Positions 1 to 32,175 of a stretch of 32,175 nt of DNA are shown piece by piece. The stretch is taken from the NCBI GenBank assembly GCA_964572575.1, contig CAZNGK010000001.1, positions 1-32,175 on the forward strand. Direction: 5' to 3'. Both the position numbers and the translations under genes were made by a program. The notes below the pieces were generated by a model, which had not been told where the DNA came from, searched no databases, and was given only the letters and a program-made list of their open reading frames with translations. The stretch comes from an uncultured Thermoplasmatales archaeon. GTDB lineage: Archaea; Thermoplasmatota; E2; UBA202; JdFR-43. Numbering within the stretch: position 1 is the first letter of the stretch; each line of letters begins with the position of its first letter.

Positions 1-32
1 TACAATTTTAGTATTTAAGGTTTTTGTTTAAG
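1..32 (-). promoter_or_regulatory. Family-A promoter module, copy A1 (minus-strand TATA CCTTAAATA); would drive a gene left of the window
   Basis: tacaattttagtatttaaggtttttgtttaag matches the 25-35 bp module repeated at 1135, 1954, 5466, 7127, 7709 and 16580. Confidence 0.5.
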
Positions 33-52
33 ATTACTTACAATGTGTGCCT

Positions 53-298
53 TCACTTTTCCATATATTTTTTAAGATATTTTTCAAGATCCTTATCTCT
101 ATTTAGTTTATCAACAATATAATGTGCTATCCCATCAACTTCAGCAGGAGATAATCCTTCTCTAAATGTTTTTGGTCGTATCCAGTTTATTGAAAATAAC
201 TCCTGCCCCTCCTTTTCTCCTTCCAAACAAACCACAACCCTGCCAGCAATCAAACCAAACTTATCGCAACCAATATCCCATTCATCCTTTCCTGCCAT
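53..298 (-). CDS. hypothetical protein (81 aa)
   Basis: Intact ORF in the minus-strand gene string, with AT-rich TATA-like sequence at 300-332 upstream. No recognisable motif. Confidence 0.5.
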   Translation of the reverse strand: MAGKDEWDIGCDKFGLIAGRVVVCLEGEKEGQELFSINWIRPKTFREGLSPAEVDGIAHYIVDKLNRDKDLEKYLKKYMEK

Positions 299-332
299 AT
301 TTTTTATAATTTAAATCAATATAAATATGTTT

Positions 333-665
333 TCATAATCCTAAAGTCATATATCTTATCAGCCAATGTAAATCATTTAAAAAATCTATACTAACAAGGA
401 TCAAAAGCACCATGCATGAATATATGGTTGCTCTTTCCCACACTTCACTTTTTGGTATTTTAAAATATAGGATGTATAGCACAAGCCAGATGAATGCAAT
501 ATAGAATATTGCCACAAAAACCCCTGCTATTCCATCTGATGAAAAGAAATAAGCCATGATAGGATTTCCCTCAATCGCACCAGCACTCAATAAGAAAATT
601 GTTATCCACAACGCCAAGAAGTTAATGGTCATGGAATAAACAAACAATTTCTCCTTTAAATTCAT
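333..665 (-). CDS. small integral membrane protein (3-4 hydrophobic helices)
   Basis: Hydrophobic segments throughout. The EGNPIM loop is reminiscent of DUF5658-type membrane proteins (from memory, unverified). Confidence 0.55.
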   Translation of the reverse strand: MNLKEKLFVYSMTINFLALWITIFLLSAGAIEGNPIMAYFFSSDGIAGVFVAIFYIAFIWLVLYILYFKIPKSEVWERATIYSCMVLLILVSIDFLNDLHWLIRYMTLGL

Positions 666-677
666 GATAATAAAAAA

Positions 678-1127
678 TCAACTGCTTTTTAAAATTTTCA
701 GTAACTCCCTGCCCTTATCTGTTATTGCATATAGTCCTTTATGAAGCATTTCCACCAATCCAAAATTAATGCATCTGATTATGTTCCATCCAAACCACCC
801 AGGGCTTTTTCCTGTCTTTTCATAGATTTCATGTGGTCTAACTGGTCTATCCAAATCGTTCAGAATCTCAAGAATTTCCTTCACATTGTTCAACATCTTT
901 TTTTTCTGGAGGATATTAACTATTTCATCAAAATTAAGTTCTCTATATGGAAAATAAAGTCCGTAGCCATCCCCCTCCACAATGATCTTTTCCCTCATCA
1001 ATTTTTTAAGAATCCAGTTTGCACCAGAATGTCCCACTCCAAGTTTGATTATCATATCCTGTGTTAAAACCCCCTTCTCTTCTAATAGTTGCCTTGCTCT
1101 CTCATAGGCAGTTACATTTTCTTCCAT
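678..1127 (-). CDS. tandem winged-helix DNA-binding protein
   Basis: Two wHTH-like segments (ERARQLLEEKGVLTQDMI..., RPHEIYEKTGKSPGW...). The track start at 1142 is TTG and lies inside promoter A2, so ATG 1127 (22 bp downstream of the TATA) is preferred. Confidence 0.6.
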   Translation of the reverse strand: MEENVTAYERARQLLEEKGVLTQDMIIKLGVGHSGANWILKKLMREKIIVEGDGYGLYFPYRELNFDEIVNILQKKKMLNNVKEILEILNDLDRPVRPHEIYEKTGKSPGWFGWNIIRCINFGLVEMLHKGLYAITDKGRELLKILKSS

Positions 1128-1134
1128 CAAAGTT

Positions 1135-1170
1135 AAATACAATTTTACTATTTAAGGATTTTGTTCAAAT
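1135..1170 (-). promoter_or_regulatory. Family-A promoter module, copy A2
   Basis: aaatacaattttactatttaaggattttgttcaaat sits exactly between the methyltransferase stop (1171) and the next start (1127). Confidence 0.65.
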
Positions 1171-1926
1171 TTAATATTCATCCAATCTGGTATTTGGAAT
1201 TTTATTCAACCGCTTTTCCGCAATTTCAACCCATTTAGGATTTATTTCTATACCAATGTAGTGGCGATTTAATTTCCTTGCCACATAGCATGTAGTTCCA
1301 ACACCGCAAAATGGATCTAAAACAATATCTTCTTCATAACTCCACCATCTTACTAATGGCTCTATTAATGCGATTGGTTTTTGGGTTGGATGTTTGGTTC
1401 TCTCTCTCCCTTGGCATATCGGCGTAGAAATTACATCATGCATCTGTCCCTCTCTCCAGTTGTAATGATGCCCCGCCCCATGATTTTTTGTTGCTATGAT
1501 AAATGCTTCCCATGAGTTCATAAACTTTACCTTTCTCGCCTGTGGAACAGGATTGGTTTTATGCCATACTCCTATATGCCTTACTTTCATCTTTAAATCA
1601 TCCTCTAAAAATCTGCACATATCTGATATATCCCTCTTTTTTAAGAATGTAATAAGCACACCATTATCTTTCAGTTTTTCATAAACAACAGGAATCCAAT
1701 CTTTCCAGTGAATGCCAACCATAACTTCTCTATGCTCTACCAACCCTTTGTGAATATCTGTTGTCTTTCCAAATTTCCCACCATTCCTAACTATTACAGA
1801 TGGTTCTTCCTCAATTCCATATGGTGGATCTGTTAAACATAAGTCAATGCTTTTATCTGGCAATTCTGGAAGAAGTTTCAATGCATCCCCCTCTATTACT
1901 CTATCAATAAAGTTTTCAATACTCAT
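1171..1926 (-). CDS. DNA methyltransferase, beta-class (N6-adenine or N4-cytosine), DPPY type
   Basis: N-terminal motif IV LTDPPYGI and C-terminal motif I LDPFCGVGTT. This IV-then-I order is typical of beta-class amino-MTases. The track start 1935 is GTG; ATG 1926 (MSIENF) is preferred. Confidence 0.9.
   Translation of the reverse strand: MSIENFIDRVIEGDALKLLPELPDKSIDLCLTDPPYGIEEEPSVIVRNGGKFGKTTDIHKGLVEHREVMVGIHWKDWIPVVYEKLKDNGVLITFLKKRDISDMCRFLEDDLKMKVRHIGVWHKTNPVPQARKVKFMNSWEAFIIATKNHGAGHHYNWREGQMHDVISTPICQGRERTKHPTQKPIALIEPLVRWWSYEEDIVLDPFCGVGTTCYVARKLNRHYIGIEINPKWVEIAEKRLNKIPNTRLDEY
1233..1323. repeat. 91-bp perfect inverted repeat, copy 1 (partner 18317-18407)
   Basis: The reverse complement of 1233-1323 is base-for-base identical to 18317-18407. 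It lies in the motif-I region of the MTase gene. Confidence 0.95.
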
Positions 1927-1953
1927 ATATAGCACCTTGTCTTTCCATAATGG

Positions 1954-1989
1954 AAATACAATTTTATTATTTAAGGATTTTGTTTAAGG
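1954..1989 (-). promoter_or_regulatory. Family-A promoter module, copy A3
   Basis: aaatacaattttattatttaaggattttgtttaagg lies upstream of the MTase gene 1171-1926. Confidence 0.6.
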
Positions 1990-2036
1990 TTAATTCAATT
2001 TAGAAAAGATTTTTAACCATAAGTTTCTTTATATAT

Positions 2037-2354
2037 GTGGAATTAGAGAATTTCATTAAGGATGAAATAAGCAGGATGTTTGAAAGAAAGAGAAAATTTG
2101 TCAATGTAGAGGCAAAACTCGATGTTGGATTTTTAGATCACCAACCAATAGAGGGAGAAAGTGTTTATGGAGAAGCATACCCCTTTGAAAAGCCACCAAG
2201 GGTTAGAATAGATATTTTCCCAATAGATGCAACAAAAAAGGATATTGAGGCAACAATATGCCATGAATTGGTGCATATTAAACATCCAGAATTGGAACAT
2301 AGCAAAGAATTTGAAAAGAAGGTAAAGGAGTGCATAACAGAATCTTTTATGTAA
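2037..2354 (+). CDS. small HExxH zinc metallopeptidase-like protein (SprT/DUF45-like)
   Basis: ICHELVHIKHPELEH contains HExxH plus a downstream His. GTG start. Confidence 0.55.
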   Translation: MELENFIKDEISRMFERKRKFVNVEAKLDVGFLDHQPIEGESVYGEAYPFEKPPRVRIDIFPIDATKKDIEATICHELVHIKHPELEHSKEFEKKVKECITESFM

Positions 2355-2365
2355 CTGCCCTTCAC

Positions 2366-2415
2366 AGAATGCAAAATTTCAACGAAAACCCCCCACTTTT
2401 TGTGTTAAATTTGCT
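2366..2415 (+). repeat. lox/FRT-like site 1: arm L1 (23 nt), core ccccccac, arm R1 (19 nt)
   Basis: agaatgcaaaatttcaacgaaaa-ccccccac-tttttgtgttaaatttgct. The arms are imperfect inverted repeats of each other. The partner site is at 8587-8636. Confidence 0.7.
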
Positions 2416-2457
2416 GTTTCATTAAATCATAAAAATAAGAAATAGGGAAAGGGTTGT

Positions 2458-2697
2458 TTATATGAACATTGGGTCAAATTTCTTTTCCTCTTTTTCATTG
2501 ATCAAAACTAAATCTTCTTCCTCCAATGCATAGAGATCTATTATCTTCTCCTTTTCCTTCTGTATTTCCTTATCCTCCATTGCCTTCTCAATGATTTTAT
2601 TTGCCAAATTCACTGCCTCGCTGGGGTTATCTGTTTTCACATGAAGGAACATGCTAACTATCATTTCAGGTTCTTTTTCCTTTCTCTTTCCATTCAT
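2458..2697 (-). CDS. hypothetical acidic protein (79 aa)
   Basis: Last ORF of the coupled minus-strand chain; its start overlaps the stop of the upstream ORF. Confidence 0.5.
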   Translation of the reverse strand: MNGKRKEKEPEMIVSMFLHVKTDNPSEAVNLANKIIEKAMEDKEIQKEKEKIIDLYALEEEDLVLINEKEEKKFDPMFI

Positions 2698-2930
2698 TTT
2701 ATCTCCTCCTTTTCCTCAATATGGTTTATTAGATCCTGTATTATTTCTGTAAAAGGCAATATGAATGATTTTCTGAAATCATCTATATCAATGCATATTC
2801 CTTCGCTATTGTATGTCATTGTAAATTTTCTTCTCTTGCCTTTTATTTCTGCTTCCCCATTTCCAATATGCCCTACCAAATGTATTATGGTAACCGCATT
2901 TTCTGGATAATCTTTCTCTTTCCACTTCAT
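2694..2930 (-). CDS. hypothetical protein (78 aa)
   Basis: ATGA-type overlap at both ends. The SD (GGAGGGA) is embedded in the upstream gene tail. Confidence 0.55.
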   Translation of the reverse strand: MKWKEKDYPENAVTIIHLVGHIGNGEAEIKGKRRKFTMTYNSEGICIDIDDFRKSFILPFTEIIQDLINHIEEKEEIK

Positions 2931-3130
2931 TCTATTCCCTCCATTGCTAAATCCGAAAGATAACTATTTATGGCATGGACTATACCTTCAAAATCGTTTA
3001 TTTTCTGCAATTCCTCTAACAAGTCAAAATTATCGCAATCCTCTATTTTAAAGAATAGTCCTACCTCGTCTTTATGTTCATTAAACCATTCCCGCAATAT
3101 CCTTTTTTGCTTCTTTGTTAATCCCTTCAT
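2927..3130 (-). CDS. hypothetical protein (67 aa)
   Basis: Preceded by the junction AAATGGAGGGATGAAAAATGAAGG (SD inside the upstream stop region). Confidence 0.55.
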   Translation of the reverse strand: MKGLTKKQKRILREWFNEHKDEVGLFFKIEDCDNFDLLEELQKINDFEGIVHAINSYLSDLAMEGIE

Positions 3131-3133
3131 TTT

Positions 3134-3430
3134 TCATCCCTCCATTTTCTTTTCAATTTCTTTTATCTTTTTATTTATCTCCCTCAATTGCTTTAGCAAT
3201 GTTAATTTCTTTTTATGTAACTCTATGAATATAGGATCTATCTGTGGTTTGCATTTCATTGAGTTTATCGCTTTCTCAATATCATTGCCATAATTGTTTG
3301 TTAATGCTAACTGGAATTTTCCACATTTATGGCATTGCCCTGTAAATCTCAATGGAGATAGGCATAATGTTGGATTTTTTTCAGGATCTAAAACATCCTT
3401 TGAATTAACAACCGCTACCTTCATTTTCAT
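3134..3430 (-). CDS. hypothetical protein (98 aa), possible Cys4 metal site
   Basis: Its Cys residues include a CHKC pair (CLSP...QCHKCGKF...KCKP). Preceded by a junction nearly identical to the one at 3123-3148. Confidence 0.55.
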   Translation of the reverse strand: MKMKVAVVNSKDVLDPEKNPTLCLSPLRFTGQCHKCGKFQLALTNNYGNDIEKAINSMKCKPQIDPIFIELHKKKLTLLKQLREINKKIKEIEKKMEG

Positions 3431-3738
3431 CCCTCCATTTCGCTTACATCATCTATAACAAATTCACAAATTTCGTTCAATGTTTCATACAGTTTATCTT
3501 TTGCTTCGTTTTCATCTCTTGCCTCAATTCTGCCGTGAACTTCAAAATAAAATACTTTATACTTTTCTCTTTCCAATCGTTCCCTTTCTTCATATATATT
3601 ATACTCTGTTCCACATTGTGGGCATACTATTATGGTTTTGCTGGAAAAATCCTTGAATTGCCAATCATCCCCAACAGGACAACCACATTCCCTGCATTTT
3701 TCTATTTCTAATTCATTTAATATATCAATTGCCTTCAT
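3427..3738 (-). CDS. zinc-ribbon protein (about 103 aa)
   Basis: CRECGC...CPQCG. The track start 3828 overlaps the upstream gene by 88 nt. ATG 3738 follows the upstream stop (3741-3743) and the SD GGAGGGG. Confidence 0.6.
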   Translation of the reverse strand: MKAIDILNELEIEKCRECGCPVGDDWQFKDFSSKTIIVCPQCGTEYNIYEERERLEREKYKVFYFEVHGRIEARDENEAKDKLYETLNEICEFVIDDVSEMEG

Positions 3739-3740
3739 CT

Positions 3741-4295
3741 TTACCCCTCCATTTCCATTATTACATTTCCTTCCATATCCATGATTACATATGCTTCCTT
3801 TCCGCATGTGCATTTCTCTTGCCCGCATTCAGAACATATCATTATGCCTTCGCTTTCAATTTCATTCAATGCATTTATGAAATCTGCCAATTCACTTTCA
3901 TATATTCCAAGATCCATTACCTTTTCCAGTTGTTCTTTGCATTCATTGTATATTTTTTCTGCTCTCCTGCTATCACTGTTATATCCATACTCACCGCAAA
4001 ACTCCTCAAAATCCATGCTTCCTGCCCATGCATCCTCCAAGAATGATTTAAAAGCCAAAAGCATATCCATGAGATCCATTGTTGTTTTTCCCTTTTCCCA
4101 GTTCGCATTTGAATCATAGAATTTGAATGATTTTGTTATTGCCCCGTTCTCAAATTCCCTTTTTACTGTTATCTCAAATACATTGTGCATCATGTTATCA
4201 TCGCTATTAGGGAATCCCTCTATTTCTCCTATGTGCTTCGCTGTTATTTCAAATTCCTTATCCAGTATTGTTAATTTTGCTCTTACCATTTCCAT
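3741..4295 (-). CDS. hypothetical protein (184 aa) with C-terminal CxxC...CxC
   Basis: Long intact ORF, coupled start (GGAGGAATGGAAATGG), C-terminal CSECGQEKCTCG. Confidence 0.6.
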   Translation of the reverse strand: MEMVRAKLTILDKEFEITAKHIGEIEGFPNSDDNMMHNVFEITVKREFENGAITKSFKFYDSNANWEKGKTTMDLMDMLLAFKSFLEDAWAGSMDFEEFCGEYGYNSDSRRAEKIYNECKEQLEKVMDLGIYESELADFINALNEIESEGIMICSECGQEKCTCGKEAYVIMDMEGNVIMEMEG

Positions 4296-4534
4296 TCCTC
4301 CTGCTCTAATTCTTTTAGCATTTTCATTGCATTTTCATAGTTATCATATTCAAATATCGCAAAAATGCTATCACTATCTATCCTTGTAAATCTGCCATTA
4401 TGTTGTTCTATGAATGCCCTTGTTTTTTCATGCTCTTTTTCATCAAGGGCATATGCCATTACTTCAATTTTATATGTTTTGCTACCATCTTCGTTCTCAT
4501 ACTCGTAAAATTCGCTTATTACTTTCTCATTCAT
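4283..4534 (-). CDS. hypothetical protein (83 aa)
   Basis: Start overlaps the upstream stop by 8 nt, with the SD AAAGGGGGGAT upstream. Confidence 0.55.
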   Translation of the reverse strand: MNEKVISEFYEYENEDGSKTYKIEVMAYALDEKEHEKTRAFIEQHNGRFTRIDSDSIFAIFEYDNYENAMKMLKELEQEEWKW

Positions 4535-4877
4535 TGCGATCCCCCCTTTCCATTTCCATCTTTATAATTACTGCATCTGTCAGCCATATGCCTCTTAATG
4601 CCTTAAAGATATTCGCCAGTTGCCAGTTATCACCCTTGTAATCTACTAATTCATCCTCAAGTATGTTTTTGAATTCATCTATTGCCTCGCCATCATTTTT
4701 AGCAAACTGTATGAATTTTAGCATTGCCATGCCTATTGCATGTTCCTTGTCATATCCGCCCTGTTCTGCATATTTCTCCGCTTCATAGAGTGCAAATTCG
4801 CCCGCTACAGGAGTTCCCGTATTTGCCCCGCATGGTGCATCTATCTCATACAATCTTCTTATTACCTTTTCAAACAT
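4527..4877 (-). CDS. hypothetical protein (116 aa)
   Basis: ATGA overlap with the upstream gene at 4875-4879, with the SD GGGGGTGAT. Confidence 0.55.
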   Translation of the reverse strand: MFEKVIRRLYEIDAPCGANTGTPVAGEFALYEAEKYAEQGGYDKEHAIGMAMLKFIQFAKNDGEAIDEFKNILEDELVDYKGDNWQLANIFKALRGIWLTDAVIIKMEMERGDRNE

Positions 4878-5449
4878 CAGTTATCACCCCCTATTATGCT
4901 TATTAAATCTTCTTTACTTATGTTGTATTTCTCCATCATTGCTTCTATCTCATATTTTATCATCTGTTTTATATCAACCTTTATGATCCCCTCCCTTTCG
5001 GCATAGTATTTCGCTGTTTTAATCAATGTATTTATTACTTTACTGCCATTGCTTTCATTTTTATAAAACTGCTTCATTGCTGTTTTTATATCATCATCTA
5101 TCGCATCCATCTCCTTCCTGTTGTTTATGAATGTTATTGATGCTATCATATTTAGATCATTGTTTATTGCATAATACAATGTATAACTGCATCTGCTATT
5201 TTTCCATGATGAGAAATCATCAAGCACAATGTAAAACTCCCCATTTCTAAATGAATAAAGTCCATGCCCTCTACTGCCCTCAATCGGAGAAAGAAAATCC
5301 AAGCCATTTTTTGTTATCCCTGCTATCCAGTATTTTCCTGCACATTTTGTATTTCTTACAATGTCCATCATTTTTTCAAATTCTGTGGGGATTACACCTT
5401 CAGCACCGCCCCCACTCACGGTGCATATCTTATTTCCTTCCATTTCCAT
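4877..5449 (-). CDS. hypothetical protein (190 aa), first gene of the transcription unit
   Basis: ATG 5449 lies about 30 bp downstream of the A4 TATA box. Confidence 0.6.
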   Translation of the reverse strand: MEMEGNKICTVSGGGAEGVIPTEFEKMMDIVRNTKCAGKYWIAGITKNGLDFLSPIEGSRGHGLYSFRNGEFYIVLDDFSSWKNSRCSYTLYYAINNDLNMIASITFINNRKEMDAIDDDIKTAMKQFYKNESNGSKVINTLIKTAKYYAEREGIIKVDIKQMIKYEIEAMMEKYNISKEDLISIIGGDN

Positions 5450-5465
5450 ATCACCCCAATATAGT

Positions 5466-5500
5466 AATACAAAAAAAGTATTTAAAGTTTTTGTTTAAAG
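5466..5500 (-). promoter_or_regulatory. Family-A promoter module, copy A4
   Basis: aatacaaaaaaagtatttaaagtttttgtttaaag. Together with the start of the downstream gene it is near-identical over about 65 bp to 7105-7165. Confidence 0.7.
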
Positions 5501-5566
5501 TTATTAACATACTATAAACTATTGTTTTGTATATATAAAAAATATAAGAGAAGGGAAAGGATCGCA

Positions 5567-5677
5567 TTACAGATTTTCAATGATTTTCCTTGCATCATCT
5601 TCAGTTAATAATGCCTCAATCAGTGTTGGAGATCTTATGCATATGGGATTTAATCCTGCCATCTCCAATGCTTTCAT
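5567..5677 (-). CDS. micro-ORF (36 aa), below the ORF-track cutoff
   Basis: MKALEMAGLNPICIRSPTLIEALLTEDDARKIIENL. TAATG overlap with the preceding micro-ORF. Confidence 0.35.
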   Translation of the reverse strand: MKALEMAGLNPICIRSPTLIEALLTEDDARKIIENL

Positions 5678-5763
5678 TAGTTTTTCTGTAAATATTGTAT
5701 TTGCATAGAAAAATGGGTATATGCCCCATATAGCATTTTCTTTAATCTTTCCTTATAACTCAT
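5677..5763 (-). CDS. micro-ORF (28 aa), below the ORF-track cutoff
   Basis: A strong SD AAGGAGGGAT sits 4 nt upstream of ATG 5763 (the SD ends at 5768), immediately after the PCNA stop (5775-5777). Confidence 0.4.
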   Translation of the reverse strand: MSYKERLKKMLYGAYTHFSMQIQYLQKN

Positions 5764-5774
5764 GCTATCCCTCC

Positions 5775-7112
5775 TTAATATTCTATTCTTGGTGCAAGAA
5801 GGAAATATCCCTGTATATCTCCAGTTTTAAAGTGTATTTTCATTGGATGATCTTTTGCCATCTCTATTTTTATTTTATCAACCTTTAGGGAATACAGTAA
5901 ATCAATGAATCCTTTAAGGTAATCTCCTATGTCATACATGCTCTTAATTTCCTCCTTATCATCCATGATATTTATTTCATCGCATTCATCTTTTTTGAAT
6001 ATTGCCTTTATGTGATCCACATCATTTTCTCCATATACAATTACTTTATCATGCTTGATCTCTATTTTACAATAATCGCTTATCTCATTTATGCTTCTTA
6101 TTGTTTTTCTCAATTTCTTTACTGGCAATATCGCTGATCCCTTAAATTCCATTGATGGTTCTTTTTCATATCCTATTTCATCCTTATCTAATAATGCTAT
6201 CGCAAAAGAAATATTCTCATGTTTTATGAATACTTTATCATCCTCTATCCTATCTATTGTTATTTCATCATTGCTTTCATAATGTTTTAAGAATTTCTTT
6301 ACTTTATTAATATCTATGGCAAATTCAGTATTTACTGAATTTTCATTTATTTCATCAGGCAATAGAGAAATATTCATCATGGCAACATGCCCAGGATCAA
6401 CAAAAATGGAGTTTATAACTGGCAATTCCATTTCCATTTCTCCATCTCCATGCTTTATTGTTTTTATGCCTATTATTGCTTCATCTCTTAAATATTCTAT
6501 GAGTTTAAAGAAATTCTCCATTTCCTTCTTATTTGTTTTTGCATTTATGATTATAGGCATCCAAGATTTTTCCAATTCCTCTATGTATTCTATGAAATGC
6601 CCAAAATTTTCATTTAATTCATCTTCTTTTATATCATTGCCTATCCTGAATATCCTATGCCTTATCAGTTTTATATAACATCTATGGCATAACTCCCTAT
6701 TTTCAAATGCCTTATGTATTGCTGAATATCTATGTATATTATAGGCATCCTCTATGCTTATTATAGTTTTTTTACAATCTTCACATAGCAAATTGAATGC
6801 CCTTTCCTCAATCTTCATCCTTTCCATTTCTCCATCATAGATCCTTTTATCAATTTCCTTATTTTCATCCTTTTTCTCTATCATTGCCCTCCATTCATCT
6901 ATCTGATTTTCATTGCCATCATTGTTAGCATTCAGGATCTCAAAAAATTCTTTACTGAATTTTACAGTTTTGCCATCATCCAGCATTATTGTATATTTGC
7001 TTGATCCATTTTCAGGCAATGCCTGTATTGTTCCAGTTTTGCATTCATATACTCCATCCACAAATTTTATTCTATCTCCTATCCTATACATCATCTCTAT
7101 CTCCATTTCCAT
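5775..7112 (-). CDS. PCNA (sliding clamp) homologue with a roughly 190 aa N-terminal extension (KOW-like barrel plus CxxC...CxxC)
   Basis: The C-terminal 255 aa or so align by eye along the whole length of archaeal PCNA (DEAxxxI, VDPGHVAMMNISL, KSMYDIGDYL, terminal FLLAPRIEY). The track start 7133 is TTG inside the promoter, so ATG 7112 is preferred. Confidence 0.8.
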   Translation of the reverse strand: MEMEIEMMYRIGDRIKFVDGVYECKTGTIQALPENGSSKYTIMLDDGKTVKFSKEFFEILNANNDGNENQIDEWRAMIEKKDENKEIDKRIYDGEMERMKIEERAFNLLCEDCKKTIISIEDAYNIHRYSAIHKAFENRELCHRCYIKLIRHRIFRIGNDIKEDELNENFGHFIEYIEELEKSWMPIIINAKTNKKEMENFFKLIEYLRDEAIIGIKTIKHGDGEMEMELPVINSIFVDPGHVAMMNISLLPDEINENSVNTEFAIDINKVKKFLKHYESNDEITIDRIEDDKVFIKHENISFAIALLDKDEIGYEKEPSMEFKGSAILPVKKLRKTIRSINEISDYCKIEIKHDKVIVYGENDVDHIKAIFKKDECDEINIMDDKEEIKSMYDIGDYLKGFIDLLYSLKVDKIKIEMAKDHPMKIHFKTGDIQGYFLLAPRIEY

Positions 7113-7126
7113 ATCACCAATATAGT

Positions 7127-7161
7127 AATACAAAAAAAGTATTTAAAGTTTTTGTTTAAAA
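7127..7161 (-). promoter_or_regulatory. Family-A promoter module, copy A5
   Basis: aatacaaaaaaagtatttaaagtttttgtttaaaa, TATA about 30 bp upstream of ATG 7112. Confidence 0.7.
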
Positions 7162-7219
7162 TTATTGTTTAAGAATGCCTATCTTTTTAATTTATTCCTC
7201 TATATAGGAATGAAAGAAA

Positions 7220-7247
7220 TTTTCATGTAATATTCATTACATGAAAA
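7220..7247. promoter_or_regulatory. perfect 12-bp-stem hairpin/palindrome (terminator or operator)
   Basis: ttttcatgtaat-attc-attacatgaaaa lies between the end of gene 7330-7701 and promoter A5. Confidence 0.5.
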
Positions 7248-7329
7248 AGAAAATGCAATAGGAAAAAAATTTCAAAATTTGATCCAAAAGGTTTATGCCA
7301 AGCAGATTCGGATGTTCTGAATAAGTTTT

Positions 7330-7701
7330 TTATATTCTTTCAACAATCAAATCTAATTCATTTACTTCTTTAAATTCATCTATGGTCAGAGGAATTTTAG
7401 ATGATACTTTCTTTTCAAATACTTCTATTGCTACCTTTTTTCCCTTTTTATTAAATACAAAAAAAGTATTATATTTATTTATTAACTTACCATTTTTTCC
7501 TTTCATCTGTTTTTGTTCTTTTCTACACCAACCAAGTGATCTGAATTTATCTAAAATTCTATATGCCTGACCGTATGGTATATTCAATTTTTTCGCAACA
7601 TCATTTGGCGATAATACCCAATCCTTTTTGAATGCAAGAAATAAAGTTAAATCCCCATTCCCTAATCCAAGTATTTCTTTAAGAAATTTAAATGTCTCCA
7701 T
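7330..7701 (-). CDS. winged-helix DNA-binding protein (123 aa)
   Basis: SPNDVAKKLNIPYGQAYRILDKFRSLGW looks like an HTH plus wing. The ATG is about 21 bp downstream of the A6 TATA. Confidence 0.65.
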   Translation of the reverse strand: METFKFLKEILGLGNGDLTLFLAFKKDWVLSPNDVAKKLNIPYGQAYRILDKFRSLGWCRKEQKQMKGKNGKLINKYNTFFVFNKKGKKVAIEVFEKKVSSKIPLTIDEFKEVNELDLIVERI

Positions 7702-7708
7702 ATTTCAT

Positions 7709-7733
7709 AATACAAAAAAAGTATTTAAGGTTT
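7709..7733 (-). promoter_or_regulatory. Family-A promoter module, copy A6
   Basis: aatacaaaaaaagtatttaaggttt. Confidence 0.65.
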
Positions 7734-7886
7734 AATGCGAAAGTTTACACTCCTTATTGCTCTTGGGCTTTTCTCTGGGGCTTTTGATAGAGGTATTTGT
7801 ATATACAAAACAATATATGAAAAAATGATTTAACAAATTAAACAATAGACAATAAGACAAAATTTATTTACAAATTCTATTGCCAA

Positions 7887-8534
7887 TCAATGTTTCTGTG
7901 GAAATACCAATTTTATTTTTGGAGGATCTGTGTCATATCCTCTTATGATCCTGCTCAAATTGGTATATTCACATGGGTATTCTATTGAAACAACAGATAT
8001 TCCAGATTTTTCAATCATGCCCGCAAGTATTGGAGATAAAATATAATCTCTATAAATCATGTTGGCACAAAATCTTATTCCACACATCTTTTTACAATGT
8101 TTATCAAATACCGTTAGTATATCAACTCCACCAATCTGAAATACTTCATGTCCATAATTTAGTATGAATCTCTCAACATTGCTATTCTCATTTATTGCCA
8201 TTCTCACAAGTTTATTCCTCAAATCATCCATTGTTTTTACAAATTCTTTCCTTTGCTTATTATATGTCCTTATCGCAAATCCACTTCCATCTGGCAACTC
8301 AACAATATCTTCCCTGGGAACTAAAAGGAAATCCTGCCTAAAATACTCACCTTCATCATCGCTATAATAGATTTTGGATGATAACCTTACATCACTATTG
8401 TAAATGTATTTAGGACCAATAATACCGTTTGGGATGGCAATATCGCACAATCTTATTATTCTAAATGGATGTTTTTCTTTGCTGATTTCCTTCAATTTTA
8501 ATTTCGCCGAAAGCAGTAACAACTTCTGGTCCAT
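7887..8534 (-). CDS. hypothetical protein (215 aa)
   Basis: Long intact ORF with no motif I can name. Confidence 0.6.
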   Translation of the reverse strand: MDQKLLLLSAKLKLKEISKEKHPFRIIRLCDIAIPNGIIGPKYIYNSDVRLSSKIYYSDDEGEYFRQDFLLVPREDIVELPDGSGFAIRTYNKQRKEFVKTMDDLRNKLVRMAINENSNVERFILNYGHEVFQIGGVDILTVFDKHCKKMCGIRFCANMIYRDYILSPILAGMIEKSGISVVSIEYPCEYTNLSRIIRGYDTDPPKIKLVFPQKH

Positions 8535-8586
8535 GTTAGTAAATTACTATAAAATATATATCTTTTACTTAACGGTTTAACAAAAT

Positions 8587-8636
8587 AGCAAATTTTACAC
8601 GGAAACCCCCCACTTTTCGTTGAAATTTTGCATTCT
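8587..8636 (+). repeat. lox/FRT-like site 2: arm L2 (19 nt), core ccccccac, arm R2 (23 nt)
   Basis: agcaaattttacacggaaa-ccccccac-ttttcgttgaaattttgcattct. R2 is the exact reverse complement of L1. L2 matches the reverse complement of R1 at 16 of 19 positions. The core has the same orientation as in site 1. Confidence 0.7.
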
Positions 8637-8681
8637 ATTGCATCTGAATGCTAACATATAACACAATAAGTTAAGATAGAC

Positions 8682-8781
8682 GGGATGGCAGGGATGTCAA
8701 GGATATTTTATATTTTAACTATAATCATGATAATCATAATGAAATTAAAGTAAGAAAAAACCCTACCATCCCTGACAACCC
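8682..8781. repeat. imperfect G/C-rich inverted repeat (21 nt arms, 15/21 pairing) around a 58-bp AT-rich spacer
   Basis: gggatggcagggatgtcaagg ... ccctaccatccctgacaaccc, with direct repeats caataagtta at 8665-8674 and 8810-8819 outside it. Confidence 0.5.
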
Positions 8782-8816
8782 AGCCACACCACAACTCTAT
8801 TCTTTAACTCAATAAG

Positions 8817-8978
8817 TTAGTATGTTGCCATTGCTTTCAATCTTTGTATTTCGTGTTTATGTTCCAAAATCCAACAATGCACACACAATCCGTTTTTATA
8901 TTCCTCCACAACATCCCCATTTGAAAGAAGGTGTAAATCTCTGGTCATTTTTTTACCACATCTGCTACACCTTTTCAT
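8817..8978 (-). CDS. small zinc-ribbon protein (53 aa), below the ORF-track cutoff
   Basis: MKRCSRCGKK...LCVHCW has two CxxC pairs. Translated by hand with a clean TAA stop. Confidence 0.45.
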   Translation of the reverse strand: MKRCSRCGKKMTRDLHLLSNGDVVEEYKNGLCVHCWILEHKHEIQRLKAMATY

Positions 8979-9043
8979 TTAATTTTTAATTGTAAATGGT
9001 ATTTATTGTTTATGATTCTTGATTATATTAGAAAATTATATTA

Positions 9044-9397
9044 ATGCAAAATATATTTATTATCATGTCAAAACTTTATATGAAAGCAATTTCCGATACA
9101 AGAAAAAACATTATAACCACAAGAGGGCATAAAGATATTGCCATTGAATTATATTATGATGAGGATAACAGAAACAGAAATGTTCTTTTAAAATTTGCAT
9201 ATGCAAAAGGAGAGAAGGGAAAAACTAAATTTTTGAAGGGAAAACCGTTGATGGCAAAATTGATAATGTATGGAGAAGATGGCACATTTACATTTTGTGA
9301 AATAAGCGAGGATCATAAAGTTGCTTGTGAGTCATTAAAGGATGTGGAAACTAAAAAATCATCTCAAATAGAGTGGGAATTGCTTCAAAAGGATTAA
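9044..9397 (+). CDS. hypothetical protein (117 aa or shorter)
   Basis: Intact ORF. The true start may be an internal ATG (9065 or 9080) given TATA-like sequence at 9051-9063. Confidence 0.5.
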   Translation: MQNIFIIMSKLYMKAISDTRKNIITTRGHKDIAIELYYDEDNRNRNVLLKFAYAKGEKGKTKFLKGKPLMAKLIMYGEDGTFTFCEISEDHKVACESLKDVETKKSSQIEWELLQKD

Positions 9398-9816
9398 ACT
9401 GTGGCATATCTTTGTTCCATATACTTTATCTTATTAATGTTAGCCCTTAAATCAACTTTTGATGTTTGAATATCAATTGTTTTAATGTGAGGTTTTCCAA
9501 TTACATCCTTTTCAATTTCTATTAATGCATCAGTTCCTCTTGATTTTATATTAACCTTTATTTCGTTTCCGATCTTTTCAAATTTATGTTCTGTAACATC
9601 ATAAATGTTGGCATGCATTGGTGTAATAATATCAGGCATACGCAACTTTCTCATTTCATCTTCAGTTTCTCCAGTAATAACAACACTAATATTTTTATCT
9701 CTGCCTAACTTAATATATCCATCCTCAAGAAGGCATATTGTGTATAAAGGTGGAAGTTTCTTTAATGTCCCGTTTGCTTCATTACATAAATTTTCAAGCC
9801 ATTCTTCATCATCCAT
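9394..9816 (-). CDS. hypothetical protein (about 140 aa)
   Basis: The first 24 codons of the track ORF (to 9888) run through the palindromic promoter module B1, so ATG 9816 (MDDEEW) is preferred. Confidence 0.5.
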   Translation of the reverse strand: MDDEEWLENLCNEANGTLKKLPPLYTICLLEDGYIKLGRDKNISVVITGETEDEMRKLRMPDIITPMHANIYDVTEHKFEKIGNEIKVNIKSRGTDALIEIEKDVIGKPHIKTIDIQTSKVDLRANINKIKYMEQRYATV

Positions 9817-9858
9817 TGTGGTATAAACCCGCAAGTAATTAAAATATTTTCTAAAATA

Positions 9859-9884
9859 TTCCCCAAAAGGGGAAAATTTAAAAA
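9859..9884 (+). promoter_or_regulatory. Family-B module B1: palindrome TTCCCCAAAAGGGGAA fused to the TATA-like AAATTTAAAAA
   Basis: The first T of the palindrome is 48 nt upstream of ATG 9907, and the architecture matches B2-B5. Confidence 0.7.
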
Positions 9885-9906
9885 CCAATTCTATATTTAT
9901 AAATCA

Positions 9907-10242
9907 ATGAACATACTTGGGATACTTGAACTGGATGAAAGAAATAGAGTGTATTTCCCATCAATTGTGTTTGATATTCTTGATAAACCAGAGCATTTAA
10001 AAATTGTTGAAAAAATCATTGATGGAAAGAACCAGATAGTTATTGAATCTGAAAATTATGGTGGAAAAACAATTGCTAAAATAAATGTAAATGCCAATAT
10101 GAGGAGAGGAACTATACCAAAAAAGGTTAGAGAAAAGTTATCATTGAATGCTCATAATCCATTTATCATATTACTCAAAAATGATAGAAATGAGATAATG
10201 ATGAAAAGGTTGGATGTTGAAAAAATAGTTGGAGATGATTAA
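9907..10242 (+). CDS. AbrB/SpoVT-like DNA-binding protein (two swapped-hairpin-like repeats)
   Basis: RVYFPSIVFDIL and GTIPKKVREKLSL resemble the AbrB/MazE-type motif. First gene after B1. Confidence 0.55.
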   Translation: MNILGILELDERNRVYFPSIVFDILDKPEHLKIVEKIIDGKNQIVIESENYGGKTIAKINVNANMRRGTIPKKVREKLSLNAHNPFIILLKNDRNEIMMKRLDVEKIVGDD

Positions 10243-10243
10243 G

Positions 10244-11029
10244 ATGAATCTGGAAGTTATGCACAATAGAATGAGAAAGGCGAAGGAAATTGCTAAAAGT
10301 TTGAGGAATATGGAAGCAGATGGCTACTACATACTCATAAGACCGCACATGAAAGTAGGGGGTGTCGTATTTGCCCTTGATACGGTATATACAAAAGAAG
10401 GTCCGCAAAGATTTATGCATTTTGTTGATATTGAAGATTTTAAACCTTATGTAGAACCATATGAGGAGTGGGATTTACTTGAACAATCGTTTGTTCCCAA
10501 TATAACAAAATTCGGATTTGTTTGGCTAACATGCAGGCAAAATCATCTTCCAGAATCTGAAAAGTTATACTGGATACACCCAGCGGATGCAGAGCATGTT
10601 AAAGATTCAGAAAAAACCATTAAGAGATTAATGCAGGAATTAAATGAGTTAAAAAGAAGAAATGATGAATTGAGCGATCAAAACAATTTCCTATCATCTG
10701 AATTACAGGCATTAAATGAAAGAATTAGTGATTATGAGAGTAAGGTAACAAAACTTACATTGCAGAATGAACATTTGAGTTCAACATTACTTGAGTATGA
10801 GATAAATATCAATAGATTACAATCTGTGGTAAATAAGATGATTGCATACTATGAGCAGAGTGTTGCCAAAGCAAAGGAGGAAGGTAAATATGAAGCAATG
10901 GAAGGTCTTGATAAATTTAAGACAGAAGCAATGAGGTTGCAGGAAATAATGGCGATGTTCAACACAATGGGATATGGAGGTAAAGAGATTAAAGAAGAAA
11001 AAACAGTAGAAAAAAAGGTTGAAGGATAA
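10244..11029 (+). CDS. coiled-coil protein
   Basis: The C-terminal half is heptad-rich (ELNELKRRNDELSDQNNFLSSELQALNERISDYESKV...). ATG 10244 follows the upstream stop 10240-10242; the track start 10229 is TTG. Confidence 0.6.
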   Translation: MNLEVMHNRMRKAKEIAKSLRNMEADGYYILIRPHMKVGGVVFALDTVYTKEGPQRFMHFVDIEDFKPYVEPYEEWDLLEQSFVPNITKFGFVWLTCRQNHLPESEKLYWIHPADAEHVKDSEKTIKRLMQELNELKRRNDELSDQNNFLSSELQALNERISDYESKVTKLTLQNEHLSSTLLEYEININRLQSVVNKMIAYYEQSVAKAKEEGKYEAMEGLDKFKTEAMRLQEIMAMFNTMGYGGKEIKEEKTVEKKVEG

Positions 11030-11031
11030 AT

Positions 11032-11475
11032 ATGGGGATAAAAGAACCATTCTGCGTTAATTTCGTAAAGACAAACTGCCCATACTGTAAGATAGGGGAT
11101 AGAATAATAAACCAGGGGTTTTTGAAAAATTATCTCCGATTGAACCACAATTTTACAATAATAAACATAAAGAAATATTATGGTGCAATGAAAATATGGT
11201 GGGATAAGGTATCTCCCAACATGCTTGGAGTTGATAGAACTGCTACGCCTTCATGGGTTTTCTTTGAAAATAAAAGAAGAATGTTTGGAAGACCAAAAAA
11301 AATATTCATATTGTCCAGAAAAAGCACTGGATATAAAATAAGAGATTTAAGAGATCAGGTTCTTGCATTAAAAGACAGCATGGAGGAGTGGTTGTGGGAA
11401 ACATATCCAGAGTATATGGGAATGAAAAGCGAATTAATGCATATAGGAGAGGAGGAGTATATGTATGTCATCTAA
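11032..11475 (+). CDS. glutaredoxin/thioredoxin-fold-like protein with a CPYC motif
   Basis: FVKTNCPYCK is the classic glutaredoxin active-site context. The C-terminal extension is unassigned. Confidence 0.5.
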   Translation: MGIKEPFCVNFVKTNCPYCKIGDRIINQGFLKNYLRLNHNFTIINIKKYYGAMKIWWDKVSPNMLGVDRTATPSWVFFENKRRMFGRPKKIFILSRKSTGYKIRDLRDQVLALKDSMEEWLWETYPEYMGMKSELMHIGEEEYMYVI

Positions 11476-12220
11476 AAAATATAAATTAAAAGCGGTTGAA
11501 GGCATAAGTTATGAACAGATGACAGATTCGCTTGATAATCTTTACAGGTATGGCAGGATAGTAAGAAATGTTTATGGTGTTGAGGTTTCAGAACCATTTA
11601 CACAAATAGGTGCAGAAGTATTGAATGTAAAGTTAGATGAGGAGGCAACAGTAACTGATTACATCATATATGGAAAAGAAATAATTGAATACCCAAAACA
11701 ACAGGAATTTGGTGAATTATTTGATGGAATAAACCCGCATTATCAACTTATTCATCAATTATTGAGAGATCATGACAGAATATCAGAAAAAGCATTGATA
11801 AGATTATACACAGAAAAATATAGATTTTTACCAAATAACAGAAGTGGCATAAACTATTTAAAAGAAATACTTGAAAGAATGAGATTGAACGGTTATTTAC
11901 TTCTTGAAATAGAAAGGGAAGGATTATCAAGAATAATTTGGTATAAAATTGGCAGAGGTATCAGAACAAGGAACAAAAGAAGGTTGGAAGCAAAGGAAGG
12001 TTATGATCCTGTTATGCTTGCCATATATGACTTTTTAGATAATTTTGTTGAAGGTGCTACATTCAATGATATTTTCAGATATATGGTTAATGGAATAGCA
12101 TGGCTTGAAACGATAAATGATCTTGAAAGATATTTAAATTTGATGGTAACTCTTGGGAATATAGTGGAAGTAAATGGAATGTATAGGGTAAAAGAGCCGA
12201 TAAAACCTTTCCAGCATTGA
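11465..12220 (+). CDS. hypothetical protein (251 aa), possible wHTH repeats
   Basis: Overlaps the upstream gene by 11 nt. Intact ORF. Confidence 0.55.
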   Translation: MSSKKYKLKAVEGISYEQMTDSLDNLYRYGRIVRNVYGVEVSEPFTQIGAEVLNVKLDEEATVTDYIIYGKEIIEYPKQQEFGELFDGINPHYQLIHQLLRDHDRISEKALIRLYTEKYRFLPNNRSGINYLKEILERMRLNGYLLLEIEREGLSRIIWYKIGRGIRTRNKRRLEAKEGYDPVMLAIYDFLDNFVEGATFNDIFRYMVNGIAWLETINDLERYLNLMVTLGNIVEVNGMYRVKEPIKPFQH

Positions 12221-12225
12221 TTATA

Positions 12226-12252
12226 TTCCCTAAAAAGGGAAAATTTATATAT
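12226..12252 (+). promoter_or_regulatory. Family-B module B2: TTCCCTAAAAAGGGAA plus TATA AATTTATATAT
   Basis: 47 nt from the first T to ATG 12273, directly upstream of the micro-protein/radical-SAM operon. Confidence 0.7.
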
Positions 12253-12272
12253 GTTGCAGTAATTATTATTTG

Positions 12273-12452
12273 ATGCCGATAACGGTGCAGGATGCGGTTA
12301 CTTTAAAAAACATTCCTAAATCTTTATGTGATTTACTTGGAGGAATACACACAAGAGAGGGAGATTGCATTGCTGTCATAGAATTAAGCGATGAAAATCC
12401 AAACATAGCAAAATTGATAAAATTGGAAAAAAGGAGGGGTCTGCGTGAATGA
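12273..12452 (+). CDS. two-Cys micro-protein paralogue 1 (59 aa), candidate rSAM substrate
   Basis: PKSLCDLLGG...GDCIAV, ends EKRRGLRE, aligns with the next two ORFs. Confidence 0.55.
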   Translation: MPITVQDAVTLKNIPKSLCDLLGGIHTREGDCIAVIELSDENPNIAKLIKLEKRRGLRE

Positions 12453-12633
12453 AAATAAAAAAATAAAGAGAGTATATGTTACAAGATTTAAGGATTTAGA
12501 TCCAACAATCTGTGAGGAAAAACTAAAGGGTAAATTAAATGGCGATGTTTGTGAAGTCAATGTCATTGAATATGAGGATGGAGAAAAGGAGTTTGTTTCA
12601 TCAGATGAAGTAGAGAAAAGGGGGTTGAGATAA
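12445..12633 (+). CDS. two-Cys micro-protein paralogue 2 (62 aa)
   Basis: The GTG start is 5 nt after the SD AAGGAGGGG and overlaps the upstream stop. PTICEEKLKG...GDVCEV, ends EKRGLR. Confidence 0.55.
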   Translation: MNENKKIKRVYVTRFKDLDPTICEEKLKGKLNGDVCEVNVIEYEDGEKEFVSSDEVEKRGLR

Positions 12634-12830
12634 TGTTGAAAAGAAAAGGTGATAGGAAAATAGTTGTGATTGATGGAAATCAGATAAGCCCTACTGTGTG
12701 CGAGGATGTGCTTGAGGGAACTTTTGATAACAAGTCAAATAAGTGCTATGTGGCAAGGGAAAAGATAGATGAAAACAAGTCAATACTTGAGAAATTGGAT
12801 ATTGAGATAATAGAAGGAAATGAAGAATGA
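12633..12830 (+). CDS. two-Cys micro-protein paralogue 3 (65 aa)
   Basis: TAATG overlap, SD AAGGGGG. PTVCEDVLEG...NKCYV. Confidence 0.55.
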   Translation: MLKRKGDRKIVVIDGNQISPTVCEDVLEGTFDNKSNKCYVAREKIDENKSILEKLDIEIIEGNEE

Positions 12831-13831
12831 GCAAGTTACAACTGTTCATCTTCCTAACAAACATATGTAATTTGAGATGTAAGGGATGTCCAGTATTTAA
12901 GGATATACACAGAAGTTTAACATTAAAAGATATAGAAAAAATAGCAACAACATGGGATTACTCAAGAGTTGCACTTCTTGGTGGAGAGCCATATGCATAC
13001 AAAGATTTGAATAAAGTTGTTGATATGTTCAACAAGCCAGTTACAATATACACCAATGGAACTATGTTGAGAGAGGATAACATTATTGAAAATGTTGTAT
13101 ATGCTGTTTCTCTTGATTCTTTAAACCAAAAAATTAATGATACCATAAGAGGTCAGGGCGTTCATAAGAAAGTGATGCATGCTTTGAATACATTGAGAAA
13201 AAATAAGGAGAAAAAGAATATTAAAGAAATCATAATAAGAACAACATATAACTCAAGAAATTATAGCGATATTTTCAATTTAATTGAGTTTGCTGAAAAA
13301 AATGAATTTGGATTGGCATTACATCCAAGAATTGGTTGGGAAGTGCAGGATGAAGGGATATACGCTGGTCTTACCGCAGAGCAACAATTGAATTTGTTTA
13401 GAGAAATTATCAAACATGATAAGATGGTGATCCTAACACCCCATTTTTTCCAGTGGATTGGGAATAAACATTATAGATGTCCTGCTGGAGAATTTAGATT
13501 GGCAATAAGAGAAAACGGAATGGTAAAGCCATGTCAGTGGGGTAGTTATATAATAGGAAGTATAAGAAATCATGAATTTGACTATTTTAGACAGAAAGGA
13601 ATAGAATATAATAGAGAATTTGTTCAAAAGAGGATTCCAAAATCATGCTTATTTTGTGAAAGGGTTATGCAGTGTCATGGAGGATGTTTATTAATAAACG
13701 ATACAGTAAGATGCCCGTTAAGATATAATGGCGGATCATATAATATAAGAAGATTTTATGGAAATAGTGATATAAGTAGATTTAAGGTTGGATTGAAAAG
13801 GTTGGGAAGAATTGGTTTTAGTGGATGTTAG
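12827..13831 (+). CDS. radical SAM enzyme with a C-terminal SPASM domain (peptide-maturase type)
   Basis: CNLRCKGC (Cx3Cx2C) at residues 14-21 and a GGEP motif. Complete 7-Cys SPASM pattern: CPAGEFRLAIRENGMVKPC (Cx12Gx4C), then CLFCERVMQCHGGC (Cx2Cx5Cx3C), then ...RC. ATGA overlap with paralogue 3. Confidence 0.9.
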   Translation: MSKLQLFIFLTNICNLRCKGCPVFKDIHRSLTLKDIEKIATTWDYSRVALLGGEPYAYKDLNKVVDMFNKPVTIYTNGTMLREDNIIENVVYAVSLDSLNQKINDTIRGQGVHKKVMHALNTLRKNKEKKNIKEIIIRTTYNSRNYSDIFNLIEFAEKNEFGLALHPRIGWEVQDEGIYAGLTAEQQLNLFREIIKHDKMVILTPHFFQWIGNKHYRCPAGEFRLAIRENGMVKPCQWGSYIIGSIRNHEFDYFRQKGIEYNREFVQKRIPKSCLFCERVMQCHGGCLLINDTVRCPLRYNGGSYNIRRFYGNSDISRFKVGLKRLGRIGFSGC

Positions 13832-14733
13832 ATAAATTCCTCACTTTCTTCCTCCTCTTTATCAATTTCCTCAATTTTTTCTTTTACAAGATCCCATATT
13901 TTATCCCTGAATTTGGGATTTTTTTCAATTGCTTTTTCTATAACCTTTATTAATTCACTTTCCTTCATTTCCTCCGCCGATTTGCCAAGAAATTCACCAA
14001 GATATTTTTGATATATCTTTTCTCTTAATTTGTCATTTTCAATTGCACTTAACATATCATATACTACTCCAATAGTTTCACTATATAGATCAGCAAATTT
14101 TTCACCGCTTTTATCGGTTTTAATAGCACCTACCTTCGATTTTAATACCTTTATTTTTTTCACTACAACATCTCTTATGAATGCAATCTTTTCATCATCG
14201 GTATAATAATTTTTAATAAATTCAGCAAGTTTTTCAAGAGCAACAGTTAAATCAACATGCAGTTCCTGACCTCTTAACATATCTCTTTCAATTTCATCAA
14301 GATAACCTACTATTTTTTTAACAGAATCTGAAAAGTTACCATAAGATATTTTATAAAATCTGATCGGGAAATATATGCCATAATCTGATAGCAGAGAAAC
14401 TATCTCTTTATATCTTGAATAAAATGTTATGATAAAATTATCATCATAGCCATTGTTTTCAACCAATTTTTTCAATGTTAGTAATTTGGATTTAATCTCA
14501 TTGATGTATTGGCTATCATAACCATTTATTGTCATGTATGTTAATATATCACCAGCAAACCCATTGTAGTATTTTCTAAATTTTTCCATATCGCCTTCGT
14601 TCAATATTCTTGGTATCCACTCAACATAAAAATTTATCCTTCTTAATAAACTCCACTTTTCGCCTTCTTTTTCTATGAGTAACTTCATTTGTGCTGGCTT
14701 TTCAAATTCTCTTACTTTTTCTATTGCTTCCAC
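13828..14733 (-). CDS. hypothetical protein (about 300 aa), helical, acidic C-terminus
   Basis: The track ORF extends to 14790 through promoter module B3. GTG 14733 lies exactly 47 nt from the palindrome, as in B2 and B4. An alternative ATG is at 14688. Confidence 0.55.
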   Translation of the reverse strand: MEAIEKVREFEKPAQMKLLIEKEGEKWSLLRRINFYVEWIPRILNEGDMEKFRKYYNGFAGDILTYMTINGYDSQYINEIKSKLLTLKKLVENNGYDDNFIITFYSRYKEIVSLLSDYGIYFPIRFYKISYGNFSDSVKKIVGYLDEIERDMLRGQELHVDLTVALEKLAEFIKNYYTDDEKIAFIRDVVVKKIKVLKSKVGAIKTDKSGEKFADLYSETIGVVYDMLSAIENDKLREKIYQKYLGEFLGKSAEEMKESELIKVIEKAIEKNPKFRDKIWDLVKEKIEEIDKEEEESEEFI

Positions 14734-14751
14734 ACTATGTAAATATGAACA

Positions 14752-14780
14752 ATAATAAAAAATTTCCCTTTTTGGGGAAG
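14752..14780 (-). promoter_or_regulatory. Family-B module B3 (minus strand: TTCCCCAAAAAGGGAA plus ATTTTTTATT)
   Basis: Same palindrome-plus-TATA architecture as the other B copies. Confidence 0.6.
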
Positions 14781-14816
14781 TGAAAAACATTTAAAAACAG
14801 TAGTAAAATTGTTATT

Positions 14817-15134
14817 ATGCAACCCAAAATCATAAAATTAGAAAAAATAAGGCATACACTGTTACAAAAGGCAAAAAAGTTTTCAGTTAAATGGGATGAT
14901 AAGAATGTAAAGATATTCATAAAAGGTTGTCTTGAAGATGGCGGAGTTCCAATGTTCAAAGATAGATTTGCTGGAGAAAGATTTGAGGTTGATGGAAAAC
15001 CAGCAGTGTTGGGAATCTGTTATGGTGGAAAGGGAAGATGGAAGGATTCACAATGGTTTAAAGATGTTCCAGAAGAAGATATTGATGTTATTGAAAGCAT
15101 GACAGGAGAGTGGAAAGAATTTCTTTCTGAATAA
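14817..15134 (+). CDS. hypothetical protein (105 aa)
   Basis: Intact ORF divergent from 13828-14733. Confidence 0.5.
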   Translation: MQPKIIKLEKIRHTLLQKAKKFSVKWDDKNVKIFIKGCLEDGGVPMFKDRFAGERFEVDGKPAVLGICYGGKGRWKDSQWFKDVPEEDIDVIESMTGEWKEFLSE

Positions 15135-15171
15135 AAAAGAAAATATTTAATATATCTTTAAATATAATATT

Positions 15172-15483
15172 ATGCCAGATATTGGTGGTGATTTAAAAGG
15201 AGTTAAAGAAATAACCGCATGTGCCAGTAGAACAACCGATCTTTATTTTGATTTGGATCAAGTGAATTTCGGTTTTGGAATAAATACCATTCTTGATAAA
15301 TTTGAAAAATGGAGGGAAATATGCAAAATAAGAAGTGATGATGTATTCGTTCCTAAAAAGTTAATCAAAGATGCTATCAGAGATTATAAAGAGGGAAAGC
15401 ATGATCTTGTGAAAGGACAACTTGAAACTGCACAGAAGCAAATAATGAGGGAAGCATTGATAAAAATATCAAGAGCAAAATGA
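15172..15483 (+). CDS. hypothetical protein (103 aa)
   Basis: TATA-like tatttaatat about 25 bp upstream. Intact ORF. Confidence 0.55.
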   Translation: MPDIGGDLKGVKEITACASRTTDLYFDLDQVNFGFGINTILDKFEKWREICKIRSDDVFVPKKLIKDAIRDYKEGKHDLVKGQLETAQKQIMREALIKISRAK

Positions 15484-15812
15484 ATGGCGATTACATATTG
15501 CCAAAAATCTTTAATCCAACAGCACTTAAAGTAATAGAATTTTTTTTAAGAAAAAATGAGGAGAATGGTGAGGGCAAGGAATATAATCTGTCAAAATTTG
15601 CTGAAGAATCTGGAATATCAAAAGGTGCATTGCACAATGCAATAAAAATACTGGAGGAATATGGTATAATAACATCAAAAGAAAAGCCAGTTAATGGAGG
15701 ATATGCAAAAATAATTGAAATTGATTGGGATAATGAAATGGTATATCTTCTGATGAACACATTTTCCGCACTTATTAAGTTTATTGATGCATATAACTGT
15801 TCAAAAAAATGA
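15480..15812 (+). CDS. winged-helix transcription regulator (110 aa)
   Basis: NLSKFAEESGISKGALHNAIKILEEYGIITSKE. ATGA overlap with the upstream gene. Confidence 0.65.
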   Translation: MNGDYILPKIFNPTALKVIEFFLRKNEENGEGKEYNLSKFAEESGISKGALHNAIKILEEYGIITSKEKPVNGGYAKIIEIDWDNEMVYLLMNTFSALIKFIDAYNCSKK

Positions 15813-15854
15813 ACGCTTCCAATTATTTATAAACCCTTTTTATATTACATAATC

Positions 15855-16157
15855 ATGAGATCGCAAGCAAGAGAAATGGGGTTTGAACCTGTGTTTTATA
15901 GAACAAGGAAACCAGGGAAGTTTTCACCGAAATCCAAGATGGTGTTCCCGCAGAAAGGACCAAGATTTACACATAAGACAAGCCAGCAGAAAAAGATCGC
16001 AGAGGCAGGAAGGTTCTGCGGTGCTATAATAAAGAAGCAGGACCGCTTTGATGGACCAGAGGGCGTGGAAAAGAGAAGGATGGCGATGGCTGATTGCATT
16101 AGGGAACAGTTTGGACACGATCCCATCTACGGACCAGAGGGTTGGTGGAAGGACTAA
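15855..16157 (+). CDS. basic hypothetical protein (100 aa) in a locally GC-rich island
   Basis: TATA tatttataaa 20-25 bp upstream and a T-rich tract downstream. Its composition differs clearly from its neighbours, so an RNA gene is not excluded. Confidence 0.45.
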   Translation: MRSQAREMGFEPVFYRTRKPGKFSPKSKMVFPQKGPRFTHKTSQQKKIAEAGRFCGAIIKKQDRFDGPEGVEKRRMAMADCIREQFGHDPIYGPEGWWKD

Positions 16158-16202
16158 CCAAACACAGGTTCTAAAAAATCCTCTTTCCCCAATTTTTTAT
16201 TT

Positions 16203-16301
16203 TTATTTACAGAATGAGTATCCACATTTTTTACAATAATAACATACTCTACTCTTGTTTCTTTTCTTTGTCATAGTTTTACCACAACTGGGGCATTTCA
16301 T
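16203..16301 (-). CDS. 32-aa zinc-ribbon micro-protein, below the ORF-track cutoff
   Basis: MKCPSCGKT...CYYCKKCG. ATGA overlap with the stop of 16298-16573. Confidence 0.45.
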   Translation of the reverse strand: MKCPSCGKTMTKKRNKSRVCYYCKKCGYSFCK

Positions 16302-16573
16302 CCTATCAATTCCTCAACTTCTTTCTCAAAATTATCACTGTAACCTATAATACATTTCTTTATTTTTTTATCATCAACCTCGCATATGGTTGGCATCATC
16401 GGAGTTTCAATTGAATCAAGTATATCTGGATTCTCATAATTTTTTAGTTCGGAAAAATCTTTAGCAAATTCTATTTCAATTCCTCTTTCTTCAGCAATTT
16501 TTTCAACAATTGGTAGTGCCTTTTTACATGGCTCACAATCTTCGTCGCCTATAAATAATATCTTTTTACCCAT
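16298..16573 (-). CDS. thioredoxin/glutaredoxin-fold redox protein (CEPC active site)
   Basis: 91 aa. FIGDEDCEPCKKALP followed by a cis-Pro-like MMPTI. The ATG is 21 bp downstream of the A7 TATA. Confidence 0.7.
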   Translation of the reverse strand: MGKKILFIGDEDCEPCKKALPIVEKIAEERGIEIEFAKDFSELKNYENPDILDSIETPMMPTICEVDDKKIKKCIIGYSDNFEKEVEELIG

Positions 16574-16579
16574 AAAGTT

Positions 16580-16602
16580 AAATACAATTTTATTATTTAA
16601 AG
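16580..16602 (-). promoter_or_regulatory. Family-A promoter module, copy A7
   Basis: aaatacaattttattatttaaag. Confidence 0.6.
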
Positions 16603-17163
16603 TTGATGATTGAGGTTACATGCAAATACTGTGGTTCTACGAATGTTGTAAAGGCGGGTAAAGTGAAATTAAAGAGTGGAAATAAAACAAGATATTACTG
16701 TAAGGATTGTAAAAAATACTTTACTGTTATGGATAGAAAAATAAAAGATAAAATATTGAATCTGTTGGATGAGGAAAAAACAATAAGTGATCTGAAAGAT
16801 GAAGTTAAAGCACACCACATGACTATAAGAGCATGTTTAAAGGAATTGATAAATGAAGGAAATGTAAAGGTCTATGAAAAGGATGGTAAAAAGTTTTATG
16901 TGAAAAATGATTATAAGAGCAAAAATGAAGTAAAAAATGAAGTAAAGAAGACAAATAATGTTCAATTACAACTTTCAAAAATTGTTACATTTGTAAAAAG
17001 CAAAGGATATGCAACTCTTGATGAAATAAAAGAATTATTGAATATAGAAAATGTTGCACTGGTTAAAAGAATGATATTGTTGCTTGTAAATGAAGGTATT
17101 CTATCAATAAAGGTTAGTGGCTTGATATTTAGAAAGGAATATGTTGTATGGAAGGGAGAGTAA
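16603..17163 (+). CDS. Zn-ribbon plus tandem wHTH DNA-binding protein
   Basis: N-terminal CKYCGS...YYCKDCKKYF, then two wHTH-like segments (TIRACLKELINEGNV, LVKRMILLLVNEGIL). Confidence 0.65.
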   Translation: MMIEVTCKYCGSTNVVKAGKVKLKSGNKTRYYCKDCKKYFTVMDRKIKDKILNLLDEEKTISDLKDEVKAHHMTIRACLKELINEGNVKVYEKDGKKFYVKNDYKSKNEVKNEVKKTNNVQLQLSKIVTFVKSKGYATLDEIKELLNIENVALVKRMILLLVNEGILSIKVSGLIFRKEYVVWKGE

Positions 17164-17179
17164 TGTAAAACTTTTACAT
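17163..17179. promoter_or_regulatory. 8-bp-arm palindrome atgtaaaa-c-ttttacat abutting the TATA CCTTAAATA (17186-17194)
   Basis: Lies between the stop at 17161-17163 and the MTase ATG 17216. Shares the 12-mer ttacatgaaaaa with the hairpin at 7220-7247. Confidence 0.5.
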
Positions 17180-17215
17180 GAAAAACCTTAAATATTCTTT
17201 TTATATTCTTATCAT

Positions 17216-18496
17216 ATGGCATGTGAATATGAACTTATAGAATCCTTTCTTGATAAAATTGTTCAAGGAGATGCAAAAGATATGCTAAAACAAATTCCAG
17301 ATAACTCAATAGATTGCATCATTACTTCACCGCCTTATTGGGGATTGAGAGATTATGGAAAAGAAACAAATACAATATGGGAAGATGGCTGGTATGGGCA
17401 ACTTGGACATGAGCCAACTCTGGATATGTATATTGATCATCTTTTAGAAATTACAAAAGAATTAAAAAGAGTATTAAAACCTACAGGTGTAATGTGGTGG
17501 AATCATGGAGATAGTTATGGTAGATTTGGGGGGCATCATGGTGGTGAAGATAGAAAACATGCTGGAGGAAAGAATTTGTGGGGAACATTACCAAAACAAC
17601 AGATTTCAGTGCCTGAAAAGTGTTTAAATCTTCAAAACTACCGTTTAATCCTTCGCATGATTGACGAACAGGGCTGGATTCTCCGCAACATCATAATTTG
17701 GTATAAACCAAATCATATGCCAAGTAGCGTTAAAGACAGATTCACAAATGCATACGAGCCAGTATTCATGCTTACTAAAAGCAAAAAATATTGGTTTGAT
17801 TTGGATGCAGTAAGAGTGCCACACAAAATAGATAGTATAAAAAGATCAGCAAGGGCGAGAAAATCAAAAAAATTAGATGCAAAGCAATACTCAACATCTT
17901 ATAAAAATGAATATATCGGCTATGAAAATTTATGGGAAAAATTTCAAAGAGGAGAGTTGAGAGGAGTTCATCCTTTTGGCAAAAATCCTGGTGATGTATG
18001 GATAATTACAACAGAACCATTTCCTGATTCTCATTTTGCTGTTTTTCCAACAAAATTGGTAAAGCCAATGATAAAAGCAGGATGCCCCCAATGGGTATGC
18101 AAGAAATGTGGAAGGGCAAGAGAAAGGATTGTAAAAAATCCTGAAAGAGATTATTCACAAGATTTAAATACCAAAGATAAGCATAAATGGAAAATAAAGG
18201 ATGATAAGTTACAAACAACTACACAACTTCATAGGGATGGTGGCGGAGTGTATTATAAAGGTGTTACCGTTGGCTGGACAGATTGCGGATGCGAGGCAGG
18301 ATGGGATGCTGGCATAGTTTTAGATCCATTTTGCGGTGTTGGAACTACATGCTATGTGGCAAGGAAATTAAATCGCCACTACATTGGTATAGAAATAAAT
18401 CCTAAATATGTAGAAATGGCACAAAAAAGGTTGGCAAAAATACCTGCAAGATTAGATAAGTTTTTAAAAATGAAGGGTGATGCACATGCTGAATAA
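17216..18496 (+). CDS. DNA methyltransferase, beta-class, SPPY type (N4-cytosine or N6-adenine) with a Cys-rich insert
   Basis: ITSPPYWG (motif IV), C-terminal LDPFCGVGTT (motif I), and the insert CPQWVCKKCG...CGC. Confidence 0.9.
   Translation: MACEYELIESFLDKIVQGDAKDMLKQIPDNSIDCIITSPPYWGLRDYGKETNTIWEDGWYGQLGHEPTLDMYIDHLLEITKELKRVLKPTGVMWWNHGDSYGRFGGHHGGEDRKHAGGKNLWGTLPKQQISVPEKCLNLQNYRLILRMIDEQGWILRNIIIWYKPNHMPSSVKDRFTNAYEPVFMLTKSKKYWFDLDAVRVPHKIDSIKRSARARKSKKLDAKQYSTSYKNEYIGYENLWEKFQRGELRGVHPFGKNPGDVWIITTEPFPDSHFAVFPTKLVKPMIKAGCPQWVCKKCGRARERIVKNPERDYSQDLNTKDKHKWKIKDDKLQTTTQLHRDGGGVYYKGVTVGWTDCGCEAGWDAGIVLDPFCGVGTTCYVARKLNRHYIGIEINPKYVEMAQKRLAKIPARLDKFLKMKGDAHAE
18317..18407. repeat. 91-bp perfect inverted repeat, copy 2 (partner 1233-1323)
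   Basis: Verified base by base. Identity drops sharply outside the tract. Confidence 0.95.
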
Positions 18497-19547
18497 TGAT
18501 TTTAAGGAAAAAATGAAGATATTCAGGGAATATCTTATTGTAAGAGCAAAAAGTAGTGCTGATACAATAGATAAATACACAAGATTTACAAAAGAATTTT
18601 TAGATTTTGTTAGCAAAAATTATGGTGTAACAAAAATAGTGGAAGTATCGCCAAAACATTTGGTTGAATGGATTAAATATCTAACCAAGAAGGACTATTC
18701 TGGAAACACCATCAATTTGAAAAGATCTGCTGTAATAAAGTTCTTTGATGCACTGTATAATGAAGAACCAGATAATCCAGATTTACAGAATAAAGTAATC
18801 CTTTTCAAAAATATTCATGGAATAGGAAAGGTGGATAGCAACCAGCATGAGCCAATACCAGTAGAATGGTTACCTAAATTAAAAGATGCTTCTCTAACAC
18901 TGGATGAAAAATTTGGATCAACTGAACACTATACCGCATTCATGTTTTTCTTATACACTGGTGGCAGATCACAGTTATATGGTGTCCTTGTGGATGAAAT
19001 TGATTTTGAAAATCACTGGTTAGAAACTTTTGTCAAAAGAGGCAAATACATAAAAATACCATTGCACCCGCACCTTGAGAAAGTAATAAAGTGGCATTTG
19101 AAAAATAGAGATTATGATTCCCCATATCTTTTCAAACATGGTAAATATCCATATGCTGATATTTATATAAATAAAAATAAGAAGGATTTTGAAAAATACC
19201 GTGATGTTATAAAAAATGCTGAAAAGTATAACATACCAAGAAATAAGCAGGAGGAGAAAAGGAACAGGGATTCAAATAGAAAGAATGTGAGCATATTATG
19301 TAACAGAATCAGAAAGGAGGCAGGATTTAATGAATCTCTTTACCCACACAGATTCAGGGAAACATTGCATTATGAATTTGAGGAACTTGGAGTTAGCATA
19401 AATACTGCTATGGCAATTGGTGGATGGAGTAAAGAAGATATGGCATACTATTACAGAAGAACTGGAAAGCATGTTAAAAAAGCACTGAAAGAGTTTGAGA
19501 AGATAGATTTGTTAAATATAAAAGAGGGTGATGAAAATGAATTATGA
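18477..19547 (+). CDS. tyrosine recombinase/integrase (XerC/D-like)
   Basis: N-terminal core-binding (SAM-like) region. Catalytic signature TGGR ... HRFR ... GGW ... YYY. The likely start is ATG 18480 or 18486, after the SD AGGGTGAT. Confidence 0.9.
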   Translation: MMHMLNNDFKEKMKIFREYLIVRAKSSADTIDKYTRFTKEFLDFVSKNYGVTKIVEVSPKHLVEWIKYLTKKDYSGNTINLKRSAVIKFFDALYNEEPDNPDLQNKVILFKNIHGIGKVDSNQHEPIPVEWLPKLKDASLTLDEKFGSTEHYTAFMFFLYTGGRSQLYGVLVDEIDFENHWLETFVKRGKYIKIPLHPHLEKVIKWHLKNRDYDSPYLFKHGKYPYADIYINKNKKDFEKYRDVIKNAEKYNIPRNKQEEKRNRDSNRKNVSILCNRIRKEAGFNESLYPHRFRETLHYEFEELGVSINTAMAIGGWSKEDMAYYYRRTGKHVKKALKEFEKIDLLNIKEGDENEL

Positions 19548-20037
19548 AATAAATAATATTATAACTGGACATTGGGCGTTGCCAAGACCAATTGGAAAAT
19601 ATAAAACACGACATCCAGATACATTATTAGTAAGATTGGAAGCACTTATAGGACCATATAGCATTAAAAAGATATTGCATTTATTTTGTGGTATATCAAA
19701 ATTCCCTAATACAGAGAGAGAGATCAGAATTGATATAAATCCAGAGGTAAAACCAGATTATATTATTGATTTAACTAAAGAAAAACTACCGTTTGAAGAT
19801 AATTCGTTTGATATTGTTTATGCAGATCCACCTTACTATGATTTCCCGCCTTACTCCTTTGTTGATGAAGCAGTTAGAGTTCTTAAACCATATGGATATT
19901 TAGCAATACTTCATCCATTAGTTTATAAAACACCAAAACAAACAAAAAGATGGGCGGTTATATCAATAGGCACTGGTCCAAATATGAGATTGCGATGTTT
20001 AAATATATTTAGAAAGATTAAAGTTGATGAACAATAA
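19528..20037 (+). CDS. small SAM-dependent methyltransferase with a DPPY motif (third MTase)
   Basis: LHLFCGIS (motif I-like) followed by DIVYADPPYY (motif IV). The likely start is ATG 19531 or 19537, after the SD AGGGTGAT. Confidence 0.6.
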   Translation: MMKMNYEINNIITGHWALPRPIGKYKTRHPDTLLVRLEALIGPYSIKKILHLFCGISKFPNTEREIRIDINPEVKPDYIIDLTKEKLPFEDNSFDIVYADPPYYDFPPYSFVDEAVRVLKPYGYLAILHPLVYKTPKQTKRWAVISIGTGPNMRLRCLNIFRKIKVDEQ

Positions 20038-20242
20038 AAGAATGGCATATACATTTGCTAAATATGAACATAAATTTGAAAATTTAACAAATATTGCTAT
20101 AATCATAACAACAATTGTTGCATATTTTATTAAAATAAATATAATTGTTTTCTCACTAATTATAATCATTGCAGTAATTCATACAGTAGCAAGAATATGC
20201 CATATTTTTGAGAAGCATTACTTTAACAACTCAAGAAAATAG
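20024..20242 (+). CDS. small membrane protein (72 aa)
   Basis: One long hydrophobic stretch. The stop codon overlaps the tRNA 3' end by 2 nt. Confidence 0.45.
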   Translation: MMNNKRMAYTFAKYEHKFENLTNIAIIITTIVAYFIKINIIVFSLIIIIAVIHTVARICHIFEKHYFNNSRK

Positions 20243-20314
20243 CGGGGAGAGGATTTGAACCTCTGATCTTCGGGATATGAACCCGATGGGTTATCCTGAC
20301 TACCCTACCCCGCT
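20241..20314 (-). tRNA. tRNA-Met (anticodon CAT), initiator-like
   Basis: Hand-folded cloverleaf: AGCGGGG/CCCCGCT acceptor with A1:U72, D stem GGGT/ACCC, anticodon stem TCGGG/CCCGA (three G:C pairs next to the loop), loop TTCATAT, T arm AGAGG-TTCAAAT-CCTCT. 74 nt, with no encoded CCA. Confidence 0.9.
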
Positions 20315-20672
20315 ACTTCAATTCATCTAAAGTTAAAATGCCAAGATCCATTAAAAGTTTTACCATGTTTATAGTTTGATTTTTTATATCCTCAAGAACT
20401 TCAGAATGATCTTCTGAATTTGGCAACTCTTTAAAAGGAATGCACTCATTATCAATCACTTCAAACCCACCACCAGGGCGTTTTCTGTATGGCATACCAT
20501 CTGGCTTTTTCCCGCCCCTTATCTTCCTTACTTGTATTACAATATCATCCTCATCTACTGGATTGTTCCTTCTGAATCTGTTCAACCATGCTCTTTCAAC
20601 CCAGTTCCATCCACAGGTGGGGCAAACCACATAATTTTCCCTAACATCTCCATCTTCACCAACATACGACAT
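20313..20672 (-). CDS. hypothetical protein (119 aa), basic Gly-rich centre
   Basis: Intact ORF. Its stop codon overlaps the tRNA 5' end by 2 nt. Confidence 0.55.
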   Translation of the reverse strand: MSYVGEDGDVRENYVVCPTCGWNWVERAWLNRFRRNNPVDEDDIVIQVRKIRGGKKPDGMPYRKRPGGGFEVIDNECIPFKELPNSEDHSEVLEDIKNQTINMVKLLMDLGILTLDELK

Positions 20673-20681
20673 TATATCACC

Positions 20682-22175
20682 TTATGGCTTATATGGGACA
20701 TCAGGACCTTTTTTGATGATTTCATCTAATACTCCTTTTATTTTATTTCTGAATATTGCCACAACTATTAAAATTATTCCTATCGCTGACAATATTATAT
20801 ACCCATAACCACCATGAGATGATGAATAAACTGTAACCTTCTTTTCATATGATGTTGCATAATTGTAATCCACAACTATTGAATATGTTCCTGCACTTGT
20901 TGGTGTCCAACTTCCAATGCCATTAATTAAATTGATGAATCCATATGGCATTCCATTTCTATAAATATCCACTCTATTTATATCAGTTATATACTCCTGT
21001 GTATTTTCATCAATCAATTCAACTTGATATGCCCTGTCTTCCTTAACAGAACCATAAATGAAATTGCCATTGCTATCTTTCATAATTATTCTTGGGTTGT
21101 AATATGCCTCAAAAGTTTTCTCCTCCTTTACACCATCTGCTTTTACTTCTATCTCGTATTTGCCTGCCACATCTGGAGTAAATTCTATTTCTCCATTATC
21201 AAAGTCATCGCTTATTGCCCTGCCATCTGGCGTAGATATTTCATATTCTCCTGCTTCTGGAGTAACTTTTATAACCATCCTATCCCCAACATTAACTTTT
21301 TTATCAACATCTATTGTTATTTTAGATGTTGAAACATTAACTGATTTTGTAACCGTTTCTCCTTTATACTGCCCAATCAATATCCATTTGCCAGAAGCAT
21401 CAAATGTAATACTCACCTGACCATTATCGTTTGTATCCTTCAAAACTTGCGAGCCATCTGGTTTAACTACTATTAAACTTCCCTTAACATTGTTATTTCC
21501 AAGTTTTAATGTGGCAATTTTTGTATCCCCTTTCTTAATATTCTTATCAATGCTTATATCCAGTTTTCCTTCTTGTGTGCTTGCCGATTTAGAAATATTG
21601 AAAAAGTGATAGGTTATTTCTCCATCACTCCACACAAGCAATAACATTGCACTTCCATAATCATCTTTGCTTAAATTTATAAATGTAAATGGAACTCCTT
21701 CTGCAATATTTATGGAATACATTCTTCCAGTTTCACTGCATGATATAAACCCTGTTGCACTCATTTTTGATGGAGAAACTATTGATATTGTAGATCCCGC
21801 TTTTGGATTTGGTGGAAATATCAAAACAGATTTTTTGGATGTTATATACACCTGCTGGGTTATTATGTTGCCATTGTATTCATAATTTATCAATCCGTTT
21901 TCACTACCACTTATCGTAAATCCTATTGTTATTGTTTTTCTTTCATAGGGTTTAAGCACATATGTTGTCTTGTATAAAAAGTAGTTCTTTATGCCTACAA
22001 CACTGATATTTACAATTGTTTGTTCATCCCTATCGTTGTATATCTCAACACTCTGCATAACAAATTTTCCGTTCTCTCCCTCAAGTGTTATTATTGGCGG
22101 ATTAATCTCTATTGCATATACACTGTTCATTATAATCACAAAAACTGCCAGCAACATCACTATTTTTGCCTTCAT
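20682..22175 (-). CDS. secreted, C-terminally anchored beta-rich surface protein (497 aa)
   Basis: N-terminal signal-like MKAKIVMLLAVFVIIMNSVYA, Ig-like beta-rich repeats, and a C-terminal TM (YIILSAIGIILIVVAIF) with a basic tail. B4 promoter upstream. Confidence 0.7.
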   Translation of the reverse strand: MKAKIVMLLAVFVIIMNSVYAIEINPPIITLEGENGKFVMQSVEIYNDRDEQTIVNISVVGIKNYFLYKTTYVLKPYERKTITIGFTISGSENGLINYEYNGNIITQQVYITSKKSVLIFPPNPKAGSTISIVSPSKMSATGFISCSETGRMYSINIAEGVPFTFINLSKDDYGSAMLLLVWSDGEITYHFFNISKSASTQEGKLDISIDKNIKKGDTKIATLKLGNNNVKGSLIVVKPDGSQVLKDTNDNGQVSITFDASGKWILIGQYKGETVTKSVNVSTSKITIDVDKKVNVGDRMVIKVTPEAGEYEISTPDGRAISDDFDNGEIEFTPDVAGKYEIEVKADGVKEEKTFEAYYNPRIIMKDSNGNFIYGSVKEDRAYQVELIDENTQEYITDINRVDIYRNGMPYGFINLINGIGSWTPTSAGTYSIVVDYNYATSYEKKVTVYSSSHGGYGYIILSAIGIILIVVAIFRNKIKGVLDEIIKKGPDVPYKP

Positions 22176-22195
22176 TATTCCATAATATAGGAATT

Positions 22196-22222
22196 GTTTA
22201 TAAATTTTCCCCTTTTGGGGAA
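22196..22222 (-). promoter_or_regulatory. Family-B module B4 (minus strand: TTCCCCAAAAGGGGAA plus AATTTATAAAC)
   Basis: 47 nt from the first T (22222) to ATG 22175. Confidence 0.7.
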
Positions 22223-22223
22223 T

Positions 22224-22505
22224 TTAATAAACTCTTTCAGAAATCTCTCTTATTTTTTTAATATACTTATCAATATTTTTACCTGTAAACTTTTTAATTT
22301 CGATAAGGTTATTTTTCTCAAGTTTAACATACATTGTAGGAACTGGCTCATATCCTGATTTATATCCCATGCTTTCCCTTGTAAATGCAACTGTTATATC
22401 AAAATCATCCTTTCTATACTTTTCAACTTTATCCGCATTTTTAATTTTACTTTCAAAAAACCTTAAAAGATATTGTCCTCTTGGTGAAGTTAATTCATCT
22501 GCCAT
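22224..22505 (-). CDS. hypothetical protein (93 aa)
   Basis: Intact ORF with its stop just after B4. Confidence 0.5.
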   Translation of the reverse strand: MADELTSPRGQYLLRFFESKIKNADKVEKYRKDDFDITVAFTRESMGYKSGYEPVPTMYVKLEKNNLIEIKKFTGKNIDKYIKKIREISERVY

Positions 22506-22543
22506 TATGAAAAAATATTTAATACAATAAAAGATTTACTATT

Positions 22544-22858
22544 ATGCCAGTTATAGGTGAAGAATTTAAGGCGGGCAGAGATGCATACAGAAGTTTAATT
22601 GTATGTGTTGATTCAGCAATAGAAAATGAAAATCCTGAAATTGCGGTTATATGCGGATCTGCTTTAATGGATCTTGCCAAAACAGAAAATGCCAATTACT
22701 TTGGTGATGAACCGCCATTTGATTACAACACTGCACTTAATACAGTTAGAGAAGCAGTAAAATATGCGAAAAAGAAAGGAGTTCCATCTTGGCTTAAAGA
22801 TGATTTGAAGGAAATAGAGGAAGAATTTGTTAAATGCACTGGAGAGGATATAGATTAG
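22544..22858 (+). CDS. hypothetical protein (104 aa)
   Basis: TATA-like atatttaata about 25 bp upstream of the ATG. Confidence 0.55.
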   Translation: MPVIGEEFKAGRDAYRSLIVCVDSAIENENPEIAVICGSALMDLAKTENANYFGDEPPFDYNTALNTVREAVKYAKKKGVPSWLKDDLKEIEEEFVKCTGEDID

Positions 22859-22912
22859 AATGCATGTTAAAATAATGGAAAATGTTATTAATATTTAAAT
22901 ACTAAATATATT

Positions 22913-23491
22913 ATGGGACACCTTAAAAAACTGTTATTCACGAAAAAACTTACAGATTATGGAGATTACAAATGGGCATTCAGTTATAATAAAGCAATGG
23001 CATGGTCAATAGTGTTTTTAATATTATTCATATTTATATATGGATTTTTCATTGCAGAGGATACACATGAGTTTTTTGGTAGGGTGCTGTTTATAGCAAT
23101 CCTAATTTGTATAGCAATATTCTTAATATTGCTCGCAGTTGGAAGTATAAAAAAATCAAAGAAATTTATAGGTAAATTCCTTCTTTTAATTGTTGGTATA
23201 ATATTTGCATACTATGTGATTGGTATTATATTCTCACAATATTTGTGGGGTTTTTATAGTGGATACTCCACATGGTTGTTAATTGTAGCACTGGCAGGAT
23301 ATGGGGCATCAAGAGATTATATTTTCAATGGAAATCTTGATAGGCATGATATTTTTTATTGCCTATTGATTTTCATATGTTTCGTTGGTGCTAATATACC
23401 GTTTTATCAGGATAAGAGTTTTCTTGAAAATCTGGATGGATTAATAGATATAGCAAAGAGTATTATAAATGTAAAATTTATACAGTTATAA
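22913..23491 (+). CDS. polytopic membrane protein (192 aa)
   Basis: Five or so hydrophobic helices, with TATA tatttaaata upstream. Confidence 0.6.
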   Translation: MGHLKKLLFTKKLTDYGDYKWAFSYNKAMAWSIVFLILFIFIYGFFIAEDTHEFFGRVLFIAILICIAIFLILLAVGSIKKSKKFIGKFLLLIVGIIFAYYVIGIIFSQYLWGFYSGYSTWLLIVALAGYGASRDYIFNGNLDRHDIFYCLLIFICFVGANIPFYQDKSFLENLDGLIDIAKSIINVKFIQL

Positions 23492-23529
23492 AATGAAAAA
23501 TTCTATATATTAAAAACAAATTTTTTATT

Positions 23530-24129
23530 GTGAATTGGAAGCACCATATAAGGAGGTTGATAGAACATAATGAACATTATGTTACAGTAAAGTTATTTGG
23601 TAAGGAAATTCATCCATGTGCAAGATGTTTTGGAAAGTGGCTTGGGATGTTATTTACATTGCCAATTGGATTGCTGTTTTTTATGGGGAAGTTTCACACT
23701 ACATTTACAGTTGGCTTTATAACATCATGGCTTTTGGCATTGCCATCAATTGTGGATTGGATCTCTATAAAATATACCAACAGGGAGGGAAGCAACCGTT
23801 TAAGATTTATAACAGGGTTTTTACTTGGTGCTGGTATTGTTACATACTTCTTGATCATGCCTGCTACTTGGATGTTCAAATTTTCAACATTTTTGGCATA
23901 TGAAATAGTTTTTGGGCTGTTGATACTTCACAAGAATTATGGAATAACCGATTTCATAACTAATCCAAAATACACATTCAGTTGCATTCAAACTGGATGC
24001 TGTTGTGGTGCATGTGATCCATGTGTTTCATCCTGTGTAAATGGATGTATATGTTTAATGCTGATGGTTATAACATTGCCAATATTGTGCTGTATATTTG
24101 GAATGTTTAAAAAGGAGGGAGAAAAATGA
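23530..24129 (+). CDS. membrane protein, DUF2085-like, with a Cys-rich C-terminal tail
   Basis: HPCARCFGKWLG resembles the DUF2085 signature (from memory). The tail CIQTGCCCGACDPCVSSCVNGCICLM...LCC is Cys-rich. GTG start. Confidence 0.55.
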   Translation: MNWKHHIRRLIEHNEHYVTVKLFGKEIHPCARCFGKWLGMLFTLPIGLLFFMGKFHTTFTVGFITSWLLALPSIVDWISIKYTNREGSNRLRFITGFLLGAGIVTYFLIMPATWMFKFSTFLAYEIVFGLLILHKNYGITDFITNPKYTFSCIQTGCCCGACDPCVSSCVNGCICLMLMVITLPILCCIFGMFKKEGEK

Positions 24130-25595
24130 AAAACAAAAAAATGGTTATACTCTCAATAGTTGCTGGGCTAATAATAGTATCTGCTGTATATATTTCATAT
24201 AATACTGGATATTTGCAGAAACTACTGCATATTCAAGCATATGACAAAGGAGATTCCCCATACGATGATTATATTTGCTTCGTATATAAGATAGAACCAA
24301 GAGATGGAGAGGGTGTAGAAGGCATTCCAGAAAGATTAACTGCTTATATATACACAAATGCACCAGCAAATAGAACAAATGTTCAGTTTGAATGGGAAGA
24401 TGACAACAATAAATATTTATCAGCACATATATGGCTTGATGGTCAAAATATTCTTGGTGGCGGAACTGTTGAAAAAATTAGCCAATATGAGTATAAGGTT
24501 TCCTATCCAATAGCATCTGGTCATAGTTATAATTATAAATCTGGGTATAAATGGTGTTTAACTGTATGGCTAACCAGCAAGCCACATGGATATGCTGGTG
24601 CTTCAATATGGTATCTTTCAGAACTATATTGGACATGGTATAAAAATGATAGACAAGCACCATATTACAAACCAACTGCAAATGCAGGAGGTCCATATAT
24701 AGCACAGGTTGGTGAAAGAATTAAATTAGATTCAACTAAAAGCACTACACCATCTGGCAGTGAAATTATAGATTGGTATTGGGATATAAACAATGATGGT
24801 ATTTGGGATAAATATGGGAAAACAGCATATATATCATTTCAAAATACTGGAATATATACAATAAAACTTCTTGTAGTAAATGATAAAGCATTTTATGATG
24901 AGGATACCACAACTATAACCGTTACTAATGTTAATAATCCACCTGTTGCAGATGCTGATGGTCCGTATTCTGGAAAGATGGGAGAAGTTATAACCCTTGA
25001 TGGGAGTAAGAGTTATGATCCTGATGGAAATGAACTATCCTATGAATGGGATACGGATGGAGATGGAAGATATGATGCAACTGGAGAAAAAATAAATATT
25101 AGATATTACACTACTGGTAACCATACAGTTACTTTAAAAGTTAGCGATGGTCAATATTCAGATACGGATACCACATATGTTGTTATTTCATCATCAGATC
25201 CTGAAAATCAGTTGCCCGTTGCAGATGCTGGTGGTCCATACTATGGAAATGTTTCTGAACCTATAACACTTGATGGCTCTGGTAGTTATGATCCAGATGG
25301 TTATATATCAACTTGGAAGTGGGATATAAACAATGATGGGGTGTGGGATGTAAGCGGTCAGTATGCAACCGTATCGTTTAAAGTTGCAGGGAACTATACC
25401 GTAAAATTGATGGTGATTGACAATGATGGTGGTATTTCATACGATAATGCAACAATAAACATTAATCAACCAAGTATAGGTCCTATTGATACAGATTCTT
25501 GGGTGAAAAATACTATTATTATGCTTTTGATAATTGTTGCCATAATTTCCATCATTACCATCATTTACATCATCAAAAAGAAAAAAATCATCTAA
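24126..25595 (+). CDS. membrane-anchored protein with three PKD domains
   Basis: Three repeats of A[ND]AGGPY...LDGS.SYDPDG...W[DK]WD...DG...TV.L.V.D. N-terminal and C-terminal TM segments. ATGA overlap with the upstream gene. Confidence 0.85.
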   Translation: MKNKKMVILSIVAGLIIVSAVYISYNTGYLQKLLHIQAYDKGDSPYDDYICFVYKIEPRDGEGVEGIPERLTAYIYTNAPANRTNVQFEWEDDNNKYLSAHIWLDGQNILGGGTVEKISQYEYKVSYPIASGHSYNYKSGYKWCLTVWLTSKPHGYAGASIWYLSELYWTWYKNDRQAPYYKPTANAGGPYIAQVGERIKLDSTKSTTPSGSEIIDWYWDINNDGIWDKYGKTAYISFQNTGIYTIKLLVVNDKAFYDEDTTTITVTNVNNPPVADADGPYSGKMGEVITLDGSKSYDPDGNELSYEWDTDGDGRYDATGEKINIRYYTTGNHTVTLKVSDGQYSDTDTTYVVISSSDPENQLPVADAGGPYYGNVSEPITLDGSGSYDPDGYISTWKWDINNDGVWDVSGQYATVSFKVAGNYTVKLMVIDNDGGISYDNATININQPSIGPIDTDSWVKNTIIMLLIIVAIISIITIIYIIKKKKII

Positions 25596-26154
25596 TACAA
25601 TACCACAGAAAAGTTATCACACACATAAATGCAAGTGCTACAATAAAAAGATGATCCTTGCTTATGAATTTATTACCAAAAAAGTATAGTATTGCGAATG
25701 ATAATGTGAGTGTTAATCCAAATTTTATTGATTGATGTATTGGTGGAAGTTTATAATATGTTACACCATCAATCACATTATTCACTATTTTTCCATGGGC
25801 TAATAATCCAGTTAGTGCATCATTTAAAATATCATATGGATAAACAAGTTCATTCTCTATCTCCTGAAAAGTGAATTTATCTTTCTCAAGCCATTTATCT
25901 TTCATCAATTTTAAAATATCATCCTTAACCTGATCTACATCCACCTTTAATGATATAAATCTTGCACCTTTTTTATGCCATGAGAAAATAATGCCCTCGT
26001 TTGCCATATCATCAAGAATTGTAGAAACTGTTGATTTTGCTGGAGGATCTTTAAATGCTGTGTTCAAAAGTTTATAAATATCATTAAATCTGCATATCTT
26101 ATGTTTCTCCAAATATTTTATGATAACTTTTCTTATATCATCTGCTTCTCTCAT
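25588..26154 (-). CDS. membrane-tethered tandem wHTH protein
   Basis: Two wHTH-like modules (KICRFNDIYKLL...STVSTILDDMANEGII; ...LNDALTGLLAHGKI) followed by two C-terminal TM helices. B5 promoter upstream. Confidence 0.6.
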   Translation of the reverse strand: MREADDIRKVIIKYLEKHKICRFNDIYKLLNTAFKDPPAKSTVSTILDDMANEGIIFSWHKKGARFISLKVDVDQVKDDILKLMKDKWLEKDKFTFQEIENELVYPYDILNDALTGLLAHGKIVNNVIDGVTYYKLPPIHQSIKFGLTLTLSFAILYFFGNKFISKDHLFIVALAFMCVITFLWYCIR

Positions 26155-26180
26155 GTATGAAAATAAAATGATAAGTTGGA

Positions 26181-26205
26181 TATAAATTTTCCCCTTTTAG
26201 GGCAA
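26181..26205 (-). promoter_or_regulatory. Family-B module B5 (minus strand: TTGCCCTAAAAGGGGAA plus AATTTATA)
   Basis: Degenerate left arm. 51 nt from the first T to ATG 26154. Confidence 0.6.
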
Positions 26206-26243
26206 AATACCAAAAAACATATTTATATGTAAAATATTAAACT

Positions 26244-26630
26244 TTGATGCCGAAAAATAAATTGGATTGGGGAGATGTGGTGGCAATAATATTCTTTATA
26301 ATAGGAACGGTATCGGTATTGGGAGGACTTCTGTTTTCCACAGTGTGGGCAGAGTTATCAAGATTCCTTGAAAGTGCAGGATTCATGATAACACTGTTTA
26401 ACTTTGATACAACAGTGGCAACAATGACATTATTTGGATTTGGCATAATGTATATGCTAACTGGCTATCTGGTTGCAGAGAGATACAAGGAAGGCAAGGT
26501 GCTTGCATTTATATTTGGCATAATATTTCTATTTGCATTTCCAATAGGAACAGTGATTGGACTAATAACACTATACACGATACTTGCCAGCGATGTGAAG
26601 AACGAATTTACAAAAGAAATAGAACTGTGA
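26244..26630 (+). CDS. membrane protein (about 127 aa, 4 TM)
   Basis: Hydrophobic helices. Track start is TTG 26244, with an ATG at 26247. Confidence 0.6.
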   Translation: MMPKNKLDWGDVVAIIFFIIGTVSVLGGLLFSTVWAELSRFLESAGFMITLFNFDTTVATMTLFGFGIMYMLTGYLVAERYKEGKVLAFIFGIIFLFAFPIGTVIGLITLYTILASDVKNEFTKEIEL

Positions 26631-26785
26631 AAACAAAAATTCATTAAAAAACTGTTCTTCCTTTCTCTTATTTTGTATTATGCTATTTTCTGAACTATTC
26701 AAAAGCATTTAATTTCATATCTTATGAATTGTTCGCTGAATTATCATTTAAATACCCTTTCAATATTATTATATCGGTGATAAAA

Positions 26786-27382
26786 ATGAAAGGTTGGAGC
26801 GTATTGCTCGTGGTAGGTGTGTTCTGCCTCTTGCTTGGGGCAGGCATAGGGTATTGGTGGGTGAGCGAGAAACAGCCAGTAACGGAGGAATTTGAAGTGG
26901 AGGAACAGCCGACAAGGGTTGCCACACTTGATCTTGCGATAAACAACAGTGCATTTGCGAACTTCTCAACGGTGATTGATGCCAACGGAAGCGTATCCAC
27001 TGAAACAAGTAAAAGTGCAACTATAACAATATGGAATAATGATACACAGGACAGTTTGCCACTGATTATATCTATGTATAATACAATAAATGGCAGGAAA
27101 GGGCTTCCAGATGCATTGCAGAACATAGATGGACTTGATATAGATTTGACTTATCAGAGTGGTATTGCCACAGTAACCAAACATCTTGTGAAGGATGGAG
27201 AGATACAAACAGAAGGTGTTTCAATAGGATCTCTTGAGCAGGATGCATATACACAGATTACATTAACTGTAACTGTTGGAGAATGCACAAACGAATATGT
27301 TGATGGTGCTTCATATACCTGCACAGTATATGTGATACAGGGAAATAGTTACGACGATATTGACTTCACCTTCACCACATAG
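26786..27382 (+). CDS. N-terminally anchored or secreted beta-rich protein (198 aa)
   Basis: MKGWSVLLVVGVFCLLLGAGIGYWW followed by a beta-rich domain. The upstream track extension (26729) is unlikely. Confidence 0.6.
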   Translation: MKGWSVLLVVGVFCLLLGAGIGYWWVSEKQPVTEEFEVEEQPTRVATLDLAINNSAFANFSTVIDANGSVSTETSKSATITIWNNDTQDSLPLIISMYNTINGRKGLPDALQNIDGLDIDLTYQSGIATVTKHLVKDGEIQTEGVSIGSLEQDAYTQITLTVTVGECTNEYVDGASYTCTVYVIQGNSYDDIDFTFTT

Positions 27383-27409
27383 AGGGACAGCATAACAACC
27401 CTTTCCCTT

Positions 27410-27432
27410 CCTCTCTCCCTTATGGAGAGAGG
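27410..27432 (+). terminator. GC-rich hairpin (9-bp stem cctctctcc/ggagagagg, 5-nt loop) abutting the next SD
   Basis: Lies in the 61-bp gap between 27382 and ATG 27444. The SD GGAGGT at 27433-27438 follows directly. It could be an attenuator or an mRNA stabiliser. Confidence 0.4.
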
Positions 27433-27443
27433 GGAGGTATAAA

Positions 27444-28601
27444 ATGAAAAAGGCAAGTATAATATTGGTAGCGGTTGCAGTATGCGGGCTTGTGATTGCG
27501 AACATACCACAATCCGATGCATATACTTGGTATAATAACAGAAATACAGTAACAATACCATCATATACTGTGGGGAATGGATGGATAAATGCCTCACTAT
27601 ACTATGGTTCTTGGGTTTCCAGTGCTGGGGAGAATATGAGTGCTAATTGGAGTATGCCAACACCACTAAATGAAAGCAACAGCATTAGCATGAAAATTTA
27701 CAACAATGGAAGTGGTCCTATACACTGTAATCTGACAGTAAATGGTCATGAGCGTGTTAATAGTTCAACAACAATAAATGCTGGAATAGAGTTCAATGTT
27801 GCTTTTGATACCAGTTTATATCCACAGGACTATCTAAATATAACATTTAATGCCGATAGCACAGATGTTTTCCTGAATATATCAATAAATTGGGTTGATG
27901 CAACAGTAACAAAAACAGAGTTCATAACAGGTGTTCATGGATTGATAGGCAGTATCCAAGAAAGATACAAAACACATCCAGAAATAAAGTTTGATAAGGA
28001 TGCCAGTTACTATGTGGTGGAGGACAAAATAACAATAAGACCAGCATTTGTTGATACGAACAACTGGAGTATGGAAATATACGATGTCAATTTCACAATA
28101 CATTATCCAAGTAATGCCATAAATAGCCCAGTATCCAAGATATATGTTGATTATCTGAATCTATCATCGCCATCAGAAACACATTACATAGGATACCAGA
28201 AGCATGGTCCATATGTTTCAAGGATAGGAACTCCATCCCAAAATCCATATGGAGATTATGAACTTGGAATGCGTGTATATGCATACGAAGATGAGGAAGA
28301 TTGCAGTTGGGAGTTTGATCCTGAAAGCAGTGATTTGAGCAGTTATTTCCCATCACTTGACTATGACACACTAACAATAGAAATAAACGGAATTGAATAC
28401 AATTTCACAAGAGGAAGCATAGAAATAAGCGATATTGACCTTGATGAAGGGCAGAATACTGTTGAATTTCAATGGACACCAGAGCAGGTGATAACCCCAG
28501 TTACTCCAACTGAAAAAGATACAACACTGTGGCTAATTGGTGCAGGAATATTGATAGTTGGAGTGGTGCTTGTAGCGTTGATATTCATCAAGAGGAAGTA
28601 G
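27444..28601 (+). CDS. secreted, C-terminally anchored putative glycoprotein (385 aa)
   Basis: Sec-type signal peptide, 13 N-x-S/T sequons by my count, and a C-terminal TM LWLIGAGILIVGVVLVALIFIKRK. Confidence 0.7.
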   Translation: MKKASIILVAVAVCGLVIANIPQSDAYTWYNNRNTVTIPSYTVGNGWINASLYYGSWVSSAGENMSANWSMPTPLNESNSISMKIYNNGSGPIHCNLTVNGHERVNSSTTINAGIEFNVAFDTSLYPQDYLNITFNADSTDVFLNISINWVDATVTKTEFITGVHGLIGSIQERYKTHPEIKFDKDASYYVVEDKITIRPAFVDTNNWSMEIYDVNFTIHYPSNAINSPVSKIYVDYLNLSSPSETHYIGYQKHGPYVSRIGTPSQNPYGDYELGMRVYAYEDEEDCSWEFDPESSDLSSYFPSLDYDTLTIEINGIEYNFTRGSIEISDIDLDEGQNTVEFQWTPEQVITPVTPTEKDTTLWLIGAGILIVGVVLVALIFIKRK

Positions 28602-28609
28602 GTGATCCA

Positions 28610-29368
28610 ATGAAGACAAAAATAACTGCGATAGCAATGATTACTTTAATTGCTACAATTTTTTTCACACCACTACTTGATAGTAGGGCAGAAACTGTTT
28701 ATAAATGGGAACAATGGGAGGACAGTGATAGTAGGCAGGTAGAACTTGTGAATGCTGGTGATATACAAGTTTCAGAATTTACAGGATTTACCCCAGGTGC
28801 TTCATTCTATTGCTGGAATCCGTATATCTATGATGGTTCTTCGCTACAAAAAGGATACTGGCTTTCAGATGCAAAACCAGTGAAGTGTGTGTGGGAATAC
28901 TATGATCCACATATGCATAAATTTTACAGAGTTGAAAAGGATGTGGCAGTTGTATATGAAGGGGACTTTAATGGACATAGATATGCATTCGCTGATTACA
29001 ATGAGTTTATAATACCAGCACTTTTCATGCCAGATAGATACGGTGATTGGGCAGTTAGAAGTTACTTTATATTTGAGGGAGGCGGGCATGGTGGAGAAGG
29101 TCCAGTGGTTGATGAACAGGGAAATTCATACATGCTTTCATTCCCAGTTGTAAAGGGATCAACATTCAACCTGATATTCAATGCACCAATCTACCTCTTT
29201 GGGCATAAAACCATACCATTGTTCTGGTGGCTAATTCCAGTGTGGGCATTGATAATATTCTTCATAATTGCAGTGATCTACACAAGATCTGTGGTTGGTG
29301 CAGTGAGATTGATAAAAAATATTGCTGAAGCAACAAGAAAGGCAAAAACAGAGTGGAGGAGAAGATGA
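28610..29368 (+). CDS. secreted, C-terminally anchored protein, paralogue A (252 aa)
   Basis: ATG 28610 follows the extended SD AGGTGATCC. Signal peptide, C-terminal TM and an amphipathic tail ending KTEWRRR. Similar to the next gene. Confidence 0.65.
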   Translation: MKTKITAIAMITLIATIFFTPLLDSRAETVYKWEQWEDSDSRQVELVNAGDIQVSEFTGFTPGASFYCWNPYIYDGSSLQKGYWLSDAKPVKCVWEYYDPHMHKFYRVEKDVAVVYEGDFNGHRYAFADYNEFIIPALFMPDRYGDWAVRSYFIFEGGGHGGEGPVVDEQGNSYMLSFPVVKGSTFNLIFNAPIYLFGHKTIPLFWWLIPVWALIIFFIIAVIYTRSVVGAVRLIKNIAEATRKAKTEWRRR

Positions 29369-30021
29369 AAAGAATAGCAATAATCACAACCCTCATCCCC
29401 ATCTTATTTTTGTTATTTGTGAATAGTGTTAATGCTGAAAATATTTACACATCAGATTCATATTTTACTGCTGGAAGTGTTATTTTAATCAAACTTGAAG
29501 GTGAAACTGCTGTTAAACCAACTGGCGTGGTTTATGAATTGCTTGATGCAAACGGTCATGTGGTTTATAAATGGAAACATAGACCAGATATTGTGAGGCA
29601 GGGTGGCATTCTGGATTGGTATATATATGATGAATTTGAAATAAAGTTGCCAAACATGATGGGATTTTATATATTTGAAGATAGACCAGAAGGGCAATGG
29701 GAAATAAAAACATATTTTGAATATGCAAAAGGCATAATAGAGGGAAGTGAAAGCCGTTTTCATTTCAATGTGTATAAAGGCAATGTGATTGATAATCTGT
29801 TTGCACCAATATACATTTATAAAGGATACAGAGTATTTGGAATTGAAGTTGCACACATGCAGTTTGAATTATTCCCCTTTGGTTGGATTCTCACTTTCAT
29901 TTTCGCAATATTTTTATTCTTCCTCTCTATTAAATATATAAGGTTCGCCCTGAAACAGGTCAAAATAATAATATCACGGTCCTCTGCTCGCATAAAGAAA
30001 GAGTGGAGGACAAAAGGGTGA
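29365..30021 (+). CDS. secreted, C-terminally anchored protein, paralogue B (218 aa)
   Basis: ATGA overlap. Shares YKWxxx, GxW.[IV][KR][ST]YF, APIY and the tail KKEWRTKG with paralogue A. Confidence 0.65.
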   Translation: MKRIAIITTLIPILFLLFVNSVNAENIYTSDSYFTAGSVILIKLEGETAVKPTGVVYELLDANGHVVYKWKHRPDIVRQGGILDWYIYDEFEIKLPNMMGFYIFEDRPEGQWEIKTYFEYAKGIIEGSESRFHFNVYKGNVIDNLFAPIYIYKGYRVFGIEVAHMQFELFPFGWILTFIFAIFLFFLSIKYIRFALKQVKIIISRSSARIKKEWRTKG

Positions 30022-30027
30022 TGAAAA

Positions 30028-30273
30028 ATGTTGAGGAGAATAAAAGAAAATCTGGATAGGGTGCGTAAGGATAAAAGAGGGCAGTTAATGTGGATAGGAG
30101 TAGCGATAATAATACTGTTTGCACTAATGTTCTTTGGCTTGGCATGGATGATAATAGCGAACTTTGAAACACTTGGTAAGGGATTCCTATACATAGCGGT
30201 AGGGATCGCAGTGGTAATTGGAGTGGGTGTAATTGCTAAAAAAATGTTGGAAAAACCTTTGGGGGTGAGGTAA
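30028..30273 (+). CDS. small two-TM membrane protein (81 aa)
   Basis: Basic N-terminus ending KRGQ, followed by hydrophobic helices. Confidence 0.55.
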   Translation: MLRRIKENLDRVRKDKRGQLMWIGVAIIILFALMFFGLAWMIIANFETLGKGFLYIAVGIAVVIGVGVIAKKMLEKPLGVR

Positions 30274-30274
30274 A

Positions 30275-31612
30275 ATGTTCGAGAATATATTGCCACACCA
30301 GATAATATTGTTGTGGATGTGCATGGCAGGGCTATCGGGAACATTAATATCGTTCATGGTGAGCGAAGGCAAAAAGCCACTATACACAATAGCAACAATG
30401 TTTTCCAGTGCCTTTGCTGGAGTGCTATTCGGTGGATTCTTTGTAGCATTAACAGATGCATTGGTATGGGAATACTGGAGTTTGTTAATACCAGTATTCA
30501 TCGGTGGCATTGTAGCAATATTGGTAACGGTGTATCTTGCAGATAAATTGCCAACTCCAAATGTAAAAGTAAAGCCGATAGCACTTGCGATAGCAATAAT
30601 AATGGTGATAGTGCTTTCTTTTGCACCAGCAATGACAATATCTCAACCAACAAGATTACATGCACCACAGGTTGATTTTGTTTCGTTAAATCTTGGAACT
30701 ACAAAACTGCTGAAACCAGCATCACAAGAAAATATTGGATATGTTACATTGAAGGATGTGCTGAAAAGAAATATAGATAGTGATTTACTTACAACACTTT
30801 CATATACAACAAATAAAGTGATGATAGATAGTTACCACACAAACATTGAATTTCCAACAAAACTATCTGAAGATGCTCAAGAAGGTGATTACATTGGTTT
30901 CAAATTAACCTTCAGTGTATCAAGCAGTAGCCCAACTGATTGGAAGATGCCAGCATGGTTTGTATTCGTGTGGGGAGATGTTAATGGAAATGGACAGATG
31001 GATGATAGTGATGTAACATTTAGTGAGCAGTTTTTCAAAATACCATCGCAGGCAGGACTTATTTATACATCAGCACCATGTGTTTATGATAAGGATGGCA
31101 ATCCATTGTGGGCAATGTATGGAGTGAATACTGGAAGTGGTTATCAGTTACTGCCAGTAACATTTGCACTTTGGGGAATAAATGGAACATCAACACCATG
31201 GAAGGATGACAGTAAATACACATTTGCCAATACACCAGAAGGGTTTAAGCCACCATACGATCAGGCAAGTTGGCAGATAGATGCTTCTGGGACATTATCA
31301 CCAAAAGAGAGTGTATGGGCTTGGGTTGAAATAAAGAAAGGCGATTCATATCCAGTATATGGAAAGATTTACTGCCCATACGGAATGAGCAACTATACAA
31401 GTGATTGGTATCTCACAGTAATAGCATATGATTATGCATACAGCACATCGGAAGCAGTGGCAACACACAGTATGCATTTTGTTGTGCAAGGACCACAAAA
31501 ACCAGTGGTAAATGTAGCATCTGAATGGTGGATTGAGGCATCATTGCTCTTTGCACTTGCAGTGATAGGCGTAGCAACAGTGAAATACGGAAGCAAATTT
31601 GCATTTAAGTGA
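30275..31612 (+). CDS. polytopic N-terminus plus large extracellular domain plus C-terminal TM (445 aa)
   Basis: About four N-terminal TM helices, a dockerin/EF-hand-like loop DVNGNGQMDDSDV, and a C-terminal TM. Confidence 0.7.
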   Translation: MFENILPHQIILLWMCMAGLSGTLISFMVSEGKKPLYTIATMFSSAFAGVLFGGFFVALTDALVWEYWSLLIPVFIGGIVAILVTVYLADKLPTPNVKVKPIALAIAIIMVIVLSFAPAMTISQPTRLHAPQVDFVSLNLGTTKLLKPASQENIGYVTLKDVLKRNIDSDLLTTLSYTTNKVMIDSYHTNIEFPTKLSEDAQEGDYIGFKLTFSVSSSSPTDWKMPAWFVFVWGDVNGNGQMDDSDVTFSEQFFKIPSQAGLIYTSAPCVYDKDGNPLWAMYGVNTGSGYQLLPVTFALWGINGTSTPWKDDSKYTFANTPEGFKPPYDQASWQIDASGTLSPKESVWAWVEIKKGDSYPVYGKIYCPYGMSNYTSDWYLTVIAYDYAYSTSEAVATHSMHFVVQGPQKPVVNVASEWWIEASLLFALAVIGVATVKYGSKFAFK

Positions 31613-31803
31613 ATAAAATGCAACAAGTAACACAAAAACATGGGATTAAAATAAGTGCAATGAAATTGATACTGCTATTAGTTCTATTCATCTACATAGT
31701 TAGCCCCATAGACCTGCTTTCTCTAAACCCAGTAGATGATATATTTGCAGTGATAATCATCTTACTTATACTATTCCCGATAGTTGGCATAACAGGGGGA
31801 TAA
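31609..31803 (+). CDS. DUF1232 (YkvA)-like small membrane protein, paralogue 1
   Basis: YIVSPIDLLSLNPVDDI motif. ATGA-type overlap. Confidence 0.6.
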   Translation: MNKMQQVTQKHGIKISAMKLILLLVLFIYIVSPIDLLSLNPVDDIFAVIIILLILFPIVGITGG

Positions 31804-31804
31804 A

Positions 31805-32017
31805 ATGAAAATGAAAGAACTCATGAAAAAGGCGATGAAACTAATAGTGCTATTGATAGCATTAATCTACATAGTTAGCCCAATAGACCTCCTCCCCGCT
31901 AATCCTTTAGATGACATAATTGTTGGATTGATTGCATTCCTGATGGTATTCGGTGAATTCGATTTAGGAAACAAACTGCTTGGTGCAATGGAAACAAAAA
32001 AAGCATTGAGAAAGTAA
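31805..32017 (+). CDS. DUF1232 (YkvA)-like small membrane protein, paralogue 2
   Basis: YIVSPIDLLPANPLDDI. Tandem duplicate of the previous gene. Confidence 0.6.
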   Translation: MKMKELMKKAMKLIVLLIALIYIVSPIDLLPANPLDDIIVGLIAFLMVFGEFDLGNKLLGAMETKKALRK

Positions 32018-32034
32018 TTAACAGGTGATTGAAA

Positions 32035-32175
32035 TGCCTATAAAAGACATGTTGGAAAGGTTAATTGACTATATAGCATTCTTTTTCCTATTTGACGGTA
32101 TCATTACTGGTGTTTTTACTCTACTCAACATATTATTTACTGGTTTTTCAAATATATTTGGACAATATACAAATC
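32035..32175 (+). CDS. membrane protein, 5' part (runs off the window)
   Basis: The SD AGGTGAT sits 5 nt before ATG 32035. Open to the window end, hydrophobic. Confidence 0.4.

Follow-up and report, generated by a model that had tools for sequence, protein, structure and literature searches.

Ectopic gene conversion is known to leave sharply bounded tracts of perfect identity within otherwise diverged paralogues; such tracts are short and anchored by microhomology, their ancestry differs from that of their flanks, and the donor gene remains unchanged. In the archaeon Sulfolobus acidocaldarius, short-patch conversion has been documented between moderately diverged DNAs (PMC3367456). In the pneumococcal cod/ivr locus, a phase-variable Type I restriction-modification system, the methylation genes contain inverted repeats that are tens to hundreds of base pairs long and adjoin the gene of a tyrosine recombinase, PsrA; inversion there reshuffles target-recognition domains and changes the methylation specificity (PMC7096588). 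On chromosome XIV of Saccharomyces, an inverted gene pair homogenised by conversion surrounds a re-invertible block of ∼20 kb and many genes, known as flip/flop (PMC9731477).

The locus analysed here resembles each of these systems in the features named and departs from each of them. Its two partners are unusually diverged for a conversion (57% DNA identity over 702 aligned nucleotides, and probably N6-adenine versus N4-cytosine enzymes), and the event is deduced from the sequence of an uncultured host belonging to Thermoplasmata. Unlike in cod/ivr, the recognition and catalytic parts of both genes would stay with their own promoters upon inversion and short tails alone would be swapped; moreover, 17 kb of unrelated genes take the place of a compact cassette, and no isomers were seen. 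In yeast, the repeat is 4 kb long and its homogenisation goes on continually in different species, whereas the repeat described here is identical over 91 bp in one genome, without a documented inversion polymorphism.

The window, that is the whole stretch of 32,175 nucleotides that was analysed, derives from a metagenome-assembled genome, and its sequence rests on a single assembly. It carries two genes of beta-class N6/N4 methyltransferases (PF01555; represented by CcrM, DpnA/M1.HpyAVI, M.RsrI and M.PvuII), methyltransferase A (positions 1171..1935, minus strand, 254 aa) and methyltransferase B (17216..18496, plus strand, 426 aa), which are co-resident, oppositely oriented paralogues on an archaeal mobile element. 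As in the described enzymes, motif IV (D/SPPY) is followed in both by the recognition region and then by motif I (FxGxG), and their profile scores of 132.7 bits for A and 166.2 bits for B greatly exceed the curated cut-off of 26.7 bits. The order of motifs is that of the beta class, with DPPY (A) or SPPY (B) in the N-terminal and FCGVG in the C-terminal part. The best solved relatives of A are CcrM (6pbd, 3e-28) and adenine methyltransferases of the DpnA type, and that of B is a DNA cytosine-N4 methyltransferase (8s9n, 1e-19); judged by these similarities, A is probably a CcrM/DpnA-like N6-adenine enzyme and B probably an N4-cytosine enzyme. B differs from the matched solved structures by a Cys-rich insert (CPQWVCKKCG...WTDCGC) preceding motif I, which is typical of its own subfamily.

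Direct comparison confirmed the perfect 91-bp inverted repeat that had been reported in an earlier, sequence-only reading of this DNA: positions 1233-1323 and the reverse complement of 18317-18407 agree at 91/91 nucleotides. The left copy (1233..1323, minus strand) lies within A and the right copy (18317..18407, plus strand) within B. Both ends of the patch are bounded by mismatches (1232 versus 18408 and 1324 versus 18316), and the 131-nt arms around it (1196-1326 and 18314-18444) are 90% complementary. In the 1.74-Mb genome, the 91-mer occurs at these two sites and nowhere else, both copies being placed on contig C1, 17 kb apart, in the single assembly. The patch is in frame in both genes, the reading frames of which are intact, and its product, (V)LDPFCGVGTTCYVARKLNRHYIGIEINPK, comprises motif I (FxGxG), the next helix and the IGIE strand, i.e. 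the S-adenosylmethionine-binding unit that aligns to residues 219-249 of CcrM. Past the patch, A ends with WVEIAEKRLNKIPNTRLDEY (1171..1232, minus strand) and B with YVEMAQKRLAKIPARLDKFLKMKGDAHAE (18408..18496, plus strand), each tail being native to its own lineage. The earlier reading had correctly described both the tails, WVEIAEKRLNKIP and YVEMAQKRLAKIP, and the difference between DPPY and SPPY.

In order to assess the length of the tract statistically, the longest identical run between the two genes was compared with that obtained by permutation (n=20,000). The permuted runs averaged 10.8 nucleotides and never exceeded 29, as against the observed 91 (P ≤ 5e-5), and the probability of 91 consecutive matches at the 62% identity of the adjoining C-terminal block is ∼1e-19; a chance origin of the patch is thus excluded. 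That it is merely a universally conserved motif was likewise rejected, as family members typically show 40-55% protein identity in this region and B-type relatives differ from the patch at 22-38 of its 91 nucleotides.

The ancestry of the patch and that of its flanks were then compared among relatives. Two A-type genes from other metagenomes, L037 and L038, carry the patch at 88/91 and 87/91 positions, respectively, and this match continues without interruption into the 150 nt upstream, which are 87-89% identical to A. As the downstream genes encoding proteins of 154 aa and 110 aa are also common to all three loci, L037 and L038 represent true orthologues of A. A further A-orthologue from another metagenome, L041, matches the patch at 81/91 positions, whereas B-type relatives match it at only 53-69/91. 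The sources of L037, L038 and L041 are the samples Ga0164310, Ga0190361 and Ga0164318. The tail of A is identical to L037 and L038 at 48/54 nt and to B at only 28/54, and the tail of B is identical to the B-type genes L022, L039, L040, L042 and L043 at 35-37/54 nt and to the A clade at 28/54. When B was compared with its closest relative, P0003, third-codon identity, which is 0.5-0.7 in the central, well-conserved portion of B, dropped to 0.20-0.27 across the patch, although amino-acid identity remained at 0.73-0.77 there. By these nucleotide comparisons, B groups within the patch with the A clade (81-91/91) and in the tail with B-type genes, so that the patch is of A-lineage and the flanks of B are of B-lineage ancestry. 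The exchange was non-reciprocal, since the patch of A is continuous with L037 and L038 and no B-type sequence is found in A.

This incongruence between patch and flanks argues for a recent, short conversion directed from A to B. In our estimate the probability is about 0.75 that the patch represents the footprint of one recent, short, non-reciprocal ectopic gene conversion with A as the donor and B as the recipient. A recent gene-conversion or recombination tract had been the primary inference of the sequence-only reading, which is thereby supported and is extended by the direction of copying. A and B were already most alike in the strand-loop-helix-strand unit that binds S-adenosylmethionine (motif I), where exact runs of 17-22 nt, located distally in the patch, are common to A-type and B-type genes. 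Strand invasion or template switching anchored by this microhomology could have led to a heteroduplex, and short-patch repair would then have transferred 91 nt from A to B. The zero differences between the copies point to a recent event, and the exchange was presumably neutral. The transferred unit binds the cofactor and determines neither target base nor target sequence, so that an enzyme of the N4-cytosine type could tolerate a patch of the N6-adenine type. As a by-product, the conversion would have created the perfect 91-bp inverted repeat, through which homologous recombination could now and then invert the 17-kb interval. The patch is an ordinary recombination footprint; we found no sign that inversion occurs or matters and no evidence of a switch.

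Two points count against this reading. The amino-acid profile of the patch (TTCYVARKL.RHYIGIE) fits the B family slightly better than the wider A family (log2 odds -4 to -9). This profile, although weak and not decisive, gives a hint of earlier exchange from B to A or of recurrent homogenisation. As the closest relatives of B for which DNA is available are only 53-69% identical in protein, an unsampled close orthologue of B may already carry the patch.

It is improbable, but not negligibly so, that the donor was a near-identical A-type allele on another copy of the element or in another strain, acquired by inter-element recombination, and not the co-resident A. These elements are mosaic: along contig L021, identity to the window is 97-100% at positions 1900-2270 and decays to 80-90% across A, and homology is lost at ∼1220-1245, where the patch has its outer edge. 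The motif is thus a recombination junction elsewhere too. However, the co-resident A matches the patch of B at 91/91 positions and the nearest external A-type genes at 88/91 and 87/91, so that a copy from the same molecule is the simplest source.

Of similarly low probability is a reading that builds on the alternative proposed in the earlier reading, a maintained repeat able to mediate homologous inversion of the intervening 17 kb. Repeated homogenisation or selection would keep the repeat as the place of crossover for a switch that flips the 17-kb element core. The interval between the two copies (1324..18316; 16,993 bp) would hypothetically flip if they recombined, by means of either host homologous recombination or the adjoining tyrosine recombinase, and the integrase operon and the genes downstream of A would each come under the promoter of the other methyltransferase gene. 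The segment is indeed bracketed by a perfect inverted repeat, and the gene of the tyrosine recombinase (18477..19547, plus strand; PF02899 and PF00589; phrog_1 integrase, 4e-23) begins 70 bp past the right copy and overlaps the stop codon of B. Precedents exist in pneumococcus, where inverted repeats of 85 bp and 298 bp, comparable in size to the present one, lie within hsdS genes beside PsrA and mediate inversions (PMC7096588), and in the 24-kb flip/flop region of yeast, which is driven by homogenised inverted gene pairs (PMC9731477); the hint of earlier traffic between the A and B families in the amino-acid profile points the same way. A fuller version, according to which A and B are kept partly identical so that the core flips and re-wires the promoter of the integrase operon, with the crossover site being refreshed by repeated conversion, appears slightly less probable again; if true, it would constitute a homology-based orientation switch in an archaeal (Thermoplasmata) mobile element.

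Several results, however, speak against such a switch. The interval contains, for A and B alike, the promoter, the catalytic part with motif IV and the recognition part, so that inversion would exchange no more than tails of 20 and 29 residues and would leave the specificity unchanged; an altered promoter reading into the integrase gene upon inversion is conceivable but unsupported. The arrangement is parental in each of the three related contigs that reach across the left junction, and hybrid A/B genes were absent from protein searches and pattern scans. The earlier reading had also suggested looking for the same tract in the methyltransferase pairs of related elements, and no comparable pair or tract was found in 14 related loci of >5 kb. 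Neither the exact 91-mer nor a degenerate codon pattern of the patch had a match in IMG/VR, nor did the degenerate pattern match in GTDB genomes, and a B-type gene with an A-type patch was detected in none of three collections, in which relatives are few and mostly on short contigs. The contig is unbroken through both copies, which suggests one dominant orientation. In view of the parental junctions and the lack of hybrid genes, the maintained repeat driving a 17-kb inversion finds no support. The accompanying claim that an inversion would flip most of the element is uncertain because the element extends leftwards past position 1 of the window into another contig, C120 (55-nt end overlap).

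A still lower probability attaches to an assembly artefact in the patch identity or in the arrangement. The genome is fragmented into 274 contigs, and C120 and C1 overlap by 55 nt (end against start), which points to de Bruijn assembly at k=55; as this is shorter than the repeat, the linkage of left and right flanks depends on how the assembler resolved the repeat. With k=55 and mismatches adjacent to both ends, however, every base of the patch shares a k-mer with a copy-specific flank base, so that the sequence of each copy is probably supported by reads. In addition, the frames of A and B are both intact, and each tail matches the relatives of its own family, indicating that the assembled orientation is ancestral. 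Least likely of all is selection on an embedded non-coding function (a protein-binding site, an RNA element or a nuclease target), for which nothing direct speaks except that the patch is 96-97% identical among A-orthologues as against 87-89% for the flanks, a difference that the amino-acid motif alone explains, while synonymous sites vary freely in B-type relatives (53-69/91) and both mRNAs contain the patch in the same sense and therefore cannot pair with each other.

A conversion from A to B thus provides a clean and direction-resolved example of very short-patch conversion between strongly diverged paralogues on a mobile element of an uncultured archaeon. The cofactor-binding unit of beta-class methyltransferases would accordingly be exchangeable between enzymes of probably different chemistries, and the motif I region would represent a homology island at which elements of this kind recombine. 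In practice the lessons are modest: trees based on motif I can be misled by such patches, and the resulting inverted repeats may confuse assemblers. We regard the finding as real and well explained, and as raising no new question.

As to the element itself, a megablast search of a phage database with positions 1-20400 gave no match. Searches for related loci with A in viral contigs and genomes yielded distant matches only, and those with a 452-aa protein and the ATPase of C120 in viral contigs yielded none. In 100 related genomes the best match to B was 36% identical, and a related element is therefore absent from them. No convincing att-type duplicate of the tRNA end was found in the genome. 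The integrase gene, whose start overlaps the 3' end of B, has the look of an ordinary one located close to a tRNA gene, in this case tRNA-Met (20239..20315, minus strand), which is the sole part of the region 20200-24200 that is conserved in genomes of the same family.

Genes A (1171–1935, minus strand, 254 aa) and B (17216–18496, plus strand, 426 aa) both encode beta-class N6/N4 DNA methyltransferases, matching PF01555 with 132.7 and 166.2 bits, respectively, and in both cases phrog_67. A carries DPPY and B carries SPPY, as stated in the sequence-only reading; the best solved relatives of A are CcrM and DpnA-type adenine methyltransferases, and that of B is a DNA cytosine-N4 methyltransferase (8s9n). 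Outside the patch described below, the N-terminal halves are ∼29% identical, and BLASTP of A against B aligned nothing significant across the central part of B, which carries long inserts. A Cys-rich insert (CPQWVCKKCG ... WTDCGC; window 18080–18310, residues about 289–365), probably a zinc-binding module, lies ahead of motif I in B and is kept throughout the B subfamily (proteins P0003–P0016); A is without it.

A repeat finder and direct reading confirmed that the two genes share a perfect inverted repeat, 1233–1323 being the reverse complement of 18317–18407 at 91 of 91 positions. Each end of this patch is bordered directly by a mismatch, the 131-nt arms 1196–1326 and 18314–18444 are 90% complementary, and in the 1.74-Mb, 274-contig genome the 91-mer occurs only as the two window copies. 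The patch is in frame in both genes, encoding (V)LDPFCGVGTTCYVARKLNRHYIGIEINPK, and both ORFs are intact. A and B are 57% identical over 702 codon-aligned nucleotides, and when matches and mismatches were permuted 20,000 times along the alignment the longest identical run averaged 10.8 and never exceeded 29, as against the 91 observed (P ≤ 5e-5). The chance of 91 straight matches is ∼1e-19 at 62% identity (adjacent C-terminal block) and ∼1e-11 at 76% (A-type versus B-type relatives, within the motif). The identity of the patch is beyond chance.

The main proposal of the sequence-only reading, a recent conversion or recombination tract, was supported and could be sharpened to a 91-nt transfer from A to B, the patch having A and its flanks B ancestry. 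Scanning 241 million metagenome records with a degenerate codon pattern of the patch yielded six contigs, three A-type (L037, L038 and L041, matching the patch at 88, 87 and 81 of 91 positions) and three B-type (L039, L040 and L042, which resemble P0005 and match at 67–69 of 91). P0003, the closest relative of B among 5.8 billion proteins (69% identical where alignable), agrees with the patch at 53 of 91 positions. L037 and L038 carry orthologues of A, 87–89% identical over the 150 nt 5' of the patch, with the same downstream genes as the window (a 154-aa and a 110-aa ORF of 81–86% and 79–81% protein identity, respectively). In the 54 nt past the patch, B is nearest to B-type genes (35–37/54) and A to L037 and L038 (48/54), A and B agreeing at 28/54. 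When B and P0003 were codon-aligned, third-position identity was 0.5–0.7 in the well-conserved central part and fell to 0.20–0.27 exactly at B residues 364–403, where amino-acid identity is 0.73–0.77. These comparisons indicate that the patch is of A-lineage origin and a foreign insert within a B-lineage gene. As the patch is A-type and the flanks of B are B-type, a non-reciprocal A-to-B conversion is indicated, and the absence of any difference from the co-resident A, against three to four from external A alleles, points to the co-resident copy as donor in a very recent event. The event is of an ordinary kind; the host is unusual. The sampled relatives of B are distant. Judged by amino-acid profiles, the patch is slightly closer to the B family than to the wider A family (log2 odds −4 to −9), so that older B-to-A traffic in the lineage ancestral to the A clade, or repeated homogenisation, is also conceivable.

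The patch aligns with CcrM residues 219–249, which make up the cofactor-binding unit (strand, FxGxG loop, helix, IGIE strand), where the A and B families already resembled each other most; at its distal end, exact runs of 17–22 nt are common to A-type and B-type genes. An A-to-B conversion could have begun with strand invasion or template switching at this microhomology, which would serve as the anchor, and short-patch repair might then have copied the tract into B. For short DNAs of moderate divergence, such repair has been documented in Sulfolobus acidocaldarius (PMC3367456); this is an analogy only, as that organism belongs to an archaeal phylum different from that of the host. Because the unit binds S-adenosylmethionine without selecting the target, its replacement should be tolerated.

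As an alternative to conversion, the sequence-only reading had considered inversion of the 17 kb between the copies, an idea that is unsupported. Both genes face outwards from the interval 1324–18316. For each of them, the promoter, motif IV and the recognition region fall within it, and just the tail (20 residues in one gene, 29 in the other) falls outside. If the copies recombined, 16,993 bp would be inverted and only these tails exchanged, an anatomy that argues against a specificity switch; the sole regulatory effect would be that the integrase is read from the promoter of A instead of that of B. L037, L038 and Ga0164318_10410212 (L021/L041) cross the left junction in its parental form, with A-type sequence on either side, and each tail resembles its own family. 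No A/B hybrids were seen among the best matches of both protein searches or in the pattern scans, and no related locus >5 kb holds a methyltransferase pair that shares an identity tract. The evidence found appears in all respects to favour the parental state. However, 85-bp and 298-bp repeats invert DNA in the pneumococcal hsdS genes beside PsrA (PMC7096588), and in yeast homogenised inverted gene pairs drive a 24-kb flip/flop (PMC9731477); as repeats of such size invert DNA in known systems, occasional inversion of the 17-kb interval is possible by analogy.

An origin of the patch sequence as an assembly artefact is unlikely. The window opens with the same 55 nt that close C120 (4933–4987), another contig of the host genome, which makes k=55 probable for the assembly graph. 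At this k each patch base would sit in a 55-mer with a copy-specific border base, so that both copies should be backed by read k-mers, although k-mers cannot settle the pairing of left and right flanks; relatives show the orientation in the assembly to be ancestral. Protein-level constraint was rejected as the cause of the identity, as protein identity of the motif is typically 40–55% across 100 related genomes and 22–38 of the 91 nucleotides differ in B-type relatives.

Compared with window 1095–2280, Ga0164318_10410212 is 97–100% identical at 1900–2270, with a 98.7% identical product of the neighbouring 2037–2354, and identity then declines to 80–90% through gene A, the homology ending at ∼1220–1245, the outer edge of the patch. 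From this loss of homology, recombination among such elements seems to recur at motif I.

The region resembles a mobile element, with many small ORFs arranged in two divergent arms, reused TATA-type promoter modules (family D1), a radical-SAM/SPASM enzyme (12827–13831), a tyrosine recombinase (18477–19547) whose start overlaps the stop of B, and a tRNA-Met (20239–20315). The 55-nt overlap with C120 implies that the element runs on leftwards for 4.9 kb or more, through minus-strand genes, one of which has a 343-aa product that weakly matches RecA/UvsX/DnaC-like ATPases. Across 24 same-family genomes, the tRNA-Met is the one conserved part of window 20200–24200, conservation not extending to the genes on its right; the tRNA thus need not mark the element end. 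Together with operator-like palindromes on either side (9858–9897, 12217–12249, 22184–22223 and 26163–26202), this suggests that the tRNA may lie within the variable region rather than at its edge. Proteins labelled Thermoplasmata or Thermoplasmatales, ex4484_30 among them, share 86–94% identity with the EF-2 of the host, which by this marker is an uncultured Thermoplasmata archaeon.

To the right of the tRNA, 22513–23449 has a second ∼0.9 kb copy, 85% identical, on host contig C109 (4733–5651), which shows additional weaker matches to the window and may carry a related element or paralogous gene cluster. Within the 17-kb interval, 2366–2414 and 8588–8636 enclose ∼6.2 kb and form a 23-nt perfectly complementary pair overlapping a 44-nt direct repeat (80% identity), both with a CCCCCC core and AAAATTT/AAATTTT arms. 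A ∼40-nt module with TTTAAATA-like boxes, resembling a family of archaeal TATA/BRE promoters, recurs directly 5' of minus-strand genes at 1–42, 1138–1179, 1957–1998, 5468–5509, 7129–7170 and 16583–16624. Compared with B, P0003 itself (707 aa; contig L043, 177–2300) contains two large insertions. The one between the GVMFWN.GD and QNYRLILRMIDEQGW blocks matches LAGLIDADG_3 faintly, and a methyltransferase may here have been interrupted by an intein or a homing endonuclease.

Follow-up and report, generated by a model that had tools for sequence, protein, structure and literature searches.

Viruses without a polymerase can carry PCNA genes whose role is unclear according to Kazlauskas et al. (PMC4889955), and the clamps of archaeal viruses and plasmids that have no polymerase of their own are a recognised puzzle. 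The locus analysed here raises the question of what such an element would gain from a clamp to which further domains are covalently joined. On this stretch of DNA, which was analysed over its whole length of 32,175 nucleotides (the window), a first-pass annotation had described a full-length PCNA homologue behind an N-terminal extension of roughly 190 residues, with a KOW-like segment and a zinc finger. The gene was confirmed as a single continuous open reading frame, uninterrupted on the minus strand and closed by a stop codon at 5775-5777, in which the extension accounts for about 184 residues and the PCNA for 261 (Table 1).

At about 30% GC some 8% of random codons are stops, so the chance of a 445-codon open frame is about 1e-16; the same calculation gives about 2e-7 for the first 184 codons. 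The same fusion, with proteins 64-79% identical, was found in NCBI, in two or three JGI metagenomes and in two ENA assemblies. Five independent assemblies all have the extension in frame, and the indels that separate the homologues in the linker are all in frame as well. At least one gene in the window, directly downstream of the fusion gene, is frameshifted, which might suggest that two separate genes had been joined here too, by contig chimerism or an overlooked frameshift. The independent NCBI, JGI and ENA loci, however, carry differing sequences and not copies of one error, so an assembly or annotation artefact is effectively refuted and, in our view, extremely improbable.

Several candidate starts are available to the frame: besides ATG 7112 (giving 445 aa) there are in-frame ATGs at 7106, 7094 and 7091 and, further upstream, a TTG at 7133. 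The NCBI call is a protein of 439 aa that starts MMYRIG. The true start may be ATG 7112, 7106 or 7094, and the N-terminal domain would be retained whichever candidate is used. The box AAACAAAAACTTTAAATA that precedes ATG 7112 has an identical copy upstream of the gene at 4877-5449 and related copies at 12, 1149, 1968 and 16594, with eight matches in all against 0.75 expected. It is also present upstream of the fusion orthologues in two related loci (L002 and L004), where GGTGA stands 6 nt ahead of the first ATG, and we infer that it is an archaeal-type promoter of the fusion gene. The small gene that follows encodes 65-69 aa in relatives, is syntenic in L002 and L004, and is probably co-transcribed with the fusion gene; in the window it is frameshifted by a 1-nt deletion near 5726. 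The oligo-T run behind it is a likely archaeal transcription stop.

The first-pass annotation had itself raised the prospect that translation begins at an internal codon, yielding a conventional clamp. A gene with two products, the long fusion plus a stand-alone clamp begun at Met185-Pro186, or one of which only the short form is functional, would account for the invariance of these two residues in all homologues. They lie at the ancestral PCNA N-terminus, Met185 aligning within about three residues of Met1 of ordinary PCNAs, and constraint is much stronger on the PCNA part than on the extension. However, neither a Shine-Dalgarno sequence of the GGTGAT or GGAGG type nor a conserved TATA box was found in the 60 nt before Met185 at any of four loci, whereas the predicted promoter and Shine-Dalgarno sequence sit at the KOW end. 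The extension has also stayed open and in frame despite heavy divergence in AT-rich DNA, and we consider an internal start unlikely. Because the extension is conserved in frame in five assemblies, has the predicted promoter upstream of it and is followed by no start signal before Met185, the data support extension and PCNA as parts of one protein.

Table 1 Features of the fusion gene and its surroundings (positions are those of the window; residues follow the 445-aa numbering).
Feature	Position	Strand	Remarks
TrmB-like winged-helix regulator	7330..7701	(-)	Upstream neighbour; Pfam TrmB E=1.3e-5, just below threshold; syntenic in L002
Candidate BRE plus TATA box AAACAAAAACTTTAAATA	7140..7157	(-)	Ends 27 nt upstream of ATG 7112
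GGTGAT, Shine-Dalgarno-like hexamer	7113..7118	(-)	Abuts the ATG-GAA-ATG-GAG start region; read from the sequence
KOW-like/Cys4/PCNA fusion CDS	5775..7112	(-)	Complete, 445 aa plus stop
KOW-like small beta domain	6927..7094	(-)	Residues 7-62, then a short helix
Acidic Asn-rich linker	6861..6926	(-)	Residues 63-84; AF2 pLDDT 40-57; variable, with indels between homologues
Variable helical module	6561..6860	(-)	Residues 85-184; C110/C113 and C142/C145 at helix starts
Two-domain PCNA (sliding clamp) module	5778..6560	(-)	Residues 185-445, complete
Hairpin insertion	6441..6476	(-)	About 12 residues (213-224, IIGIKTIKHGDG); extends the clamp's first beta-hairpin
Small downstream gene	5567..5763	(-)	Strong Shine-Dalgarno sequence AAGGAGGG; starts 12 nt past the PCNA stop
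Oligo-T run	5537..5542	(-)	3' of the small gene, ahead of the next promoter box at 5479-5496; read directly off the letters

The C-terminal part aligns end to end with PCNAs of 240-250 aa, from Met1 through the C-terminal LAPRIE motif. The homology covers both domains, in agreement with the original claim of a full-length PCNA. A phmmer search of the PDB matched A. fulgidus PCNA (E=1.3e-10) over residues 34-243 of the 245-residue chain, and an exhaustive phmmer search matched ordinary metagenomic PCNAs with E down to 2.6e-17. NCBIfam NF002222 matched at E=4e-32 with a score of 111.6, short of its cut-off of 207, and the Pfam scores were below gathering (PCNA_N 15.4 against 20.3; PCNA_C 16 against 23). 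Since the scores lie under every curated family threshold, this is a divergent outlier rather than a cellular-clamp equivalog. AF2 modelling from an alignment of 89 sequences (four family members and 85 canonical PCNAs) gave a mean pLDDT of 85 overall, mostly above 90 over residues 185-445; from the four-sequence family alignment alone the mean was 42, poor even over the PCNA part. The model has the two-domain PCNA fold that the first-pass annotation had expected of a structure prediction, with two beta-alpha-beta domains of identical topology linked by an interdomain connector. With the whole model as the Foldseek query against the PDB, the best 50 matches were all PCNAs (TM 0.74-0.87, normalised to the target), including 1rwz (A. 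fulgidus PCNA, 0.85) and 3ifv (0.87). Judged by homology and by the model, residues 185-445 are a real but divergent PCNA with a complete two-domain clamp fold.

Set against archaeal PCNA (PF00705 plus PF02747; NF002222; 1RWZ), the protein shares the full-length alignment, the fold (TM 0.85), the basic inner helices, the connector and the tail, whereas its identity is only 20-36% and it adds a 12-residue hairpin insertion and a 184-residue extension with two modules. The hallmarks VDPxHVAM, interdomain connector and C-terminal LLAPRIE are all kept; the last of these (L438-E444), which contributes to the PIP-binding site, matches the consensus at every residue. In the predicted inner helices, four in number, there are 15 Lys/Arg, whereas the 85 canonical PCNAs average about 7. 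Residues differ from those of a canonical PCNA clade at 61 of 102 well-conserved columns, and partner binding may therefore be altered or lost. The short insert seen at first reading proved real, at about 12 extra residues. It is absent from 25 canonical PCNAs in the alignment, which makes it family-specific, and AF2 places strands here at 211-221 and 228-238; the tip of the hairpin, HGDGEMEM, is encoded by an over-represented 11-mer, ATGGAAATGGA. Measured against the more distant loci, the dN/dS of the PCNA part is 0.22-0.25, indicating purifying selection.

Strong divergence from canonical PCNAs and a family-specific hairpin would also suit a decoy or poison clamp, the decoy being an idea already put forward in the first-pass annotation. 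Instead of supporting replication, such a protein would tie up the PIP-box proteins of the host, or form mixed assemblies with host PCNA so that host replication is redirected or inhibited, the N-terminal module conferring a new activity. The unclear role of virus PCNAs without a polymerase (PMC4889955) fits such a clamp, as does a window in which neither a cognate polymerase nor a clamp loader was recognised. We nevertheless regard it as unlikely. With DNA-facing helices more basic than canonical ones and with the LAPRIE tail and interdomain connector intact, the protein has the look of a working clamp that encircles DNA and binds PIP boxes, and a decoy needs neither property. The PCNA part also bears the mark of purifying selection, and there is no specific support for inhibition.

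At the other end of the protein, the motif IGDRIKFVDGVYEGKTGTI fits the core V-x-V-x2-G-x-[FY]-x-G-x2-G-x-[VI], the middle Gly being Cys in the window copy, and the domain is 73-89% identical among the four family proteins. Spt5 KOW and ribosomal L24 led the profile search of the PDB at sub-threshold E values of 0.007-0.1. All Pfam matches were below threshold (KOW4_SPT5, E=0.015 in two of the four members; SH3_KIN17_C, 0.022; DUF1344, 2e-4), and Pfam KOW (PF00467) gave no match. AF2 predicted strands at 14-16, 26-31, 39-44 and 49-53 plus a helix, with a pLDDT of 70-86 where the alignment is only four deep. The KOW-like label given at first reading thus stands on the motif and the top profile matches, but no Pfam KOW match rises above threshold; a KOW-like small beta domain over the first 60 residues or so is plausible, if weakly supported. 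With the SH3-like KOW barrels of Spt5, NusG and L24 it has in common the core motif and a small all-beta prediction. Unlike them, the fusion protein lacks an NGN domain and a ribosomal context, and none of its matches is individually significant. KOW domains are typical of Spt5/NusG and of ribosomal proteins, a point that would favour a use of the protein outside replication, as considered below.

The dN/dS of the N-domain was 0.46-0.85 between divergent pairs, over only about 56 codons and at low dS, so that selection on it is not clearly purifying. No further copies of the domain were found elsewhere in the window or in the related loci. A word-indexed search with the 62-aa N-domain profile returned three candidates, none of which scored, and the 150 matches listed from the exhaustive phmmer search all fell in the PCNA region, with no N-module relative outside the family among them.

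Between the KOW-like domain and the clamp, the acidic linker and the four cysteines (CEDC...CHRC) reported at first reading are all present. The cysteines (C110, C113, C142 and C145) follow the pattern C-x2-C-x28-C-x2-C in a module for which AF2 predicted helices at 85-107, 111-124, 128-137, 143-160 and 163-184 (pLDDT 81-95 over residues 100-150), the last of them continuing straight into the clamp. All four are conserved in the window, in P0002/L003 and in L004; in P0003 the module is missing altogether, and in P0004 a different insert of 200 residues takes its place. A repeat of the N-domain was considered for the P0004 insert and rejected (hhalign probability 3%). The linker and Cys4 region had no matches in the PDB at E<=10 and none in Pfam. 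Of the proposed zinc finger, then, the two CxxC knuckles hold up, placed by AF2 at helix N-termini, and the site is probably zinc-binding, but the finger is not a constant part of the protein and had no match to a known family. The family sequences combine a conserved N-domain with a middle module that is subject to turnover.

The surroundings of the gene are element-like. The window holds a tyrosine recombinase (18477-19547) beside an initiator-type tRNA-Met (20239-20315), two N6/N4 DNA methylases, several wHTH regulators and the repeated, element-specific candidate promoter box, and would fit an integrated mobile element of plasmid or provirus type in an AT-rich, probably thermophilic archaeon. 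An att direct repeat of the tRNA was not found within the window, nor were capsid, terminase, Rep or virion genes recognised there. The observation in the first-pass annotation that the window has no visible polymerase, MCM, Orc1/Cdc6 or RFC gene was borne out by Pfam, PHROGs and NCBIfam, none of which recognised any; since some half of the window's ORFs carry no annotation at all, this does not prove their absence.

Neither the fusion protein nor its neighbours had close relatives in the phage, plasmid and IMG/VR collections. IMG/VR contained no match to the fusion alignment or to either of two proteins encoded nearby, and the integrase had no match among GenBank phages and PLSDB plasmids. 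GenBank phages and PLSDB yielded only distant, ordinary PCNAs, from a Methanomicrobiales virus (19% identity) and from haloarchaeal plasmids (23-27%), and a genome collection only a Woesearchaeota PCNA that is 26% identical.

Among known clamps, a parallel in setting is PCNA2 of Thermococcus kodakarensis (TK0582, 3LX2; TM 0.83, phmmer E=6.7e-7), an extra 'shell' PCNA on the integrated element TKV3, which is without its own polymerase (PMC3914693). Both clamps are element-borne, but TK0582, at about 250 residues, stands alone, and the fusion carries the KOW-like and Cys4 modules. Foldseek against predicted viral structures gave as its best match an 804-aa protein of Haloarcula californiae icosahedral virus 1 (HCIV-1) and also listed ASFV pE301R and a poxvirus late transcription factor. 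The ASFV protein forms a trimeric ring clamp that accommodates an N-terminal extension, and the extension aids trimer stability and DNA binding (PMC10320598). It is likewise an N-extended clamp, but its extension of about 35 residues is not a folded domain, and ASFV infects eukaryotes and has its own polymerase. HCIV-1 VP1 is a virion protein with PCNA domains, from a virus without a polymerase gene (PMC4958249). Like the fusion, it joins PCNA covalently to other modules; in contrast to the fusion, it is structural, 804 aa or more in length, with unrelated added parts and no KOW-like N-domain.

The HCIV-1 and poxvirus matches suggest that the PCNA fold might be reused here as a structural or regulatory scaffold outside replication, as in VP1 and poxvirus VLTF-1, the KOW-like domain providing a link to transcription or translation. 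This seems quite unlikely to us. The fusion is a single complete PCNA unit with canonical termini and not a domain inside a large protein, virion genes were not recognised in the window, and the neighbouring genes are regulators and methylases rather than structural genes.

We lean towards the reading that a single element-borne gene encodes a complete, divergent clamp whose tethered KOW-like barrel and exchangeable module act as adaptors. The clamp part would trimerise into a ring that host RFC loads and that binds the PIP-box enzymes of the host (PolB/PolD, Fen1 and ligase). Each subunit would present at its N-terminus the KOW-like beta-barrel, attached through a flexible acidic tether, and then the exchangeable helical module. 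The three tethered N-terminal modules could then serve as adaptors built into the clamp, through which the ring is docked to one particular protein or nucleic acid, such as a DNA-binding protein that the element itself encodes, and such docking would bias the replication or repair machinery of the host towards element DNA. That the KOW-like barrel, together with the middle module of the given variant, indeed docks the ring to a specific element or host partner, and in this way recruits the host replisome or repair enzymes selectively to element DNA or couples the clamp to transcription or translation in the manner of the KOW domains of Spt5/NusG, is a further step that we hold to be doubtful. 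If it is true, the rapid exchange of middle modules would be a sign of retargeting or of an arms race, and there would be an answer to how an element without a polymerase gains from its own PCNA, clamps being blind to the difference between viral and cellular DNA. A clamp with an attached docking domain suggests a testable solution to that puzzle, in the form of an element-encoded ring that is loaded and used by factors of the host and bears its own address label.

The first-pass annotation had called the architecture unusual, and for extended PCNAs as a class this did not hold. N-terminal extensions of at least 30 aa occur in 20 of the 137 nearest full-length PCNA representatives (15%) and C-terminal ones in 6 of 137, and there are published viral precedents. 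The survey of extended PCNAs included P0078 (410 aa, with CxxC pairs), P0087 (471 aa) and P0091, and the C-extended P0032, P0082 and P0085. These metagenomic proteins follow the same design of a divergent PCNA, an acidic tether and extra terminal modules, but their extensions have no detectable similarity to the N-module described here. The family itself numbers about five sequences in 15 billion, and literature searches for PCNA with a KOW domain or for PCNA domain fusions in archaea found no KOW-PCNA fusion described. The KOW-like/Cys4/PCNA fusion is a rare new variation on the clamps of archaeal viruses and plasmids, incremental with respect to known element-borne PCNAs and not a new kind of system. 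It bears on PCNA engineering and on how the many extended, uncharacterised PCNAs of metagenomes are to be understood. The clamp N-terminus appears as a permissive site at which modules are gained, lost and exchanged; three architectures occur among family proteins that share about 77-80% identity in their PCNA parts.

The fusion protein is a complete PCNA clamp that keeps the clamp hallmarks; a conserved small beta domain is attached to it covalently, by way of a flexible tether and an exchangeable module. In a phmmer search of PDB sequences, the 245-residue A. fulgidus PCNA matched at E=1.3e-10 (its residues 34-243 against residues 233-444, numbered on the 445-aa form), and six more archaeal PCNAs came next, including the element-borne T. 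kodakarensis PCNA2. An exhaustive phmmer search of 1.84 billion representatives returned 560 matches; among the best 150, those outside the fusion family were PCNA-length or extended proteins aligned over the PCNA region of the query only, at 23-41% identity and with E values down to 2.6e-17. The NCBIfam 'DNA polymerase sliding clamp' models match at E=4e-32, yet far under their cut-offs, and the Pfam PCNA_N and PCNA_C scores also fall under the gathering scores. Given significant matches together with sub-threshold scores, we take the clamp part, on sequence, to be clearly homologous to PCNA, though as a divergent outlier.

Aligned with 25 canonical PCNAs, the clamp part runs from Met185-Pro186, no more than about 3 residues from their Met1, to the C-terminal LLAPRIE; following the first helix it has a single insertion of about 12 residues (213-224) that is specific to the family. 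AlphaFold supplied with four family members alone gave a pLDDT of 42. With the input enlarged by 85 canonical PCNAs from a profile search, the AF2 model had a mean pLDDT of 85, mostly above 90 in the clamp, and the insertion was modelled as a longer first beta-hairpin (strands 211-221 and 228-238). The 50 Foldseek matches listed against the PDB were PCNAs throughout (TM 0.85 to 1rwz and 0.87 to 3ifv). The two-domain fold was therefore obtained, which decides for the full-length PCNA proposed in the first-pass annotation.

The fusion gene is a single unbroken minus-strand ORF. By our own arithmetic, the chance of a 445-codon open frame is about 1e-16, and about 2e-7 for the first 184 codons alone; the GC content of the window is about 30%. 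Plus-strand ORFs within the gene are antisense frames of low complexity. Alternative starts lie at TTG 7133 and at in-frame ATGs at 7106, 7094 and 7091, and the NCBI gene call is a 439-aa protein beginning MMYRIG. The family is very small: a search of 5.8 billion clusters turned up just four proteins similar to the full fusion protein, and metagenome scans added two further loci. We compared the window with metagenomic loci L002 (ENA), L003 and L004 (both JGI) and partial L005, and with the family protein P0003 (ENA). Conservation covers the clamp and the N-terminal 60 or so residues; no locus has a break in the reading frame, and all length differences are in frame. An assembly artefact joining two genes is excluded by these independent, diverged copies of the fusion.

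The fusion gene appears to have its own promoter, a BRE/TATA-like box (AAACAAAAACTTTAAATA) accompanied in the window, L002 and L004 by a Shine-Dalgarno-like GGTGA(T). In none of the loci do the 60 nt before Met185 hold a conserved Shine-Dalgarno or TATA element. An internal start giving only a stand-alone PCNA, the alternative set out in the first-pass annotation, is thus unsupported, because the signals lie at the KOW end and the frame is continuous. It is likewise unlikely that a stand-alone clamp from Met185 is made besides the fusion: an invariant Met-Pro at the ancestral PCNA N-terminus speaks for such dual products, and the lack of conserved signals before it speaks against them. The 11-mer ATGGAAATGGA, which reads Met-Glu-Met-Glu, occurs six times in the window against 0.05 expected. 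The fusion gene and gene 4877-5449 each start at a copy, two copies lie near gene ends or junctions, and one also codes for the GEMEME tip of the PCNA-specific hairpin insertion. The copy at 6427-6437 is preceded by GGAGATGGAG, and an internal start signal at Met226/228 is possible on this basis.

Family members share 73-89% identity over the N-domain (residues 7-62). A search of the PDB with its profile ranks Spt5 KOW domains and ribosomal L24 first (E=0.007-0.1), IGDRIKFVDGVYEGKTGTI matches the Spt5/NusG KOW core by eye, and AF2 predicts four strands and one helix (pLDDT 70-86). The Pfam matches (KOW4_SPT5, KIN17 SH3, Tudor, DUF1344) are all sub-threshold, so the KOW-like label first given to this segment holds as a probable one, for an SH3-type barrel. 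In the AF2 model of the middle module, C110/C113 and C142/C145 are placed at helix starts and the final helix continues directly into the clamp. The zinc finger first read here stands as far as the four cysteines go, but the module has no Pfam or PDB match and is not fixed: it is kept in P0002, L003 and L004, missing from P0003, and replaced in P0004 by an unrelated insert of about 200 residues, which is beta-rich and has a Cys cluster of its own. As judged from these family members, the constant architecture is therefore KOW-like domain, tether and clamp, with the 'zinc finger' one among several exchangeable inserts. Between the window and L002, synonymous divergence is 0.14 in the N-domain and 0.59 in the clamp, a sharp regional difference suggestive of recombination among variants of the element. 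The helix that leads into the clamp domain has a PIP-box-like N-x-x-[MF]-x-x-F-[FI], which reads NENFGHFI in the window and NERMNEFF in both P0002 and L004; P0003 and P0004 lack it. The motif may be a chance match, or an auto-inhibitory peptide binding its own clamp.

That PCNAs are stand-alone proteins, as initially assumed, is broadly true, but 20 of the 137 nearest full-length representatives carry N-extensions of at least 30 aa (at least 80 aa in 8 of the 20) and 6 carry C-extensions. Among the N-extensions, most are acidic tails and some have CxxC pairs. Predicted viral structures matched included long giant-virus PCNAs and an 804-aa HCIV-1 protein. None of the other extended or long viral PCNAs compared shares the present N-module, and our literature searches found no description of a KOW-PCNA fusion. 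A non-replicative scaffold role like that of HCIV-1 VP1 we regard as unlikely. Separately, many divergent PCNAs in metagenomes (P0078, P0087, P0091, P0032, P0082 and P0085) are extended at the N- or C-terminus by long segments of uncharacterised type; CxxC pairs occur in some of the extensions, and Pfam matches in none. Such modular clamps are apparently an undescribed diversity.

The four predicted inner helices contain 15 Lys/Arg residues, where the canonical PCNAs average about 7. The clamp part, with a dN/dS of 0.22-0.25 against the more distant loci, is by this measure under purifying selection. A decoy or poison clamp, a role raised in the first-pass annotation, is improbable: basic inner helices and an intact LAPRIE tail would favour a DNA-encircling, partner-binding clamp over a pure decoy. 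As such a clamp, the protein would trimerise, be loaded by host RFC and bind host PIP-box enzymes, a scheme proposed for other element-borne 'shell' PCNAs (PMC3914693). Ring formation tolerates N-terminal additions in ASFV pE301R (PMC10320598). Three N-modules per ring might then dock to a specific protein or nucleic acid. If true, this would address the point, made by Kazlauskas et al. (PMC4889955), that a clamp by itself does not tell viral from cellular DNA.

Positions of features in the window and in the fusion protein
Feature	Position	Strand	Remarks
Fusion gene	5775-7112	minus	445 aa; stop 5775-5777, ATG 7112
Acidic, Asn-rich linker	residues 63-84		low model confidence
Middle module	residues 85-184		five helices in AF2; pLDDT 81-95 over residues 100-150
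PIP-box-like motif	residues 167-174, ~6591-6614	minus	
BRE/TATA-like box AAACAAAAACTTTAAATA	7140-7157	minus	27-32 nt 5' of ATG-GAA-ATG-GAG start region in window, L002, L004
11-mer ATGGAAATGGA	3748-3758, 4549-4559, 5439-5449, 6427-6437, 7102-7112	minus	sequence count
11-mer ATGGAAATGGA	30984-30994	plus	sequence count
Promoter-like box AAACAAAAACYTTAAATA	12-29, 1149-1166, 1968-1985, 5479-5496, 7140-7157, 16594-16611	minus	
Promoter-like box AAACAAAAACYTTAAATA	17177-17194	plus	
N6/N4 DNA methylase	1171-1935	minus	
Small gene	5567-5763	minus	strong SD; starts 12 nt after fusion gene; 65-69 aa in L004 and L002
TrmB-like wHTH protein	7330-7701	minus	directly upstream of fusion gene; syntenic in L002
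Divergent tyrosine recombinase	18477-19547	plus	
C-terminal methyltransferase fragment	19528-20037		after recombinase
tRNA-Met	20239-20315	minus	initiator features: A1:U72, GGG/CCC anticodon stem
Palindrome GCAAAATTTCAACGAAAACCCCCCACTTTTTGTGTTAAATTTGC	2371-2414, 8588-8631		

Between about 300 and 8500 the genes are on the minus strand and have a promoter box in common; many of these ORFs lack annotation. The element-specific box AAACAAAAACYTTAAATA (BRE plus TATA) has 8 matches against 0.75 expected, a count that includes one overlapping 3-mismatch match at 7153-7170. Since copies, including that of the fusion gene, sit upstream of separate transcription units (at least 5 others), the element genes are suggested to be expressed under common regulation. 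In the window, the small gene downstream of the fusion gene has a 1-nt deletion near 5726 (GG-GGC vs GGAGGC) that breaks the frame: the gene is a pseudogene, or else the deletion is an assembly error. After it come an oligo-T run and the next promoter. The plus strand encodes a radical-SAM/SPASM protein, more wHTH and Zn-ribbon proteins, a second DNA methylase and the tyrosine recombinase, and this gene set adjoins the tRNA-Met.

The stretch 18477-20315 is probably an integration junction, and the region resembles a plasmid or provirus that has integrated. No att repeat, capsid, terminase, Rep or primase was recognised in the window, nor any MCM, Orc1/Cdc6, RFC or polymerase, in agreement with the first-pass annotation on the last four; the GenBank phage, PLSDB and IMG/VR collections yielded nothing related. 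The host is suggested to be thermophilic, because the IVYWREL fraction of 0.43 gives a rough optimal growth temperature of about 67-71 C from amino-acid composition.

A 44-nt imperfect palindrome centred on CCCCCC (GCAAAATTTCAACGAAAACCCCCCACTTTTTGTGTTAAATTTGC) occurs twice, 6.2 kb apart, on either side of the minus-strand block with the clamp gene. The second copy lies in the divergent intergenic region in which the GC skew switches sign, at about 9 kb; the copies could serve as terminators, as recombination sites or as origin elements. A conserved plus-strand operon at 27444-31612, without Pfam or PHROG matches, encodes unannotated proteins of 385, ~252, ~218, 81 and 445 aa, and extends in the related contigs L006-L008 with S8 and S24 peptidases. 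The operon may have a role at the cell surface or in secretion, and its composition is less thermophile-like than that of the left part of the window.

Follow-up and report, generated by a model that had tools for sequence, protein, structure and literature searches.

The window (the whole 32,175 nt of DNA that was analysed) contains five copies of one palindrome, each ahead of a gene, which raises the question of what this motif is, which protein reads it and with what effect on the genes behind it. All five sites are described by the fixed-length 16-mer palindrome T[TG]CCC[CT]AAAA[GA]GGGAA, in which the inner pair varies; this replaces the spacer of four or five A residues of the original prediction. 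The pattern TTCCCY-N4-5-RGGGAA was found exactly four times in the window (+ strand positions 9859, 12226, 14764 and 22207) against 0.02 matches expected from shuffled sequence. When up to one mismatch was allowed, five sites were found against 0.92 expected and none of 100 shuffles gave five; the fifth site (26189-26204) begins TGCCC on its reading strand. A weight matrix built from 11 non-redundant sites scored the five sites at 32-48 bits, with the best unrelated position in the window at 4 bits and the shuffle maximum at 11 bits. Moreover, 5/5 sites fall in intergenic DNA, which makes up 9.2% of the window.

Read towards the gene, the sites begin at 9859 (+), 12226 (+), 14779 (-), 22222 (-) and 26204 (-), the first base being 48, 47, 46 (to GTG 14733), 47 and 50 nt from the start codon at sites 1-5. 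Three of these coordinates, and the distances for sites 1, 2 and 4, are as first proposed, whereas sites 3 and 5 had been placed one base off and given distances of 47 and 51 nt. Across 1-2 A, at an offset of 2-3 nt, each core is followed by a TATA-like octamer (TTTAAAAA, TTTATATA, TTTTTTAT, TTTATAAA and TTTATATC for sites 1-5) that begins 29-32 nt ahead of the start codon. This agrees with the earlier placing of the motif at what would be the BRE position, with a geometry that suggests leaderless transcripts. The sites are as follows (L numbers denote metagenomic relatives):

9859-9874, + strand: core of site 1, TTCCCCAAAAGGGGAA; identical in L033 and L034, with orthologous sites in L014, L016, L027 and L035
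9877-9884, + strand: TATA-like octamer of site 1, TTTAAAAA, 30 nt before ATG 9907
12226-12241, + strand: core of site 2, TTCCCTAAAAAGGGAA; orthologous site in L014 at 2629 (-), before the micro-protein/radical SAM operon
12244-12251, + strand: TATA-like octamer of site 2, TTTATATA, 29 nt before ATG 12273
14764-14779, - strand: core of site 3, TTCCCCAAAAAGGGAA, followed by a T-rich TATA-like stretch at 14755-14762 (TTTTTTAT)
22207-22222, - strand: core of site 4, TTCCCCAAAAGGGGAA; orthologous sites before a 497-509 aa gene in L014, L016, L017, L023 and L025
22197-22204, - strand: TATA-like octamer of site 4, TTTATAAA, 29 nt before ATG 22175
26189-26204, - strand: core of site 5, TGCCCTAAAAGGGGAA, one mismatch; same variant in L025
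26179-26186, - strand: TATA-like octamer of site 5, TTTATATC, 32 nt before ATG 26154

The suspicion that two open reading frames had been wrongly extended through the motif was confirmed (9394-9888 (-), as FSPFGE, and 13828-14790 (-), as TSPKRE); the true starts are likely ATG 9816 and, less certainly, GTG 14733. The motif precedes the units that had been named, and three of the five sites (1, 3 and 5) also serve divergent gene pairs:

9394-9816, - strand: divergently transcribed neighbour of site 1, with 42 nt between its ATG and the far core edge
9907-10242, + strand: first gene of unit 1 and first after site 1, 111 aa protein with a predicted MraZ-like double AbrB fold
10229-12220, + strand: rest of unit 1, coding for a 266 aa coiled-coil, a 147 aa thioredoxin-like and a 251 aa protein
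12273-13831, + strand: unit 2, three two-Cys micro-proteins and a radical SAM/SPASM enzyme
13828-14733, - strand: unit 3, 301 aa protein, GTG start uncertain
14817-16157, + strand: divergent partner operon of site 3 (105, 103, 110 and 100 aa), ATG 37 nt from the far core edge
15480-15812, + strand: 110 aa winged-helix protein (Lrs14/PadR/MarR-like) in the operon diverging from site 3, a rival candidate regulator
20239-20315, - strand: tRNA-Met with initiator features, directly downstream of unit 4 on the same strand
20313-22175, - strand: unit 4, 497 aa secreted, C-terminally anchored protein and a 119 aa protein
25588-26154, - strand: unit 5, 188 aa protein with two C-terminal membrane helices
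26247-26630, + strand: divergently transcribed neighbour of site 5, with 42 nt between its ATG and the far core edge

The gene order of unit 1 is kept in L014, L016, L019, L028, L029 and L031. Homologues of the 301 aa protein were not found, and the assignment of an N-terminal winged helix to the 188 aa protein is weak. The tRNA-Met lies inside the element and, as originally argued, not at an element/host border, because relatives are syntenic across its position; some have the same tRNA elsewhere or none. No similarity to the element was found in phage/virus and plasmid sequence collections.

Conservation bears directly on the nature of the motif. The metagenomic relatives (integrase 46-54% identical, G+C 31-47%) keep core and TATA box before orthologous genes at the same spacing while the flanks diverge. 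At every palindrome (type A) site in the window, L014, L016, L023 and L033 the first base lies 46-50 nt from the start codon, and in one relative the variant TTCCCAAATTTGGGAA retains the 16-nt palindromic form. The motif is a conserved cis-element and not a product of chance, and because relatives conserve it, it is very probably a binding site. In a sister clade the position and spacing are unchanged but the core is another one, GGTGGGAATAGTGGGAAAA. This is a direct repeat of GTGGG boxes, found in up to 8-9 copies per 20 kb and serving genes on one or both sides, with outward TATA boxes often flanking both. In the alignment, its left box occupies the same columns on the opposite strand, and only the invariant GGGAAA and the TATA box are common to both clades. 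Both core types occur in L014 and L016, where the genes orthologous to that behind site 5 carry the other type, TTGGTGTAAAAAATGGGAAAA. On this comparison, the palindrome is one of two interchangeable core types in the element family.

The first unit had been said to open with an AbrB-like protein, which holds and can be put more exactly. The AF2 model of the 9907-10242 product (pLDDT 91.2) was compared with the PDB using Foldseek: the top seven matches were all MraZ (probability 1.00, TM 0.54-0.64) and those that followed had a probability of 0.28 or less. We therefore assign it, with high confidence in the model, a MraZ-like double-AbrB fold. Pfam matches to MazE/AbrB and MraZ were sub-threshold in members of its family, which comprises 25 clusters among 1.84 billion representatives and in which R14 and R67 are invariant. 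Bacterial MraZ is encoded by the first gene of its own operon, which it represses through binding to three to four GTG(G/T) boxes with 10 bp spacing via K13, R15 and R86 (PMC12957436). In every relative, a cassette is directly followed by the ortholog of 9907-10242. Moreover, at the aligned contact positions the four proteins with GTGGG boxes in their own cassette have K-N-R...Q-R and the seven with the palindrome there have R-x-R...R-R; this correlation counts as one evolutionary event, because it follows a single split between two clades. L014 and L016 have both core types, yet only one MraZ-fold gene is seen in their available sequence. The MraZ-fold protein is the leading candidate regulator. 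All testable parts of the original interpretation held. Nothing points to a captured host regulator, as had been considered, and candidates are encoded by the element itself.

That a protein binds the core, which one it is, whether it represses or activates and where transcription begins are inferred. The palindrome is very probably an operator that overlaps the BRE, for a regulator encoded by an undescribed archaeal mobile element. The core would cover about -47 to -32 from the start codon, likely also the transcription start of a leaderless mRNA, and its right half GGGGAA with the next AA would form the BRE directly upstream of the TATA box. Two copies of the regulator, proposed to be the MraZ-fold protein encoded first behind site 1, would sit on the inverted pair of GGGAA boxes, which are 10 bp from centre to centre. 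That the regulator is dimeric, as first suggested, is plausible; the sister clade has a direct repeat in the same position. Since the bound regulator would cover the BRE and keep TFB/TBP off, five units would be repressed jointly: the regulator's own operon, so that it limits its own synthesis, the micro-protein/radical SAM operon, the gene for the 301 aa protein, that for the 497 aa surface protein, with the tRNA-Met following, and that for the 188 aa membrane protein. At sites 1, 3 and 5 the divergent gene starts 37-42 nt from the other core edge, and its promoter may be spared, perhaps even stimulated, because the divergent TATA box would lie ~10 nt from the operator. The units are probably repressed rather than activated, as judged from where the core lies and from the promoter itself: its BRE and TATA box look close to consensus, which favours a strong promoter being switched off over a weak one needing help. 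Taken as a whole, joint repression of the five units by the MraZ-fold regulator on the palindrome is our best explanation, and we judge it about evenly balanced between right and wrong. Against it, known MraZ proteins act as head-to-tail oligomers on direct repeats whereas the core in the window is an inverted repeat, and at site 3 a leaderless mRNA would have to begin with GTG, an unusual start.

Moreover, a small winged-helix protein restricted to the palindrome clade would be an equally natural binder of a palindrome. A dimer of the 15480-15812 product on the same operator is possible, although we regard it as somewhat unlikely. It would block the BRE-proximal promoters and, acting from the operator's far side, would keep its own divergent operon active; the MraZ-fold protein would then be the opposing or downstream partner in a switch of two regulators. 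Its model has a winged helix and a long C-terminal helix, with small dimeric archaeal and bacterial regulators as best PDB matches (Methanosarcina 3r0a, AbfR2/Lrs14-type, PadR/LmrR, MarR and ArsR), and there are weak HTH, MarR and CodY sequence matches. In L014, L016 and L035 a single palindrome lies between its operon and the divergently transcribed MraZ-fold operon. Homologues (7 clusters) were found in the palindrome clade only, with none on contigs of the direct-repeat clade. However, this correlation is weak because many genes are specific to the palindrome clade, and the gene is only the third of its operon. It also leaves unexplained the sister clade's GGGAAA cassette of the same size and position, which occurs without this protein and is more simply explained by a protein common to both clades.

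The archaeal BRE has the consensus RNWAAW, which GGAAAA matches, and GGGAAA with the TATA box is the sole part invariant across both clades; the element also uses several stereotyped promoter types. The core could accordingly be an extended promoter element marking very strong promoters for the host basal machinery or a host factor (an unusually long BRE, for example, or an upstream element for a particular TFB), with no dedicated regulator. We consider this doubtful, since the conserved block reaches 16-19 bp upstream of the TATA box, beyond TFB, and its distal half differs between the clades (TTCCCC vs GGTGGG) but does not vary within either, the pattern that a specific, co-evolving partner would leave. 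In addition, the direct-repeat core works beside TATA boxes in both directions with GGGAAA on one side only. Across one genome per species from 185,579 species, the core pattern gave 12 single matches, all in bacterial assemblies, and none of the representative archaea sequenced uses it, although the true host may be absent from that collection.

An RNA or single-stranded DNA hairpin, such as a terminator or insulator for the upstream gene, is very improbable. A stem of 5-6 bp with a 4-6 nt loop could form (-6 to -13 kcal/mol), and a same-strand upstream gene ends just ahead of the motif at sites 2 and 4, but z-scores are weak at three of the five sites and the divergent neighbours at sites 1, 3 and 5 send no transcript into it. 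The sense strand has no T-run after the motif, inner-pair changes are often one-sided (C with A), no Rfam family matched, and the sister clade's direct repeat in the same position is unable to fold into a hairpin, so the conserved property would be a duplex site. It is just as hard to credit that the copies serve DNA transactions rather than transcription, as integrase sites, origin repeats or centromeres for partition. A tyrosine recombinase is among the element's genes, and plasmid centromere-binding proteins are often small AbrB-, RHH- or winged-helix-type autoregulators, but the copies are strictly tied to a TATA box and, at a constant distance, to a start codon, at each of five scattered genes and throughout the relatives, no ParA-type gene is present in the window and no duplicated part of the tRNA was found within it.

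The proposed MraZ-fold regulator can be set beside known systems. Like MraZ, it has two AbrB-like swapped-hairpin halves in one chain and is encoded first in its operon, and like the MraZ boxes of the dcw/mra promoter, the core places short G-rich boxes about one helical turn apart in the protein's own promoter. The sister clade goes further, with GTGGG direct-repeat boxes and the K-x-R...R contact triad kept. However, the element's promoters are archaeal TATA/BRE rather than sigma-70, there are two boxes rather than three or four, and those in the window are inverted (GGGAA, 10 bp centre to centre). MraZ serves one chromosomal promoter whereas this site stands at five or more promoters of a mobile element, without dcw or rsmH context, and the 111 aa protein lacks the helical, ring-forming oligomerisation parts of MraZ and stays below Pfam cut-offs.

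In archaea, small element- or host-encoded DNA-binding proteins such as SSV1 F55, SIRV1 SvtR and the Lrs14-type autoregulators exert coordinated repression from sites that overlap the BRE/TATA of several promoters, their own included, as the element's site would. Their folds (RHH, winged helix) and their site sequences and arrangements are different, and we know of none that sits a constant 2-3 nt from the TATA box and recurs with it as a portable cassette. IncP plasmids carry KorA/KorB operators in many of their own promoters and encode the autoregulated repressor, placing backbone genes under one negative circuit (the kor regulon). The element resembles them in logic alone: both are mobile elements that repeat a single palindromic operator, always placed alike, across many of their promoters. 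The kor system is bacterial, uses other protein folds and has no evolutionary relation. The NrpR operator of methanogens, GGAA-N6-TTCC, is likewise a short GGAA/TTCC palindrome in A+T-rich archaeal promoters. However, the half-site order is reversed in the element (TTCCC-N6-GGGAA), its site is upstream and not downstream of the TATA box, and it has neither an NrpR-like gene nor a context of nitrogen genes. If the MraZ-fold reading is true, one regulator encoded by an uncharacterised archaeal mobile element would control five units jointly via a portable operator-promoter cassette, at three of the five sites within divergent, switch-like promoters. A second stereotyped promoter class is also present in the window; like the divergent pairs at three of the five sites and the two core types, it had been missed by the original prediction.

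In the window the palindromic core TTCCCY-N4-5-RGGGAA is matched exactly at four places, where shuffled sequence would give 0.02. Five are found when one mismatch is allowed (adding 26189-26204), against 0.92 expected, and five was reached in 0 of 100 shuffles. The original observation of a five-copy motif is thus borne out, although two of its coordinates were off by one and the fifth copy departs from the consensus.

Palindromic cores in the window (first base, strand, sequence)
9859, plus strand, core site 1, TTCCCCAAAAGGGGAA
12226, plus strand, core site 2, TTCCCTAAAAAGGGAA
14779, minus strand, core site 3, TTCCCCAAAAAGGGAA
22222, minus strand, core site 4, TTCCCCAAAAGGGGAA
26204, minus strand, core site 5, TGCCCTAAAAGGGGAA, with G at position 2

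All five cores are 16 nt long and are followed by 1-2 A and then a TATA-like octamer, the whole forming a cassette whose first base lies 48, 47, 46, 47 and 50 nt from the start codon (sites 1 to 5 in order). Each falls within the 9.2% of the window outside the gene list, and the two open reading frames that run through the motif are extension artefacts. A weight matrix built from 11 non-redundant sites scored the five sites at 32-48 bits, with the best unrelated position in the window at 4 bits and a shuffle maximum of 11 bits. In none of the loci compared does a copy of the core fall inside a gene.

At each of the five sites the TATA octamer begins 29-32 nt ahead of the start codon, with equal spacing in relatives; taking the start codon as the transcription start, this agrees with a TATA-to-start distance of about 30 nt. 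The archaeal BRE consensus is RNWAAW, and at all sites GGAAAA or GGAAAT stands immediately 5′ of the octamer in agreement with it. The proximal GGAA of the core, together with the following AA, forms GGAAAA, itself a good BRE match, and with the start codon as reference the core spans approximately -47 to -32. Since the 29-32 nt between octamer and start codon hold neither room nor sequence for a Shine-Dalgarno element, the mRNAs driven by the cassettes are most simply read as leaderless; genes internal to the operons have GGAGG or GGTGA upstream. Many palindrome sites also have a second start codon, that of a divergent gene, 37-44 nt from the far edge of the core (9816, 14817 and 26247 in the window; among relatives three times in locus L014, twice in L016 and also in L033). 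At such divergent sites the core has a second TATA box at a distance of about 10 nt.

A second stereotyped promoter class forms the largest repeat family of the window, of about 40 nt and with the pattern AAAC[CT]TTAAATA[AC]T...TTGTATT.

Copies of the second promoter class in the window
1-39
1135-1176
1954-1995
5465-5506
7126-7167
7709-7738
16580-16621
approximately 17180-17215

The genes that these copies precede encode two DNA methylases, a 452 aa protein, winged-helix proteins of TrmB-like and zinc-ribbon type and a thioredoxin-like protein. Behind some copies there is clearly a leader that includes a GGTGA-type ribosome-binding site, and similar sequence occurs in locus L019. The existence of this class beside the palindrome class suggests temporal or functional promoter classes.

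Approximately 20 related loci were collected in three ways: from integrase homologues, by scanning metagenomes for the 497 aa protein family, and from homologues of the gene that comes first behind site 1. Three are syntenic with the window from 9.9 to 29.4 kb, namely L014 (a JGI metagenome, 31% G+C), L016 (NCBI assembly GCA_905333815.1, 47% G+C) and L019 (35% G+C, on a 74.6 kb contig). Orthologous genes in relatives are preceded by the identical core type in the same orientation and at the same distance.

Palindromic cores in two syntenic relatives (position, strand, gene that follows or distance to start codon)
L014, 6009, minus strand, before the ortholog of the first gene behind site 1, 47 nt
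L014, 2629, minus strand, before the micro-protein/radical SAM operon
L014, 14560, minus strand, before the 509 aa gene, 46 nt
L016, 2568, minus strand, 48 nt
L016, 13283, minus strand, 46 nt

The core is identical in L033 and L034 while the upstream flank drifts, and the variant in L027 is still palindromic (TTCCCAAATTTGGGAA). It also occurs in L035 in the same divergent arrangement as in L016; L035 is a second lineage like L016, and the winged-helix proteins of both are 45-46% identical to that of the window. Its retention across 46-54% integrase identity and a 16-point difference in G+C argues that the core is functional. In L025 (3721), whose proteins are 95-99% identical to those of the window, the 93 aa gene at 22224-22505 is absent and site 4 directly faces the 104 aa gene, which shows that small insertions and deletions alter the surroundings of cassettes.

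In a sister clade (L019, L020, L022, L024, L028 and L029) the palindrome before the orthologous 509 aa gene is replaced by TTGGTGGGAATAGTGGGAAAA, a direct repeat of GTGGG boxes with a period of 9 (GTGGG-N4-GTGGG), with GGTGGGAATAGTGGGAAAA as a core sequence of the clade. There are 8-9 copies in about 20 kb of L019 and about 7 in L029. Typically the core lies between ATATAAATTTT and TTTTTAAA, with outward-facing TATA boxes at both sides; on the GGGAAAA side 47-48 nt separate the core start from the start codon, and the start codon on the opposite side is 31-35 nt (in some cases 42-43 nt) from that edge. The gene 25588-26154, which in the window follows the degenerate palindrome, has an ortholog in L014 and L016 that is preceded by a variant of this second core, TTGGTGTAAAAAATGGGAAAA. 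When nine orthologous promoters were aligned, only the GGGAAA and TATA positions were invariant, and TTCCCC of the palindrome fell in the same columns as GGTGGG of the direct repeat. The distal box of both cores is thus the same kind of G-run on opposite strands.

The core is very probably a protein-binding site for transcriptional control. The conserved block extends 16-19 bp upstream of the TATA box, beyond the reach of TFB contacts, and its distal half is clade-specific, so that a dedicated sequence-specific partner is the simplest explanation. Two small proteins are candidates for this partner, and the fuller statement, naming both the binder and the sign of regulation, has in our judgement about an even chance of being right.

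The first candidate is the 111 aa product of 9907-10242, whose gene lies directly behind site 1; in every relative, too, the ortholog comes first after a cassette. Its family is small (17 clusters in a set of 5.8 billion, 25 representatives among 1.84 billion). The AlphaFold model (AF2; pLDDT 91.2, pTM 0.83) shows two tandem AbrB-like swapped-hairpin halves in one chain, as in MraZ, and in a Foldseek search of the PDB ranks 1-7 were all MraZ (9qlg, 9sz7, 9r4j, 1n0e, 1n0f among them; probability 1.00, E 2e-3 to 2e-2, TMq 0.54-0.64), with all other matches at a probability of 0.28 or less. By sequence, the window protein has no Pfam match at E<0.01 and does not reach the threshold of the MraZ family (PF02381/UPF0040); five of 16 family members match MraZ in Pfam, the best at E 1.2e-3 and below the cut-off, and the family profile finds MraZ among PDB sequences at E 0.1. 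For AbrB/SpoVT/MazE (PF04014) the window protein gave E 0.072, and 5 of 16 members matched (best E 8.7e-5), all below the gathering score. In M. genitalium MraZ, DNA is contacted by K13, R15 and R86 in DXXXR-type loops (PMC12957436). The HMM alignment places R12-N13-R14 of the window protein on K13-N-R15 and R67 on R86, so that the basic residues of MraZ are present, and R14 and R67 are invariant among the 16 family sequences. Moreover, four proteins whose own cassette is a GTGGG direct repeat have K-N-R...Q-R, and seven with their own palindrome cassette have R-x-R...R-R, a correlation that fits a changed reading of the boxes but, coming from one split between two clades, carries weak statistics.

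The likeness to the MraZ system lies in the arrangement of the MraZ box and mraZ, with the gene first in its own operon; the window protein differs in standing outside the MraZ family by sequence and by genomic context. Bacterial mraZ opens the dcw cluster, with rsmH/mraW next; the genes after 9907-10242 instead encode one coiled-coil, one thioredoxin-like and one unknown protein, and neither rsmH nor an fts gene was found behind it. Against this protein as the binder, MraZ is known to bind direct repeats rather than inverted ones, the archaeal protein is shorter, without the ring-forming helices, and both core types are used in L014 and L016. The operator of MraZ consists of direct GTG(G/T) repeats with a 10 bp period at its own promoter; the window has inverted GGGAA boxes 10 bp apart, and the sister clade direct GTGGG boxes of period 9.

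The second candidate is the 110 aa product of 15480-15812, modelled with AF2 (pLDDT 84.3) as three helices, a wing and a long C-terminal helix, that is, a winged helix-turn-helix with a dimerisation helix in the manner of Lrs14, PadR and MarR. Its 13 PDB matches at E<1e-3 are all winged-helix regulators or TFE-alpha, the best being small dimeric regulators (Methanosarcina 3r0a, AbfR2/Lrs14-type, PadR, MarR and ArsR) and also TFE-alpha; Pfam HTH and MarR matches were below the cut-off. Homologues form 7 clusters, all of the palindrome clade. In L014, L016 and L035 the winged-helix operon and that of the MraZ-fold protein diverge from one palindrome, and in the window the winged-helix gene belongs to the operon that runs divergently from site 3. 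Palindromes are classically bound by dimers, which makes this protein a serious rival; we nevertheless rate the MraZ-fold protein as somewhat more likely. Among the small proteins of the palindrome clade the best conserved is a basic one of 100 aa, encoded directly 3′ of the winged-helix gene (15855-16157, plus strand; 70% identity in L014, 57% in L016; no Pfam match). The 188 aa membrane protein behind site 5 (25588-26154) is conserved in both clades, and its winged-helix assignment is weak.

As to the sign of regulation, a bound protein might activate or repress. Repression is preferred because the BRE and TATA box look near consensus, and because a steric block would work for either core orientation, as the sister clade requires. 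An element-encoded regulator would occupy the core and, since the core includes the BRE, would exclude TFB/TBP from the proximal promoter. The five units would be repressed together, with the regulator autoregulating negatively, and the distal divergent promoters would be spared or possibly helped.

A more elaborate reading, which we hold tentatively and think rather unlikely, makes the cassette the hub of a two-regulator switch, with co-evolution of geometry and regulator in a new family of archaeal elements or viruses. The MraZ-fold and winged-helix genes would be transcribed divergently from one operator, copied before the structural and late units, and the distal half-site would have been flipped in place between the sister clades, from inverted to direct, while the loops by which the MraZ-fold protein contacts DNA underwent K/R and Q/R changes. 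If true, nature would here provide a case in which an operator's geometry and its regulator have co-evolved, the distance to an archaeal TATA box staying fixed.

Other readings fared less well. The NrpR operator, GGAA-N6-TTCC, lies downstream of the TATA box of nitrogen-regulated genes, and is rejected because the core differs from it in both half-site order and position. A role as hairpin or terminator is unlikely and was likewise rejected: folding energies are modest, the z-scores of three sites are weak, transcription does not enter the core at three sites, and the direct-repeat core of the sister clade is unable to fold. The sole Rfam match was the tRNA. A bacterial sigma-70 promoter is rejected, there being no fitting -35/-10 pair; the tRNA also has an A1:U72 pair and a GGG:CCC anticodon stem, as archaeal/eukaryal initiators do.

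The window (33% G+C) consists almost entirely of ORFans. Other content comprises two N4/N6 DNA methylases, a third small methyltransferase, a tyrosine recombinase, a radical SAM/SPASM enzyme, a PKD-domain protein, a DUF2085 protein, several winged-helix proteins and one tRNA-Met. Archaeal and eukaryal initiator tRNAs typically have an A1:U72 pair and three G:C pairs in the anticodon stem, and the tRNA-Met (20239-20315, minus strand) has both. Together with the TATA/BRE-like promoter geometry and the TrmB-type and Lrs14-type winged-helix proteins, these initiator features point to an archaeal host.

The tRNA-Met adjoins, downstream and on the same strand, the unit behind site 4 (20313-22175, minus strand; 497 aa and 119 aa proteins). 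L017 and L018, with 497 aa proteins 99% and 96% identical to that of the window, have the tRNA placed as in the window, and in L019 the same tRNA, with compensatory stem changes, lies next to the radical SAM gene.

The tRNA in relatives
L017, 2595-2671
L018, 1854-1930
L019, 13439-13515

L014 and L016 have the integrase, methylase, 120 aa gene and 509 aa gene without the tRNA. Element genes lie on both sides of it, and the window holds no second copy of either tRNA half. The suggestion that the tRNA is not a simple border between element and host therefore holds, given synteny with L014, L016 and L019 across both sides, and the motif copies on either side of it lie within one element. The tRNA-Met is thus cargo of the element family; a link between its place downstream of a cassette unit and leaderless translation of the regulon is speculation.

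The pT26-2 family of Thermococcales and Methanococcales plasmids, defined by seven core genes, among them those for an AAA+ ATPase and for membrane proteins (PMC6972569), was considered for its habitat and tRNA/integrase context. No link was found: a PLSDB tblastn with the 497 aa protein and a megablast with 9000-22300 were empty, and the window has no ATPase. In its regulatory logic the system resembles the global operator networks of plasmids and archaeal viruses. More broadly, megablast and tblastn against PLSDB and INPHARED, exact look-ups of the window proteins, and IMG/VR scans with the 497 aa protein family and the direct-repeat core gave no match; no near relative of the window was found in PLSDB, INPHARED or IMG/VR. 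Scanning species-representative genomes with TTCCCYAAAARGGGAAAWTTT gave 12 single matches, all in unrelated bacterial assemblies, where by our own arithmetic about 2 are expected by chance at equal base frequencies and more in A+T-rich DNA; the one match in IMG/VR lies inside a phage gene. The literature covered, which is incomplete and no proof of absence, held no account of the motif strings or of MraZ-like or MraZ-fold regulators in archaea or archaeal viruses and elements.

An operator overlapping the BRE in an archaeal mobile element is of an already known kind. What is unusual here is the fold of the regulator, the way the operator is strictly fused to the TATA box, the cassette's bidirectional form and the inverted/direct switch between clades. 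The few known examples of mobile elements controlling archaeal transcription come from Sulfolobus and haloarchaeal viruses. In the present case an entire uncultured family offers a compact promoter module that can be recognised from sequence alone, in which operator, BRE, TATA box and leaderless start keep constant spacing. The module predicts co-regulated genes, corrects two gene starts, puts the tRNA-Met inside the element and names two small candidate binding proteins. To our knowledge the MraZ fold has so far been tied to bacterial cell-division control. Should the MraZ-fold protein be the binder, the MraZ reading of repeated G-rich boxes would extend to archaeal TATA/BRE promoters, and the inverted and direct boxes would be natural variants for studies of assembly on DNA. 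The cassettes, at 30-45 bp, could serve as portable regulated promoters for archaeal genetics.

Several further features were observed. At 12273-13831 (plus strand) the radical SAM/SPASM enzyme is encoded after three paralogous proteins of 59-65 aa, in each of which two Cys stand 12-14 residues from one another; the group resembles a RiPP-like cluster for peptide modification and is conserved in L014, L019, L028, L029 and L031. A 44-nt imperfect palindrome, GCAAAATTTCAACGAAAACCCCCCACTTTTTGTGTTAAATTTGC, has two intergenic copies (2371-2414 and 8588-8631, 80% identical) that bracket a 6.2 kb block of small minus-strand genes and may be terminators or ends of an inserted module. The 452 aa protein (5775-7133, minus strand) looks sliding-clamp-like by eye in its C-terminal 250 residues, and has no Pfam match and a 25% identical counterpart in L016. 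The methylases at 1171-1926 (minus strand) and 17216-18496 (plus strand) share a near-identical C-terminal stretch of about 35 residues (ending A.KRL) and differ elsewhere, which suggests recent recombination or domain exchange. Finally, several relatives occur on contigs of 53-75 kb (L019, 74,605 bp; L016, 74,400 bp; L028, 53 kb; the contig carrying P0031, 60 kb), two of them almost equal in size. These consist of similar ORFan-rich, cassette-driven genes, and may represent near-complete genomes from a large family of archaeal viruses or plasmids that IMG/VR, PLSDB and INPHARED lack.

Follow-up and report, generated by a model that had tools for sequence, protein, structure and literature searches.

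Three two-cysteine micro-proteins translationally coupled to an orphan radical-SAM/SPASM enzyme in an archaeal mobile element: a candidate system for the radical maturation of small folded proteins

Not all SPASM enzymes have peptides as their targets: anSME and QhpD, for example, modify proteins (PMC10114670). QhpD is a radical-SAM/SPASM enzyme that forms intra-protein Cys-to-Asp/Glu thioethers in QhpC, the small gamma subunit of quinohemoprotein amine dehydrogenase. The enzyme anSME, a compact SPASM protein lacking a recognition domain, acts on a Cys of a full-length protein and has two auxiliary clusters fully ligated by eight Cys (PMC10114670). In the sacti- and ranthipeptide systems (SkfB/SkfA, AlbA/SboA, thuricin CD, SCIFF, PapB), as in the locus described here, an auxiliary-cluster radical-SAM enzyme is found beside multiplied small Cys proteins. 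Most characterised sacti- and ranthipeptide synthases work on unfolded peptides. The initial annotation of our window, by which we mean the whole stretch of 32,175 nucleotides that was analysed, had described the locus as a candidate RiPP-type cassette. The reading that we put forward instead, tentatively and with somewhat less than even confidence, is that A, B and C are folded two-Cys proteins which are modified post-translationally by the adjacent radical-SAM/SPASM enzyme, itself devoid of an RRE. The locus comprises the following features.

12226..12252, + strand: palindrome TTCCCTAAAAAGGGAA (12226-12241) and TATA-like box TTTATATA (12245-12252), read from the sequence
12273..12452, + strand: micro-protein A, 59 aa; Cys19 and Cys32; tail EKRRGLRE; orthologues in L007, L009, L011 and L016
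12445..12633, + strand: micro-protein B, 62 aa, GTG start; Cys23 and Cys36; tail EKRGLR; orthologues aligned
12633..12830, + strand: micro-protein C, 65 aa; Cys23 and Cys38; acidic tail; orthologues aligned
12827..13831, + strand: orphan radical-SAM/SPASM enzyme, 334 aa with 11 Cys (Cx3Cx2C, 7-Cys SPASM signature, Cys334)

The three small ORFs and their stop/start overlaps are real genes, as initially described, and each of them has orthologues. The GTG start of B at 12445 lies 8 nt inside the end of A and is preceded by GGAGG at a distance of about 7 nt, and the B orthologues start with MNE or VSE. The start of C at 12633 shares one base with the stop of B (TAATG), and the start of the enzyme at 12827 overlaps the stop of C (ATGA). 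Re-reading returned the same Cys-Cys spacings that had been reported for A, B and C (12, 12 and 14 residues). A strong Shine-Dalgarno sequence had been claimed for all three genes, which is correct for B with its GGAGG but not for A, which has none. Since A lacks such a sequence and the box TTTATATA is located about 21 nt before its ATG, A is probably translated from a leaderless transcript, and the segment 12226-12252 likely represents the operator and promoter of a leaderless A-B-C-enzyme transcript. A similar palindrome with an A/T box is present upstream of A in L007, and the stem of the palindrome at 12226-12241 was also picked up by a terminator-type scan.

The A-B-C-enzyme order is kept in five lineages (the window clade, L007/8, L009, L011/12 and L016-21), and the overlapping or nearly abutting stop/start order persists while the identity of the enzyme falls from 98% to 37% (down to 37-38% among the four lineages beyond the window clade). 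The three micro-protein genes and the enzyme gene are therefore a conserved, translationally coupled unit in these five lineages. An identical copy of the C protein occurs on 21 contigs, and the enzyme comes after it wherever the contig extends that far. Two further arrangements were observed in more distant relatives. In L004, where the enzyme is 64% identical, the sequence opens with the end of a C-like ORF directly before the enzyme. In L013, a lone micro-protein (P0060) is located 440 nt after an enzyme of the clade (31% identical), and a second SPASM enzyme from an unrelated lineage starts right after its stop codon. Persistence of the coupling in five lineages, the C-like tail in L004 and the independent arrangement in L013 all support a role of the micro-proteins as substrates. 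Alternative partners of the enzyme could be the small Zn-ribbon or Cys-rich ORFs that adjoin it in L004 and L013. L010 had been considered as a natural variant without A-B-C; because its identity to L009 starts abruptly within the enzyme gene, after an unrelated high-GC gene, we regard it as a chimeric junction and left it out.

The micro-proteins were said to align with each other. What they share is a core and a single HMM that recovers types A, B and C alike, while the paralogy signal between single sequences is weak (BLASTP E = 2e-4, 0.015 and 0.029) and that between profiles of the orthologue sets is modest (hhalign: B-C 5.6e-5, A-B 9e-4, A-C 0.09). The core common to the three types reads C-x4-5-G-x6-8-C, and the same C...G...C columns are invariant in alignments of 13, 21 and 32 members. 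Besides these two Cys and one Gly, no column is invariant across the 32 members, and there is no invariant acceptor residue. Unlike QhpC, the micro-proteins have only two Cys, and the only conserved acidic residue that could act as an acceptor is the E/D following the first Cys in types B and C. The micro-proteins are highly charged, 57-95 aa long and conserved over their full length according to the orthologue alignments.

AF2 models predict that the micro-proteins are small folded domains without a leader/core layout: A is modelled as a small beta/alpha domain (pLDDT 83) that is compact from about residue 4 to 49 and ends in a disordered tail, and C as a compact domain spanning about residues 10-62 (pLDDT 73). 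The models and the conservation along the whole length agree with the earlier view of the candidate substrates as long, charged and foldable proteins rather than leader/core peptides. Foldseek comparison of the A and C models with PDB and BFVD gave no significant match (best E 0.06-1.2), including none to ferredoxins, rubredoxins or PqqD-type domains. Likewise, Pfam scans and a PDB sequence-profile search with the micro-proteins assigned no family, and the NCBIfam scan of A, B and C was empty. In the window proteome, 16 proteins have an even and 30 an odd number of Cys; this lack of an even-Cys bias weakens a generic "hyperthermophile disulfide" reading of the Cys pair.

The 334-aa enzyme has the motifs that had been annotated, and these are near-invariant across 12 homologues. 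In the Cx3Cx2C motif (C14/C18/C21), C14 and C18 are invariant and C21 is kept in 11 of the 12 proteins, being replaced in P0013. The GGEP motif at 52-55 is part of an invariant LGGEP (51-55), and all positions of the SPASM signature (C218-x12-G231-x4-C236, C274-x2-C277-x5-C283-x3-C287 and C296) are invariant, as is the C-terminal Cys334. The enzyme matches PF04055 (Radical_SAM) with E = 4.8e-14 (53.3 bits, cut-off 29.5) and TIGR04085 (SPASM) with 29.3 bits (cut-off 27). The Pfam SPASM model PF13186, with 19.4 bits, narrowly misses its cut-off of 21.5 in the window protein and is present in the homologues P0003 and P0005 according to a precomputed table. With seven plus one cysteines outside the SAM cluster, the enzyme resembles anSME, and to our knowledge an invariant C-terminal Cys has not been described for the sacti- and ranthipeptide enzyme families. 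In L032, the enzyme of the clade carries an intein at the invariant Ser95 position, suggesting that the enzyme matters to the element. A match to prokaryotic viperin (pVip) was also considered: the PADLOC hit of 54 bits spans residues 8-151 only, and NF038283 scores 43 against a cut-off of 180. We rejected this assignment because the C-terminal half of the enzyme is a SPASM domain.

No curated NCBIfam family cut-off is reached by the enzyme, its best family score being 54 bits against a cut-off of 380. The highest scores (53-54 bits) came from TIGR04084 (AF0577) and TIGR04317 (tungsten-cofactor oxidoreductase maturase), which have a similar length of about 347-349 aa and no N-terminal extension but act on substrates of their own, unknown or different, and have no associated two-Cys micro-proteins. 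The cut-offs of these families (225 and 380) lie so far above the scores that the enzyme belongs to neither. The anSME model TIGR03942 is not among the best 25 of 47 NCBIfam matches of the window enzyme, and the L016 orthologue scores 38.4 with it (cut-off 349); moreover, in contrast to anSME targets, all 32 micro-proteins lack the motif C/S-x-P/A-x-R, and there is no sulfatase nearby. QhpD is also absent from the best 25 of 47 matches, and there is no detectable specific sequence relationship to it. None of the qhp partners (dehydrogenase subunits, qhp protease, flavoprotein) was found among the window ORFs scanned, and the context is an archaeal mobile element here as opposed to bacterial metabolism there.

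Nevertheless, QhpD/QhpC seems to us the best functional analogy for a folded partner of about 60 aa with two Cys and an enzyme without a recognition domain. As in the cassette, the partner of QhpD is a small protein and not a leader/core peptide, and the modified QhpC keeps a structural role, with Cys as the reactive residue (PMC10114670).

Among the weak best matches of the enzyme are sactipeptide and ranthipeptide maturases, and of the solved structures the sactisynthase SkfB (6efn, E = 1.2e-5) comes closest to it by sequence. None of the curated peptide-maturase models in NCBIfam, SCIFF TIGR03974 included, comes near its cut-off (StsB NF045574, 41.9 against 625; SkfB TIGR04403, 31.9 against 300; PapB NF047865, 32.1 against 340), so that the enzyme scores 10-15 times below the cut-offs of the sacti- and ranthipeptide families. 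These matches, together with multiplied precursor-like genes adjoining a SPASM enzyme, would fit a conventional secreted RiPP or bacteriocin cluster, with the micro-proteins as leader-core precursors subject to cleavage and export. We consider such a cluster highly improbable. Unlike the sacti- and ranthipeptide systems, the cassette has no N-terminal RRE, no leader/core organisation, no protease and no exporter, and its partners are predicted folded domains, which are highly charged and conserved over their full 57-95 aa; furthermore, the module belongs to the backbone of a mobile element. The earlier observation that the enzyme has no RRE-like extension and no adjacent protease or exporter was borne out. 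Since the SAM-cluster motif begins at residue 14, there is no room for an N-terminal RRE/PqqD-like domain; no PqqD-type Pfam match was obtained in the eight genes at 10229-14790 (CC266, Trx147, p251, A, B, C, enzyme and m320), and the scanned window ORFs yielded neither a protease nor a transporter domain.

An enzyme without a recognition domain could also need helper subunits. Radical-SAM enzymes require a reductant, and the micro-proteins might act as iron-sulfur or metal electron carriers in which two-Cys protomers share a bridging cluster, or as substrate-presenting chaperones in the role of an RRE or PqqD. Exactly two invariant Cys per protein, the presence of several paralogues per element and the translational coupling, which suggests stoichiometric co-production, would all suit such a function. 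We nevertheless judge it unlikely, given that Foldseek returned no significant ferredoxin, rubredoxin or PqqD-type fold, that no sequence feature indicates a cluster-binding motif and that single-copy members of the family exist away from any radical-SAM gene.

These single-copy members and the genes around the cassette bear on a further explanation. The neighbouring genes of the window are listed here.

9907..10242, + strand: AbrB/SpoVT-like protein, 111 aa; first gene of an eight-gene module; kept in L007, L009 and L011
10229..11029, + strand: coiled-coil protein, about 261-266 aa; coiled-coil Pfam noise only; kept in L007, L009, L011 and L016
11032..11475, + strand: thioredoxin-fold-like protein, 147 aa; CPYC/CPVC; Thioredoxin_2 E = 0.0023, below cut-off
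11465..12220, + strand: 251-aa protein; homologues in L007, L009, L011, L015, L016 and L032
13828..14790, - strand: 320-aa protein, convergent with the enzyme; backbone gene, found in L004, L007, L009 and weakly in L016; no Pfam match
16298..16573, - strand: second thioredoxin/glutaredoxin-like protein, 91 aa, CEPC; Thioredoxin E = 0.0029, below cut-off
20682..22175, - strand: envelope/surface-type protein, 497 aa; signal peptide, Ig-like repeats and C-terminal membrane anchor, from sequence

In two lineages, A-B-C-enzyme continues an eight-gene operon, and the stop of the 251-aa gene is only 2-6 nt from the start of A in L011 and L016. The 251-aa protein is the most widely conserved product of the module and is probably a winged-helix protein, with a faint Penicillinase_R (BlaI-type) match in its homologues. 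The gene at 11032-11475 had been called glutaredoxin-like; its domain match is weak, while the CPxC motif itself is kept in the orthologues of L007, L009, L011 and L033. Glutaredoxin-like genes are also found in L004 and, divergent and next to the micro-protein, in L032. The AbrB/SpoVT assignment of the 111-aa protein is a by-eye sequence resemblance only, since the protein has no Pfam match; in L013 and L015, small genes of AbrB-like appearance are divergent from the enzyme gene. An att site at tRNA-Met is located near 20239-20315 of the window. By comparison of these loci, the cassette is placed in the conserved backbone of the element and not in a cargo island. As backbone genes, A, B, C and the enzyme could have been kept in synteny to a large extent by shared ancestry alone.

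An exhaustive profile search revealed about 45 further micro-protein clusters at 50% identity, bringing the family to roughly 50 such clusters, or about 60 when 90%-identity clusters are counted too. The genomic context of this wider family was assessed on the fetched contigs L015, L030, L032 and L033/34, where all members are single-copy and none adjoins the enzyme gene. On three contig types, they are located directly upstream of a gene for an envelope-type protein of about 520 aa, with a gap of 15-35 nt in L032 and L033/34 and overlapping gene calls in L015; in L030, the micro-protein lies beside a related 499-aa ORF on the opposite strand. The 497-aa protein of the window has homologues in L015, L016, L032 and L033/34. 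In L015 and L032 the enzyme is encoded 1-4 kb from the micro-protein in another transcription unit, and within about 24 kb around the micro-protein in L033/L034 there is no family enzyme. The initial annotation had reasoned that a micro-protein family commonly occurring without the enzyme gene would speak against the proposed coupling, and for these clusters and contexts this is partly the case. The micro-proteins may be substrates of the enzyme, yet their more distant relatives adjoin a different gene.

These contexts suggest an alternative in which the micro-proteins are small accessory or structural proteins that partner primarily with the envelope protein of about 500 aa. Their Cys pair would then be a structural disulfide or a metal site serviced by the thioredoxin-fold proteins, the enzyme would have a different substrate (another protein, a cofactor, a lipid or a nucleic acid), and its adjacency to the triplicated micro-protein genes in the clade of the window would result only from rearrangement within the conserved backbone. 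We consider this explanation slightly less probable than the substrate reading. Of the three types, A is nearest to the wider family and looks ancestral, with B and C more diverged; a thioredoxin- or glutaredoxin-like gene is found near the micro-proteins both in the window and in L032; and compact domains are predicted by AF2. The palindrome points in the same direction. It had been described as part of the operon's own promoter, and palindrome and TATA-like box are indeed present, but the palindrome is element-wide, with 4-5 copies, and not private to the operon. The motif TCCC-N5-RGGGA has 4 sites in the window against 0.27 expected, the palindrome at 12226-12241 being one of four exact copies, and one copy, at 22208-22221, precedes the gene of the 497-aa envelope-type protein, so that the same palindrome is found before both transcription units. 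On the other side, the tight stop/start coupling to the enzyme survives down to 37% identity, L013 independently puts a micro-protein between two SPASM enzymes, the window proteome has no even-Cys bias, and in the window itself an unrelated 93-aa ORF precedes the envelope-type gene.

Taken as substrates of the adjacent enzyme, the micro-proteins are favoured not only by the conserved coupling but also by Cys and Gly being their sole invariant columns, the full SPASM signature, SkfB as nearest solved relative and the intein in L032. Against this count the single-copy members by the envelope-type gene, the backbone inheritance, the lack of an invariant acceptor, the folded models, the distance to all maturase models and the Zn-ribbon or Cys-rich ORFs abutting the enzyme in L004 and L013. 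The RiPP-type reading of the initial annotation is therefore retained in part: conserved coupling and the L013 arrangement speak for it, but the position of the wider family elsewhere, the backbone location, the folded models and the lack of any maturase model near its cut-off make the term too specific, as does the missing set of RRE, protease and exporter. The idea is defensible in the form of a radical-SAM maturation of small folded proteins, and the cassette may, with reservation, be viewed as closer to QhpD/QhpC than to a secreted RiPP.

If the micro-proteins are matured by the enzyme, we infer the following course. The operon would be transcribed from the palindrome/TATA promoter, in some relatives with read-through from the four genes upstream, and its four ORFs would be translated as a coupled unit. 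The enzyme would cleave SAM at its Cx3Cx2C cluster and take a hydrogen atom from a micro-protein, and the two SPASM auxiliary clusters would help to resolve the radical, with the invariant Cys pair as the most plausible site or partner, leading to a thioether-type cross-link or another Cys-centred change. The co-encoded CPxC thioredoxin-fold protein could hold the cysteines in the required redox state. The products, neither cleaved nor exported, would remain small intracellular or particle-associated proteins of the element. A more far-reaching version, which we consider improbable, is that integrative virus-like archaeal elements use their own SPASM enzyme to cross-link or otherwise Cys-modify folded micro-proteins that work with the envelope protein, the C-terminal Cys serving as an extra cluster ligand. 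This would amount to radical hardening or activation of particle-associated proteins, to maturation encoded by a mobile element and to a new substrate fold.

Should the coupling be functional, the substrate range of SPASM enzymes would widen from peptides towards small folded proteins, and a new fold-orphan family of two-Cys micro-proteins would be acted on without a recognition element. We know of no other radical-SAM/SPASM protein-maturation system that an archaeal mobile element or virus encodes in its backbone, so that this would be, as far as known, the first one. The four genes would also form a directly testable expression set. Whatever the mechanism, the comparison delineates an element family not described before, whose members share a backbone of about 10 genes, together with a micro-protein family and an enzyme clade with an invariant terminal Cys, none of which as such has a Pfam, NCBIfam, PHROG or PDB assignment.

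Megablast with 12 kb of the sequence gave no match in phage and plasmid collections. In phage and archaeal-virus records, tblastn queries with the enzyme and with the 497-aa protein hit only generic radical-SAM cores or nothing, and IMG/VR scans with the enzyme and with the micro-protein alignment found no relatives. A scan of GTDB species representatives with the enzyme alignment returned distant bacterial radical-SAM enzymes only (24-27% identity), and a metagenome scan with the micro-protein alignment returned two short contigs only. Taxonomic hints come from just two MAGs, which carry the NCBI names Hydrothermarchaeota and Aenigmatarchaeota.

Three two-Cys micro-proteins (A, B and C) and a radical-SAM/SPASM enzyme form a tightly overlapping operon, with the reading frames, overlaps and Cys–Cys spacings that had been described in the initial annotation:

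12273-12452 (+): micro-protein A, 59 aa, Cys–Cys spacing 12, C-terminus EKRRGLRE
12445-12633 (+): micro-protein B, 62 aa, spacing 12, C-terminus EKRGLR
12633-12830 (+): micro-protein C, 65 aa, spacing 14
12827-13831 (+): radical-SAM/SPASM enzyme, 334 aa

The GTG start of B lies 8 nt inside the 3′ end of A, the ATG of C and the TAA stop of B have one base in common, and the enzyme start overlaps the stop of C (ATGA). Strong Shine-Dalgarno sequences had been claimed for all three micro-protein genes; purine-rich ribosome-binding sites do precede B, C and the enzyme gene, but inspection of the sequence found none ahead of A. Since a TTTATATA box at 12245-12252, about 21 nt 5′ of the ATG, stands there instead, the arrangement fits a leaderless A transcript of the archaeal type. 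Local BLAST of the window proteins against all fetched loci with relatives of the enzyme or micro-proteins revealed a common backbone, which includes A, B, C, the enzyme, several regulators and the following genes:

9907-10242: AbrB/SpoVT-like protein
10229-11029: coiled-coil protein
11032-11475 (+): CPxC thioredoxin-fold-like protein (CPYC/CPVC)
11465-12220: 251-aa probable winged-helix protein
13828-14790: 320-aa protein, convergent with the enzyme
14817-15134: 105-aa protein
18477-19547: tyrosine integrase
20682-22175 (-): 497-aa envelope-type protein with signal peptide, Ig-like repeats and C-terminal membrane anchor

Judged by this shared gene content, A-B-C-enzyme belongs to the backbone of a mobile element and is no cargo island. 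In two loci (L011 and L016), the 251-aa gene leads into A without a gap, and therefore all eight genes from the AbrB-like gene to the enzyme form one operon. Genes for a capsid, portal or terminase were not detected in the window, which further encodes two N6/N4 DNA methyltransferases, a PKD-repeat protein and a tRNA-Met. The latter (20239-20315, -) is found a short way downstream of the integrase block (18477-20037) and, because backbone genes run on both sides, is either element-borne or marks an att site within a composite region.

The radical-SAM/SPASM assignment of the enzyme was upheld across homologues. The Pfam Radical_SAM match is clear (53 bits), and among the SPASM domain models that of NCBIfam passes (29.3 vs. 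a cut-off of 27) and that of Pfam narrowly fails (19.4 vs. 21.5). Among 12 aligned homologues (26-65% identity), GGEP and the seven SPASM cysteines never vary, nor do C14 and C18 of the Cx3Cx2C triad; C21 is present in 11 of the 12. Equally invariant is the last residue, Cys334 (codon 13829-13831; GFSGC, LVGC, VIVC and VLVC endings), and an intein-containing homologue in L032 likewise ends in Cys. As the enzyme has exactly 11 Cys (3 + 7 + 1), Cys334 may, by analogy with anSME, be the eighth ligand completing two fully ligated auxiliary clusters. An invariant C-terminal Cys is not known to us from other SPASM enzymes. By model scores, the enzyme approaches no curated family: the best NCBIfam values are 54 bits for TIGR04317 (cut-off 380) and 53 for TIGR04084 (cut-off 225), and the peptide maturases StsB, SkfB, PapB and PqqE reach 30-42 bits where 300-625 would be required. 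Among solved structures, SkfB is closest in sequence (E = 1.2e-5). The clade is small, with only 13 clusters at E <= 1e-20 among 5.8 billion proteins and no members in GTDB species representatives, IMG/VR or deposited phage and archaeal-virus genomes. In L032 (6451-9030), a LAGLIDADG-type intein interrupts the enzyme at the position of invariant Ser95 (window numbering), as expected of a gene indispensable to the element; an RRXRR-domain gene (PF14239) lies directly upstream. The start of MAG contig L010 (1-610), where identity to L009 begins abruptly within the enzyme N-terminus after an unrelated high-GC gene, was rejected as a probable assembly chimera.

A, B and C match one another weakly in pairwise single-sequence comparisons (E = 2e-4, 0.015 and 0.029), and their relatedness is established through orthologues. 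In L007/L008, L009, L011/L012 and L016-L021, each of the three is represented by an orthologue of its own, with the gene order kept; profile-profile comparison of the orthologue sets (B-C 5.6e-5, A-B 9e-4, A-C 0.09) always aligns one C...G...C segment, and only the first Cys, a Gly 5-6 residues on and the second Cys are invariant in alignments of 13, 21 and 32 members. On these grounds, the three are genuine diverged paralogues. An exhaustive profile search of 1.84 billion representatives returned 50 proteins at E <= 1e-3; some 45 are two-Cys proteins of 58-80 aa with the consensus ...v.E.i..l.niDp.tC.e.lkG..de.G.C.vr....d.P.... The same C protein, identical in sequence, is encoded on 21 metagenomic contigs and is followed by the enzyme wherever the contig is long enough. 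Protein A is only 85% identical between the window and the near-identical contigs L002/L003/L025, whose neighbouring genes are 97-100% identical; the differences cluster at the second Cys (REGDCIAVIE vs. RDEGCIVAVE), apparently a local hot spot of variation. Longer proteins of 86-149 aa start with a similar two-Cys segment (e.g. MATVVYNDETKKIDAESCRELGGIFEEETKKC...), indicating a fourth paralogue type and possible domain fusions:

L016 6685-6945 (-)
L011 2035-2328 (-)
L016 18174-18548 (+)
L016 3073-3522 (+)

According to AlphaFold2 models, the micro-proteins are small folded domains rather than leader/core peptides, in agreement with the first impression that they look foldable. From family alignments, A (pLDDT 83) is modelled with a strand (4-11), a short helix (16-21) bearing Cys19, a long strand from Cys32 (32-39), a strand (46-49) and a disordered tail (50-59) bearing KRRGLRE, and C (pLDDT 73) in the order beta-alpha-beta-beta-alpha-alpha-beta. 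The models found no significant structural match in PDB or BFVD (best E 0.06-1.2) and the sequences none in Pfam or PDB. A blanket "hyperthermophile disulfide" explanation is without support at the proteome level because the window proteome has no even-Cys bias (16 even, 30 odd); A, B and C themselves may hold a disulfide or metal site.

The proposed RiPP-type cassette survives in part. The coupling of micro-proteins and enzyme persists in five lineages, with enzyme identity falling to 37%, and L004 opens with the tail of a C-like ORF, but the folded domains and the lack of a recognition element speak against a conventional exported RiPP, which we consider highly improbable. Most telling for a functional link, on genomic context, are L013/L014, whose clade enzyme is only 31% identical to that of the window and where BLAST found no other module genes: the gene of a lone micro-protein, P0060 (MSKVNIGKMPPSACQELSGFINEESNCMVDD...KGVKLR), follows the clade enzyme after 440 nt, and right behind its stop codon begins another radical-SAM/SPASM enzyme, one from a different lineage (Pfam SPASM 1.6e-9). 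That the micro-proteins are helper subunits of the enzyme, acting as electron carriers or presenters, seems unlikely to us. Small Cys-rich Zn-ribbon-like ORFs, candidate alternative partners or substrates, start at or within a few nt of the enzyme stop in two lineages:

L004 1105-1269: 54 aa
L013 2754-2948: 64 aa

Real counter-evidence comes from the wider family, whose context was seen for four lineages (L015, L030, L032 and L033/L034). In three contig types (L015, L032 and L033/L034), a single two-Cys micro-protein immediately precedes a ~500-aa envelope-type protein, which is conserved, with its signal peptide, Ig-like repeats and C-terminal membrane anchor, across the window and these elements:

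window 20682-22175 (-)
L015 57-1625 (-)
L032 10266-11819
L033 4490-6055

The distance is 15-35 nt in L032 and L033/L034, and in L015 the gene calls overlap. In L030, the micro-protein has beside it, on the opposite strand, a 499-aa ORF whose C-terminal anchor is similar; for this ORF, BLAST recorded no match to the window protein. The clade enzyme is 1-4 kb off in a separate transcription unit in L015 and L032; in L033+L034, no enzyme occurs in the ~24 kb around the micro-protein (the contig's other 17 kb being outside this view), which does hold CPVC and 251-aa homologues. Common occurrence of the micro-proteins without the enzyme gene had been named as grounds for refutation, and the wider family goes some way towards this. 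Since type A scores highest against the wider-family profile, with B and C much lower, a single micro-protein gene paired with an envelope-type gene is suggested as the ancestral state, which in the window clade would then have moved beside the enzyme and triplicated. Deposited phage and archaeal-virus genomes gave no match to the ~500-aa protein, which might serve a pleomorphic virus-like particle as its spike or envelope protein. The main rival to the reading favoured below, and only slightly less likely, is that the micro-proteins are partners of the envelope-type protein, with a structural Cys pair, and that the enzyme acts on another substrate.

As a candidate role of the enzyme, we tentatively favour maturation of A, B and C: radical chemistry would centre on the Cys pair, the CPxC protein would manage the thiol redox state, and the matured micro-proteins would persist as small element proteins. 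This likens the system to SPASM enzymes with protein substrates, QhpD/QhpC and anSME (PMC10114670), rather than to a secreted RiPP; it lies outside both families because their defining models and motifs were not matched. SPASM enzymes encoded together with a small substrate are a known pairing. New here are the folded, orphan-fold substrate candidate, the lack of a recognition element, the terminal-Cys enzyme and residence in a mobile-element backbone. Enzyme clade, micro-protein family and element family are all unannotated, and no description of them turned up in the library of papers that was searched. The four-gene system is clean and directly testable, in poorly charted territory.

Thioredoxin/glutaredoxin-like genes (CEPC, CPYC/CPVC) occur once or twice per element, divergent from the micro-protein gene in L032:

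window 16298-16573 (-) and 11032-11475 (+)
L004 4191-4430 (-)
L032 9644-9895 (-)

The palindrome ahead of A had been taken as part of this operon's own promoter, but it recurs element-wide (TCCC-N5-RGGGA, 4 exact sites vs. 0.27 expected), in the form TTCCC[CT]-AAAA(A)-[AG]GGGAA with an A/T-rich TATA-like box beside each copy:

9860-9873: exact, before the first operon of the module
12227-12240: exact, before A-B-C-enzyme
14765-14778: exact, before the divergent 320-aa/105-aa pair
22208-22221: exact, before the envelope-type gene
26176-26202 (near 26190): one-mismatch near-copy, before the operon starting at 26244

In L007, too, a similar palindrome with an A/T box precedes A. The palindrome looks like the operator of one regulon, with the AbrB-like or winged-helix protein as candidate binder. 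A second promoter-like motif of ~40 nt (AATACAA-[A/T]n-GTATTTAARG-TTTTGTTTAA) fronts genes of the left arm (encoding a DNA methyltransferase, a 452-aa protein and HTH proteins) as well as the gene at 16603. That there are two classes of motif suggests two sets of genes, distinct in timing or regulation. The copies of the ~40-nt motif are:

1-42
1138-1179
1957-1998
5468-5509
7129-7170
7709-7738
16583-16624
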